Below, piece by piece: positions 1-64,000 of a stretch of DNA of 64,000 bases. This stretch comes from Octopus sinensis (lineage: Eukaryota): NCBI RefSeq assembly GCF_006345805.1, contig NC_043021.1, positions 9,796,001-9,860,000 of the forward strand, read 5' to 3'. Position 1 is the stretch's first letter; every line of letters begins with the position of its first letter. A program made the translations under genes and the position numbers. Under the pieces are notes generated by a model. The model worked only from the letters and a program-made list of their open reading frames with translations, made no database searches and had not been told where the DNA came from.

Positions 1-293
1 ATAAATGCTCATCATTGAAAGTCACCTCTACTTCACTAGCATGGTTGTGTAGTTAAGATGTTCTCTGTTCAACTGTGTAGTTTCGAGTTCAATTCCATTA
101 GTAGAAAGAAACTGTGTAGAGTCTCTTTCTGTTCTTGGCTAGTGGAATTAATCCATTGCCCTGTTTAAGACCACATTTAGTCCTTGGCCTTTTAGTGGAC
201 TTTGTTGCAAGCCATTAGTGTTTTGAGGGAAAAATTGGGCGCATAAGAGGAATTCGGGTTAGCATAAAATAAAAGAGAAAAAAAACAAAAACA

Positions 294-668
294 GCGTAGG
301 AGTGGCTGTGTGGTAAGTAGCTTGCTTACCAACCACATGGTTCCGGGTTCATTCCCACTGCGTGGCACCTTGGGCAAGTGTCTTCTACTATAGCCTCAGG
401 CCGACCAAATCCTTGTGAGTGCATTTGGCAAACAGAAACTGAAAGAAGCCCGTCGTATATATGTGTGTGTGTGTGTTTGTCCCCCAGCATCGCTTGACAA
501 CCGATGCTGGTGTGTTTACATCCCTGTAACTTAGCGTTTCAGCAAAAGAGAGCGATAGAATAAGTACTAGGCTTACAAAGAATAAGTCTTGGGGTCGATT
601 TGCTCGACTAAAGGTGGTGCTCCAGCATGGCCACAGTCAAATGACTGAAACAAGTAAAAGAGTAAGAG
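294..668 (+). mobile_element. tRNA-derived SINE family A (abundant ~400-bp element)
   Basis: Head GGCGCAGGAGTGGCTGTGTGGTAAG...GGTTCAGTCCCAC (A/B-box-like), central (TA/TG)n, tail GAAACAAGTAAAAGAG; >10 near-identical copies in the window. Confidence 0.85.
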
Positions 669-908
669 TAGTGTGAAAAGGGTTGAAGAATGAAAGGACC
701 AAGTCCTCATTTTGATCAGCAATTAGTTTGATCACGGCTATCTTGGAGTTAAACAAACCACAGCACTGTTACATTTATTGCATCTCAGACTTTTTTGTTT
801 TTCACTGTTTCATTCCTCATTCTTTTAAGTTTCTGTTATTTTTAAGAAAAAAAAAATCTTGTCCCCATTTGTTCCATTTAACCAATTTTCTATTTTTCCA
901 TTGTCCAG

Positions 909-957
909 CACTCCTCCATAGATTCCGATGATAACTTCACAGGATATATTCCCATTG
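909..957 (+). CDS. MRPL58: ICT1/MRPL58 internal exon (first in window)
   Basis: Polypyrimidine tract + CAG (AG 907-908); reads ..DDNFTGYIPI; donor GTGAGT at 958. An in-frame alternative AG at 920-921 cannot be excluded. Confidence 0.8.
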
Positions 958-3900
958 GTGAGTATTTTTTGTTTTGTTTTGTTTCCTCATGGGTTATTTA
1001 TTCATTCTTGGTAGCTAAATGAAGTGTCAATCACCACCATCATCATTTAACGTCCATTTTCCATACTGGCATGGGTTGGACAGTTTAACTGGAGCTTGTA
1101 AGGCCAGAGGCTGCACCAGGCATGGTTTCTACAGCTGGATGCCCTTCCTAACACCAACCTCTCCATAGAGTGTACTGGGTGTTTTGTATGTGGCACCAGC
1201 ACCAGTGTGTTTTATGTGTCACCTGCACCAGTATCAATTCTGCTGTGGCAGTTGTGTCTTCTTGAGTACAGGAATGCGCCAGACATCTTGGTCCTTAGTC
1301 ATCTCCTTTGTAAGGATCAGTGTCTTGAGACCAGCCTTCAACACTTTGTCCCACATCTTCCTGGGTCCCCCTCTTCCACAAACTTTATCCACTTCAAGTG
1401 ATCGGCACTTTTGTATACAACTCTACATTCATAAGTATCACACAACCAAACCAGCACAGTCTTCTCTCTCTGAAAGAAGCCCGTCGTATATATGTATATA
1501 TATATATGTGTGTGTGTATGTTTGTGCGTCTGTGTTTGTCCCCAACATCACTTGACAACTGATGCTGGCGTGTTTACGTCCCTGTAACTTAGCGGTTTGA
1601 CAAAAGAGACCAATAGAATAAGTACTAGGCTTACAAAGAATAGGTCCTTGGGTCGATTTGCTCGACTAAAGGTGGTGCTCCAGCATGGCCACAATCAGAT
1701 GACTGAAACAAGTAAAGGAGTTATGTGACGTTTTCATTGGCAAAATGAAATAACTGAAGTTACAAGATTTGAATTGTGACCATGTGGCCACTGGTTGAGT
1801 ACTTTTGCCCTTTAGCATTCAGATTATTCTAGGCGTAGCTGTGTGGTAAGAAGCTTACTTTCCAACCACATGGTTCCGGGTTCAGTCCCACTGTGCAGCA
1901 CCATAGGCAAGTGTCTCCTGTTTTAGCCTCATATCTAGCTGTCTTAAAAAATGAAGAACCTGATAGATAATGAAGTCGTTGTTTGATAGGCTACAGTTGA
2001 AAACAACAAGGTAATCATAGCTGGAACAACTTTGATCATAGGCCTGGTTGATAAGATTTGACCTGGGGCTAAACAACTACACATTATCACATCATACTAG
2101 AAAACTTTATCAAATCCACTCACAAGGCTTTAGTTGGCCTGGGGCTATAGTAGAAGACACTTGCCTAAGGTGCCATGCAATGGGACTGAACCCCAAAAAC
2201 ATGTGGTTGGAAAGCAAACTTCTTTTCACACAGCCATGCCTGTTTGTTTGTTCCTTCTTGATCCATGCCTGGCTCATAAGGGCTGGTTTACCGGTTTCCT
2301 TGGTGTATAGGTTCCCCACCTGGACAGGACGCCGGTCCGTCGCAAGTGAGCTGCAAGATGCAGGAGGAAAGAGTGAGAGAAAGTTGTGGCGAAAGAGTCA
2401 GCAGAAGTTTGCTATTACCTTCTGCCAGAGCCGCGTGGAGATTAAGTTTTTCGCTCATAAACACACACATCGCCTAGTCTGAGATTCGAACCTGCGATCC
2501 CTTGATTGCGAGTCCGCTGCTCTAACCATTAAGCCATGTGCCTCCACTAGCCATGCCTGCACCTGTGTTATATTTCTAAGAGGTTACTGATACTTTCTCT
2601 AATATTTTGTCTTCTTAATACAGATATCTCCATTCTCTAATTTTCTAATATTTGATGTTTCCATTCTTCAGATAAACTTCAAATCAGTCATATGAAATCA
2701 AGTGGTCCAGGTGGACAAAATGTTAATAAAGGTAAGAGAGCATATTTATACTTGAGAGCTGTGTGGAGTGTTTAGGGAAGGGTAGCATCTCTGATTGAAG
2801 CACATGTTTTGTTCATCCTCAGTCTGACACTTGACCCATGGTGGCTCCAAGAGGTTTTAAGATGCTCAGTGGCACAGACGTGACTCTGTGGTAAGAAGTT
2901 TGCTTCCTAACCACGTGCTGCCGGGTTCAGTTTCATTGTGTGACACTTTGGCCAAGTGTCTGCCATTCCAGCCCTAAGCCAACCAAGATGTGAGTGGATT
3001 TGGTAGACAACCAACCCCATCACTGAAATATCAATGCTACCAGATTATGCATGATTATTTCAAGCTAATTGTGAATAAAGATTACATTTGAGAGAGTGAT
3101 CATCATCATCATCATCATCATCGTTTAACGTCCGTTCTCCATGCTAGCATGGGTTGGATGGTTCAACCGGGGATCTGGGAAGCCAGAAGGCTGCACCAGG
3201 CTCCAGTCTTATCTGGCAATGTTTCTACAGCTGGATGCCCTTCCTAACGCCAACCACTTTGTGAGTGTAGTGGGTGCATTTTACGTGCCACCTGCACAGG
3301 TGCCAGGCGAGGCTGGCAACGGCCACAGTCGGATTGGTGTATTTTATGTGCCACCGGCACGGAAGCCAGTTGAGGCAGCGCTGGCATTGGCCACGAGTCG
3401 GATAGTGCTTTTTACGTACCACCAGACCAGGGATCCTGGCTGGTTCAATTCAATTTCGATTTCACTTTTGCTTGCCCCAACATCTGTCTGGTAAATGGTA
3501 AAAACCAACCTATGAAAATGCTTTGGACAAGCAAAGGATTAAGTGGTTCATAATAGGAAGGGCACTAAGCCATAGAAGCCATGTTGGAGTATAGGGATAT
3601 AGTATATGTAAAACTGTATTACTTAATATACAGTGCTACTTTGGCATGTGATCCACAAGGGAGATTACTTTGTTGCTTTTTAGTTTACTTTTCAATTTAT
3701 GAAAACCTGTAAGATGTTGGCTAAAGATTTGTACAATGTGATCAGTGATGAGACAAAGGCAGTTACATTTTTACAAGAAACCAGCACTAAATTTACATCA
3801 TGTCTTAAAAAAAAGAAAGGTGCTACTTTGGCATGTGATCGACAATTTAAAGGGAGATTACTTCAGGTTACTTTTTAGTTTCCTTTGCATTAGCGCTACT

Positions 3901-6357
3901 TTCCACGTGATCTACGTGAGCAAATTTACTTTGGTGGGTGTTCTATGCACTTATTTTGATTATTATATGGTTTTCTTATAACTAAAATAGTAAGAGTTTT
4001 GAAAAAATACATCTACAATGCTAAGTATGTCCAAAATGATTTTAAAGGTAACCTAAAATAATCTCCCTTGTAGATCACACACCAAAGTAGCACCTAATAT
4101 ACTTAGGATAACCTGGTCCTAGATACACTGTTTCTAAGTAAAAGATGGAGCACATTGGTTGCGACATCACCGGTGCCAAGCTGTATTGGCCTTTGCCTTT
4201 CTCTTGGATAACATCAGTGGTGTGAGGAGGGGAGGCTGGCATGCATGCACAACTGCTAGTCTTCCATAAACAATCTTGCCCAGACTTGTGTCTCCAAGGG
4301 GAAATTTCCAAGTGCAATCCCATGATCATTCATGACCGAAGGGGATCTATATAGATACACTATGTCTGAATAAAAGACAGGACTTATTTGATAATGTAGT
4401 CCTAGGTACACTATATCTGAATAAAGGTAAGATGATGGGTGCTAGAACACTTTTGATTATAGGCAATCTGGGAGCTAAATAACAACAATTAGTTAACTTT
4501 TCATTATTACTTCTGACACAGGTATTTAGCTGGCAGAATCATTAGCACGCTGGGCAAAATGCTTAGCAGCATTTCGTATGTCTTTATGTTCTGAGTTCAA
4601 ATTCCACCAAGGTTGTTTCGTGGTCAATAAAATAAATGCCAATTGAGCTCTGGGGTTCATTAATCAACTTGGCCCTTCCCTCGAATTTACTGGCCTTGTG
4701 CAAAATTTGAAACCTGTGTTGCATCTGAATCTCTGATGTCGTTTCCTTTTGCTTACAGTTAACACAAAAGTTGAAGTACGTTTTCATATTCAGTCCGCAA
4801 CATGGATACCCTCCTGGATCAAGACAAAAGTGATAGAAGAGGTAAGTTACAGAATCAATTGTTGTCTTATTTGGATCTCATTCCCTATCAGTTCAGTGTT
4901 ATAGTACTTTTATCATCATCATCACCATCATTTAATGTCCATTTTCCATGCTGCCATGGGTTGGACAGTTTGACCACAGCTGGAAAACTAGAGAACTGTG
5001 CCAGGTTCCAGTTTGATTTGGCACGGTTTCAACAGCTGGATGCCCTTCCTAATGCCAACTGCTTTACAGTGTGTTCTGGGTTAACATTTCTGCCGTGGAG
5101 TACGGGTCTCCTTGAGTACCTTATCTGATTCGAAAACAAACTCTTTTATCTTCACAGAATCACACGAAAATAAACAAAGAAGGATTCCTTATTGTGACAT
5201 CAGATCGTACACGAAAGCAGCTTCTGAACCAAGCTGACTGCATGCAAAAGCTACGGAATATGATCTTCAAAGCCAGCTTCCAACCTGCTGAGCCTTCTGA
5301 AGAAGATCTTCAAATAAAAGCTGAAAGGTATGTTTTGGGAGTTCATGTAAAATTTTTTACTCCTAATGATTTATTTCTTTTAATTCTTTCACATATTTCA
5401 AGGCACATACATGGCTGTGTGGCTAAGCAGTTTGCTTCCCAACCACATGGTTTTTGGGTTCAGTTCCATTGTATGGCACCTTTGGCAAGTGTCTTCTATA
5501 GCCTTGGGTCAACCAAGCCTTGTTAGTGTATTTAGTAGATGGAAACTAAATGAAGCCTGTCGTATATATATATATATATATATTAGTGTGTGTTTGTGCA
5601 TGTTTATATTTGTGACACCAGTTGTCAGGTGGTGACGGTGGGGGACAAACAGACACACACACACACATATATTTACGATGGGTTTCTTCCAGTTTCTTAT
5701 TTCTTCACTGCCCACAAGGGGCTATACACAGAGGGGACAAACAAGAACAGACAAAGGGAATAAGTCGATTACATCAACCTCAGTGCGTAAGCAAGCTGGC
5801 AGAAACATTAGCACGCCAGGCGAAATGCTTAGCAGTACTTCGTCTGCCGCTACGTTCTGAGTTCAAATTCCGCCGAGGTCAACATTGTCTTTCATCCTTT
5901 CGGGGTCGATTAAATAAGTACCAATTACACATTGGGGTCGATATAATCGACTTAATCCACTTGTCTGTCCTTGTTTGTCCCCTCTTTGTGTAGCCCCTTG
6001 TGGGCAGTAAAGAAATAGGCATTTACTTAATCGACCCCGAAAGGATGAAAGGCTAAGTCGACCTCGGTGGAATTTGAACTCAGAACGTAGCGGCAGACTA
6101 AATACCACTAAGCATTTCACCCGGCGTGCTAACATTTCTGTCAGCTCACCGCCTTCAAATTTTCCCCAAATTTCTGTCCTTGTACTGCCTCTATCAGAAA
6201 TCATTATAAATATTATTATTTTACTATAATGCTGAAATAATTTAATTCTCTTTTTTTGTTTAGGGAAGCAAAGGCCCAAAGATTAAGAATCAAAACCAAG
6301 CGTGAACATTCATTAAAGAAACAGTCACGACAATCTTCTGGTTATGTCTCCATGTGA
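909..6357 (+). CDS. MRPL58: Mitochondrial peptidyl-tRNA hydrolase ICT1 / mitoribosomal mL62, 5'-partial; exons 909-957, 2672-2731, 4759-4841, 5158-5327, 6264-6357
   Basis: Spliced translation HSSIDSDDNFTGYIPI-DKLQISHMKSSGPGGQNVNK-VNTKVEVRFHIQSATWIPSWIKTKVIEE-NHTKINKEGFLIVTSDRTRKQLLNQADCMQKLRNMIFKAS...-REAKAQRLRIKTKREHSLKKQSRQSSGYVSM*. It has the class-I release factor SSGPGGQNVNK motif and a basic C-tail. All introns are GT-AG with matching phases (1,1,0,2). The start exon lies upstream of the window. Confidence 0.93.
2243..2548 (-). mobile_element. tRNA-derived SINE family D with 11-bp TSD, nested in a SINE A head
   Basis: AGCCATGCCTG at 2232-2242 and 2549-2559; head GGAGGCACATGGCTTAATGGTTAGAGCAGCGGACTCG on the minus strand. 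Confidence 0.87.
2672..2731 (+). CDS. MRPL58: ICT1/MRPL58 GGQ exon
   Basis: ttcttcag acceptor; DKLQISHMKSSGPGGQNVNK; donor GTAAG at 2732. Confidence 0.95.
3100..3445 (-). mobile_element. SINE/retroposon family C with (GAT)n end
   Basis: Core CTACAGCTGGATGCCCTTCCTAACGCCAACCAC and (CAT)n terminus; copies at ~1030-1240, 4915-5060, 7310-7700, 7720-7990, 8160-8540, 13835-14100, 43727-43978, 49920-50330. Confidence 0.8.
4759..4841 (+). CDS. MRPL58: ICT1/MRPL58 exon
   Basis: cttacag acceptor; (V)NTKVEVRFHIQSATWIPSWIKTKVIEE; donor GTAAGT at 4842. Confidence 0.93.
5158..5327 (+). CDS. MRPL58: ICT1/MRPL58 exon
   Basis: ttcacag acceptor; NHTKINKEGFLIVTSDRTRKQLLNQADC...KAE; donor GTATGT at 5328. Confidence 0.93.
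5791..6017 (+). mobile_element. SINE family B (GGCGGCGAGCTGGCAGAAACG... head) inserted into an antisense copy of the same family
   Basis: Flanks 5698-5790 and 6023-6152 are the 3' and 5' parts of a minus-strand family-B copy. Confidence 0.82.
6264..6357 (+). CDS. MRPL58: ICT1/MRPL58 last coding exon
   Basis: tttgtttag acceptor; basic tail ending TGA 6355-6357; AATAAA at 6582-6587. Confidence 0.9.
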
Positions 6358-6581
6358 GGAGAAAACTGCCCTGTTTGAAAGAACAGATTTGACTAGTTCG
6401 CCTGTGTTTGATATCACAATACAAAGAGACTTTTCCTGGATTCTGTGTGGAACCAAATAGAGGATAACCCCTATGGACCTTATGTTTTTTTGTTTTTTAG
6501 GAGTTATGTTTTGGTGTTCATAAATCAGAGATCAAAGGACTTTATACTGGAGAATAACTATTGAAATTTTATTATTTATGG

Positions 6582-6587
6582 AATAAA
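6582..6587 (+). terminator. Candidate polyadenylation signal of ICT1/MRPL58
   Basis: AATAAA ~225 nt after the stop, followed by a U-rich stretch. Confidence 0.5.
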
Positions 6588-6864
6588 ATTTTTTTTAAAT
6601 GTATCATTTTATGGTAATTCTTCGTCTTTTATTTTCTACTTATTTCAGTCTTTGGACTATGCCCATTCTTGAGCATCACCTTGAAGGGTTTGGTCAAACA
6701 AATTGACCCCAACACTTATTTTTAAAGCCTAGTTCTAATCTGTCAGTCTCTTTTGTTGAACAACTAAATTATGAGGGACAAAAACAAACTAACACCAGTT
6801 GTCAAATGATGGTGGTGGTGGTGGCGGTGGTGGGGTGGACAAACAATGTATATATATATGTATG

Positions 6865-7296
6865 TTAAATTCAACTTACATTGAAAGTCAACAAAATTTA
6901 CTTTAGAAGCGTTGAGATGTATGGAAAGATACAGATAAGGAAATAATTTTATTCGCAAACACAGGATAATGCTAATAATATAGCATGAACAGGGTAAACT
7001 ACCCATATTTTGCAGAAAAATCTGTTAGTGGCCAGCCATGGAACTTGAACTCACATCCCTGTGATTACGAGGTCAAGTGCTTTACCAATTAGCTAAACTG
7101 CCCAGCGACAAATTCTTCTGTTATTTTAGGACATATAAATCTAGCTTTATAAGATGCTATCATACATTAAATTCAGCTTATGTTGAAAGTCAACAAAGTT
7201 TGTTTTAGAAGTGTTGAGATGTATTATCCTGTTCATGCTGTATTATTAGCATTATCCTGCATTCGAGAATAAAATTATTTCCTTATCTGTATCTTT
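6865..7296. repeat. Composite direct + inverted repeat enclosing a tRNA-like segment
   Basis: Direct repeat 6865-6922 / 7167-7224; inverted repeat 6924-6997 / 7224-7296; tRNA-like sequence 7103-7030 on the minus strand. Confidence 0.7.
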
Positions 7297-8924
7297 TTAC
7301 ATACATATATATATATGATCGTAGAGTGACCCGCTGTTCTTGAGGAGACCTGTTGAGTCAAGTACGTCAACATCAAAATAAATATCAAATGGAAATTGCA
7401 GTCACCGTGCTGGTGACATGTATAAAGCACCGTCCGAATGCGGCAGATACTAGCGTCCGTGTCGGTGACTCGTAAAAGTACCAACCGATCATGGCCGTTT
7501 GCCAGCCTGCTCTGGCCCCTGTGCCGGTGACAGGTAAAAAACACCCACTACATTCACAGAGTGGTTGGCATTAGGAAGGGCATCCAACTGTAGAAACACT
7601 GCCAAATCAGACTAGAGCCTGGTGCAGCCTCCATGGCTTACCAGACCCCGGTTGAACCGTCCAACCCATGCTAGCATGGAAAACAGACGTTAAATGATGT
7701 TGATGATATATAATATATATAATCACCTGGACTGGCTCCTGTGCAGGTGGCATGTAAAAAACACCACTTGAGCGTGGCCATTGCCAATAGCACCTGACTG
7801 GCCCTCGTGCCGGTGACACGTAAAAGCACCCACTACACTCTCGGAGAGGTTGGCGTTAGGAAGGGCATCAAGCTGTAGAAACTCTGCCAGATCAAGACTG
7901 GAGCCTGGTGCAGCCATCTGGTTCGCCAGTCCTCAGTCAAATCGTCCAACCCATGCCAGCATGGAAAGTGGACGTTAAACGATGATGATATATATATATA
8001 TATATATATACTTGTAAACAAGAATTATACCAGTACATAGTGTTGCATTAAATAATAAGTTAAAAACCTATAAGTGCACAGACAAATGGGAAACAGACAT
8101 GAAGATTTGGTGACCATCTGTGTCTGTTTTAGTTGTTTGTGCATTTATTATGATTTTATCATCATCATTGTCAATTAACGTCTGTTTTCCATGCTGGCAT
8201 GGGTTGGACAGTTTGACCGAAAACTGGGGAGCTACACTAGGTTCTAATCTGGTTTGGTAAGGTTTCTACAGCTGGATGCCCTTCTTAACACCAATCATTT
8301 AAAGAGTGTAGTGGGTGCTTTTACATATATATCATTGTCTCATCATGAGTCCAATGCTGACATAGGTTGGACACGATGCAGTGGGTTCAAAGACTGCATC
8401 TTACTCCAGTGTCTGCTTTGGCAAGGTTTCTACAGCTGGATGCACTTTCTAATGCCAACCAGTTACCAGTGTGGTGCACCAGGTGCTTTTTTCATAACAC
8501 CAGCACTAGTGAAGTTGCCATGCAACCTGCAAGACTAAGACCCCCTTTTGACTGAGTGAGATTACAGAAAACAGGGAGGTGGCTTTATGCTGTGAGATGA
8601 TGGATTAAAGAAGGAAAAAAACTTAGATGTAATGTGGTTTGGGATTGTATCACAGTTGATCTCTTCCTTAGGTGACAACTACAGAAGTTCTTAGACAAGA
8701 ATAAGTCTCTGTAACTAACATTTGTTAACCAAGAGAAGGCCTTTGGTTTCATTAGGTACCATGCTCTGTAATCTGGGGGTTTCTAAGCAACGTATATGCA
8801 GGAATGAAATTTGCTTTGGGAGTGCAAACCTAATTTTTCAAGAGGATGTTGAAATCATTTTCATTGCCCCCAAGAAATTTTAGTGAGTGTGTTTGCATCT
8901 GCTGCATTCTTTATTCCTGACACT

Positions 8925-9060
8925 ATGCTAAGAAAACTTGATATAAATGAATGGCTTATGTGAGCCATGCAATCCATAAACATTCCTTACAGAATTTAGC
9001 ATGCTGGGAGACATCAATCAGAGCACAGTCCTTAGCCCATCCCTGTGTATTATAAGTTCT
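8925..9060 (+). mobile_element. Decayed RTE-clade LINE reverse-transcriptase fragment
   Basis: LRKLDINEWLM*AMQS and GDINQSTVLSPSLCII resemble RTE LRKLGVxEWLV..MY and GVHQGSVLSPLLF. Confidence 0.55.
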
Positions 9061-9121
9061 GTGAGGTATCCATCTACTACATCATCCATTTTCTCCACCT
9101 TGGAAGAGTGATGGGAGTTCT

Positions 9122-9424
9122 GGTTTTCCTTCCCGAGCCATGCCTGGCTCATAAGGGCCAGTTTTCCTGGTTTCCTTGGCGTATAAGTTCCCCACCTGGA
9201 TGGGACACCAGTCCATCACAGGTGAGCTGCAAGATGCAGGAGGAAAGAGTGAGAGAAATTTGTGGTGAAAGAGTTAGCAGAAGTTCGCCATTACCTTCTG
9301 CCGGAGCCACGTGGAGCTTAGGTGTTTCGCTCATAAACACACACATCAGCCGGTCTGAGATTCAAACCCGTGATCCATCAACCGTGAGTCCGCTGCTCTA
9401 ACCACTAGGCCATGTGCTTCTACT
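9122..9424 (-). mobile_element. SINE family D with 13-bp TSD
   Basis: TGATGGGAGTTCT at 9109-9121 and 9425-9437. Confidence 0.88.
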
Positions 9425-10258
9425 TGATGGGAGTTCTCAGGTGCCTCCTCCCATAGGATTCTATTAAAATCTACCATCATTGGAGTGTAGCCAACTGAAC
9501 TAATGGATATTATTCATTGATCTTCTGATGGTTGGCTCAGCTTGAAGACTATTTGCAATTCTTTCATTTGACCTTCTAATCACATGTCTGTAGTGCTAGA
9601 GATGTAACTCAATGCAGACAAGTAGTAGCTCAACTTGGAGAAACAACTTCATCTCCAAGTTATGCACCCTGTCAAGTAAACGTTACTCCAGAGATTGTTC
9701 GAAGGAATCCCATTTTGATTGTTTGTAGTTGTGGTCATACTCTTTTGCTCATTAACCAACATTTATGACCAAAATGAGAATGGGCATGAAAACCAAACTG
9801 AAGATAGCAAGTTTAGCTTTTTTTTTTACCAACCTTTCCTCTTCTGAGAATTGACTGATGAAGCTGGCCCCTTACTGTGTCAGCACCTGCAATTCTAGTA
9901 TCCAGTTCAGCCTCCTTTGGGACATGAATGAGGAATATAAGACTTGATGTTTGTGGGAAATTTTATATGTTAATGATTTAATTCATATTGTCAATTCTGT
10001 CAAAGAATTAGAGAAGTATTTCTAAACATGAAAGCAAAGCCTAGAATCAACAGCCAAAAAAGAAACTTAATGAAGGCAAGAGTCTGCATCATGGCTTCAA
10101 CCTGCTAGAAATGCCAGTCAAGTCTTCCACAACTCAAATATTACTATCTTAATTAAAGAAAGACAGATTGAATGTCTAAAGAGATTGGAGAGTTGTAAGT
10201 GGCTCAGCTTTGGTCATAGGTTTGTTCCATTAAAATTGACTAGGAACTAAACATCAAA

Positions 10259-10297
<39 letters not shown>

Positions 10298-10298
<1 letters not shown>

Positions 10299-10529
10299 AT
10301 TGCAGCGTGGAAGGTGTTTATAAGCCATTTAAGAAACACACAAAAACCGTTAGATTCACTTCAACATTTAAATTTAGTTTATCAAAACATTTTCGTCGCT
10401 TTGAGACTGCGACCTGTTGTGTGTTTCTTAAATGGCTTATAAACACCTTCCACGCTGCAATTGTTTTCGTTCCAGCACACGATCTCAGATCAGGTCACTT
10501 GCTATGCAAGTACATCTCCGTAATATATA
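10298..10529 (-). mobile_element. Penelope-like pLTR-type repeat, rearranged copy with a 44-bp inverted repeat
   Basis: Nearly identical to 50070-50278; the 5' helix-I/core segment is replaced by an inverted copy of the element end; sits in (TA)n. Confidence 0.7.
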
Positions 10530-10986
10530 TATATATATAATCGAAAACACCTACTCAATGTATGTGCTTTGCTTGTTTAACAGTTGGTTGTGATTTGACA
10601 CAGTGGAGGTGTTTATAAATACCACTGGGCTCTTTTGCCAAACCATTGAGTTATGGGAATGTTGCTATTGATTATCATTCTATCTTCTCTGTTCGGTTAA
10701 GCTTCTTCTTCCCTCGTTCACCTAGGACGTGACTTCTGAGCATTTCACATTCGCTCTCTTTTCCAATCTTCTCTTGTTCCCCCACTCCTTCAATTCGAAT
10801 TGCTTGTTTACTAACCCAATGACTAAATCTACACACACACACGTTCTCTCTCGGATGAGGAACAAATGTCCGAAAGGTTAGATTATTCCCTCTTCGCTGC
10901 AGTCATTCATGAATTGCGTCAAACTGGATTATCTCCCTTGGACTCAGTCATTATCTCCCCTTAGTTCCTCTAACCAGTTTACAAAC

Positions 10987-11130
10987 ATGGCTGCATTTCG
11001 TCGTCCACTGACGACCTTGGCGTTGTCTCAGGCAATACACAAACCTTTCATCACTCCTCAGGCTCCATGTTCTATGTTAGCAAGGACATGTAACCCGGGC
11101 ACTGTTGAGAAAGTAACTCATACTGGACAG
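10987..11130 (+). CDS. NDUFS6: NDUFS6 exon 1
   Basis: ATG 10987; ends EKVTHTGQ; donor GTAGGT at 11131. Confidence 0.93.
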
Positions 11131-14100
11131 GTAGGTCATATATTTCATTTTGACATCAATGTCCTCTCCGTAGTTTAAATGTTTCTTTTAAGGTCGTCTT
11201 GTAGCGATTCTGAGTCTGCGATCAGGGTCTTGTTTAGACCTAGTGCGACCCTCTGGTCAATTGGTTTTGAAGGCCCTTACGACTTTGCGTATGCAATTTC
11301 CACCTTTTTAGATATCGAAAGTCAATCATCGCATTGTACATGTCAAAACTAATTTACAAATTTGGCTGCCACAACCAAAATAACAGAGACTGCATCACAC
11401 TATTGAAGTGTAACAAGGCATGATATATTACACTTTCATTACACTTTGGTATGAATAGAGTTGGATAACGAAACTAAATTTAGTTTGAGCTAAAACTAAA
11501 GAAGATAAAACTCGTCTGAAAAGTAGCAATAAATAAAACCATTGCCCAAAATATTGCCCATAAAAAAAGTAACAGAATATAAATAATCCAAGTTATTAAG
11601 AACAGCTTTTTGTTTTTAGACATGAATAGTTTAAGGACAAAACTAGGCATTCCTTCGATATAACTCGACAAAATCAAAACATTTCACTTCGGATATTTCT
11701 GTGGGTTGTGGGGTATAGATATAACGAAATTATGCCAGCAGTGTCTCATTTTAAACTTGAAGAAAAGAAAAAAAAAAGCCTTGCATATTTGTTCTTACCT
11801 GATTCATTTGTGTATGTAAAATCCGCCAATTTCCAAGCAGAAAACAGAATCGAACTGTTATTTGCTTCCACGGAAATACCCGAATTGAAGTGTTTTGATT
11901 TTGTCGAATTATATCGAAAGAATGCCCAAAACTAAAACTAGGTATCAAAGTTTTATTGAAATATTAATGATAATCAAGAAATCTCAATAATTTAAAAAGA
12001 ACTCTGTTTAATTAAAACTACTTAAACAAATAAATAAAATTAAAACTTATGGATTTAACTTAAACTAAATATATTAAAAATTTTTAAACTCTATGCTTCA
12101 AGTTAAAGGGCCCTTCCCCTAAGCTTAGGAACTGTAGTGGTGGACTAGCTCATGGCCCATATTGGCCCATACATAAATTCTGTCCTGTCTGCAACCGTGT
12201 TTAGCTACCTGGTTGTAATGTAAATATTTACTTTCGTCTTGATAATGTCTCCAAGAAAGACATCAGTTTTACCCAATAACATTTCATCTTACATAAATAT
12301 ATTTATGCGTGTCTTTGTTCTAATGTCATTTAACTTCACTTTGTCTTTCATTCTTCCGACACGTCACTGAAACTAATTTCCAGTTGCAAACTCCCAAATT
12401 TCTTCGAAGAATGTCACTGCATGAACTTTCCTCTCTGTCTGTCTGTCTCTCTCATATAAAAACACAATTTTACCTTCTCCACCTTATGTAGTTATTTCTT
12501 AGATATCCGAAAGACAAAAAAACAAATACCTTTACCCCGAACGAGACAGGAATCCATTGCAGTGATAATCCCACCACCTATCACTGGAGCTCATTTTCAG
12601 CTGAATGGAATGAAGTCCCTTGCTTAAGGATGCGGTGTGCCACCCTATCTGATAATTGAGCTCACAACCTAATAATCCGTCTGATTTGGATTGCTCTTCT
12701 TAATGCCAACCACCTTACAGTGGTGTGTTGGGTGCTTTTCATGTCCCACTGGCACAAAATGAATAAATAAGCATTGTATTTGACTGTGTAATCTGAATGT
12801 TAATGTTAATTCACACATGTACACATACATAAATTATTTTTCTCTTTTCTCTGTGTAGAAATATTCCGCTGATGACTATCGCCGAGTACGATTCATTGGC
12901 AAAGAGAAGCTGGTGAGTATGTTTATCTGATTATTTTATTTGGTGTCCTACACAACAGAATGTCTGCTGTTGGGCAGTCCAGAGCAAAGCTCAGCAGTTG
13001 TGATTTGTCCTTTTAACCCCCACCACAACCCCCTACCCAGGCCCTTGATTAACCAATCAATCCATCCTTCTTCCCCCAGAACAGTACCCTCTGGAATTCT
13101 CACTCTGGCTTGCCTTTTTTTTTTTTCATCCTGCAGTTGTTTACGAAGAACATCAACCACATTGTGTTGTGTCTGGGGAGAGTCATTCTCTTTTAGTGCC
13201 TTATTTACACACTCACTGGTAAAATTTCCACTTATTTCTTATTTTTATTTTAAAATTTTACCGGTGAGTGTGTTAAATAACAAGGCACTAAAAGAGAATG
13301 ACTCTCCCCAGACACAACAGAATATGCTTCAACACACGAACTCATATAAAGAATCTTGCAAACCAAATGCAAAATCGAAATATCAACCACACTGGTTTCA
13401 CCAATTCCAGAGAGCCAAAGAAGGCTTGGGCTCAACTTTCTTTCATATAGACCTGTGGTACCCAACCAGGGTCCATAGTAAAGTGGAGATAGACAGTAAT
13501 ATTTTAAGGGTCCATGTGAAATTTTGATTTAAATGTGTCTATGCCAAGAAACAGCTAGGTGGCAATTCTTTGATATTTGATACACAATGTCATTCACCTT
13601 TATGACACAGACAAAGAAGCTAGGCTGAAACAGAGGGTGAGTGACATTGTCTCCTCATAATGACACTCAGTACACCAATATTGAAGGAATGCCCTGCTAG
13701 GTTTCTTTCTCTAATATTTTACATAGTTCAACCTACACAAGTTAATGTGTTAATAACAAAATATGAATTTTGAAAAAAGTTTTGAGACCTATTGAGTCAA
13801 GTACATCAACTTCAAAATAAAAATTAATTAGAAATTGTAGTTGTGATACCTGTGCTGGTGGCATGTAAAAATCACCAACCGAACGTGGCTTCAGCCAGCG
13901 CCTCCTTGACTGGCTTCCATGCTAGTGGCATGTAAAAGGCACCCACTACACTCATGGAGTGGTTGGCATTAGGAAGGGCATCCAGCTGTAGAAACACTGC
14001 CAGATCAGACTGGAGCCTGGTGCAGCCTTCTGGCTTCCCAGACCCCGGTCAAACTGTCCAACCCATGCTAGCATGGAAAACGAACGTTAAACGATGATGA

Positions 14101-16868
14101 TTTCTATAAGACTACTTTTTAAGCATCGAATGGCTATAGGATTCCACCAGAGCAAAATAGCAACCAAAGGGGTCCCTAGGCAAAAAATGGTTGAGAACCA
14201 CTGAAGACCAAGCATCTCATGCAGTTTGCTTCATTGAGAATCAGGATGTGTGATACAGGATTCATCATCAGGCAGGTTGCACTAAAAATTCGAAGTAATT
14301 TTTCATTGGGTATGTCATTTAGAAAGTCCCAGGGCTGCAGGTTACCCATGACTGAAGAAGACTGAACCTTCCGAAAAGAAAACAAGAAGGTCGATTGACA
14401 TGCAGGGTGGAATATTGCTGTTTAGTACCAGGTCAGCTCTAACCAAGCAGACCTTTGATCTGTAGCATTGCTGCCTTGACCACTCTGCCATTTTAGATCC
14501 ATCCAGCATTACATTATCTAATCTGTTTTTTTCACTTTTTCTTGAAGATGGTGAACTACGATTTGAGGAAAATTTTGGTTACTATTTCCATCAGGTTGAG
14601 ATTTTTTATCTTACAACCAAAACGTAGGACATGATGCCTTTCTGTATGGTTTTTTTTTTTGTGAGTTCAGCTTTTGCCACTGTGCCTGCTTCTTGACCAC
14701 AGGAGCAACTTGTCTAACCAGCATGAACAGATAGGCTTAAAATCAGCTTGGTTCGTGAGACTTCATCCAGTAGTGAATTCAAAACACTTGGATGGAATTG
14801 TTATTCTGTTACCATGGTAAAAAGTTGTTTTTTTTTAATTCCCTTATTAACAGATTTCAATGTCTCAAGAGAAAAAATATATAGAAATTTTGGTTAGGTT
14901 CCCACCCAATTATTGAAGACAAAGCCATTTGCCAAGTATCTCGATCCATCATCACCACCTTCAGTTCATGGATAGAATCCAATACTCTGTCTTTCAAGTT
15001 ATTGATAAATGTCAGACGATGTCTCCCAAGCTTGCTGGTACCTTGTTGTAGGTCCCAGAGAAGTTTTTATGCTTTTTCCTCCTTCCTGGTGCTGTAGGCA
15101 CTGATTCGATACAAGGAGACATCGTTCTCTGGCTCCCATAGACACACTCATTGATTATATGCTGCTGCCATTTCGCATCCAGGGTCATTCGTAGCATCTT
15201 TGTGTAGCAGCCATCTGAATGGCGCAGGAGTGGCTGTGTGGTAAGTAGCTTGTTTACCAACCACATGGTTCCGGGTTCAGTCCCACTGCGTGGCACCTTG
15301 GGCAAGTGTCTTCTACTATAGCCTCGGGCCGACCAAAGCCTTGTGAGTGGATTTGGTAGAAGCCCGTCGTATATATGTATATATATATATGTGTGTGTTT
15401 GTCCCCTAGCATTGCTTGACAACCGATGCTGGTGTGTTTATGTCCCCATTACTTAGCGGTTCGGCAAAAGAGACCGATAGAATAAGTACTGGGCTTACAA
15501 AAGAATAAGTCCCGAGGTCGAGTTGCTCGATTAAAGGCGGTGCTCCAGCATGGCCGCAGTCAAATAACTGAAACATGTAAAAGAGTAAAGAGTAAATAGT
15601 TTCTTTGCTCGTTTGGTAAGTGTCCATGTTTTGCTGCCTGACTCTTGTTCTTGTATGAAATATTAAACTTCTGAATTTTTTATGTAAAGTAAGTTGTCTG
15701 TTGTTTTCTGTGTTAGGTGAACCCTCATTTTGCCATTGACCTCGTTGCTGATGACCCAGTGGTTGTTGTGGATGCCAAATCTATCTGGAGCAGTGGTGGT
15801 GGTGCTCTTGGACACCCCAGAGTATTCATAAATTTGGTAAGTTTTATTTTAACGAATCTAAACCACCATCAGTATACTGTAGAATCCTGTATATAATACT
15901 TCTTTCATTAAAATCATAATTAAATTTTGAGGTGTGTACAATAAATGGTATTAAGCTGGAAAAAGGTGGCGAGCTGGTAGAAACGTTAGCACGGCGGGCG
16001 AAATGCTTAGCGGTATTTCGTCTGCCGCTACATTCTGAGTTCAAATTCCGCCGAGGTCGACTTTGCCTTTCATCCTTTCGGGGTCGATAAATTAAGTACC
16101 AGTTACGTACTGGAGTCGATCTAATCGACTTAATCCGTTTGTCTGTCCCCTCTGTGTTTAGCCCCTTGTGGGTAGTAAAGAAATAGGTATTAAGCTGGAA
16201 AGTTCCATCCACCACCTGCTTTTAATAAGCCTTTGACTGAGAAATCAAATTTCATGGTTATTCCAGTAATGATGTTAAATATCTACTATGGCTCAATGGT
16301 TAGAGAGTCAGACTCGCAATCATGAGGTAGTGAGTTCGATTCCCAGACCGGGTTGTGTGTTGTGTTTTTGAGCAAGACACTTTATTTAATGTTGCTCCAG
16401 TTCATTCAGCTGTAGAAAGGAATTGTGATGTCACTGGTGCCAAGCAGTATGTCTTTTCCTCTTCCTTGGGGCAGGGAGACTTGTATGCATGGGCAACTGC
16501 TGGTCTTCCATAAACAACCTTGCCCAGTCTTGCGCCTCGGAGGGTAACTGTCTAGGTGCAATCCCATGGTCTTTCATGACCGAAGGAGGTCCTCTGTCTC
16601 TTCATGTAGCCGTTGTGCAATAGAATTATACATAGTACTATAAGATAATTAATGAAGATCAGGAGAACAGAAATTTACACACCCATATTTTATTATAGTT
16701 ATTTACATTGTCCTTCACTTGGACGTATGCTCGTTTCAGCTGCACACTATTCAGTGTGCATCTTGGTGCAGCTTCTTCAGATTCCATTGTTTACTGCCAT
16801 TCAAAGATCATCTGAAGAAAACTATGAGACTGAAACCATTTTTGGAAATATATATATATATAATATAT

Positions 16869-16913
<45 letters not shown>

Positions 16914-17617
16914 AATTAATAAATAAATAAAACATATGCATATATACATACATATATGTATGTACCTACCTCTACATGTATATATACATGCATATATGGG
17001 TACAGGACACCAAAAAACGTCGAACACAAAACCAAGGAAATGGACATTTTTTTAAACAACGAAAAAATAGAGTACAGGACATACAAAACAAGGAAAATTC
17101 CCCTTCTTCAGTCGCCTTAATTTCATCTACTCCACGTTTCGAAGGTCAAGGCAAATATATATATATTCAGCTGAAATTGCAAAGATAATCTGGTACTTGA
17201 CTGAGGAAAAAAAAGCTTCGAATGACCCGTCCTGCTAAGTTAGGGGGATATAAACAAACCAATACTGGTTGTCAAGTGGTGGAGGCAAAATACAGACACA
17301 AAGATACACAAACACACACGACAGGCTCCTTTCAGTTTCCTGAGGTTATAGTAGAAGACACTTGCCCAAGGTGCCACGCAATGGGACTGAACCTGAAAAC
17401 ATATGGGTGGGAAGCTAGCTTCTAACCACACAGAAACTTTTTGTTATGTACATATTGTAAATGTTTCCTCTTTGTTTTTTTTTTTTTTCAGAATAAACCT
17501 CAGATAGCAATTTGTGGCTATTCTGGCCGAAGGTTTATTCAAAAGAAGTTTTATAATGAAGCGGAACATGGACCATCTATAACCTACGAGGAGTATGTGG
17601 CTAATGCAGGCAAATAA
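10987..17617 (+). CDS. NDUFS6: NADH dehydrogenase [ubiquinone] iron-sulfur protein 6 (13 kDa-A), 147 aa; exons 10987-11130, 12859-12912, 15717-15836, 17492-17617
   Basis: [15 protein letters not shown]...[85 protein letters not shown]...AGK*. It has an R-rich targeting-peptide-like N-terminus and the family motifs EKVTHTGQ, DYRxxRF and GGALGHPxVxINL. All three introns are phase 0, GT-AG. Confidence 0.96.
12859..12912 (+). CDS. NDUFS6: NDUFS6 exon 2
   Basis: ctgtgtag acceptor; [18 protein letters not shown]; donor GTGAGT at 12913. Confidence 0.95.
13165..13381. mobile_element. Short retroposon with self-inverted arm and 13-bp TSD
   Basis: Arms 13165-13227 / 13252-13319; TSD ATCAACCACATTG / ATCAACCACACTG. 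Confidence 0.75.
14895..15215 (-). mobile_element. RTE-clade LINE 3' fragment
   Basis: [28 protein letters not shown]...TFINNLKD...[11 protein letters not shown] resembles the RTE ORF C-terminus; abuts SINE A at 15221. Confidence 0.7.
15221..15594 (+). mobile_element. SINE family A copy (NDUFS6 intron 2)
   Basis: Near-identical to 294-668. Confidence 0.88.
15717..15836 (+). CDS. NDUFS6: NDUFS6 exon 3
   Basis: tgttag acceptor; VNPHFAIDL...GHPRVFINL; donor GTAAGT at 15837. Confidence 0.96.
15964..16185 (+). mobile_element. SINE family B with 17-bp TSD
   Basis: GGTATTAAGCTGGAAAA at 15947-15963 and 16186-16202. Confidence 0.9.
17492..17617 (+). CDS. NDUFS6: NDUFS6 exon 4
   Basis: Long poly-T + CAG acceptor; [15 protein letters not shown]...; TAA 17615-17617; AATAAA at 17709-17714. 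Confidence 0.95.
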   Translation, partial: NKPQIAICGYSGRRFIQKKFYNEAEHGPSITYEEYVANAGK

Positions 17618-17787
17618 AAAAAATTAATCAAGTATTTAAATTATATTCAGAAGCAAAAGTGAAAAAAAACCTAATTTAGTTGTAGTGAAGAAAATCAAAA
17701 AAACTGTAAATAAATTTAAATGAATCAAATATTTCACTTGTTTTTTTCTATCCTGTTGTTGATCGGGGACTCACTTGTTCTTCTTAA

Positions 17788-18079
17788 CCCTTTTGTGACC
17801 CCCCTTTCATTAGCACAGTGTGTATATGTCTCATTAAATCTTGAGATTAATCAGGATTTTGGTAGGGATTTAACCCGGCTGAAACCGGCTCTGGCTCTGT
17901 TGTACAAATGTCTTGTTTTCTTAAGGTTTCAATTAAAATCTTCCACCAAACCTTAGTCACAATTTATGTTCCTAATACAAGCTGAATGGTAACTAAGTTA
18001 TTTTACTAAATTCTTTGTTATATTTAAAGTAATTGAAAGAAATACAGAACATCTCAAAATAAATACAGTAATGAAAGGG
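17788..18079. mobile_element. piggyBac-type MITE (TTAA TSD, CCCTTT...AAAGGG ends)
   Basis: TTAA at 17784-17787 and 18080-18083; the internal sequence is the reverse complement of 53754-53976. Confidence 0.8.
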
Positions 18080-19508
18080 TTAAAATGATATTTTTCATAA
18101 CTTTAACCCTTTTAAGCATTCGGATTACTCTGTCTAATGTAATGCTTATTTATTCACATTGTTTTGAATTAACCATGCATCACCTTACGGCTTTGAGATT
18201 TCGATGATGTGATTGCTTATATTAAGAATAATGTTGTCATGAAGGTGTGAGAGTCTGGATCTGGTCAGTTTGAACACAAAACAAGTACAATATTTGGGCC
18301 AGGTTTAAATGCGAAAGTTATTTTTCACTTGTTCCATGCTTGAATGGGTTGACATAGAATTTGTTGAGGCAGATTTTCTATGTGCGGATGCTTTTCCTGT
18401 TGCCAACCCTCACCTTTTGCCATGACCAGACATGTTTTCATGTAAGATTGGAAACAATGGACACCACTTGCATTTCAGTGATACTCCTTTGCAACAAATA
18501 TGTAATGTCAATACGAGACAGTAGCACATATTCACACACATGTATGTTGGTGTCATGTAAAAAAAACCTGTGCTGGTTCTACATACAAAGTACACAATAC
18601 ACTGTAAAGTGGTTGGTGTAAGGAAGGGCATTTAGTCCTGTAGCAACCCTTACCAAAATAGATAACTGGAACCTGGTTGTTGTTGTTGCTAAGCAAAAAG
18701 ACGGGTAAGGGTGATTAGGTGATGGTCTAGGGCTTAGGGGTGGGAGACCCCAGACCTTGGAAAAAAAACCCACTTTGGTCATTGTTGTAGTTGAGGGCTC
18801 TTCGTTGACGTCCGACACCACTAGGAGGTGGCCCTTGAAGTCGCTGGAAATGGAGATCTCCAGGTCCAAATTCTTGGTCGGCACTGGAGCCTGGTGCAGC
18901 TGTTTGGTTTGCCGGCTCCTGTCATACCGTCCAACTCATGTCAGCATGGAAAACAGACGTTAATTGATGATGATGATAAATGATAAAAAGGAAAGAGGAA
19001 AAACGCAAAAAAAGACCAACATTACTTTTGAATAATTTTATTATTGCATTGATCTGTAATAATTGAATGATTTGGTAAAAATAAATCCTAGCAGAACTTT
19101 TTACAGTTTCAGCTATACTTGTTTGTCTGTAATGATAAAGAGGGATTTTATCAGCGTCCAGCTTATCACAATACCATGCTTACTAAAAACACATTGGGTT
19201 ACATGAGACAATTTGTACTTACAATAACTACAGTTGGGTTTTTGTTTTGTTTTGTTTTCTTATACATTACACATACCAATGGGATTAAAAAGGAAGTGGG
19301 GGAGAGGGGGTAGTCAAGAGTGAGGACAAGCAAACTCCTTTTAGACCACAACCATTTACAACTTATCTACAAAGATGAATATTTACATTATATACAAAGG
19401 ATCAGCTCTACATCATATATATATACACACACAGAAATATGTATGTATGTATTGGAGTGATGGGTCTACCTTAGTATGGCCACAACTCAATGACTGAAAG
19501 AGTATTTT

Positions 19509-19543
<35 letters not shown>

Positions 19544-21399
19544 ATGTGCATGCACATACAACACTTAAGCACACGTACATACACACATTCTCACTCCTGC
19601 ATACATTAGACATATAACACATATTTACACTATGTACAGAAAGTGTAGCCAGTTTATACATGTATATATAACCAGGCTGTTTTAACACTTCATAAATATT
19701 CTTTGAATGTTTGTATAATAATAATAATAATAATAATTATAATGGTTTCAAATTTTGGCACAGGGCCAGTAATTTTTGGGGTAGTGGGGTAAGTCGATTA
19801 CATCGAACCCCAGTGCTCAACTGGTACTTATTTGATCGACCCCTGTAAAGGATGAAAGGCAAAGTTGACCGTGGCAGAATTTGAACTTAGAACTTGTGAA
19901 GACAAACAAAATGCAACGAAACATTTTGCTTGATATGCTAACGATTCTGCCAGCTTACTGCCATGTAATAGTAGTAGTAGTAGTAATAATAATAATTCTT
20001 TCTAATTTAATAGTGATGATAAAAAATGTTGCCATTAAAGAAAAAATATTTTAAAATATTAATATTTAAGGGGAAAAAAATCAGTTTCCAGTTCAGTGAG
20101 AAAGAAACAACCATTGAAGCAATGCAAAAAATCCCGTGAAAAAAAAAAGAAAAAATATCAGCAGTGCCAATAAAGTTTGAAACTTTGGAAGATTTTTTTT
20201 TTTTTTAATATTATTGTCTTTGTGGAATTTTTTGCTTTGCTGTCCAACAATAAATGGTGAGTGTTAGTATGTGTGTTGTGATAGGGTTTTTCTTGTTGCA
20301 TAAAGGTGCAATTGCTTTTAAGAAGCTTCTAAGGGCCAAGCAAATTTTTTTTTTGGAAAATAGTATTTCCAGCAAAAAAAAAAAAAAAAAAAAAAAGAAA
20401 GAAAGAAAAAAGAAAATCATTGATTTTATCAGGAATTTGATCTTGCAATAAGAAAAATTGATCTTGCAATAAGAAAAATAGAAATAAGCTACTAAAATTC
20501 AATTAGAAAAAATAAAAGAAAGACAAAGCTGGCATTAAAAACATTCACCAGATTAGGCAGCAAGAATTACATTCCTTTAAAACCTAACACTAATTTTTAT
20601 CAAGTGATTTTGCAAAATATCTTGGATTGGGCTCGAAGGTTAATTAACAAATAGAGGTTGATATTCTGAAGGAGACAAGAAAAAAATTATAAAAAAAAAA
20701 AATTCCCACTCTCTCATCAGAGAAATGGTTTAAAGCAGATAGATAAGCAGTAAACGAGGGAGATTTAATTAATTAAAATAATAATAATAATTGTTTCAAG
20801 TTTTGGTACAAGGCCAGTGGTTTTGAGGGGAAGGGGTTAATTTGATTTCATTGACCCCCAGAGGGATAAAAGGCAGAGTTGACCTCAATGGAATTTGAAC
20901 TCGGGACATACCAAATCAGAAGAAACGATGCGAAGCATTTTGCCTGTGATAATGATTCTATCAGCTTTCCACCTTAATAATAATAATGGTGTCAAAATTT
21001 TGGGGAGGGGGCAAGTTGATTACATCGACCCTAGTACTCAGCTGGTACTTATTGGTATCAATTCAGAAAGGATGAAAGGCAAAGCCGACCTTGGTAGGAC
21101 TTGAACTCAGAATGTAAAGCTGGAAGTAATGTCGCTTAGCATTTTGTCTGATGTCCTAAAGACTCTACAAGCTTGCCACCGTAATAGTAATAATAATAAT
21201 AATTCTTTCTCCTATAGGCACAAGGCCAGCTGTTTTGAGGAGGGGGGCAAGGTGACTACCCATACCCATCCTCAGCTGGTATGTGTTTTACTGACCCTGG
21301 AGGGAAGAAAACCGAAATTGACCTTGGAGGAATTTGAACACCGAATGTAAGGAGTTGGAAGATTTACTGACAAGCAAATCATTCTGCCAGCTCGCTGCC

Positions 21400-21432
<33 letters not shown>

Positions 21433-21858
21433 TGATATGAGATCACCATGTCGCGCACATATGGTTGTGATGCATGTGCCTGGTGTACCCTTATCAGATG
21501 GGTAGTCATGATGGGTATATTGGGCTTTGTATATTTTACCCCAGTGTCACTTTGATGGCATGCACTGCTCTCTCACTCAATAATAATAATAATAATCCTT
21601 TCTGCTATAGGCTCAAGGCCAGAAATTTTGGGAGAGGGGACTAGTCGATTACATTGACCCCAGTGTTCCACTGGTACTTTATCGACCCCGAAAGGATGAA
21701 AGTCAAAGCCAACCTCAGTGGAAATACCGCTAAACATTTCGTCCAGTGTGCTAACAATTCTGCCAGCTTGCTGCATTAATAATAATAATAATACAGCAGT
21801 TACAAGAAAAAGTATTTCAATGTTTTATATATATATATATGTGTATGTGTGTGTATAT

Positions 21859-22255
21859 ACTCTTTACTCTTACTCTTTTACTTGTTTCAGTCATTTGACT
21901 GCAGCCATGCTGGAGCACCGCCTTTAGTCGAGCAACTCGACCCCGGGACTTATTCTTTGTAAGCCCAGTACTTATTCTATCGGTCTCTTTTGCCGAACCG
22001 CTAAGTTACGAGGACATAAACACACCAGCATCGGTTGTCAAGCAATGCTAGGGGGACAAACACAGACACACACACATATATATACATATATATGACAGGC
22101 TTCTTTCAGTTTCCGTCTACCAAATCCACTCACAAGACTTTGGTCAGCCCGAGGCTATAGTAGAAGACACTTGCCCAAGGTGCCACGCAGTGGGACTGAA
22201 CCCGGAACCATGTGGTTGGTAAGCAAGCTACTTACCACACAGCCACTCCTGCGCC
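21859..22255 (-). mobile_element. SINE family A copy
   Basis: Full-length reverse complement of family A. Confidence 0.88.
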
Positions 22256-23129
22256 TATATAAATATACATACACACACACACATATATTTATTATATAGT
22301 ATTAATTGATATTGAGAGAGGATGTTAAATATAAAGAAACACCAGATAATATCTTTTGAACACAATGTTTTGAAGTTTATACACAATTACATATACTCCT
22401 ATACAGAAATATATATTTACACATATGTACAAGTATGCAAATATATGGTAAACACCATATTTAAACAGAAAATATGAATAAATTAGATGAAAATTGCACT
22501 TTCATCATCATCGTCATCGGAAATATATTTTAGAAATTATTATATTACAGATTGGCAATGAGGAAAAAAAAGAAAACCTCAATTTATTTTGGAACTTTTA
22601 TGCAATTTTATGGAAGACAAAACTTCCTGCTTCGTTATCTTTTAAGGGAGGGGTGGAATCAATTAAAAATCTTAATTCAAGCATTTAGTGTCTTCAAAAC
22701 CATGGAAGATTTGTGGGCAGACAATGGCCTAAATCTGGCAACTTGTAAAATACAGCACAAAAAAAAAAAATCTACATATATTTTAATAATAGTCAGATAG
22801 GACAACCTTGTAGTTGCCAGTGTGTATAATCTGTTGACTGAGCTTAATGTACACTTGCTCTGCGCATGTGTGTGTGTACAGACTTCAAAAGTAAATAGAG
22901 TCCACCCATGATTTTACCGTTTCATTTGTGTGGGAACTACTCATTTGTATGAGGCCCAAATGGGTTAAATCATTTAAAAACTGCACAAAGCATGTCTATT
23001 AAATACTAGATTTAAGTATTTATATATATCGAAGAACATTTTATTTATTAAGATAGATATTTCATAAATGGTGTCTTTTTACTTTTGAAATGTGTATGTA
23101 TGCATGTGTACGTGTGTGTGTATATATAA

Positions 23130-23472
23130 TCTTTTACTTGTTTCAGTCATTTGACTGCGGCCATGCTGGAGCACTGCCTTTAATCGAGCAACTCGACACC
23201 GGGACTTATTCTTTTGTAAGCCCAGTACTTATTCTATCGGTCTCTTTTGCCGAACTGCTAAGTAACGGGGACATAAACACATGCATATATATATATATAT
23301 ACATATATACGACGGGCTTCTTTCAGTTTCCGTCTACCAAATCCATTCACAAGGCTTTGGTCGGCCCGAGGCTATAGTAGAAGACACTTGCCCAAGGTGC
23401 CACGCAGTGGGACTGAACCCGGAACCATGTGGTTGGTAAACAAGCTACTTACCACACAGCCACTCCTGCGCC
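23130..23472 (-). mobile_element. SINE family A copy (a 5'-half copy follows at 23937-24099)
   Basis: Reverse complement of family A. Confidence 0.88.
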
Positions 23473-26400
23473 TATATATATATATATAAAACTGGTTAAT
23501 GTTTTGCACTGCTGTAACCTTTGAAGATTAGCAACTATTTACTGTTGATATTTGTATACTTTGATACTAACAGTATGCTGTCATCATAGTAAGTTACACA
23601 AATTTCCTAACCTCCAAAGAAATTTGAGACAACAAACTCTCCATAAACCTACATTATATATTTGACAAGGATATCTTTTCTCCTCTAAATCTTTCCTTTG
23701 TTTTATGAAAGCCACAAATGGGACTGCTATAGACATCAAGTTTTCATAATTAAAGGACATCAGATAAAACTGACTTCCTTTCATACTATCCTGAAATCAT
23801 CTATATATATATATATATATTAGACTGAATGAGATAACAAATCCAAGGCTGTGAGGAGTTTTCAGGACATTTATAATGAAATAGTCTTAGTCTTACAGCT
23901 GTTTCTGGGATATGGATATATATATATATATATATACGACAGGCTTCTTTCAGCTTCCGTCTACCAAATCCACTCACAAGGCATTGGTTGGCCCGGGGCT
24001 ATAGCAGAAGACACTTGCCCAAGATGCCACGCAGTGGGACTGAACCCGGAACCATGTGGCTGATTAGCAAGCTACTTACCACACAGCCACTCCTGCGCCT
24101 ATATATATATATACAATATTAATGTTAGTTTTTGTTTAGTTATAAGTGACTTTACATTGTCTGAGGGATTACTCCATACTTGTGTAGAATACAAGATATA
24201 TACAATTTAAGTGCTTACTGAATAGGATTTGTTTCATAGTGTTATTATACAATGTTGTGAAACTGACAATGTATTGTATGAGACTTGTTGGAAATACCTG
24301 ATATTACATTCTAACAACTTCAAAAACGTGAAGGCTACATTGTACTTTTAGATATACTGTGCATGAGACAGATAGTTATAATTGGAACACTTTTGATCAT
24401 GGGGAAGTTGTATCAGAGTTGGGCACAGGTTAAGAAGTAAACCAGCCAAATGGTGTCATGGGGTTAACCAACTAATATCGCCCGACGTGGCACTGATTTC
24501 TCTCAGCCTGTTGATGAGGGTAGGTTCAAATCCAAGCTAAGCTAGGTGTCTAAGGTCTTCTTAATCTACACACTCTTCACACATTGACAGTTTCTGAAAA
24601 CTTCTCCTGTGAGATTAATCTTATCCAGTTGTTTAAAACTTCTTTTTAAAGAATAATTCAGTTAGCAGTCAGGGAAAGACTTCCCCCAAACTGCCACGTG
24701 CTTTAAAGATATCAGGAAGGGTGAAGAAGATGAGGATGCATCCAACAGACCATGAATGTATCACAATTACTAATTAATCTTACTATTTGTGAAAACAACA
24801 AAGTGAAAGCCTGCCAATCAATTGCTACCATTAATAGCAGATTATAAGTTGAAGATCAACATTTTTTAAGCATGCGTTTATATATATGTGTGTGTGTGAG
24901 GATGCATGACTTAGTGGTTAGGGCGTTGCACTCACAATCGGGTGATCGTAGTTTCAATTCCTAAACCAGGTGGTGTGTTGTGTTCTTGAGCAAAACACCG
25001 CATCTCATGCTCTGCAGTTGCTTCAACACCTGATGCATGGTACACTGTGCACTTGTACAGGTAATGTCGATTTGATGGAGGGAGTGAGCTAATGTATGGC
25101 ACATACATTTGATTGCTACAAACAAATCATTTGTGCAGGTCATTCGATAAAAGCTGAACACTCATACTTCATCTTCGATGGGACAGTCCATTATATATAT
25201 ATATATATATGTGTGTGTGTATATATGTGTGTGTATATATATGTATATATAAAGATAGAGATATGAGGACCTCGTATTTCGGGCGCTACACTCATGGTCA
25301 CGAGATCATGGGTTCAGTTCCCAGACTGGGTGGTGCGTTGCGAGCACTTCCGACACCTGACGTGGGGCACACTGTGCATCTGTACAGATAATGTCACTTT
25401 GATGGAGGGAGGGAGCTTATGTACGTACAGCACAAATGTTTGATCACCCTAAACAAATCATCTGTGCAGATTGTTCAGCAAAAATTGTAGAACCCCCATC
25501 TGTTGTCTACAACGGGTGAGTCCATGATGATATATATATATAATCAATAGTATTAAATTATATAGAATACTTGTATAATGATTTATATTTTAGCAATAAA
25601 ATATTGTCAGCATAACAAGAAAATAGAGTAAAGGCTTCATAGGAAATAAGAAATAAAAATATGAACAATAATGATTAAATATTAATATATATTAGTATAC
25701 TAATAAATACAAATGTATATCGGTATACTAATAATGATAAATTTACATTAGTATATTTGTACATACCAGCATACAGTATGTAGATAAATACCAATTTGCA
25801 TGAGTATACCGCAAAAAAAAACAATCATATACTAATATACTAGTAACCAGAAATATTCATATAGTATGGTGATAAAATTAAATACGTCAAATCAAAAGGA
25901 AAATGTGTGTGTATATCTCCACCGCCTGTGTGTGTGTGTGTGTGTGTGTGTGTATACCCATGCTAGCATGGAACATGGATATTAAACGATGATGATGATA
26001 CACACATATATACACATTTGCATTCACACACCTACACACAGAGTTTCATGAGTGTATTTAAAGAAACAATGAGTGACATTAGTATATATAGAGGTAAATA
26101 CAACACATGCCTACATGAATATATATGTATATAATGTAGGTGTGTATGTGTATATACATACATATATATATATATTGATCAACTACTTGATTTCTTTTGT
26201 ATTGGTCTGTATTGGAATAAAATGGCCATAATTAGATGAACTGACTCAAATACCATCACTCCTCACTTGCCCTAGGAACAAACTCAATTTAAGTGTGTAT
26301 GTATGTATATATATACATACATTTGTGTGTGCATATGTGCATGTGTATGTACCTACATTACATATATATATATAAGAAAAAAGGAAATAAACAATTATCT

Positions 26401-27155
26401 TATGAATGTCATTGGTTTACAGTTGTTTCTGCTACAAAATACAGTGGAGGGCTCATCAGAGTTGAGTGCTTGAGTAACACCTTATAGCTTCATCAGAGCT
26501 CCGAATATGAAGTTCATAAGATAATCGTTTATCCCTTTGTCATCTCATTTTCCTATTACCGCTCTGTATTCAACTAATGCTTCGTTCAGAGGCACACATG
26601 TATTGAGTTCTACACCAGGTTACTAGTATCACCATGCCTAAACAATATATATATATATATATATGAATTTACATGCACAGACACACAAGTATAAAAGAAT
26701 TGTGGCGAGAAAGAAGTAATATTAATAAATGCATCTCTTCTTATCACATGTTTGGTAGTTCAAAATGTGATTGTATTATATACGTGGTTTGTTCTTAAAT
26801 GATGTTTGACATGTTAGTGTCTACATGTTCGTGTTTGAGATTTGTCTGCCATCATTATCATCAGTCATATCATAGCAGTGAAATGAAAGAATTAGTAGAA
26901 TCAAGAAAAAAAAAAAGAAAGAAAAAAAAGTAAATAAAATGGAAGGAAGACCATGGTTAAAAGATTAAAAAAAAAAAGACGCATTGGAACATGTCCCAGT
27001 GATATTACTGGTATTAGAAACAATAGACAGTAAAGTGAACTGATCTTGAAAACATGTCGTTGTTACATAGAACGTCCCGAGTCGTCCCTGCTGTTGCAAT
27101 ACGTAATATATTGCTACCACTGTACACATATCTCTCCTGCCGAGAGAACTGTTTT

Positions 27156-27250
27156 TCAAAGGTTGAAGTTTTCATGACAATTACTGACAAGGAAACGGAG
27201 GGCTGTTTGGAGCTCAAGGCCATTCATTAACGGCTCATTCCGGAATGGTT
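27156..27250 (-). CDS. DUF3715 gene last coding exon (EPFRNEPLMNGLELQTALRFLVSNCHENFNL*)
   Basis: ttctgcag acceptor after a pyrimidine tract; phase 1; TGA at 27158-27156. Confidence 0.72.
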
Positions 27251-27920
27251 CTGCAGAAGAAGAATTGAAAAATAAAGTCAATTAATAAATAAACAAAGAG
27301 ACAAGTAAACAAAATTTAATTGGCTTTGGGTAAAAGAAAATACAGGAGGATCAGTTAATTATGATTTTATTTAACATATTCCCATCTTAGATTCACGGTA
27401 CCCTTTAAGCCTGACACTTTTCGGCACCCCCTCATATATACATATATAAATAGATGTGTGTATTTTTCCCTTGTTAATTAACAGGGAAAAAATAGATAAA
27501 TAGTTACCAGGGTAGCAAAAAAATCACACAAGTAAAGAGGTTGTAACTCCTTGTTTTTAAAGGTAGAAAGAGGTTGTAACTCCTTGTTTTCAAAGGTAGA
27601 AACTTCAGGTTTACATGAAATTTTTTGTATAATATATAAATAAATAAATGGAGTTTTGTCGGAAGTAAAAGTATTTGAATTACACCTGTGTTAAACTCTA
27701 TTTATTTATATAAATATAAAAAGTTAATCCAAACAAGAAAGTACAAAAAAACACAACAACGCGAGGACGTGGAACAAATATAGTATTATTGGACGCTCAG
27801 GAAAGAAGGAAAGGAGGGTTTAATGTTTCAAGCCGAGTTCTTCGTTGGAAACATAGGAAAAGGAAAGATCCAGAGAAGGGAAGACAAAGGAAAAAAAATC
27901 GCCAACGGTACGCATGCGGT

Positions 27921-27975
<55 letters not shown>

Positions 27976-30410
27976 TAGGGTCAACATATTCCCCTCTCAG
28001 ATTCACACATTTATATCAGTGGTCCTTCAGTTTTTCTAAGCCCTGTAAAAGAACTCGGAAGGTTGGGCCTCCAACCAAGCCCTTCACAGTACCCTTAAAG
28101 CCAGGAGCTTTTCAGCACCCTCTTGTATATACACACAACCGACTTTAGTTTCCACTGATTTTGAGGGAGATTTGGTGGATGGAAACTCCATCATATGTAT
28201 ATGGAAAGTACTTGCGCCTCCTTAGATAGTTAGGAAGGCAAATCTTTGGGCCTGAGGCTTTAGTAGAAGACATTTGCCCAAGATGCAGCATCATGGGACT
28301 GGACCTGAAACCACATGGTTAGGAAGTGAACTTCTAACCCACGTGGCCACACCTGTGCCTATAAAGTGAAAAGCTGCCTGTGGGATTAGAACCCACAACC
28401 AAGGCAATTTGGTTTGTATTATGGAATCCTACACTGAGGCAAAATTTTCAGTAATGCAATGCTTTTGTAATATGAGCTGTGCCTGAAAGGGTTTTGTGTT
28501 TGCTCCAGCTGGCCTGGCCAACAACAACAGCAACAATCTTCAGGTTTCATTTCTTACTTCACAGAGGAAAGTGTAAGGATGACTATCCAGCCTATCAGCT
28601 AGCAATATGAATAATTACCTAGATATACTATGTCTGAATAAAAACAGAAAGACATGATGGTCATGGTTGGAACACTTTTGATCATAAGTCTGCTAGATCA
28701 AAGCTAAACTAAGGCTAAACAACAATTATAAGTCAAACCAAGTTACTTGGGTTATTATGAATGGTGACTTGATCAGGTGCAAGTGTGGCTGTGTGGTAAG
28801 AAGTTTGCTTCCCAACCACATGGTTCCGGGTTCAGTCCCACTGCATGGCATCTTGGAAAGTGTCTTCTACTGTAGCCTTGAGCCATCCAAAACCCTGTGA
28901 TTGGATTTGGTAGATGGAAACTGAAAGAAGCCCATTGTATATATGTGTGTGTGTGTGTATGGAACATTGCTATTGAGAGAAACAGTGACTATGTTGAGAA
29001 GTAGGGATGTGATCCACAGAGGACCAGCTTCATTTTGATGTATGAGGGGTCTTGAGCCTCAAAAAAAAAAAAAACATAGTACAAGACTTCTGATGATTTA
29101 TTTTTCGACATAGTCCCCCTTGATGGCTGATGACTTCCTCCAGCAGTGCTGAAGCACCATTATCCCAGCGTAGAGGAACTCCTTTGTTTGAAACTCCAAG
29201 AAACTTCCTACAGCACCTATGATGTCATTGTCACTGGCAAAACGGGGTCAATCTAATCAACTTACCCACCACTCCCGAACTTCCTGGCTTTGTGCCGAAA
29301 TTGGAGACCAATATTTATGCAATTGTATGCTCAGGTATGCATGTAGGATGAAAAGGGGAGATGAAATGAGGAAATGAAATAGTAAAGGATACAAACCTGA
29401 GCTGGTCATGCCCATAGAAAGCTGGCTGTTTGGAACTAAGGGAGGTGGAGGGAGAGCATTGCAGTCTTTGTTTTCCTTGAAAATTAAAAGAAATTAATCA
29501 ATTAATTAACCTAAATAGCTATACAGGGTGTTTTAGTTTTAGACAAAAAGTTAACCATAAGGGAAAAGGAGTAGTGTACATTAAATAAATCAACTCTTAA
29601 AATCAACTTCTTATAATGTTTCAAATGTTAATTAACTAACTTTTATAATGTTTTATAATAAACTAACGTTTATAATCTGTTGTGTCTGAGGAGAGACATT
29701 TTCTTTTTGTGCCTTATAATAAGTGGAAATTTTACCGGTGAGTGTGTTACATTATAAGGCACAAAAAGAAACTGACTCCCCCCAGACACAACAGAATATG
29801 CTTCAACACTTGAACTCATATAAAGAATCTTGCAAACAAAATCCAAAAACGAAATAACGTTTATAATGTTAATTAACTAACTTTTTCAGTGACATGTATG
29901 GCTGTGTACTTAAGAAGTTGGTTTGCTAACCATGAGGTTTTGAGTTTAGTCCCACTACACAACATCTTGGGCAAATGTCTTCTACTACACTTTGTGGTTG
30001 ACTAAGAGTTTGTGACTGGAATTAGTAGATGGAGAACGAAAAAGTCCTCTGTATATGTGTAGTAGTAGGAGAATAAAAAAAGTCCCTTGTGTATGTGTGG
30101 TAGATGAAGAATAAAAAAAGTTACTTGTGTATGTGTGCCTGTGTGTGAAGGTGTGTAGCCTAATGGTTAGCATGTTGCAGTTATGATTGCAAGATCGTGG
30201 TTTCAATTCCTGGACAAGGCAGTGTGTTTGTGTTCTTCATTTCAGTTTTAAATGCGCTTCCCTGTGAAGGGCTGGCCTCCTGTTTTATGTGAATGCCATG
30301 ATTTCAGTCACCTAACCAGTGAGGTAGCATCTTTCAAAAATCTACAACAATGTGAAGAAGCACATTGTGACCAGCTGTGTATAACAACATCAGATAGTCT
30401 GGTTGATAAT

Positions 30411-30459
<49 letters not shown>

Positions 30460-33400
30460 GTAAATCTTATAAGCAAATGAAAGACGTGTAATGGTGAATA
30501 AATAATACAAAAAAAATTCCCAGTTTCTCGTTTTGTTATACAATAACTCTGCAAATAATATTTCCATAATTCTCCATTTTAATATGTATTTTGAACTAAT
30601 GCACAGCAGCAACTGAGACTACATATTGGATAGTAATAATAGAATAATTAGCTGTGCTTCAAGAGGAAACAGCTGGAATTTATCCTAACTAGCGACACTA
30701 TATATATAATATACACACACCCATACAAACACACACACATATATGCATACACATACATATGTGCATACATATACATACATACAAATATACGTACATATAC
30801 ATGTATATATATATATACACATATATATATACATACACATACACACATATATGTAAACACACACAGACACATATGTGCATACATATACATACAAATATAC
30901 GTACATATACACACATATATACATATATGTAAATACACACAGACACATATACACACACATACATACACATATATAAATATACAATAAGACATGAAATAAA
31001 TAACCCTTAGTAATACGCAATTGTTTTACAGGTTGCCCTAAAGCTGCTATCTGGTGAACATATCCAAGAATTCTTGGAAAAGAATTAGAATAAAATTGTT
31101 GGAAAAATATGCTTACAAGAATATTTTTAACAGTGCTTCTATGTCCCTGGATGGCTTTGAGACTCTTGACAACGAATTCCTTATCTATATCTTTAATCAC
31201 ATCAGGATTTGCATTCATGTAGTCCAAGCAGCATTGATATTTTCTACAGGCTTTCTCGATGAGTCGCAAACGCTTTCTGTTTAGGAGACCAGTGAAATTT
31301 TCCAGAACACACTTGCGGCGCTCATGCAGGTTTATTTTGGTTGCCTGTAACGTTTGGAATTTCGGAGCATCATTGTTCTTCTGAGCGAGTTGCACCTCGC
31401 AGTTAATGTGATCGAGCACTTCTCGTAAAGTTACCAAACGCTCGACTGATTTGGTAGGAATCTTTCGCATAAGAATAAGGAAACAGCCTTCTGATGAGTA
31501 CAGACTGTCTTTTTCTTCAGCCAGGAGAAGACTAAGGGGAATCTTCTGGTGTGGAATTCCAATGCCATTCTTTTCCGCTGCTGACAACATGTTGGCTCGA
31601 ACTTTATGCACGGCACGTCTGACCTCAGGGTCTGTAATATTAGTATCCTCTTGCATCTCTACGTTGTTTGTGCTGTTGCTGTCATCATCTGAATCTTCTT
31701 GTGCCTCAGAAGAGGACAGTGAGTTATGGAGTCCCTCCTCCTCTGGTCGACGTTTCAACCATATGTTTTGCAAGAACTCTATGGAGTCAGACATAGACTT
31801 CAAAGAACTACAGATAGGAATACTGTCTAAATTAAAAGCTGCTGATTCGGAAGAAGAAGAAGGTGGCGGCATAGGTATTTTGGGAAACAAATTTGTTGGT
31901 TCGTTACCATTATTATTAATTGTTGGTGCCTGTTTCAATGCTTGCAACTGACTTTGAATTTTCTTTCGAATCTTTTTTCTTCTTGTTTTTGACATTGTAT
32001 CGAATCGTGTGTCTAATGATACACCGAGGGTTTTCTTAATAATATTGTATTCAGAACAGCCTTGTTCGACAAACATCTGAACATATTCATCTATAGTATC
32101 AAAGGAGCTGCATTTCTTCTCCTCTTCTTCTTCCAGAGGTTCTTTCAACTGCTTGGCAGTTTGTTCCAACAGTTCTTCATAGCTTATATCTTTAACCTCC
32201 GCCTTAAGCTTTTTCTTCTTGCTGTTAGAGAAAGGAATCGAACCATCTTCTAACCAAGAGGATGCATCACCAGGGAACGGTTGTTTCCCTCTGTAAGCTC
32301 TCCCACCCAGTTCTGATTTAGGATCCTTAGTTGACAGCCTGTCAAAAACGCTTTTACCATGTTTAGGAAACCGTTGCATTGGGCCTTCCATTTCATTTGG
32401 AATCCAAGCATTAAATTGATTAAATTTGGTAACATTGCCAACCATATTATCGTTATCACAGTTAAAGGGGTCTCCTTTATCAGAGCAGTAACCACTACTG
32501 TTGCCAGGGAAGAAATTTTCTGATTGGTTATATTGGAAACCTTTATCATAGAAGTAGTCATCAGTTTTCTCATATAGGAATCCATCAATTTTATCCTGGC
32601 AGTAGTCATCTGGATTATGGGATGGTTCGTGTTTCTTGAATGAACGACGTCGCGTTCTCTTAAAAGGATATTTATTTGACTTCCCGCGAGGATAATTTTC
32701 AGATTTTCCTCTGGGAAACTTTTTATGCTCCTCATTATAATAACCATCAGATTCCATTTCGTAGTTTTTAGAATCTTCTGGCAAGCAATTACCCATTTTA
32801 TTCGGAGGGAATGGTGCAAACTTGCCCCCATGCGGATAATGACCACGTTTTCCATGGTAGTTCTTAGGTTTCCCTCGCTTATTGCCATCGGATCGACCAC
32901 AAGAATAATTTTCCATTTGGTTATGTGGAATATCCTCAGGCATATTGTATGGGAAGCTATCATCATGTTCTGGTGGATAATTATCCATCTGATTCATTGA
33001 ATAACCTTCAGGTTGAGGGAAAGGACAGTCTTCCATTCTGTTGTGTGGAAATGGCTCAGCTCTTTTTAAAGGAAAACAGTTACGCGAGAAACCTTCAGGT
33101 TGTTCAATTGAATAATTATCCATACAAGCATGTCGATATCCATCAGGCTTATTTTCCATATCCCATGGCATATCTCTTGGTGGTCTGCCAGGATTAGACT
33201 CATAGAACCTCTCATCGTTTGGATGGTCCCTTTTATCATGCCACCATCGCTCCCTTGGGTAGTTATCAAGTGATTCCGACCGTCTCAAAGGCTCAAAACT
33301 TTCTTTTGCATTCATATCACAATCATCATCCTCATCAAGTAGTTCTCCTTCTTCTAGCTCTGAGTCACAATTCTGTTCATTCTTCTCATCATCACCATCA

Positions 33401-36400
33401 TCTTTTCCTTCTACTTCTTCTTCTTTCTTTGAAGACTTCTTTGACTTACTGCCACTGTTTGTTCGAGCTACATTGGGCACGTCAGTCTTTTCGCTGCCCT
33501 TCTGTTTATAATTAATCACTATAGGAGGAGCATCACTGCTTCGACCAGCTTTCTCTTCTGCCTCTGTCTTCACAGGTTTCCAAAGATTCTCGGCCCATTT
33601 TTTCTCAGAGGATTTATGATGCTTTGATCGGCTAGAACTTTTTTCCCCAGATGATCTTTTGCTGCCTGACTTCTGCTGTTCTTTCTTGGCCCACGCAGCT
33701 CTCTCTTTGTCGGACATAGCAGACGTCTTTCCCGCAGGCAGATCTCCACTGCTTTCAGAAGGCTGTGATGCCAGTTCCTTCTTGATTTTTTTCACCGATT
33801 CCAACAGTGCTTGGAGATCAGATTTATGCTGCTTCCGTTTTGAAAACTGCTTTGCTAGTTCTTTGAGGAGTTTCCTGTTAGATTCCGGCAAAGAAGCTTC
33901 TTTTAGCTTTCTTGAATTAATAGTAGATATCTGAACAGACTTTGGAATCGGATGCGACGAGTCATCATGCTTGCTTCGTTTAGACTGTTTACTTTTTGAG
34001 GAATTGGATGATTTGCTCCTTTCTTTACTGCTTCGTCTTTTCTTGGCGCCCATATATGATAAAAGTTTGGATACTTCGTTATTAATATCATCTGATGCTG
34101 CATTATCAGAGAGCAGATCCACATCCTGCGAGGCATTAAGACCTTCAGTTGCAGACGTGTGATCATCAGTACTCTGTTTTGAGGTGTCGGAAATTGTACC
34201 AGCAGCTGCATCATTCTCATTATCACAATCATTACTGTCTACTGAACTCAGTTCTTTTCTAGAGGCTTTACTATACGCTGGTATAGCAATCTCGGGCATT
34301 GCATTGCTGTTAAAGGAGTCTGGTATCATTGAAGGTAAAAACAGCTCGTTTGAGGAAGATTTTTTCATTTTCGCATTCTCGGCCTTTTCAGCCAAACCAT
34401 CTTTTGAAGATTCCGAAGATTGAGAATGATCAAGACATGATAAAGAGGAAAGCTCCAAAGTTTTATCAGTTGGACTATAACAAGAAGACCTGCTTAATTC
34501 ACATTTTTCTTTCTCCCGATCTTTAGTAGACTGCAATTCTGAAATTTCCAAATTTGCATTTTCAGAGTCATTGGAAGCATCTGGTTTCGAATTTCTATCT
34601 GTCTCTTTGGAAAGAGTTTCTAATTCTGAGCTACTTGCAGTCACAGCTTTTTTAGCAGGATCTGATGATGATGTTGATGGTGAAGATAATGATGATGTTG
34701 ATGATTGAGCAACATTTACAGATGACATCTGGCTTTTGGGATTGATTTTGTCAGCAAACCAATCAACTAAATCATTTTGTCTTGGGACCATTAGAGGGTT
34801 AATGGGTCTGTTCAGTAAGAGTGGATTTGTTGCAGTTAAACCTGAGCCAGGAAATCCAACAGGGAATGGCATACTCTTGCTCAATAGCGACTGAGACATG
34901 CTGAGTGCGGGAGACCAGAGAAGCTGCTGTGAATGGAGGGAAGTAGCCAAATGTGAGGTTGAGGGAGGAATTGACCAGTCAATGTTTTTCAATGGGTTTG
35001 AAGATACCAAAAATGGTGACGGTGTGGGAAGCCAGTTTGGTGGAGGAAAGAGTTTCAAAGAAGAGAAAGCAGTGGGTGATTGAGATCTAGCTCTTTTCAC
35101 TGATGTTCGTTTCTTTGCTGGTCTAAGGACTGGTATAGCCTGACCTGACATACATTCATCTATTTGGTCGTCACCATCGTTACCAGCGTTCGTCATACTG
35201 TTCATTTCATCAGTTGTCTGGTGAGTTGTACTGTGCATATCAGTTACCGTTTGGTTTTTCTTATTTGCTACATTTGAATCAGCAGTGGTTTTGTTGAAAT
35301 CTTCTTTTCCTCCTCCTTGAATCTTCAACACAGTTTCAGTGAAATGCTTCCCCCTCTCCTCCTCAACCCCACACTTGGACTCCACAGCTGACTCACTCTT
35401 TTTTCCATTGCTGTCAGCTTGCCCTTTATTGTTCGTATCACAATTTGGGCTGACCGGTGAGTTGCTGTCCTTACTTCCTTTCACAACTTTGCGCAGCATG
35501 TCCATCATTTCATCCGATATGTTCAACGACACAGCTTTCGCTTGGCTCAATGTTGTCAGACTCTTCATCCAAATATGAGAAGTGTCGTTTGACGAGTCTT
35601 CGTGTCCTTTGTACTCATAGGCACTAAACAGTTTGCCAGGATCAGAAGACGATGCTTTTTCCGAACCTTCATCTTTCGCTTCTGATGGAGAAACTGATCC
35701 AAAATCTTCATTTAAGGACTGGAAAAGGTTTTTGGCTTTTTCATGAGATTTTTGTTGGTGAGACAAGTTTTTCTTATCTGACTCACTCTTACTGGCTTTA
35801 CCACTATGCATAGAAGGCAGTTTCCAACTTGTTGCATCACAACTGTCATCATCATCATCATCATCATCATAGCTGTCAAGAGATTTTAACATCTCTTTAA
35901 TTGGGGAAAGCCGATGATCATTATTATCTGAATGTGTACCGCTAGCACTTTCATCAATATACAAAGGCTTCGTAAGGTCTTCGTTGGAATTATCACTATC
36001 GTCACTATCCGCATTCATGCAGTGTCCGGGTGAGAATGCTCTCATGCTACTGTTTCTTTCTGAATTCAATTTGCCCTCACTGCCAGGTTTCTGCTTTGAG
36101 ACCAAAAGCTTCGAGTCTTCCTCTGACACTGAGTTTGTGTCATCAGATACAGATTTTCGTGGCAACATCTCTCTGTAGAATCCCCAGGTTTTATGATCAT
36201 TTCCAGGTTCGTTTTGTGGAACAGACTTCACTTTGGCTGGTTCTTCATTTCTCTCTGGTGAAACTGGAGAATACATTTCCCCTTTCTCAAGTGAAATAGA
36301 AGTTGAGGGCTTGAAGCCCTTAATTATTTCTTTAGAAAATTTGGCATAATCTGGGATGTTATCTTTAGAATGTGGCTTTTCTTCAAAAGAAAGTTTGGGA

Positions 36401-39400
36401 ATTGCAGGAGTTACATCTTTATTAATAGGGATCACCGACAGCTGTTTAGGTTCATATATGGGTTTTGGTTTATCAACTGAGGTTTGGATGATACACAGAT
36501 TCCATGGTTTTTTGGTGATAACTGTTTTAGAAGAGCTTGTCATATCTTTGCTAATGTGTGCAGATACGTCTTCAATTTCCTCACTGTTGATCTTCACTGG
36601 ATTATATAAGTCTGCTGGCGATTCCTGTAATAAGAGAGGTTTGCTAGATTTATTGCCATCATTTGTTAAAGGATTACTTGACAAATCTCGGTTCATACGC
36701 AAAAGTCTTGGATCCCTTGGTAAAGAAGGGTCATGTATTGATTCCTCTTTCGATGAATGTATATCTTGTGATGCTGGTGGTTGGGAAGGTGGGCCTTTAG
36801 AGACAGCCAGAGATAGATTTTTAGCAAGTCGGGGGTCAACAAGACCAACTTGTTCCCTAGGGTCTTTTAAAGAAACTGTTACTGAAGTAGGTATAGTTTT
36901 AGGGAGAGCAGAAGGTTTTTTAGATAAAGGTTTGTTTTTAGGAAATATTTTTGGGTCATCCCTTACAGAAGAGAGTGGCTTGTTGGTTGATGGAATAATT
37001 TTAGGGGATTGGGGAATAATTTTGGGAGACTGTGGGGTAGATTTATTCAGTTGAGGATTACCTTTCAATAATGGGACTGATTTCTGTAGTGATGGCATTA
37101 GCAATGGAGGTAAAGGTGGATTTACAGGTAGTAAAGGTGGAATTACAGGTAGTAAAGGGGGTATACTCAACGGCAATATCGGATTCACATTCATTAAGGG
37201 AGGAATAGCCTTTTGTATTGGAAGAGGAAGCTTTGGTAGGGGAAGAGGCATCTTCAGAGGTGGAGGTTCCTTTTGAGAGCCAACCAATCTTGGATCTCGG
37301 AAATTAGGTGTAACCAAATTACTGAACAAATTTGGTGGTTCAATGTCTTTGGGGGGTTCTAAGAGGAGTTTCTCCGGTTTTGGTTTATCAAATATTGGTG
37401 GCTCCTTTTCTGCTGGGAAGATATCTTGCAATGAATCAAAAACATTCATTTTCTCTCGAGGCGGGGATTTGGGTTTTAACCTTTTCTCTTTGTAAGCTTC
37501 AAAGGATATGACAGACTTAGGCTTTTTCGGTTCTGTGACAACAATAGGAGGTGGCTCAATTATTGAATCAAGAAGGAGGTCAACTTTCAAAGATTGGTCT
37601 GTAGCAGGGAAAGTGGAAGGAGTTATTCCAGTGCCTTTAGTCAATGGTTCAGCTCGAGGTGTTTTCATGATGCTTTTCGGAACAGTAGTAGTAGTACTAG
37701 TAGTGGTACTAGCAGTAGTAGTAGTAGCTTTTGCAAGGGTACTTGTGTTGCTTTTGCTTTGAAGAGATGATGTTGATGAGAGAGGATGTGTAGATGTGGT
37801 TGGTTTTTTGCTGGGAACAGATGTAGTTGATAGTTTCTTTTCTTTGTCAGGTTTTGAAGTTGTCGAAGTAGAAGAAACCTTTTTATCTATACCAAGTTTC
37901 TTTTCCTTCGGAGGACTTTTGCTAGAAAATTTGTCTTTTGCTACTTTGATTTTCTTTTTGAAAGAATCACCCGAAGAGAGTTTCAATAGTTTGTTGGCTT
38001 TTTCACATTTACTGACAAATTTTCTTTTGGCATCATTTTTCAGAGAAGTAATGTCGATTGTCGAACCGAATTCTTCTAAGTCTACCTTAGAAACTGGAGA
38101 TGGTTTAGAGTGAAATTTTGAAAGTTTGATATTAGTCGCAGATTCACTTTTACTTGTCATTTGGGAAGTAGCTGAAGAAAGAGATTTTGAAAGTGATTCA
38201 GCATTTGATGTCTGTTCTGGAATGTTCAGAGCATTCATGAGGTCCTGGTGACTTCCAATCCAGTTCATCACATTAGATGTTCCTTCTCTTTTCAAATGAC
38301 TTGTGATCTAAAAAAAAACAAACAAAAAACACATTACAAAGTAATTATTTAGAATTTAGTGTAGCTTTTAGTTTAGAATGATTAAGTTTAATGTTTGAGG
38401 CATCAGATGTAGTGTGCAAGGGAGAACACTGGGCTGGTATGGGCGAAGACAGCTGCGTAAAAAAGTGCTGATCTCTAACTGTGGAGGGGAACCTGTGGAA
38501 GAGGTAGACCCAGGAAGATGTAGGATGAGGTGGTGAAATATGATGTTCAGATGTCGAATTTCAAAGAAGCAAATAACAAGTGACCAAGACTTCTGGTGAT
38601 TTGCTGTGCTTGGGAAGACATGTCAAGCTTAGTGGAAACATAGTCATGGAGAGTGCCAGTGACACATTAAAGGCTTCTGTGCTGGTGACACATGAAACGC
38701 ATCCAGTACACTTTGTGGAGTGGTTGATGTTAGGAAGAGTATCGAGACAGAGAAACCTAGTCAAAAGAGACTGAACCTGGTGTGACTCCCCAGCTTACCA
38801 GTTCCGATCAAATTATAAATTAGCTGAAAAATTATTCTGCATATTGATAATTTAAGTGGTTTGCTACTTTTGGGATACAAACTGGGACCCTGACCAACTC
38901 CTGAAGTGGGTGGATAAGGCGGAGTCGGGAGGCGTCGAAAGAGCAGAAACCCCGTGAAACCCCAGAAACATCACTGATGATGTATCCCAGATCATCCAAG
39001 AGATGCATCGTGAAACTAAACAAAACTCAATGTTATAGGGTTAATTAAAGTGGGGAAGCATGTGAAACACCATTTTCAGTCACCAGCATAGAAAACTAAA
39101 AGACTATGATGAGAGCGACCGGGCTATTACCATTATCATGGTGGTGGTCTATGATTGATGGTGGTAGTGATGCTGATGACTATGATGGTGTGATGTTGGT
39201 GGTAGCACTAGGTCATTGTGATAACAGTGTAATGACTAATAATAAAGATATGATGATGAAGCTTAACAAGGACTAACTGGTGCTACTCTAGCATGTGGTC
39301 TACCACAATATCCATAGTCTATTAGCTGTGAAACGATCTAATCTGGATTAGGTTAAAGGTCAGGTTTAGTATTAGGGTTTCAGGTTAGGGTCAGGTTTAG

Positions 39401-42400
39401 GGTTTAGAGTGCGGGTTAAGGTTTAGGGTAAGGGTTATGATCAGGCTCATGGTTTAGGGTAATGGTTTAGAGTTAGGGTTAAGGACTGGGCTAGACGGTA
39501 TGTTAAAGTGTCAATAGCCAGGTAGGCCGTATGCTAAAGTGTCAATAGCCAGGTAGACCGTATGCTAAAGTGTCAATAGCCAGGTAGACCGTATGCTAAA
39601 GTGTCAATAGCCAGGTAGACCGTATGCTAAAGTGTCAATAGCCAGGTAGACCGTATGCTAAAGTGTCAATAGCCAGGTAGACCGTATGCTAAAGTGTCAA
39701 TAGCCAGGTAGACTGTATGCTAAAGTGTCAATAGCCAGGTAGACCGTATGCTAAAGTGTCAATAGCCAGGTAGACCGTATGCTAAAGTGTCAATAGCCAG
39801 GTAGACCGTATGCTAAAGTGGCAGCAACAAACTTTAATAAACTGGTTCTTGGTTTACAAGCTTGAACATTATTTCTTTAACAAGAGGCATAATATAGAAA
39901 TACAGCATGAAACTATTGTTATTGTTGCTGTGTGACAAATGGAATTATTTTACAAGAAAACAACTGAACACAAACAGATTAACTCACCTGCTTTATACAA
40001 TCATTCAGGGCCACAACTGGCTGAAACCGTACTGAGAACATAGCAGATTTCCAGTCATCATAACCCAATTCTCTCAGTGTTGGCGTTCGCTTCGCAGGTA
40101 ATTCTTCACCAAATAAAGATTTCTCTTGTTCAAGATATAAATCAGATATTGGGAAATCTAAATCTAAATATTTGTTGAATTCTGAGAGAAGATTGTTATC
40201 TTTTGATGTCGTTTTGTCTCCAAATGTACTAGTTGTTGATGCGAGGCTGATGTTGTCAAATTCTGATGCTTTTCTCCTCATTTTCTGCCGTTTCCGTCGC
40301 CGCCGATAGCCAGTCATATCAAAAGGTGCTTTCTTTTTAAGCAGGCTCCGAGACGCCATAGAGCACTTTTTCTTTTTGCGCTCACTTGGGGGTAAATACA
40401 GACTGTCAGCTTCTGACACACTGGTAGACTCAGAGTTGTCTGGGTCTAACAACAGAAGTTCTTTCATCAGCTTTGTATTGACATCATCAATACCAACAGC
40501 ATCCAGAACAGGAGGAGGTATTTCATCACACAGCATTCCTTCTTGATCTTCTAGGAGTTTGTGACTCTGAGTATCTTTAATTTGCCTCTTCCGTAGTTTA
40601 TGAAGGAATGATTTATATTTCTTTTCAAATTCTGAAACCTCAGCCACTTCACTCCTGCTGCTAGCAGGTGCCTGGGGCTGCTCCCTGGCTTCAATAGTAG
40701 ATTCTACGGTATTTAACAATTTTGACAGAGCCTCAGACTGTAGAGCAGTTTCCTACAAAACAAAATTTGGTCATTAAGCAATTTATATCATTATATTAAT
40801 GCAATTAACATTAAATAATAGATGAAGATGATTCAGAAATATTTATATGTCTATGTAACTTTTGTCAAACTAAAACTATTTTAAAATTTATAATAAACTA
40901 GCAGTATCGCCCGGCGTTGCTCGGGTTTGTAAGGGAAATAACTATATAAGCATTTTTAGAGAGTTATAGCCAAAAAATAGCAAAAAAAAAATGCATTAAA
41001 ATTGGGAAAAAAAATGATGGTAAATTTTTTTTAAATCGTTGACTCATCATAGACATTTTTAGAGTTACTTCCCTTATATAATAGCGAAAAAAATGCATTA
41101 AAATGGAAAAAAATTATGGTAAATTTTTTTTTAAATCGTAGACTCATCGTAGACACACGCTAATACCCAGAAGGGCTCGATATGAATCACGACTATAAGA
41201 TACCCGGTTTTGGTTAAACTGCACCGCAAAATGTGGGAGTAGTTAGGAATCTAAATCGTAGGAGACAGACACACAACTTGACTTTTATATATAAAGATGA
41301 GAAAATGACAAACAAACATTCCAATTTTAAAATATTTTCATAAAAATGTGGCTTTTATGGTCCCTTTTTTAAATTAGTTCCCAAAGATACAATCAAATCA
41401 CAGAATGGATTCTAATTCATTTTGACATCTACTTCCTGTCTCCATCTTTTGGATTATGAATTTCTTCCCATATCACAAAAATGCCAAGCGTGTATTGCAC
41501 CTATTAAAAAGGAGGCAAATAATTTTGAAATTTCGAAATGTTTTGGCTTTCAGGAGGACGTTAAATGAAGATGATGACTTTAGCTTTAATAATCTTTAAA
41601 AAATAATTTAGAGCAATCCCAGAATTTCCACTTTCATGAGATTACTCTTTTCTTTACTCTTTTTACTTGTTTCAGTCATTTGACTGCGGCCATGCTGGAG
41701 CACCGTCTTTAGTCGAGCAACTCGACCCCAGGACTTATTCTTTGTAAGCCCAGTACTTATTCTATCGGTCTCTTTTGCCGAACCGCTAAGTGACGGGGAC
41801 GTAAACACACCAGCATCAGTTGTCAAGCAATGCTAGGGGAACAAACACAGACACACAAACATATTCACACACACTTATATATATATACATATATACGACA
41901 GGCTTCTTTCAGTTTCCGTCTACCAAATCCACTCACAAGGCATTGGTCGGCCTGGGGCTATAGCAGAAGACACTTGCCCAAGATGCCACGCAGTGGGACT
42001 GAACCCGGAACCATGTGGTTGGTTAGCAAGCTACTTACCAAACAGCCACTCCTAATTTCATCATAAAAATCCTCTGTCAGAGCTGTAAATTTTTTTTCTT
42101 TTTGGTAATGAAACAGCTAACTTCAATACTCAGTGTAATCCAGCATTCAATGATTTAGTCCAAACTTGCTGAGAATTATATGGCTGTCACATCATTTAAA
42201 ATTTGTTCATTTTCATGTTATTAAAAACAACCCCCCACTCACTCAAACAGAAGGAGACATCTGATAACGTAGAACAAATGCCTATGATTATAGGTTTGCT
42301 CTGGTGGGGCTGACTGGGATCAGTCAACATACACACAGGCCTAGATAAACAGGCATTACTACACAGAACATTTAGAAGGCAACAGCAATGTACTTACTTC

Positions 42401-43974
42401 TGTCTGGTCTGCAACAGTTGGTAGCAGTATTGTTGTCTTTAAACCTGTTTTACCAGACAGGGCTGTGTTTTTTATTTTTGGAGTGACTCTCACCAAAGCG
42501 CCCTGAGTTGAATTTGTCAGACCACTCTTGTGTTCTTTTGATGCTTTTAGTTTAGAGTGCACAACGTCTTTTAGTTTCTTCAGATCCTCGATAGACATTT
42601 TGTTCAAAGAGTGTTTCTACAACAGGAAATATTTTTTTTTAAATACTATTTTAAAAAAAATGATCATTTCTAACAAAAGGTACAAGATCACAAATTTGTG
42701 AGTTAGAAGAGTACTGGTTCTCAGTGCTTAACAGGTAATTATTGACTCCTTAAAACAGGCGTCAAGGGACTTTTTTAAGCAATTACCCCAAAATATATTT
42801 ATTTTCTCTGACATTATCCCACTGATTTGAAAGGAAGAAAATCATAGGTTCTTTGAATTCAAAAGGATCATTGACTCTATTTTATTGAATCTAATTTAAA
42901 CATCCATTACACTGGACAGATGCAGTGTTGCCAGAAAGAAAATTTCTGTTGTAACAAGCAACACATTTTTTATATAATTTTACTTATGTCTAATGAGTTC
43001 TCATTACCCCCAAGAATTTCATTTTTTACCCCGGTTCACCAACCCCGCTGCCTTAGAAAAATGAAAAGCAAGGTCAAGCTCAGAGAATTAGTTTAAACAA
43101 ATGCAAAGGGACTTAACAACAAATCACAAGGCATTTTAGCAGACTCTACTGATTCTGTTAGCCACCTCTTCCTCACAATGAAATAAAAATTTTGCTTTCT
43201 TACTATGAGCAGAGGTTCAAACTTTGTGTTACATTGATTACGTTGTATGACATAACTAATAGTCCCATGTTACATAAATGAAATGAAATAACTATCAGCT
43301 GTATTTCAAAGCAGGTTGCAGACTTTAATGATAATACTAGCATCAACAACAACGATGGTCAAGTAGAATTGGTTCAAAGTCAGACTTTGGTAGTTTTGAC
43401 CCTGGCATACTTGAGATCAAACCCTACTCAACATTTACAGGAACGTGGACATTGAGAAATGAGAACGATGAGAATAATGGTAAGTGTGGTGTTGAGGGAA
43501 GAGGAAAAGAAGACAAAAAAATAGAAGACACATGGAGAGAAAAATAATGATGAAGGAGGCACAGGCGTGACTGTGTGGTAAGAAGTTTACTTCACTACCA
43601 CAAACCACACAGCTCTAAGTTCAGCCCTGCTGCATACCATGTTGGGTGAATATGTTCTGCTTCAGTCCTGGACCAACCAAAGATTTGTGAGTGGATCTGG
43701 TAGATGGAAACTGAAAGAAGCCCATCATTGCCGGTGGCATGTAAAAAGCACCATCCAAACGTGGCCGATGCCAGCGCCACCTTGACTGGCATCCATGTCA
43801 GTGACACGTAAAAAGCACCCAATACACTCACGGAGTGGTTGGCATTAGGAAGGGCACCCAGCTGTAGAACATTGCCAGATCAGACTGGGCCTGATTCAGC
43901 CTTCTGGCTTCCCAGACCCCGGTGAAACCGTCCAACCCATGCTAGCATGGAAAACGGACGTTAAACAACGATGA

Positions 43975-44019
<45 letters not shown>

Positions 44020-47000
44020 GTAAGTGTGTGTGTGTATTTGTGTTTCCTTATCTTGACATCATGTGACAGTTGTAAATAATTGTCACTGTCATACAAGCAG
44101 TGTTGTTCATTTCTGGTATTCCGCAAGAACATGTCTCACCATGGGCAAATATTACCTTGCTTGGAAACAGGTGAGGGTTAGCACCAGAAAGGAAATCTTA
44201 TCTGACCCATGCAAGCATGGAAAAATGCATAGTAAATGATGATGATGATGATGAGGAGGAGGAAACAGAAAAGTGATGAAGAACAAGCTGAAGGTAATTA
44301 TCACTGTTGTTGTTGTTATTGTTGTGCTTTAGACAGAACGAAACCTTTGAAATTAAATACAAAAGACTAAAAAATATCAAAGTAAAGATCATACCTTTGT
44401 TGATTCTTCAGGTTTTTTACTCTTTAATTTTGAAGTTAAAGACTTTTTATTTGATGAAGGTTCAAACGGTTCGTTTTCTTGGGAACTCAACAACTGCATC
44501 ATCAATTCATGCATGGAATTTTCCTGTCCCTTTATGTGACCACTGGGGGAACTCTCAGCCTCCGACGAACTCTTGCTTGACTTTGGAAATATTACTGAAG
44601 TAACACTATCTGATGTTTTGCTGGAGCCTTTCTTGAACAGTTCTGATTCGAACAGATTTTTGGAGGCAGATACTGAAGCCTTCAGAAGGCTCTTCACAGA
44701 AGATTTCTTTGGCATATCAGTGTGATGTAGAGACGGCTCTTTCTTAACTGTTGGTAATCTATCTAGAAGATCCTGTACACTCTTCTCTGTTAGTTCTATG
44801 TCAGAGCTTTTCTTTTCACCGATTTTCGTTTCAGTAGTGGAACCGGCTGGTTTTTTCTTGTTTAAAGCAAATGGTATTGGCTTTCTAGTTTTAGCATTAC
44901 TGCCACCACCACTATTACTACTACTACTACTATTACTAATAGCAGTAGTAGTGGTAGTGATTGTAGTAGTATTTGAAGTGTCACCAATAGAATTCATGGT
45001 GCCTGTGTTGGTAAATGCTATGCCAGAACCACCTGATATTTTATTATCACAGTTGTTTAGGTAGCTATTCCTCCAGTCCTTATTCTCAAAAAACTCGGAC
45101 CCACTTGCATGCCATTCAATGTTTGCAGGTTTATTCTGGGAATTTCCTTCATACTGATTGAGATTCATGTTTAAGGCAACTTCTTCGTTATGCTTCCATG
45201 GATGTTGGTCCCCTAAGCACTGAGGATCAACTTCATTCTGCAACAAGGGTCGACTGTATGGAAGTGGATACCAATTCATCTGGTCAGTTGGTTCATTGCT
45301 GTATCCAGGCATTGGGTTTGGTTGACCCCAAATATGGCTGACGTCCATTTTAATGTCATCGGTGTAAAACTGGGGCTTGAACTGTCCATTGTTTTCCATA
45401 GAAAAACTGGGATTATCTACAGGAGGTGGGCAATGTTCTGCATCTAAAGGAATTTGATCTTGACGACATTTCATTCTTGGATCTGATCCAGATCTTTGAA
45501 CTAAGACTTTCTGAGAGATATCAGGAAGAGGTGGCTGTGGCCCATATCCTAGGAATAAACTTGCTAGCATTCTACATTGCTCATTTGCAGTGTCTTGAGG
45601 AAAAACATTTTGAAGCATATGGTCCCTGTCTGATAAGCCTGGACCTAACAGAGGCGGTCGTATTCCTGGAAGCATTCGAATGTTAGGCTCGAGGTTATTT
45701 GGGACATTTTTAAAGGGGACTGGATGACGAGGTCCTTTTTTCCAATCGCTTTTCTCATCAGATTTTTTGCTAGGAGGAGGACCTTTAGTTGGATCGTAGA
45801 TATAAATAGATTTTGAAAGTGATCCAGGTGTAATAGTATCTGCTTTTCGTTCGTAGGTTATCACAGCATAAGGAAGACAGTGTCGAGGGCGAGGTGCAGG
45901 CATTCCCTCATCATCATATTCATACAAGTATATCTGAAATGGTAATGAAGAGTGACATTTATTTCGGAGAAAAGTGAAGGAGCTCAAGTTATTATAAACC
46001 TCATCTTTAGAGATGAAATTTTTTTTCACAATGTATACTCTTTTACTCATTTCAGTCATTTGACTGTGGCCATGCTGGAGCACCGCCTTTAGTCAAGCAA
46101 ATCGACCCCGAGACTTATTCTTTGTAAGCCCAGTACTTATTCTATCGGTCTCTTTTGCCGAACCGCTAAGTGACGGGGACGTAAACACACCAGCATCGGT
46201 TGTCAAGCAATGCTATGGGGGACAAACACAGACACACAAACACACGCATACATATATATATATATATACATATATACGACAGGCTTCTTTCAGTTTCCGT
46301 CTACCAAATCCACTCACAAGGCATTGGTCGACCCGGGGCTATAGCAGAAGACACTTGCCCAAGATGCCACGCAGTGGGATTGAACCCGGAACCATGTGGT
46401 TGGTAAACAAGCTACTTACCACACAGCCACTCCTGCGCCTAATGTATGATATTTGCACAAAAAATAAGTTTGTTTGATGTATTTAGTTTTAGCATTTCTT
46501 TTCACAATGTTGCTACCACTTGCAAGCTCCAAGTCTTTACTGATTTTTCATTAAATGACTAAAGTCTTATTCATGGGTGTGGACTTTCAGAGTACCAGAC
46601 AAAGTTTTTGACTAACAATAATAATGTATGCTTACAAAATCTAATAAACAATAATTCATTTAAAAGACTCAGACATTTACAACTAAAAAGGATTAGAATA
46701 GTACAGAGACAACTACAGATTACAGCTAAGAGGGAGTTAATCTAATTAGCACATCTATTAAATATTGTCAATAACTAAATATGATTTCAGTGTTAATTCT
46801 CTCATTGTCTATACACTTTACATTAAGTAGCTATCTTTGATACTCCTACTTCTGTCTGTACTCACATTACTGTGACCTTTGGGCAAATAAATGACATGGA
46901 CACACCAGTTAAAATCAGATACAGTTACACTCGTTCATACATTAAAAACGTACATTTATAAACCCAGTCTAATGTTACTCATAACCACAGATTATATCTG

Positions 47001-50000
47001 ACGCAACGACTACTTTCCATTCCATTCAACCGTTGTTGATGCCCCATTGAATGAACAGCTCAGCATTAGACTGGTTCTAGGCCTACCTGTCCACAATGAC
47101 CAATTATGGGTTATACAAGTAACTCTTGACATCAAGTTCTGACTATCACCACTTAGGAGAATTTTGAACCCAGACTAAAAAGAGCAAGGACCTTTCTGCA
47201 AGTCATCTTATGCAATATAAATAATTTTGCCAATCCACTGCCCAGCACTGGGACTTCGTTTCATCAACCCTAAACGGATGTAAAGCAAAGCTAACCTCAG
47301 CAGTGTTTTGAACTCAACAGTGCAGAGAGCCAGGACAAACATTGCATGCCATTCTATCCGATGCACTAATGATGCACTCCGTTCACTGTCTTCAATAACC
47401 AACACTCTACACTGATCATTGACACAATAATTTACAGTGTACGACTAGTCTGACAACAATTTATACTGGATATCTAGCCCAATGCTTACATCAACAGAAC
47501 TTATTGCAAAATAATTTGTTCAACAGCTGTTGTCTCAAAACAATTTTCACTAGAAGTCTAGGTCTAAGCCATTATAATCATCATTTAACATCTGTCTTCC
47601 ATGCTGTCATGGGTTGACAGTTTGACAAGAGATGGCAACCCAGAGGACGGTGCCAAGCTCTATTGTTTGTTTTGGCATGGTTTCTACCGCTGAACACCTT
47701 TCCTAATCCACCCCCGAAACAATTTATACTTCAGCTCCAGATCCAATCTTTTCAAAACAATTTATATGAGAGATCTAGCTTCTGACAACAAAAATTTACA
47801 AAGATCCTTTATTAAACTGAAATATTTGCGACTTTTTGTTTTTACAACCATCGTCCTATGGACAATTCATGCATCAACATGTGAAGAAAGCCAGGAAAAT
47901 CCACAAACCTGTGAACGTTGCATTTGAATGATATGAATATCTGAGAGTTGAGGTGGTTGAAGTCCCACATGGCAGTCATAGTTTGGTGTGGGTTCAATAC
48001 TAGACATCAGTCGTTCGTTTACAGGTTTACATTTACCCGTTAATACCTAAAATGTAATAGATGAAAAAAAAATCAACATATCAATACATATGAAAATATA
48101 TGGTAACACATGTGTGATGATAGACAGGCAGATACAAAGTGTGATGGGATGAGGGAGTGGAAAGGAGAAGGGTTTCACTTATGTAAAAAAAGATTATTAT
48201 AAGTTACCAACAGCATAATATCATACAGAACAGAAGATATCAACTACTTGGTGTATCATTTTATTAGGAGGTTGCCATAAACCAGTTCAAAGAAGGCTTT
48301 TATTCAAACGTTATTTCTGCTCGCAATCTAATCCGTTAATTACTGCTGTTCAACGATTAAGACGCATTGTTTTATATTAAATAAAGATAGTATCCATCTA
48401 TCAACGTCATTTGACATTAAGCCGCATGTTTGTACTCAATACAAAATAAGGTAAAGGCGGCGAGCTGGCAGAAACGTTAGCACACCAGGTGAAATGCTTT
48501 ATGGTATTTTGTCCACTGCTGTGTCCTGAGTTCAAATTCCGCCGAGGTCAACTTTGCCATTCATCCTTTCGGGGTCGATAAATTAAGTACCAGTTACACA
48601 CTGGGGTCGATGTAATCGACTTAATCTGTTTGTCTATCCTTGTTTGTCCCCTCTATGTTTAGCCCCTTGTGGGCAATAAAGAAATAACAAAATAAGATAT
48701 CGATATTTTTATCTATTATTTACCATTGTAGAAAGGAATTAATGATAGGATATTACAATTCATAACAGAGGTAGTCAACAAGATCAATTTAATCTATTGG
48801 CATCAACATTGCTATTCATCAATTGGTCCCAATGGATAGACGAAAAATAAAAGTAAAGAATAAAATGTGTAAACTTACATTAAATACAAAAAGTGCAGTT
48901 GTTAACTGATTTGAAATGGTTTCAACCGTCTGCAAACTGACATCTGCATGCTTGGACAAATACACACCAGAATTATGATCTCCTGTTAATAGATTTGAAG
49001 CGAAGTTGTGACAACAATAACAATATCAATTAAACACAGAACATGGTACCAAAAATATGCCGACCTTCCAGAATGTCAAAACATGTTGGACTTTCATGTT
49101 GGAAACTATATAATAGGTTAATGAGAGAATGGGTGGTTACACACTAAATTTCTATAGCAGCTTCAGATCCTAAGTTATTGATTTGGGAGAGAAGCTGGGT
49201 TCAGCAAGTAACAAATCTTGAAACTGTCTGTCAAGAGACTCCCCAACTCCTTTTTCTTACTTTACTCAGAATCAGGCTTCGTAATATTTAAATTTATTTC
49301 AGTTCTTCTGATTAATGCTCTGCCATGCTTGAAATATATGTATTGCTTCATTAATGATGAGCTGTGAAAAGTACAGATATGCAAATTAGGCTATTCACTA
49401 ATGTGCTAGCTTAATTTATGATTGCTATATATATGACAAATGTAGAGGCGCGTGGCTTAGTGGTTAGGGTGTTGAACTCATGATCGTAAGGTTGTGGTTT
49501 CGATTCCTGGACCAGGCGATGCATTGTGTTCTTGAGCAAAACACTTCATGTCATGTTGCTCCAGTCCACTCAGCTGGCAAAAGTGAGTAATCCTGCAATG
49601 GACTGGCACCCCGTCCAGGTGGAAAATTTCTACGCCACTGAAACTGGGAAACCGACCCTTATGAGCCTGGCATGGCTCAAGAAGGAACATTTATTTATTT
49701 ATATATAACAAATGAAGATTCTATGTCATTTATTGGGGGGGGGGGGAGAAGCTGGTACGTGTTGTCTGAGGAACAATCACTTTAGTAAAACTAAATATCA
49801 AAGAACATTATCTAAACTGTGTATCATAATATATTATCAACCTCAAAGAGATAAAAAGTACAATCAACTTTAGCATGATTTGAATGCAAAGTCTTGCAAG
49901 CAGCATGGTGACCTCAAGAGTTCTGGTGGCATGTAAAAAGCACCCAGTAAACATGGTAAAGTGGTTGGTATTAGGAAGGGCATCCAGCCATAAAAACTGT

Positions 50001-53000
50001 GCTAAAGTAGATACTGGAGCATGATACAGTCCTTGGATTCACTGGATTCTGTCAAACCATCTAATCCATTACGGAGATGTACTTGCATAGCAAGTGACCT
50101 GATCTGAGATCGTGTGCTGGAACGAAAACAATTCCAGCACAGAATTTTGTCAGTGAACAGGTCGCAGTCTCAAAGCAACGAAAATATTTTGGCAAATTAA
50201 ATTTAAATGTTGAAGTGAATCTAACGGTTTTTGTGTATTTTTTAAATGGCTTATAAACACCTTCCATGCTGCAATTGTCATCTGATCCATATTAGCATGG
50301 AACGTGGACGTTAAATGATGATGATGAAGGCAAAATATGTAATGATATATATTTAACTTACCAATGATACTAAATGGCAGATTATTGGTTGTTAAACCAT
50401 TTTTGGCTATCTTTGGAACATAGGAAGGGTCTCTGATCGCATAAAATGCAATTTGATCACTAAGCTCACGGTTATGTCGACCTTCTTCTTTTAATTCAGT
50501 ACGCTTGCTTCTGTAAAAGTAGAATTAAATTACATTTGAGAAAAAAAGAGAAAAAACAAAAAGAAAATGTGAGTTAATGAAGAAATTTTCTTTAATAAAT
50601 TTTAATTAAGAGCTTTACAGTTTCAAAATAGAAACACTACCATTATGAACCAAGAAGGTTAACAACAACAACAAAAAATTTCAACTGAGAAAACCTAGAA
50701 AGGTTTTGTTGCTCTTTATCAGTTTAACATTCTTTGATGAATGCTTTTGAAACCAACCTGCTTGCAACCATCCTTGGTTCTATGATATAAATTCCTGCTT
50801 GACTAATTTTACTAAATTTTTTACTATTTTCAAAATTACTTGAAACAAAATCTGTGTATTTAAGCAGAAAGATTAATCCCTAACCCGGCAAAGATGAGTT
50901 GTCTTCACCTAATTTGTCTTTTTCAGAGTGCGATGAGTAAACCTGTCCAAAACATATAATTTCAAAAACAGCCACAGACAATTTTATATGTCAATCAGCG
51001 GTTTTACTCTTTTACTTGTTTCAGTCATTTGACTGCGGCCATGCTGGAGCACTGCCTTTAATCGAGCCCGGGACTTATTCTTTTTGTAAGCCCAGTACTT
51101 ATTCTATCGGTCACTTTTGCCGAACTGCTAAGTAACGGAGACATAAACACACCAGCATTGGTTGTCAAGCAATGCTAGGGGGACAAACACACATACGCAT
51201 ATATATATATACATATATACGACGGGCTTCTTTTCAGTTTCCGTCTACCAAATCCACTCACAAGGCTTTGGTCAGCCCGAGGCTATAGTAGAAGACACTT
51301 GCCCAAGGTTCCACGCAGTGGGACTGAACCCAGAACCATGTGGTTGGTAAGCAAGCTACTTACCACACAGCCACCCCTGCTTCTATTTATTTTATTTTAT
51401 TTTTTCTAACAAATTATGCCCAGATGTTGAGCTGAGAAGATGACAGTGAGTATGAACCTTCTATTAGAAGCTTGGATACATCAGATGAGAGTGCAAGCTC
51501 GTCTGATAATGGCTATTCTCTCTTAAGTGAGGAGGATAGATGAATTTGGTGCTGGAAGAATGCATGCTTCTTCCACCACCATGCTTCCCATTCACTGGAA
51601 ATATTGGAATATCAATTAATCAAGGCACAGCTGGTATGATTTCTTTGGATTTTTTTAGTATTTTTGGTGACAAGAAAATTATTGATCAAGTTGTGCACGA
51701 AACTATTTTATTTACATTTACTTTTGGTTATGAAAATTGAAAACAAAATAAATAAATATATATATAAAAAATGAGTTTTGAGAAGGCATGCTAAAAAAAG
51801 AGTAAAATAAATGTGTAATTCCCCATTACTTTTGATGATAAAGTTGGATAATAAAAAGCAATCAGTAAAAAATATTTTTAAAATACGGGAAGACGAGTTA
51901 TCTTGTTTTTGCCAAAAAATGGCATCTTCAAAATAAAATTTCAAATAAAATATTGGAAATAGATAAAAACAAAAGTTATTTCCATAATCAGCACTAAAAA
52001 TACTATAAAAAAAAGCAATAAAAAAATTCGTCTGAAATTGAAATGTTTTCTACAAAAAAAGTCACTGGAGAAGGGGTTAAACGTGCAGTTGTCTGAACAA
52101 ACATATTTGTCTGGTCAAACACATGGTGATCTAAGTATATTCGTCTCACACACTTGTCTAATGAAATACATCTGTCTGATTAAACACATCAATCTAACAC
52201 ACGTCTGACTAAACAGACTTGTCTCTCTTGACTTTAGCACTGTTACAGCTAAGTATTTCATGAAATTATAAACAGTTATTTTACACAGAGAACTGTTTAG
52301 TGTTCTTCCAAAATACAAGAAGTACAAATTTTAGTAAAAACACAATACAGCTACGATAAAATAGAGAGGCAAATGTCTCTAACGAGCCTACAATCTTGTA
52401 TAATCATTCTGATTAGATGTGTGTGTGCATGCATAAGTTCAAGTCATTATAACATGACATTACATTTCAACAGACAAATTGTCATTATGATTAAGTTGAA
52501 AGTTTTAATTTCACTAATCATCTAATACTTGATTATTTTAAAAGTTAAAACACAAAATGATTGATCTAGTGTTTTATTATGTTATATAATAAACATTAAA
52601 CATATAAGCTGATGCTTTCTGAAACCTATTTCATTGTGAATATTTTTTTAATGCAAATGATTGACAGAGAAATCAAAATTTCCCTGAAGTCCTTTTGCCT
52701 TAAGTAAAATCAAATGCTTTTTTTCAGATCTATAAATAATAATAAAAGGTAAATTTTCTTTTTTTTTTTAATTTTAAAATATGTTCAAACCTATAGTCTT
52801 GTTCCAGTTCTGTATTTCGGACTGAGTGAATCGCTTGAATCTGCCAAGGCCCACAATAATTTTGGTCGAGGTAGGACCGAGTAACGTTTGCAAGTATTTC
52901 TTTTGCATCTCGGCTCTTTGGGTCAATTTCAAGCAAATTGTCTGAAACATAAAAATAGACCAACTTGTACCTGGCTGTATGTGAATATGTGTAAGTGTAT

Positions 53001-55481
53001 GCATGTAAGTGTATACATATATACACACTCACATCTGGGTGTTCAAACAAGAGAAAAAAATACTTGATATACATAACAGACTTTCTTCCTTCAAACAAAT
53101 AAATCATATACATAAAACAAAACAAGTATAAATACAAAGATGCAAACAAGAATAAAAGCTTAAAGATTTTTTTTTTGAGAACTTTATGTTCATTCAATAA
53201 TAAATCTCTGAGCAAGTTATAAACAGCAGCTGCAACACATTGTGAAGTACTTTTGCCACTTAAATGTGGCTAACCCCTAAGGGTGGATGCAAGCTACAGT
53301 AACATCCACCCTTAGGGGTTAGCCAGATTTAAGTGGCAAAAATACTTCACTATGTTCATTCAGTTCTCGATCTATTAAGCCACATTGCCTTTAGCATTCA
53401 GAGCACACTGAATTTACAAATTTTGACTCCAGGGATACCAACTGAGACCATTCTTCCATGTAACAGATTAAGCTGGCATCACAACTGTGGCAAGCAACTG
53501 GTGCTCATGGAAGATTTTGTACAAATTACCAGAGTAATTCTTTTCATGCTGATTCACCTGAGACCAGTTCTGGTTCTACAATGCAAATCCTCACTTTTCT
53601 AAATCAGTCGTATTTAAATTTTAATCTTCTAACATGTAAGAATCTTTTGTTTAACAATGCTCTGGGGTCAATATAATCAACTTACTCTCTCCCCGAAATT
53701 GCTGGCTTTGTGCCAAAATATGAAAACAATACATGTGCCAAACATTTGTTTAATCCTTTCAATACTGTATTTATTTTGAGGTGCTCAGTGTTTCTTTCAT
53801 TTAATTTTTAAAATATAACAAAGAATTTAGTAAAATAACTTAGTTATCATTAAGCTAGTGTTAGGAACATAAATTGTGACTAAGGTTTGGTGGAAGATTT
53901 TAATTCAAAACTTATGAAAACAAGACATTTGTACTCAGAGCCAAAGCCGGCTTCAGCCGGGTTCGTAACGAAAGGGTTAATAATAGTTATTTTACTACCT
54001 TCTTTATTATTTCTGAAAATCAACTGAAAAAGGTGTTTTTTGAGAAAAATATAGCAACAAAAGAGTTAATGATGAGCAAGCCAATTATTAAAAAAAATGT
54101 TTTAATGAATCAGATACAGCAACAAATCAATGCTTTGTGAGGTGAGTGACTCATTTAAAGCTGTTACAAAATCACATGATCAAGTATTTCATGCTTCTTA
54201 CACATTACTTTATGTTTGCTGTCTAAGCACAAAGAGACAGAATCCCTTTGTTGGCAACAACTCTTTAAATTGTTACTATATTGTTTAATTTAGCTACTAT
54301 ACTGCTACTACAACTGACTCTAATACTAATTAGTCAGTTAGGTAACCTAGCTACTGACTATGCGATCAAAACTACTGTTTCCAGTACTGATTAAGTAACC
54401 CAGGTAACAGAACAAAGAATTATGGAGCCAAAGAGAGTCTAGGTGGTAGCTTGACCTACTAGAGATAGCAATGAAATTTGTTTCATACCAGAGCTGAGCT
54501 TATATGAAAATGCAAACAAGGATGGACATTTTGGACAAAATAGTCAAGTTGAACTATATCTGAAAAGATAGTATGGCTACAACTAGATCATAAGTCTTCT
54601 CCAATCAAGGATTAAACAATAACACAAAAATCATTCATTCATTTTATGACTGGTTTTCCATTTGAGCATGGGGTAGAGAGGAAGTTATTTGGAGCAGAAT
54701 TTTACAGCTGGATGCTCTTCCTGTTGCCAACCCTTACCTGTTTTACAGATAAGAGATTATTTTTTGTATTCACAAGCAAATTAGTCATGTCAACAACAAG
54801 GATTGTAAACAGGCATGGCTGTGTGATAAGAAGCTTGCTTCTCAACCACAGGGTTCTAGGTTCAGTCCCACTGCATGGCACCTTGGGCAAGTGTGTTCTA
54901 CTACAGCCTTTGGCCAATCAAAGCTTTGAGAGTGGATTTGGTACATGGAAACTGAATGAAGCCTATCATGTCTGTGTATGTGTCCTTGTGCCTGTGTTTC
55001 TCCCTATCACTGCTTGACAACTGGTGTTGGTGTGTTTATGTCCCCATTATTTAGCAGTTCGGAAAAAGAGACCAATAGAGTAAGTACTGGGCTTTAAAAA
55101 AGTTGATTAAGAAATCCTTCAAGGTGATGCCCCAGCATGGCCACAATCTAATGACTGAAACAAGTAAAAGATCATATTACTGTTTTGCTTAGGCAATGAC
55201 AAACCATAAGATGTGAATATTGATGCATACACACAAACAAACATATAATGGGCTTCCATGCAGTTTCCACACAAATTCACTGATAGATTATTAGTTAAAT
55301 TAAGATGCCACACATTGGGGCTGAACCGTAAACCACATGATTGCAAACCAAACCTCTTAACCACACAGCCATGCCTTTGCCTTTAATCATAATAATGACT
55401 GCTGCCAAATTGTGTCAGAATATACCAAAACATTAAACTAGTTTTCAGATTCTAAACTCAGCAACTGTAGTTGCAATATTA

Positions 55482-55518
<37 letters not shown>

Positions 55519-56812
55519 GAAAAGAATGCAACAGATTAAAAATTTCAGATTTTATCTTGTAAACTAACATATTTTGCCAACTTTAATCAGAACAAATTAT
55601 TTATAAATATATGCATAACATTTTAAAGAATTTTTGAAATTAAACACACACAGTAACTAGAATTCCATAAAATGAATACATAAAATAAAGGTAGAATATT
55701 GGCTTCAAATTTTGGCCCAGGGCCAGCTTTTTCAGGGAAGGGATTAGACAGCTATTTCGGGAGGGATGGGGGAGCTATCCAGTTATTTTGGGGGAGGGGC
55801 TATCCAGCTATTTCGAGGGAGAGACTAGCCAGCTATTTTGAGGGAGGGGTTAAGTTGATCACATCAACCCCAGTGATCAACAGGTACTTATTTCTTCAAC
55901 CTTGAAAGGATGAAAGGCAAAGTCAACCTTGGTTGAATTTGAACACAGAATGTAAAGATTTTTAAGCATTTTGCCCAGTGTGCTAAAAATTCTGTCAGCT
56001 TACTGCCTCGTAAAAGTAGGATATTAATAATATAAATAAATGCTATTTGCATATGTGTGTATTTATCAATCTCACTGTATTTACTAGACTGTCAGGTATT
56101 GTTATACACTGTTAGTCACAATGCATATCCTTTCATTGTCACAGATTTCAAATGATGCCACTTTGCTGGCCAATGTTCCCACTGAATGGAATGCTAGTCC
56201 ATTACGGCATTACCCATTTATGCCAGAGTAAACTAGAGCAATGTGAAATTATATGTTTTACTCAAAAACACAATGCACCACTGGTCTGGGGATTGGAACC
56301 ACAATCTTGCAATCAATATGTGCAACACCCTAACCACTATGCCATCTGCCTTCAAACACACACACACACAGCTGTGTGATAATGAAGTTCACTTCATAAC
56401 AATGTGGTTTCGAGTTTTATCCCATGCATGGCACTTTGAGCAAATACCTTCAACTATAGTCTTCAAAAGAGCAATGCCTTGTAGGGAAATTGGTAAATGG
56501 AAACTGTACAGAAGCCTATTGAATGTGTGTGTGTGTGTGTATGCATATGTGTGAACGTTTATTTCCATGTGTCTTTGCAATTTATTGTTTGGGCAACAGC
56601 AATGTTATATCAACACATGTAAACAATATACCATTGGGCAGTTTTGGCATGTGAGGCTCATATTGAGACGGAGGTGGGGAGCATGTAAAAACGAAATTAA
56701 GAATGAAACAAGGCACACAAAAATAATTAAACAAAATCTTTGTATGTTTACCTTTTGTAGCTTGACGTTTTAACTTTGGTATGTTAAAATTAAAGGTCTG
56801 TGAGGTTTCCAT
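27156..56812 (-). CDS. Large (~3496 aa) DUF3715/pseudo-PARP protein of the TASOR/TEX15 family; coding exons 56812-56752, 52941-52791, 50510-50362, 48982-48879, 48046-47909, 45933-44395, 42616-42398, 40752-39988, 38307-31117, 29475-29397, 27250-27156
   Basis: The exons join in frame (10491 nt including stop) with GT-AG sites. The N-terminal ~230 aa reads FNIPKLKR..SRDAKEILANVTRSYLD..NTELEQDYRSKRTELKEEGRHNRELSDQIAFY..KIAKNGL..IIGDHNSGVYLSKHAD..FNVLTGKCK..EPTPNYDCHV..SQIYLYEYDDEGMPAPRPRHCLPYAVITY. This matches my recall of DUF3715 in TASOR (xYFYE..RPRHxCPYAVV) and TEX15 (VYFYEY..KPRQCLPYAIV). The rest is mostly low-complexity S/P/K/D/E-rich sequence. Confidence 0.88.
29041..29243 (-). mobile_element. 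mariner transposase C-terminal fragment plus right TIR
   Basis: FASDNDIIGAVGSFLEFQTKEFLYAGIMVLQHCWRKSSAIKGDYVEK* matches the mariner C-terminal GDYVEK motif; end reads TATGAGGG (~TACGAGGG). Confidence 0.8.
29397..29475 (-). CDS. DUF3715 gene penultimate exon (ENKDCNALPPPPLVPNSQLSMGMTSS)
   Basis: ttttcaag acceptor; GTTTGT donor; phase 0 to 1, which bridges the flanking exons. Confidence 0.7.
29677..29854. mobile_element. Second copy of the self-inverted retroposon, 13-bp TSD
   Basis: Arms 29677-29720 / 29751-29794; TAACGTTTATAAT at 29664-29676 and 29855-29867. Confidence 0.78.
30698..30985. repeat. Mosaic (CA/TA)n microsatellite
   Basis: Low-complexity CA/TA mosaic; many other (TA)n tracts, e.g. 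16847-16908, 27925-27963, 43978-44017. Confidence 0.95.
31117..38307 (-). CDS. DUF3715 gene giant exon, 7191 nt / 2397 aa
   Basis: Uninterrupted frame; poly-T + tag acceptor at 38309-38308; donor CTT|GTAAGC at 31116. Confidence 0.9.
39345..39490 (+). repeat. Degenerate telomere-like (TTAGGG/TTTAGGG) tract
   Basis: Multiple GGTTAGGG / GTTTAGGG variants. Confidence 0.75.
39493..39820 (+). repeat. 31-bp minisatellite, ~10.6 copies (AGACCGTATGCTAAAGTGTCAATAGCCAGGT)
   Basis: Strict 31-nt period, near-identical units, no spacers. Confidence 0.95.
39988..40752 (-). CDS. DUF3715 gene exon (ETALQSE...DCIKQ), 255 aa, basic NLS-like RRRRKRQK
   Basis: ttttgtag acceptor; GTGAGT donor; phase 0. Confidence 0.9.
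40896..41298 (+). mobile_element. Non-autonomous Helitron/Helentron-like element
   Basis: 5' AACTAGCAGTATCGCCCGGCGTTGCTCGGG (short hairpin); internal ~90-bp duplication; 3' ...ACACACAACTTGACTTTTATATATAAAGAT. Confidence 0.55.
41643..42053 (-). mobile_element. SINE family A copy
   Basis: Reverse complement of family A. Confidence 0.88.
42398..42616 (-). CDS. DUF3715 gene exon (KHSLNKMSIEDLKK...DQTE)
   Basis: gtag acceptor; GTAAGT donor; phase 0. Confidence 0.85.
44395..45933 (-). CDS. DUF3715 gene exon (IYLYEY...ESTK), 513 aa
   Basis: Open frame inside ORF 44389..46083; ttcag acceptor; GTATGA donor. Confidence 0.9.
46037..46439 (-). mobile_element. SINE family A copy
   Basis: Reverse complement of family A. 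Confidence 0.88.
47909..48046 (-). CDS. DUF3715 gene exon (VLTGKCK...EPTPNYDCHV...RSQ)
   Basis: ttttag acceptor; GTTTGT donor; phase 0. Confidence 0.9.
48451..48686 (+). mobile_element. SINE family B with 10-bp TSD
   Basis: ACAAAATAAG at 48441-48450 and 48687-48696; many decayed copies elsewhere (e.g. 19745-19955, 20800-21180, 62330-63165). Confidence 0.88.
48879..48982 (-). CDS. DUF3715 gene exon (GDHNSGVYLSKHAD...FVFN)
   Basis: aacag acceptor; GTAAGT donor; phase 1 to 0. Confidence 0.9.
50070..50278 (+). mobile_element. Penelope-like pLTR-type repeat carrying a hammerhead-like motif, inserted into SINE C
   Basis: TSD-like CATCTAATCCAT (50058-50069) / CATCTGATCCAT (50279-50290); second copy at 10298-10529. 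Confidence 0.72.
50146..50196 (+). ncRNA. Minimal type-I hammerhead ribozyme-like motif with G3/C8 core variant
   Basis: Helix I TTTGTCA/TGGCAAA; core GTGAACA + 1-nt insert; helix II GTCGC-loop-GC(A/G)AC; GAAA; palindromic AATATT helix III; UH = TT. Confidence 0.6.
50362..50510 (-). CDS. DUF3715 gene exon (SKRTELKEEGR...PFSII)
   Basis: tttacag acceptor; GTAAGT donor; phase 2 to 1. Confidence 0.9.
50877..52076 (+). mobile_element. piggyBac-derived relic (transposase N-terminal remnant), interrupted by SINE A
   Basis: Acidic stretch then PPCFPFTGNIG..SLDFFSIFGDKKIIDQVVHET (PGBD-like FTG..DFF..FF..IV.ETN); right end AAGGGG|TTAA at 52071-52080; weak left end TTAA|TCCC at 50873. Confidence 0.55.
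51003..51380 (-). mobile_element. SINE family A copy inside a piggyBac relic
   Basis: Reverse complement of family A. Confidence 0.88.
52791..52941 (-). CDS. DUF3715 gene exon (DNLLEIDPKSRDAKEIL...LEQDY)
   Basis: ttcag acceptor; GTTTGA donor; phase 1 to 2. Confidence 0.88.
53234..53356. repeat. ~53-bp-arm palindrome with 13-nt loop (MITE-like)
   Basis: Arms 53237-53289 and 53303-53356 pair with 3 mismatches. Confidence 0.9.
53754..53976. mobile_element. piggyBac-type MITE, same family as 17788-18079
   Basis: TTAA at 53750-53753 and 53977-53980; TIR ~CCCTTTCRTTAC. Confidence 0.8.
54810..55171 (+). mobile_element. SINE family A, diverged copy
   Basis: Same head/core/tail order with many substitutions; another at ~63496-63747. 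Confidence 0.75.
56752..56812 (-). CDS. DUF3715 gene, first coding exon (METSQTFNFNIPKLKRQATK)
   Basis: Acceptor AG at 56827-56826, 13-nt UTR, ATG at 56812; donor GTAAAC phase 1; the FxIP(K/R) motif typically precedes DUF3715. Confidence 0.75.
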
Positions 56813-57584
56813 TTTACAAAATTATCTACAAAATAAAAAAAAAGCATGTTAAGAACATTTCAGAACACTAAGATGTTTGGCAATTTGCTGTACTCAAAAT
56901 CATCACAGTAAAAAAAAAAAGGCCCTAAAAACACTTTGTTTCTGCTGGGCCCTACACCTGCACTCATTCTACCCTTTCAAGCATCTCCCATTTCCCCTAA
57001 CACCCATCCCATCTTAGCATGTATCACCCTCCCCCCATTCTTTGTGAACCTATTCCATCCCTCATTCTCATTTCACCCCCAGACTATTTTCAAGGCTCAT
57101 CTTTCTATGTCTCTAGCTATTTCTCCTTCTCTACTATACTTCCCCCTAACACAGCTCATATCTGCTATTCTTCTCAATGTCCTCTTGTATCTACCACCAC
57201 ACCCTACTCACTATAGCCACCCTTAACTACTACTCCTACACCATGCTCATCACCCTCTGCTTCCTTATCATCCCAGGTCCACTTCTATCAATCTCATCTT
57301 ACCCTCTCTCTTCACCCCACCACCACCTTACTGATATTTCCCATTAAGCCACAACTCTACTTCTGTTAGGCACTCACTATGTTCACCTCTACCCCCATCT
57401 TTAACCATTTGTCACTCACCCCTTGCAATCTTATAACTACCCCTCCCTTCCCTATCCACAGTCCATAACCTCCCTTATGCTCACCTCCTTGTTACTGGAG
57501 GGTTTGCTCTGGCACCCCCAATGCTGCCAACTTATCTTCTTTCCACCTACCTTTAGACACTTGTGCTTTTCCTTCAATCACACT

Positions 57585-58134
57585 TTAGCCTTTTAACATT
57601 CAAATTACTCCATCAAATTACTCCATTTATTCACATTGTTTTCAATTAATTATGTATTATCTCATAGCTTTGAGATTTCAATAATGTGAATGCATATATT
57701 TAGAATGGAGGCGCAATGGCCCAGTGGTTAGGGCAGCGAACTCGCAGTCGGAGAATCGTGGTTTCGATTCCCAGACCGGGCATTATGTGTGTTTATTGAG
57801 CGAAAACACCTAAAAGCTCCATGAGGCTCCAGCATGGGGTGGTGGTGACCCCTGTTGTACTCTTTTGCCACAACCTTCTCTCACTCTCTCTTCCTGTTTC
57901 TTGAGTAACGCTGCGATGGACTGGTGTCCCATCCAGCTGGGGGGGGGGGGACATACACCACAGAAACCAGGAAACTGGTCCCATGACTAGGCTTGAAAAG
58001 GGCGAAAAAAAAAAGAAGATATATTTAGAATGACATTACAGGGTGGGTGTGAGAGGCCAGATCTGACTAGTTTGAACATGAAACAAGTAGAATATTTTGG
58101 CTGGATATGGCCCGTTTAAATGCTAATAGGTTAA
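57585..58134. mobile_element. Second TTAA-type MITE family, interrupted by SINE D; inverted sister copy at ~58192-58390; another at ~18102-18320
   Basis: Shared internal TTATTCACATTGTTTT..GCTTTGAGATTTC..GTTTGAACA; ends ...GGTTAA. Confidence 0.65.
57708..58018 (+). mobile_element. SINE family D with A-rich tail and 14-bp TSD, nested in a TTAA-type MITE
   Basis: ATATATTTAGAATG at 57694-57707 and 58019-58032. Confidence 0.9.
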
Positions 58135-60989
58135 CCTCCCAAGAGCTGTCACAAAGCTACCTCTCTTCCTCTCAAATACTGCCCCACTTAATTAACTCAT
58201 TAGCATTTGTCTGGCCTAAATATTCTATCTGTTTTATGATCAAACCGGTTAGATCCAGCCTCTTGCACCTGGTTGGCAATGTCATTCTAAAAATAAACAA
58301 TTACATCATTGAAATCTCAAAGCTATGAGACAACATGCGATATCTTTAAAAGAATCCAAATTAATAAGCATTACAGTCGACATTTCAGAAGGCTGCAGGT
58401 TTCCAATCTCTACCTTCAACCATAGATCTATTTTATCAGTTTTGACTTGGTAGTTAAACACCAACTATTCTTATGAATACAAGCAAATAAGGGAGGCCTG
58501 AATGCTATCATTCAACTGGTTAGAATAAGCAATTTAATTTCCCTTCATTCATAACCTATTGTCTTCAAAAATGGAAAACTCTGAAGAATGTGGTATATAC
58601 ATTCCCTTAACAAAAACAAAAAAAAAAAGACAGGACAGTTATGGTTGGAACATAGTTGATTGTAAGTCTGGTGAGGAGCTAAATAACAACAATAAAACTC
58701 ATATTAAAGCATAGTTTCTTGGTCTGTGAGAATAGCAGTCAAATCACCCTCAAATCACATTCTATCATGTTAAAATGGGAAGAGCACGTCAGATAAAATT
58801 AGTCCTAGATGTCATAGACTTGTGAATGCTTCTGTCGTAGACAACGGATGAAGATTCTGTCGTTTCTTGCTGAACAAGCGGCAGAGATGATTTGTTTATC
58901 GTGATCTAATATTTGTGCTAGCTTGAAATTAAGACATCAAGGCTAGAATGCCTTTATTCGTAAGTCTGCTAGATCAGAGATGACAGAGCTACACAACAAC
59001 TGCCGCAATCCTATAAAGTCTAAAGTGGAAAAGTGGATGTAAATAATAATAAATATAAATGAATAAATAAAATGCTAAAGTATTTCATAATTGAGAGGCT
59101 GGTCATATGAAGGACAATCCTTCATTGTAAACATTCATTCCTGCAATATGCTAGCACCATCTGAAATCTGAAATAACAACAGAGCCCCTTTGTGGTCTCT
59201 CAACTTGCAGGAAACAGCATCCAAATGTGACTCATACGATATCAAGGCACCTAAGACCACCCCTGAGTCTATGATACAAACTTCTTGTTCCAAAGTGACC
59301 TAAATTAAAACCACCCCGTCAAAATTTCATATTAATTTATGCCCCAAACACCAGCTTTAATGATGGTAAAGTTATTTCACTAAACTCTCCATTATTTTCA
59401 AACTTATAACACAGCTAAGATATATCATATGGAAGAAAAAAAAAAGAGAAAAGAAAAAAGAAAAAAAACACATTTAAGCAAAGATTTACTCACAAAGGGC
59501 TGACCTGGAGTTAAACAGCAACAGCAACCTCTGAAATTCTTGCCAATTAGAAGGCTTGTCAACCCATTGGGCATGGACTAAACCCTGTGTCCTGTTGTGT
59601 CAATCCTTATAAAAAACAGTGTTCTGTCTCATTTTAGTCTAGATACATACTGAAGACTATAGACAGCCAAGATCTTCACTGGCAACTCAAATGATTGATT
59701 CAATGACTTACAGGATTATTGTTTAGTTCTAAATGAGGTCCGATTCAGCAGATCTTTGACCAAGAGTATTCCTGCTTTGATCATCCTGTCTTTTTAAGAA
59801 GCATCTAATCTATCTTATTCCTATCTTTTCCTAATGCTGGTAGGATGTGATTTGAAGGATGTTTGCCAACTATTTTGATCAGGTCAAATGAGTAATTATT
59901 TAGAAGCTTCTTTGTTATGTTGAGACGGTTACAGAATATTACTACATAGATGGTGTCATTCAAGTTGATAACAGTCAATATGATGAATTTATAATAGTTG
60001 GCGTCAATGGTAAAATCTACTCTAAACAATTGCATATCCAAACATAGATAAAAAATATATGCATAAATAAATTTATGCACCAACTTGTCTAGACCAGGTT
60101 TACATGCAATATGAGCTAAAATGCAAAATCCTTGACTTAATAGGTTTGTTAGTATGGATACAAAAAGCTGCAATAGAATATTTAAAATTTAATCAGTCAC
60201 TCTAATTAAAAAGAGTATTGCAACAGAAAAGTTATTTTAATGAAGTGAGGTTATTAAGTTTGGTGAATAAAAAAGTTCAGAATATGTGATGTAGTTCAAC
60301 TAAAAACATGTCTAATATACAAAGGCTAACTGTTCCCTGAGTATCAATGTGTGTAAAATAAAATTTTTTAAAATTCTTCAGAGTAAAATTTTACTAATTA
60401 AGAACACATAAAAATATCACTGAGTCAACCAGACTATTGGATGTTTTAATACACCTCTGGTTTTAATACACACTTTCTCACACTGTTATAGCTTTCGAAT
60501 GATGCCACCCAGCTGGATGGATGGACAGGTCATCATCCACCCTGAACAGAACACCAGTCTGTTGCAAGGTTGCCCATTTGCAGTTGAGTGGACTGGAGCA
60601 ACATGAAACAAAGTGTTTTGCTCAAGAACACAATGCACTGAACGTCTGGGAATTGAAACCATGATCTTGTGATCTCAAGTGCAACATCCTAACCACTAGA
60701 TCATGCATCTTGACAGATGAAGATATAACTGCTGATTGGTTGGTGTATTGAGATTTCACCTGTGGTATAAAGCAAAGTGCATGAAATCATGTGGTGGTCA
60801 ATTTGTTACAAGGAGGAATAAATTCCATCTTTTGCATGAGATAGTCCAAGATGGCCCTCATCGCTTTGATGGATGAATATGGATCCTTATATAAATATAT
60901 CTCAACCAAAACAAAGTACATGTTCAAATCATGCAAGCCAGTCAATGTATCATCTCAGCTTAGACTTCTTGACCATTGGACATTATGTC

Positions 60990-61469
60990 AGCCCCCACTG
61001 CCGGCCCAATGGTTTCCCTTCATGGCAGAATTAATAGTCAGGACTATTTTATCTCATCAAATTCATCCTATGTTTGTGAAACTCTTCCCGGAGGGAAACG
61101 CAATCTTTCAGGATGATAATGTGCCAATTCTCACAGCTAAAGTTGTTTGTTACTGAATGGCACGAGGAACATTCTAGTGAAGTTGAACATCTTATCTGGC
61201 CACCACAGTCCCCAGATCTCAATATTATTGAACATTTATGGTGCATATTAGAAAAACAAGTAAGGAGTTGATATCCTCCACCATCATCACTACAAAAAGT
61301 GGAGACTGTTTTAGCTGAAGAATGGACAAAAATTCCTTTGGAAACAATTCAAGCTTTGTACGAGTCCATACCTCATAGAATTCAAGCTGTAATTACTGCC
61401 AAAGATGGTCCTACCCCATATTAAATTTGTTTGAGATTTTAAGGTGTTTCCATTATTTTGTCCAACCCC

Positions 61470-61471
<2 letters not shown>
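60990..61471 (+). mobile_element. Tc1-like transposase C-terminal relic with right TIR
   Basis: IFQDDN...(frameshift)EWHEEHSSEVEHLIWPPQSPDLNIIEHLW...IQAVITAKDGPTPY* (DD34E-type); TIR reverse complement CAGGGGTTGGACAAAATAATGGAAACAC. Confidence 0.85.
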
Positions 61472-61515
<44 letters not shown>

Positions 61516-61905
61516 TGCGTGTATGTATGTGTGTGTGTGTGTTTATATGTGGCCTTGGCTTGACATCATGTGTTGGTTGCAAATGAGCACCTGTTTTGCA
61601 AGTAATAGTTTGATTCCAGTCCTTTATGTGAAAAAAAAAATTAAAATAACTGGTCGTGGGAAAATATTACCTAGCTTGGGAACTCTAATGAATGATACAA
61701 CTAAATGCACTATAAAACAATTTTGTCTGGAACGCTAGTAATTGTACTATCCACTGCATTAACATTTGAAACAAAGAGCAGCAATGGTTTTGTGTCATTG
61801 AAATAATAGATGAAATAAGTAGCAGGAAGGAGAGAGCAAATGCGCTCACTGACACATACTCAACCCACAAACAATAGCAGCAAGAAATTTTGTACACACC
61901 CCCAC

Positions 61906-62160
61906 TGGATATCTAAGCACCAATACCACCTATGAAAAAAGCAACATCACACATGCTTGATGTCCACACACCAATATTAACTATACTTGATATCCAACCA
62001 GCAATACCATTCGTATGGATATCAAAACAGCAATATCACACATTCACAATATCCAGTCGTTAACATGACCAATATATGATATCCAGGCAGCAACGCCACT
62101 CATACTGGATGTCAGAAAAGCAATACTATTCATACTGGATATCCAAAATGCGACAGTAAC
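61906..62160 (+). repeat. Decayed ~30-bp minisatellite
   Basis: GATATC-like starts at 61959, 61989, 62018, 62048, 62078, 62108, 62138. Confidence 0.65.
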
Positions 62161-64000
62161 AAAAGTGAGTGTTTCACAGCAATATCACCTCCCTTCATAT
62201 TTGATTATCAAGTTTTTTTATCCAGCAAGGTCTACGAAAGTTAAAAAAGAGTTTTGGAAATTTTACAGAAATTATATTTGTGGTTGGTATGAGAAAGAGC
62301 ATTCAGCCATAGAAATTCTTTTCTACTCTAGGCAGAAGGCCCAAAATTTTTGGGGGAAGTGTGTGTGTGGAGGGGGGGGGGGGGCAGTTGATTAGATTGA
62401 CTCCAGTGTGCAACTGGTACTTAATTTATCAACCCTGAAAGGATGAAAAGCAAAATCAACCTTGGCGGAATTTGAACTCAGAGCATAAAGACAGACGAAA
62501 TACTGCTAAGCATTTCATCCAGCGTGTTAACGTTTCTGCCAGCTCACTGCCTTAGAAATTGAACCCAAAAATGAAACATTTGCATGACATGCAGTTTTCT
62601 GACCTGTCTAGGTGAGCAGTACCTACTGAAAATGGGTTGATTCCAACCATGGCCACTTGGTCAAGCCATACCAGCATGGCAAGCAGACATAAACAATAAT
62701 TCTTTCTACTTTGGGCTCAGGGCCTGAAATTTTGTAGGGAAGAAGCTAGTTCATTTACATTGACCCCAGTGCTTCACTGGGACTTATTTCATTGACCCTG
62801 AAAGAATGAGGAACAAAGCTGACCTCAGTGGCATTTGAATTCCAAACGCCAAGCACAAAGAAATGTTGCTAAGCGTTTTGTCCAGCGTGGCAACAGTTCT
62901 GACAGCTTGCCACCTTGGACACAAATAATGATAATGATGATTATTATCATTGTTTAATGTCTGCCTTCCATTGGTTTCAAATTTTGACACGAAGCCAGCA
63001 ATTTTGGAGGATGGGGTAAATCAATTACATTGACCTCAATACTCAACTGGTACTTATTTTACTGACCCTGAAAGGATGAATGGCAAAAATAACCCCTGGC
63101 TGAATTAGAACTCAGAATGTAAAGATGGACAAAATGCCACAAAACATTTTGCCAGCTTGCTGCTTTGGATGTAAACAATGATAAAGATATTGCTAGGAAC
63201 ATGACACAAATTCAAGGACTCAATCTCCAATGATGTGATAGTGCTTAATTATTATCAAAATCTTCACTAATAACAAATAATTGAGCAAGAAGTAAAGATA
63301 ATAGACAAATTATCATCATTTGCTAAGTAATTAATATTAGGCTAGGTTATTATAATGACAGTTGGCCAATATATATATATATATATACAGCTGCATAAGA
63401 GACTAAACCTAATACTGGTGGCTATGTCCACATGACTACCATCATTTACAAAGTAGTTAATGATAGGGGTGTTTTAATGACAGATGATGAATATAGGCAC
63501 AGTCACGGCTGTGTGGGTAAGAAGCTTGACACCCAACCATATGGCCTTGGGTTCAGTCCTATAAACATTGACAACCGATGTTGGTATGTTTATGTCCCTG
63601 TAACTTAGTGTTTCAGCAAAAGAGACTGACAGAATAAGTACCAGGCTTTAAAAAAATGAAAGTACTGGGGTTGATTTATTCAACTAAAATTCCTCAAGGT
63701 GGTGCCCCAGCATGGCAACAATCCAATGACTGAAACAGGTAAAAGATAAAAAGCGATTTTATTTGCAGACTTGAAATTTTGTCAGCAGCTGTATAAATAC
63801 CAAGGATTCACTATTATGAATTTTTAATTAAGTTATGGATATATACATATATATATGTAGGTGTTGTATTATTCATAATATTTTGAACAGCGTTTGGAAG
63901 GTCTTTATCACTTTTGTTATCAATATAACCTACTTCACCAGACAAAAATTCAGAAACATGTTTATCTGAATCAACCAAAGACAAGTCAGTTATTTTCTCT

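Follow-up and report, generated by a model that had tools for sequence, protein, structure and literature searches.

An Intact Octopus sinensis Gene of a DUF3715 Subfamily So Far Found Only in Molluscs, With a Possible Role in Transposon Silencing

The window, meaning the whole stretch of 64,000 nucleotides of Octopus sinensis DNA analyzed here, carries an intact gene for a giant protein in which an N-terminal DUF3715 domain is followed by ∼3000 disordered residues and a C-terminal helical bundle of ∼180 amino acids. The reading adopted, with slightly better than even confidence, is that the gene belongs to a DUF3715 subfamily found so far only in molluscs and that its product is presumably a large, non-ADP-ribosylating nuclear scaffold in transposon silencing.

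Gene Structure

The gene runs on the minus strand from an ATG at 56812, with an in-frame stop four codons upstream, to a TGA at 27156-27158. An 11-exon model (56812..27156) splices in frame and comes to 3496 aa, exactly the figure of the sequence-only reading; its 10491 nt contain one stop, at the end, and every intron is GT..AG. The introns are full of repeats. The exons are as follows, with a slash marking an exon boundary in the text below.

56752..56812, minus strand: exon 1, aa 1-20, start ATG 56812, phase 1 out
52791..52941, minus strand: exon 2, aa 21-70, encodes the start of the pseudo-PARP domain; splice sites (AG/GT) and phase are compatible, and the junction aligns without a gap
50362..50510, minus strand: exon 3, aa 71-120, carries Y94
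48879..48982, minus strand: exon 4, aa 121-155, GVYLSKHAD motif and Y128
47909..48046, minus strand: exon 5, aa 156-201, EPTPNYDCHV motif and Q201
44395..45933, minus strand: exon 6, aa 202-714, the first 34 aa finishing DUF3715 (YLYEY..RPRHCLPYAV, Y207)
42398..42616, minus strand: exon 7, aa 715-787, phase 0 in and out, open frame between TTGTAG and GTAAGT
39988..40752, minus strand: exon 8, aa 788-1042, phase 0 in and out, 255-codon open frame between TTTGTAG and GTGAGT
31117..38307, minus strand: exon 9, the giant exon, 7191 nt, aa 1043-3439
29397..29475, minus strand: candidate exon 10, 26 aa, ENKDCNALPPPPLVPNSQLSMGMTSS, whose use gives 3496 aa
27156..27250, minus strand: candidate terminal exon 11, 31 aa and TGA, good acceptor CTTCTTCTGCAG, open frame to the TGA

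Comparison with relatives establishes how exons 1-6 are built and where the giant exon ends. Exons 1-6 and their junctions are confirmed by mollusc orthologs without alignment gaps, and the junctions also agree with the alignment to the TASOR structure 6TL1. Exon 1 contains a conserved F-x-IPK-x-K-R motif upstream of the Pfam domain boundary, and at the exon 1/2 junction FNFNIPKLKRQATK/DNLL aligns with Mytilus FNFNIPKIKRQATKDNLR right across. The donor of the 7.2-kb exon (KNIL/GTAAGC) is confirmed by a related Logan contig (P0005/L001), in which similarity ends at KKFL/GTGAGT; a 10-exon, 3507-aa model was superseded when this homolog placed the end of the giant exon at 31117. Only open frames, a compatible phase 0, and splice sites that fit the consensus speak for junctions 6/7, 7/8, and 8/9, and neither exon 7 nor exon 8 has homology support. 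The 10.5 kb of coding sequence contains no frameshift and no premature stop, and an open exon of 2397 codons in DNA of 38% G+C cannot have arisen by chance.

The 3' end is drawn more tentatively. Exon 10 (29475-29397) was picked as the best-scoring of the phase-compatible intermediate candidates, and its equivalent was found in no ortholog. The 57 aa of exons 10 and 11 have no homology support among the orthologs, because these stop shortly after the giant-exon donor: of the 12 that have the C-terminal domain, 10 terminate 0-12 residues beyond the KNIL-equivalent position, the two longer models continuing for 171 and 335 residues. Candidate exons 10 and 11 are probably at least partly wrong.

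Conserved Domains and Mollusc Relatives

Three conserved segments can be placed in the protein.

45832..52927, minus strand: DUF3715/RDTS pseudo-PARP domain, aa 26-235, over exons 2-6
31924..32103, minus strand: conserved helical and basic motif, aa 3111-3170, FDTIDEY...KTRRKKIRKKIQSQLQALKQAP
31117..31647, minus strand: C-terminal helical-bundle domain, aa 3263-3439

Sequence comparison shows that the N-terminal domain is homologous to those of TASOR and TEX15. It matches the whole of Pfam PF12509 (DUF3715), positions 1-150 of 150, with E=1.3e-26 and a score of 93.8 bits (cutoff 28.5), and TASOR in PDB 6TL1 over query residues 26-233 (E=2.1e-26); together with the relatives described below, these matches bear out the membership of the TASOR/TEX15 superfamily that had been proposed from motifs, all three of which are present in exons 4, 5, and 6. 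A DUF3715 profile matches five separate minus-strand open frames corresponding to exons 2-6 with E=1e-6 to 1e-13 (exon 2, 4.9e-11; exon 3, 1.5e-13; exon 4, 1.2e-6; exon 5, 7e-12; exon 6, 5.7e-13), a control that is partly circular because the profile was built from the relatives and the window's own domain.

Residues were mapped through the 6TL1 alignment, with offsets that fit all five published TASOR residues (L130, L184, Y217, Y295, and Y305; PMC7532188), and the PARP triad positions were taken from Table 1 of PMC7955679. The triad of the window protein is Y94-Y128-Q201 (Y-Y-Q), in place of H-Y-E in active PARPs: Y94 lies at the position of the catalytic His and corresponds to TASOR L184, Y128 corresponds to TASOR Y217 and the triad Tyr, and Q201 lies at the position of the catalytic Glu. 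With this triad, the domain is probably non-catalytic. Y207 corresponds to TASOR Y305, so that the tyrosine is kept; Y305 is essential in TASOR silencing, which is lost in Y305A and deletion mutants of TASOR (PMC7532188), and in the silencing of LINE-1 by TASOR, the DUF3715 domain of TEX15, from human as well as from zebrafish, can stand in for TASOR's own (PMC10578480).

Beyond DUF3715, exon 6 is low-complexity or disordered and has no Pfam match, and the middle of the protein as a whole is basic, serine- and proline-rich, and fast-evolving. Exon 9 consists mainly of S/K/P/E-rich disordered sequence, with the conserved domain at its C-terminal end. Several NLS-like basic clusters, at aa 912 (RKKKK) and 937 (RRRRKRQKMRRK) in exon 8 and at aa 2663, 2926, and 3149, hint at a nuclear protein. 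The motif at aa 3111-3170 is helical (AF2 pLDDT 70-79), near-identical in P0005, and partly alignable in the Logan-derived P0013; it may be a nuclear localization signal or an interaction helix.

The C-terminal bundle is common to 12 relatives (11 named bivalve or gastropod proteins and one Logan-derived) and to the Logan homolog P0005, with which the identity is 57%. Its profile recovers the window open reading frame (E=9e-61) and, with E between 1e-50 and 1e-65, the orthologs, and its AF2 model reaches pLDDT 95.2 and pTM 0.84. No match was found in Pfam, among PDB sequences, by fold, or to the TEX15 domain. By these profile matches, the bundle is conserved among the mollusc relatives and found so far only in molluscs, in line with the lineage-specific architecture that the sequence-only reading had suspected.

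An exhaustive search returned 370 relatives, the top ones being giant mollusc proteins, which their sources label 'TASOR pseudo-PARP domain-containing' or 'uncharacterized.' The closest are from bivalves and gastropods, with 41-50% identity in the DUF3715 domain, which agrees with the earlier attribution of the DNA to a mollusc. Orthologs include those of Mytilus edulis (XP_071129133), Solemya velum (KAL5019177), Argopecten irradians (XP_069124491), Dreissena polymorpha (XP_052265729), Aplysia californica (XP_005089273), and Lottia gigantea (XP_009065871), and they are 37-50% identical to the window protein in the N-terminal domain and 19-29% identical in the C-terminal one. A scallop has a separate gene (P0062, XP_021376454) in which DUF3715 is followed directly by SPOC; the window gene, by this comparison, is therefore a paralogous lineage distinct from the TASOR-like genes, and the proposal that it is a pro-orthologue of the whole family fails.

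Proposed Function and Alternative Readings

Like TASOR and TEX15, the window protein would be a large nuclear scaffold without ADP-ribosyltransferase activity. Its pseudo-PARP domain would provide the effector step when the chromatin of transposons is silenced co-transcriptionally, under the direction of RNA. Where HUSH has its SPOC-DomI/MPP8/Periphilin module and the piRNA pathway the TEX15 domains, lineage-specific partners would be brought in here by the disordered body and the C-terminal bundle. The transposon-silencing role, or the HUSH/piRNA-like system suggested earlier, is an inference from one shared domain, as the other domains that tie TASOR to HUSH and TEX15 to MIWI2 are absent. 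Against this reading, TEX15 also has meiotic DNA-repair phenotypes, so that silencing is not the sole activity known in the family, and the C-terminal bundle has no structural or sequence analogue pointing to a partner.

A possible but less probable reading is that the window protein is a protostome TEX15 orthologue, the TEX15 lineage being bilaterian; its place would then be downstream of a nuclear PIWI, where it would serve the piRNA-directed silencing of transposons and possibly meiosis as well, and the mollusc bundle would replace the TEX15 domains or be their unrecognizably diverged form. In phmmer, vertebrate TEX15 representatives (E=1e-35 to 1e-31) rank above all TASOR and TASOR-like representatives (E=1e-31 or weaker), domain distances average 1.52 to TEX15 and 1.76 to TASOR-like proteins, small indels are common to the window protein, TEX15, and amphioxus and not TASOR, and 79% of the NJ bootstraps of an unrooted tree separate the TASOR-like clan from the sequences of molluscs, amphioxus, and TEX15. 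The layout, with its N-terminal domain, giant exon, and long disordered body, is TEX15-like; since the scallop has a separate SPOC-containing TASOR-like gene, the second gene could by parsimony match the second vertebrate lineage, and a 2026 preprint takes cnidarian DUF3715-only genes as truncated Tex15 homologs. However, no TEX15 domain was found by Pfam (E≤10), by custom TEX15-domain profiles in all frames of the window, or by hhalign profile-profile comparison (probabilities 0.2-0.6%), which places the protein outside the published definition of TEX15, a family defined as vertebrate-specific (Schopp 2023; PMC10578480). The distance between TEX15 and TASOR (1.57) is also close to that between TEX15 and the molluscs (1.52), so that the three clans are nearly equidistant in a tree without a root, and group-specific HMM scores differ by just 7 bits.

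It is rather improbable that the protein is a DUF3715-family nuclear scaffold whose main role lies outside transposon silencing, for instance in meiotic or DNA double-strand-break repair or in general gene regulation. Mouse TEX15 was first described as required in meiotic double-strand-break repair and synapsis, according to a study cited in PMC11377751 (its reference 31), one amphioxus relative has a GO-derived double-strand-break repair label, a TASOR-annotated gene responds to behavior in the snail CNS (PMC12294990), and nothing in the window sequence names transposons as targets. Against this, silencing is the only experimentally defined activity of DUF3715, lost on TASOR deletion or Y305A and rescued by TEX15 domains, and the window protein conserves the Y305-equivalent tyrosine.

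That the protein is a mollusc or cephalopod TASOR orthologue, as a HUSH core, is very improbable. TASOR is the only solved structure matched by the window protein, and RefSeq labels a relative from Pomacea (a gastropod) 'protein TASOR-like'; the reading is nevertheless already contradicted by the absence of SPOC-DomI, the defining feature of TASOR-like proteins (PMC10578480), and by the different scallop gene with DUF3715 and SPOC. Neither SPOC, DomI, nor a recognizable DomII/PIN was found in the window protein by Pfam or a custom profile, which agrees with the earlier remark that no SPOC domain could be seen. The TASOR-like SPOC-DomI profile, built from 63 proteins and recovering 66 of 67 group members, found no match in the window, where the best E among 1594 open frames was 2.5.

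An artefact, whether a pseudogene or DUF3715 exons misjoined to the unrelated giant open frame of a neighboring gene, is scarcely credible: homology supports neither the three middle junctions nor the last two exons, and the introns are repeat-filled, but both conserved ends occur in one protein in 12 annotated relatives (11 named molluscs), the long coding sequence is uninterrupted, and both ends are under constraint, as seen in their identity to bivalve proteins and to P0005, respectively.

Comparison With Known Systems

Judged by its domains, the window protein is neither TASOR-like nor TEX15. TASOR, TASOR2, and the invertebrate TASOR-like proteins have the order DUF3715-SPOC-DomI, with or without DomII/PIN, and belong to HUSH complexes. 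TASOR shares with the window protein an end-to-end DUF3715 (6TL1), the Y305 equivalent, the YxYEY...RPRHxxPYAV motif, and a Gln at the third triad position, whereas the domain starts at ∼20 in the window protein and at ∼70-110 in TASOR, and the window protein is twice as long.

TEX15, a vertebrate protein in piRNA/MIWI2-directed transposon methylation, combines DUF3715 with one or two TEX15 domains (PF15326). Like the window protein, it has DUF3715 near the N-terminus, is very large (2000-3200 aa) and mostly disordered, and has lost the PARP His and Glu; the TEX15 protein is also largely encoded by one giant exon. With its extreme N-terminal DUF3715, giant exon, and long disordered body, the layout of the window gene is nearer to TEX15 than to TASOR, as had been noticed from the giant exons, and among the named families the DUF3715 of TEX15 is slightly nearer to the window's than that of TASOR. 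The TEX15 triad is L-Y-S against Y-Y-Q (PMC7955679), and the window protein has the bundle of its mollusc relatives where TEX15 has TEX15 domains.

ZAP/PARP13 and other inactive PARPs have the PARP fold in common with the window domain at a weak sequence level (E=0.009) and, like it, no longer have NAD+-binding residues; with the Pfam PARP model the match (E=0.005) stays below the cutoff. ZAP/PARP13 is a different family, alike at the superfamily level only, with no zinc fingers or WWE domains in the window protein.

The mollusc orthologs have the same extreme N-terminal DUF3715, long non-conserved middle, and C-terminal helical domain, 10 of the 12 models ending in this domain. They range from 1433 to 4536 aa, against 3496 aa in the window protein, which forms with P0005 the most divergent branch, in keeping with a cephalopod origin though no proof of it. 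The newness assumed in the sequence-only reading is reduced, as invertebrate DUF3715 proteins have already been described (Schopp 2023; PMC10578480), and the architecture seen here is a variant among them.

Gene structure

The locus proves to be an intact minus-strand gene under constraint. The giant protein that it encodes begins with a PARP fold and closes with a conserved helical bundle. The sequence-only reading had proposed 11 exons encoding ~3496 aa, and the rebuilt model recovers this structure (11 exons, 10491 nt, 3496 aa, every intron GT..AG), with all of the motifs quoted in that reading located in the spliced product. The open-frame listing of the window contains three long frames:

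30685-38295, minus strand, open frame of 7.6 kb
39979-40719, minus strand, open frame
44389-46083, minus strand, open frame

Exons 1-6 are well supported by comparison with known sequences. The spliced N-terminus shows no gap at any of the five exon 1-6 junctions when set against the TASOR crystal-structure sequence (6TL1) and mollusc orthologs, the exon 1/2 junction (KRQATK/DNLL) is nearly identical residue by residue to Mytilus KRQATKDNLR, and a DUF3715 profile, whose rows comprise relatives and the window's own domain, matches exons 2-6 as five separate minus-strand frames (E=1e-6 to 1e-13). For junctions 6/7, 7/8, and 8/9 the only guides are the open frames, compatible phase 0, and splice-site consensus, in a part of the protein that is not conserved.

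The end of the giant exon (exon 9) is placed by P0005, a homologous protein encoded on a 1216-bp Logan contig (L001, run SRR9969974), which has 57% identity across the C-terminal ~300 aa. The similarity stops precisely at KKFL/GTGAGT, and the giant exon of the window therefore ends at KNIL/GTAAGC, position 31117. An initial 10-exon, 3507-aa model with a weak donor at 31005 was dropped, as P0005 and L001 place the true donor at 31117. Without splicing at this donor the frame continues for ~140 codons into a TG/TA microsatellite, and this read-through accounts for the raw ORF of 2536 aa. The TG/TA-rich microsatellite (30690-31005, minus strand) adjoins the giant exon downstream and is open in the exon frame (YIYICVCMCV...), which makes it a pitfall for ORF-based gene calling. 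The giant-exon donor in L001 (TTG/GTGAGTTGA, 1066-1080) is followed two codons on by an in-frame stop, and an unspliced L001 transcript would terminate in KKFLVS; the C-terminal tail may thus vary by species or be optional. The KNIL-equivalent position lies 0-12 residues before the protein end in 10 of the 12 orthologs with the C-terminal domain, and the remaining two ortholog models extend 171 and 335 residues beyond it. Exon 29475-29397 is the top-scoring phase-compatible candidate between donor 31117 and the terminal exon. Exons 10 and 11 (57 aa) are unsupported by these comparisons and are candidate exons only; a brief extension beyond KNIL is expected in their place.

Repeats and a mariner-like sequence

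A SINE-like interspersed repeat of ~170 bp occurs in at least 15 copies in the 64-kb window (74-87% identity between copies, both orientations) and is present in several introns of the DUF3715 gene. It has no tRNA-like head (ARAGORN) and no Rfam match, and tRNA and Rfam scans of the whole window are empty.

Positions of copies of the ~170-bp repeat
302-479
2108-2236
5412-5569
15221-15360
22066-22256
23301-23473
23930-24100
28249-28363
28775-28956
29899-30061
41887-42049
46268-46443
51211-51380
54816-54983

A second repeat family is found at 29672-29856 (last intron) and at 13155-13382, 16 kb downstream of the gene (85-91% identity), and its two orientations lie side by side, which suggests an inverted-repeat element. 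The stretch 29101-29247 (minus strand), some 150 bp further downstream than candidate exon 10, encodes a peptide ending in ...FLEFQTKEFLYAGIMVLQHCWRKSSAIKGDYVEK and a stop, which seems to resemble the C-terminus of a mariner/Tc1-type transposase; it has no Pfam match. Candidate exon 10 is not repeated elsewhere within the window, and it may be transposon-derived sequence if the mariner-like peptide is real.

The N-terminal pseudo-PARP domain

The DUF3715 domain claimed for the N-terminus in the earlier reading is confirmed by Pfam (PF12509, 93.8 bits against a cutoff of 28.5, E=1.3e-26, model 1-150 of 150). The pseudo-PARP domain of human TASOR (PDB 6TL1_A) matches with E=2.1e-26 (query 26-233 vs chain 7-212), taking in ~50 N-terminal residues absent from the Pfam model, and the next PDB matches are inactive and mono-ART PARP domains at E>=0.009 only. 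TASOR residues were mapped onto the window protein with offsets of 109 and 118 on the 6TL1 chain, under which all five TASOR residues of Douse et al. (PMC7532188) land on the correct letters.

TASOR residues and their equivalents in the window protein
TASOR L130: window V40
TASOR L184 (PARP His position): window Y94
TASOR Y217: window Y128
TASOR Y295: window M196
TASOR Y305 (beta8-beta9 loop): window Y207, YLYEY aligned with YFYEY

The TASOR alignment and the published triad table, which lists L-Y-Q for TASOR and L-Y-S for TEX15 (PMC7955679), give the window protein the triad Y94/Y128/Q201 (Y-Y-Q) vs the H-Y-E of PARPs. The loss of both the His and the Glu of active PARPs argues that the domain is most likely a pseudo-enzyme. 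Mutation of TASOR Y305 abolishes silencing, for which this residue is needed (PMC7532188), and the equivalent tyrosine is retained in the window protein (Y207). With all four of the features tested present, the protein belongs by its sequence to the DUF3715/RDTS superfamily.

Exon 1 (56752-56812, minus strand) also encodes a short F-x-IPK-x-K-R motif, which closely precedes the structured domain and is not covered by the Pfam model. The motif is kept in the mollusc family, amphioxus, vertebrate TEX15, fish TASOR, and scallop TASOR-like proteins, and the whole superfamily may share it as a functional element that annotation has missed, e.g., an NLS or docking motif.

Relatives of the window protein

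The N-terminal domain, run as query in an exhaustive HMMER search, returns 370 relatives, the best 150 of which were clustered by their remaining sequence with DUF3715 masked, and representatives were named. Among these best 150, group 1 (n=67) contains vertebrate TASOR and invertebrate TASOR-like proteins, including the scallop protein P0062 (XP_021376454), where Pfam places SPOC directly after DUF3715. Group 2 (n=30) contains vertebrate TEX15, with bat TEX15 serving as a positive control (DUF3715 and two TEX15 domains, 457 bits). Group 3 (n=14) contains the window protein and 13 relatives, 1433-4536 aa long. Apart from one unnamed Logan-derived sequence, these relatives are named proteins from bivalves or gastropods, with the source labels 'uncharacterized' or 'TASOR pseudo-PARP domain-containing'. 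A mollusc affinity of the window protein is clear from these sequences. The next closest by domain are annelid (Owenia) and amphioxus proteins, both without the C-terminal domain. A word-indexed search returns four short, unnamed, low-complexity fragments only for the N-terminal query and one Logan homolog for the C-terminal query.

Two public annotations of relatives are misleading. The name 'serine-rich adhesin for platelets-like' of P0163 (Littorina XP_070185062) is a low-complexity artefact, and the GO phrase 'regulation of double-strand break repair via homologous recombination' on P0028 (Branchiostoma KAI8521605) is presumably carried over from TEX15.

Disordered body and C-terminal domain

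Outside DUF3715, Pfam finds nothing in the window protein at E up to 10 on sub-fragments, and PDB sequence searches with the other ~3200 residues give no match. The body from aa ~235 to ~3100 is composed of 57-76% disorder-promoting residues (S 13%, K 10%, P 8%), cannot be aligned with orthologs, and contains several basic clusters. A stretch at aa ~2720-3000 (about 33270-32430, minus strand) is aromatic- and proline-rich with loose D/E-N-Y-P/S and F-P repeats (for example, ...MDNYSIEQPEGF...MDNYPPEHDDSFPYNMPEDIPHNQMENYS...ENYPRGKSNKYPF...), and possibly forms an array of short linear motifs.

Conservation returns in two blocks towards the C-terminus, namely a helical/basic motif at aa 3111-3170 and a ~180-aa domain at aa 3263-3439. 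A profile of the latter matches the window protein at E=1e-61 (aa 3264-3440) and 12 of the 13 other group members at E=1e-50 to 1e-65 (11 named bivalve or gastropod proteins and the unnamed sequence), and elsewhere among the best 150 of the 370 relatives it reaches E=0.17 at best. AlphaFold2 on a trimmed 14-sequence alignment folds the domain with pLDDT 95.2 and pTM 0.84, predicting a compact bundle of one helix, a short irregular segment, and then four long helices; a run on the last 413 aa, for which two sequences were aligned, was not usable (pLDDT 44). Foldseek finds no solved analogue in the PDB (best E=0.42, TM 0.27), and its matches to bacterioferritin and 14-3-3 were rejected as noise from generic helical bundles (E>=0.4, TM<=0.3). 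Profile-profile comparison (hhalign) with both TEX15 domains, TEX15 tails, and amphioxus tails gives probabilities <1%. One and the same protein thus carries DUF3715 within its first ~30 residues and, at its C-terminal end or close to it, the ~180-aa domain. This combination defines, in the present analysis, a mollusc DUF3715 + C-terminal-bundle subfamily.

Origin of the lineage

The domain tree (neighbor-joining, 140 sequences, 234 columns, 200 bootstraps, unrooted) splits the TASOR-like clan from the mollusc, amphioxus, and TEX15 sequences in 79% of bootstraps, with the mollusc clan lying outside TEX15. The clans are nearly equidistant in domain distance (mollusc-TEX15 1.52, mollusc-TASOR-like 1.76, TEX15-TASOR 1.57). 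Bootstrap 'sister' tests on an unrooted three-clan tree measure clan support only, and no sister-group claim is therefore made. The window family appears to be a distinct lineage slightly nearer TEX15. The earlier description of the protein as a possible pro-orthologue of the whole family is wrong, because a scallop has a separate TASOR-like gene. The duplication predates molluscs; this matches the placement of the TEX15/TASOR-like split in early metazoans (Schopp et al., PMC10578480).

It is rather unlikely that the mollusc family is the protostome counterpart of TEX15. If it were, nuclear co-transcriptional silencing guided by piRNAs would have had a TEX15-type pseudo-PARP effector before vertebrates arose, the C-terminal bundle would be an ancestral or alternative partner-docking module, and a non-vertebrate route to the biochemical function of RDTS would exist in animals with piRNAs in soma and germline.

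Proposed function and significance

The basic clusters and the family suggest that the window protein would be nuclear. There it may serve as a scaffold on which chromatin is silenced co-transcriptionally; the pseudo-PARP domain would provide the conserved effector element, and lineage-specific partners would bind to the bundle and to the disordered body. The DUF3715 domains of human and zebrafish TEX15 can stand in for that of TASOR in LINE-1 silencing (PMC10578480), which is the best experimental basis for transferring function to the window protein. A silencing role would nonetheless be extrapolated from one domain, and it has a realistic competitor in a function in meiosis or repair, or in some other role at chromatin.

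Invertebrate DUF3715 proteins with and without SPOC-DomI have already been published (PMC10578480), cnidarian DUF3715-only genes have been termed truncated Tex15 homologs (bioRxiv 10.64898/2026.09.07.749791), and orthologs of the mollusc subfamily are already deposited, unnamed, in RefSeq and UniProt. What appears to be undescribed is how the subfamily is built, with a C-terminal domain of its own that folds with high confidence, is absent from Pfam, and has no PDB analogue; no work combining cephalopod or octopus with TASOR or TEX15 is among the top-ranked literature matches. The result is not evidence of a new silencing system and will be unsurprising to specialists. DUF3715 (RDTS) is essential to transposon silencing by HUSH and the mammalian nuclear piRNA pathway, and the subfamily offers a comparative handle on its biochemical function. 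Genome annotation also gains a corrected gene model and a domain definition for proteins labelled 'uncharacterized'.

Comparison with TASOR and TEX15

TASOR-like proteins are defined by the order DUF3715-SPOC-DomI (Schopp et al., 2023, PMC10578480). The sequence-only reading saw no SPOC domain, and the searches agree: Pfam detects none, and a custom SPOC-DomI profile (built from 63 proteins and recovering 66 of the 67 TASOR-group members) gives no match to the protein or to any of the window's 1594 open frames, where the best value is E=2.5, which excludes hidden intronic SPOC exons. Whereas TASOR carries SPOC-DomI directly after DUF3715, the window protein lacks it and, on its sequence, is not TASOR-like by the published definition. 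The DomII/PIN and the Periphilin- and MPP8-binding regions of TASOR have no Pfam or PDB match in the protein, such regions being poorly modelled in these libraries. TEX15 has one or two TEX15 domains, whereas none is detected in the window protein by Pfam (PF15326, E<=10), by custom TEX15-domain HMMs against all window frames (best E = 0.3), or when the C-terminal domain is compared by hhalign with the domains and tails of TEX15 (probabilities 0.2-0.3%), and the protein is consequently not TEX15 by the published definition. The mollusc relatives present a third architecture beside those of TASOR and TEX15, in which the domain and its critical tyrosine are kept and every other module is swapped, which shows DUF3715 to be the portable, conserved core of these giant scaffolds.
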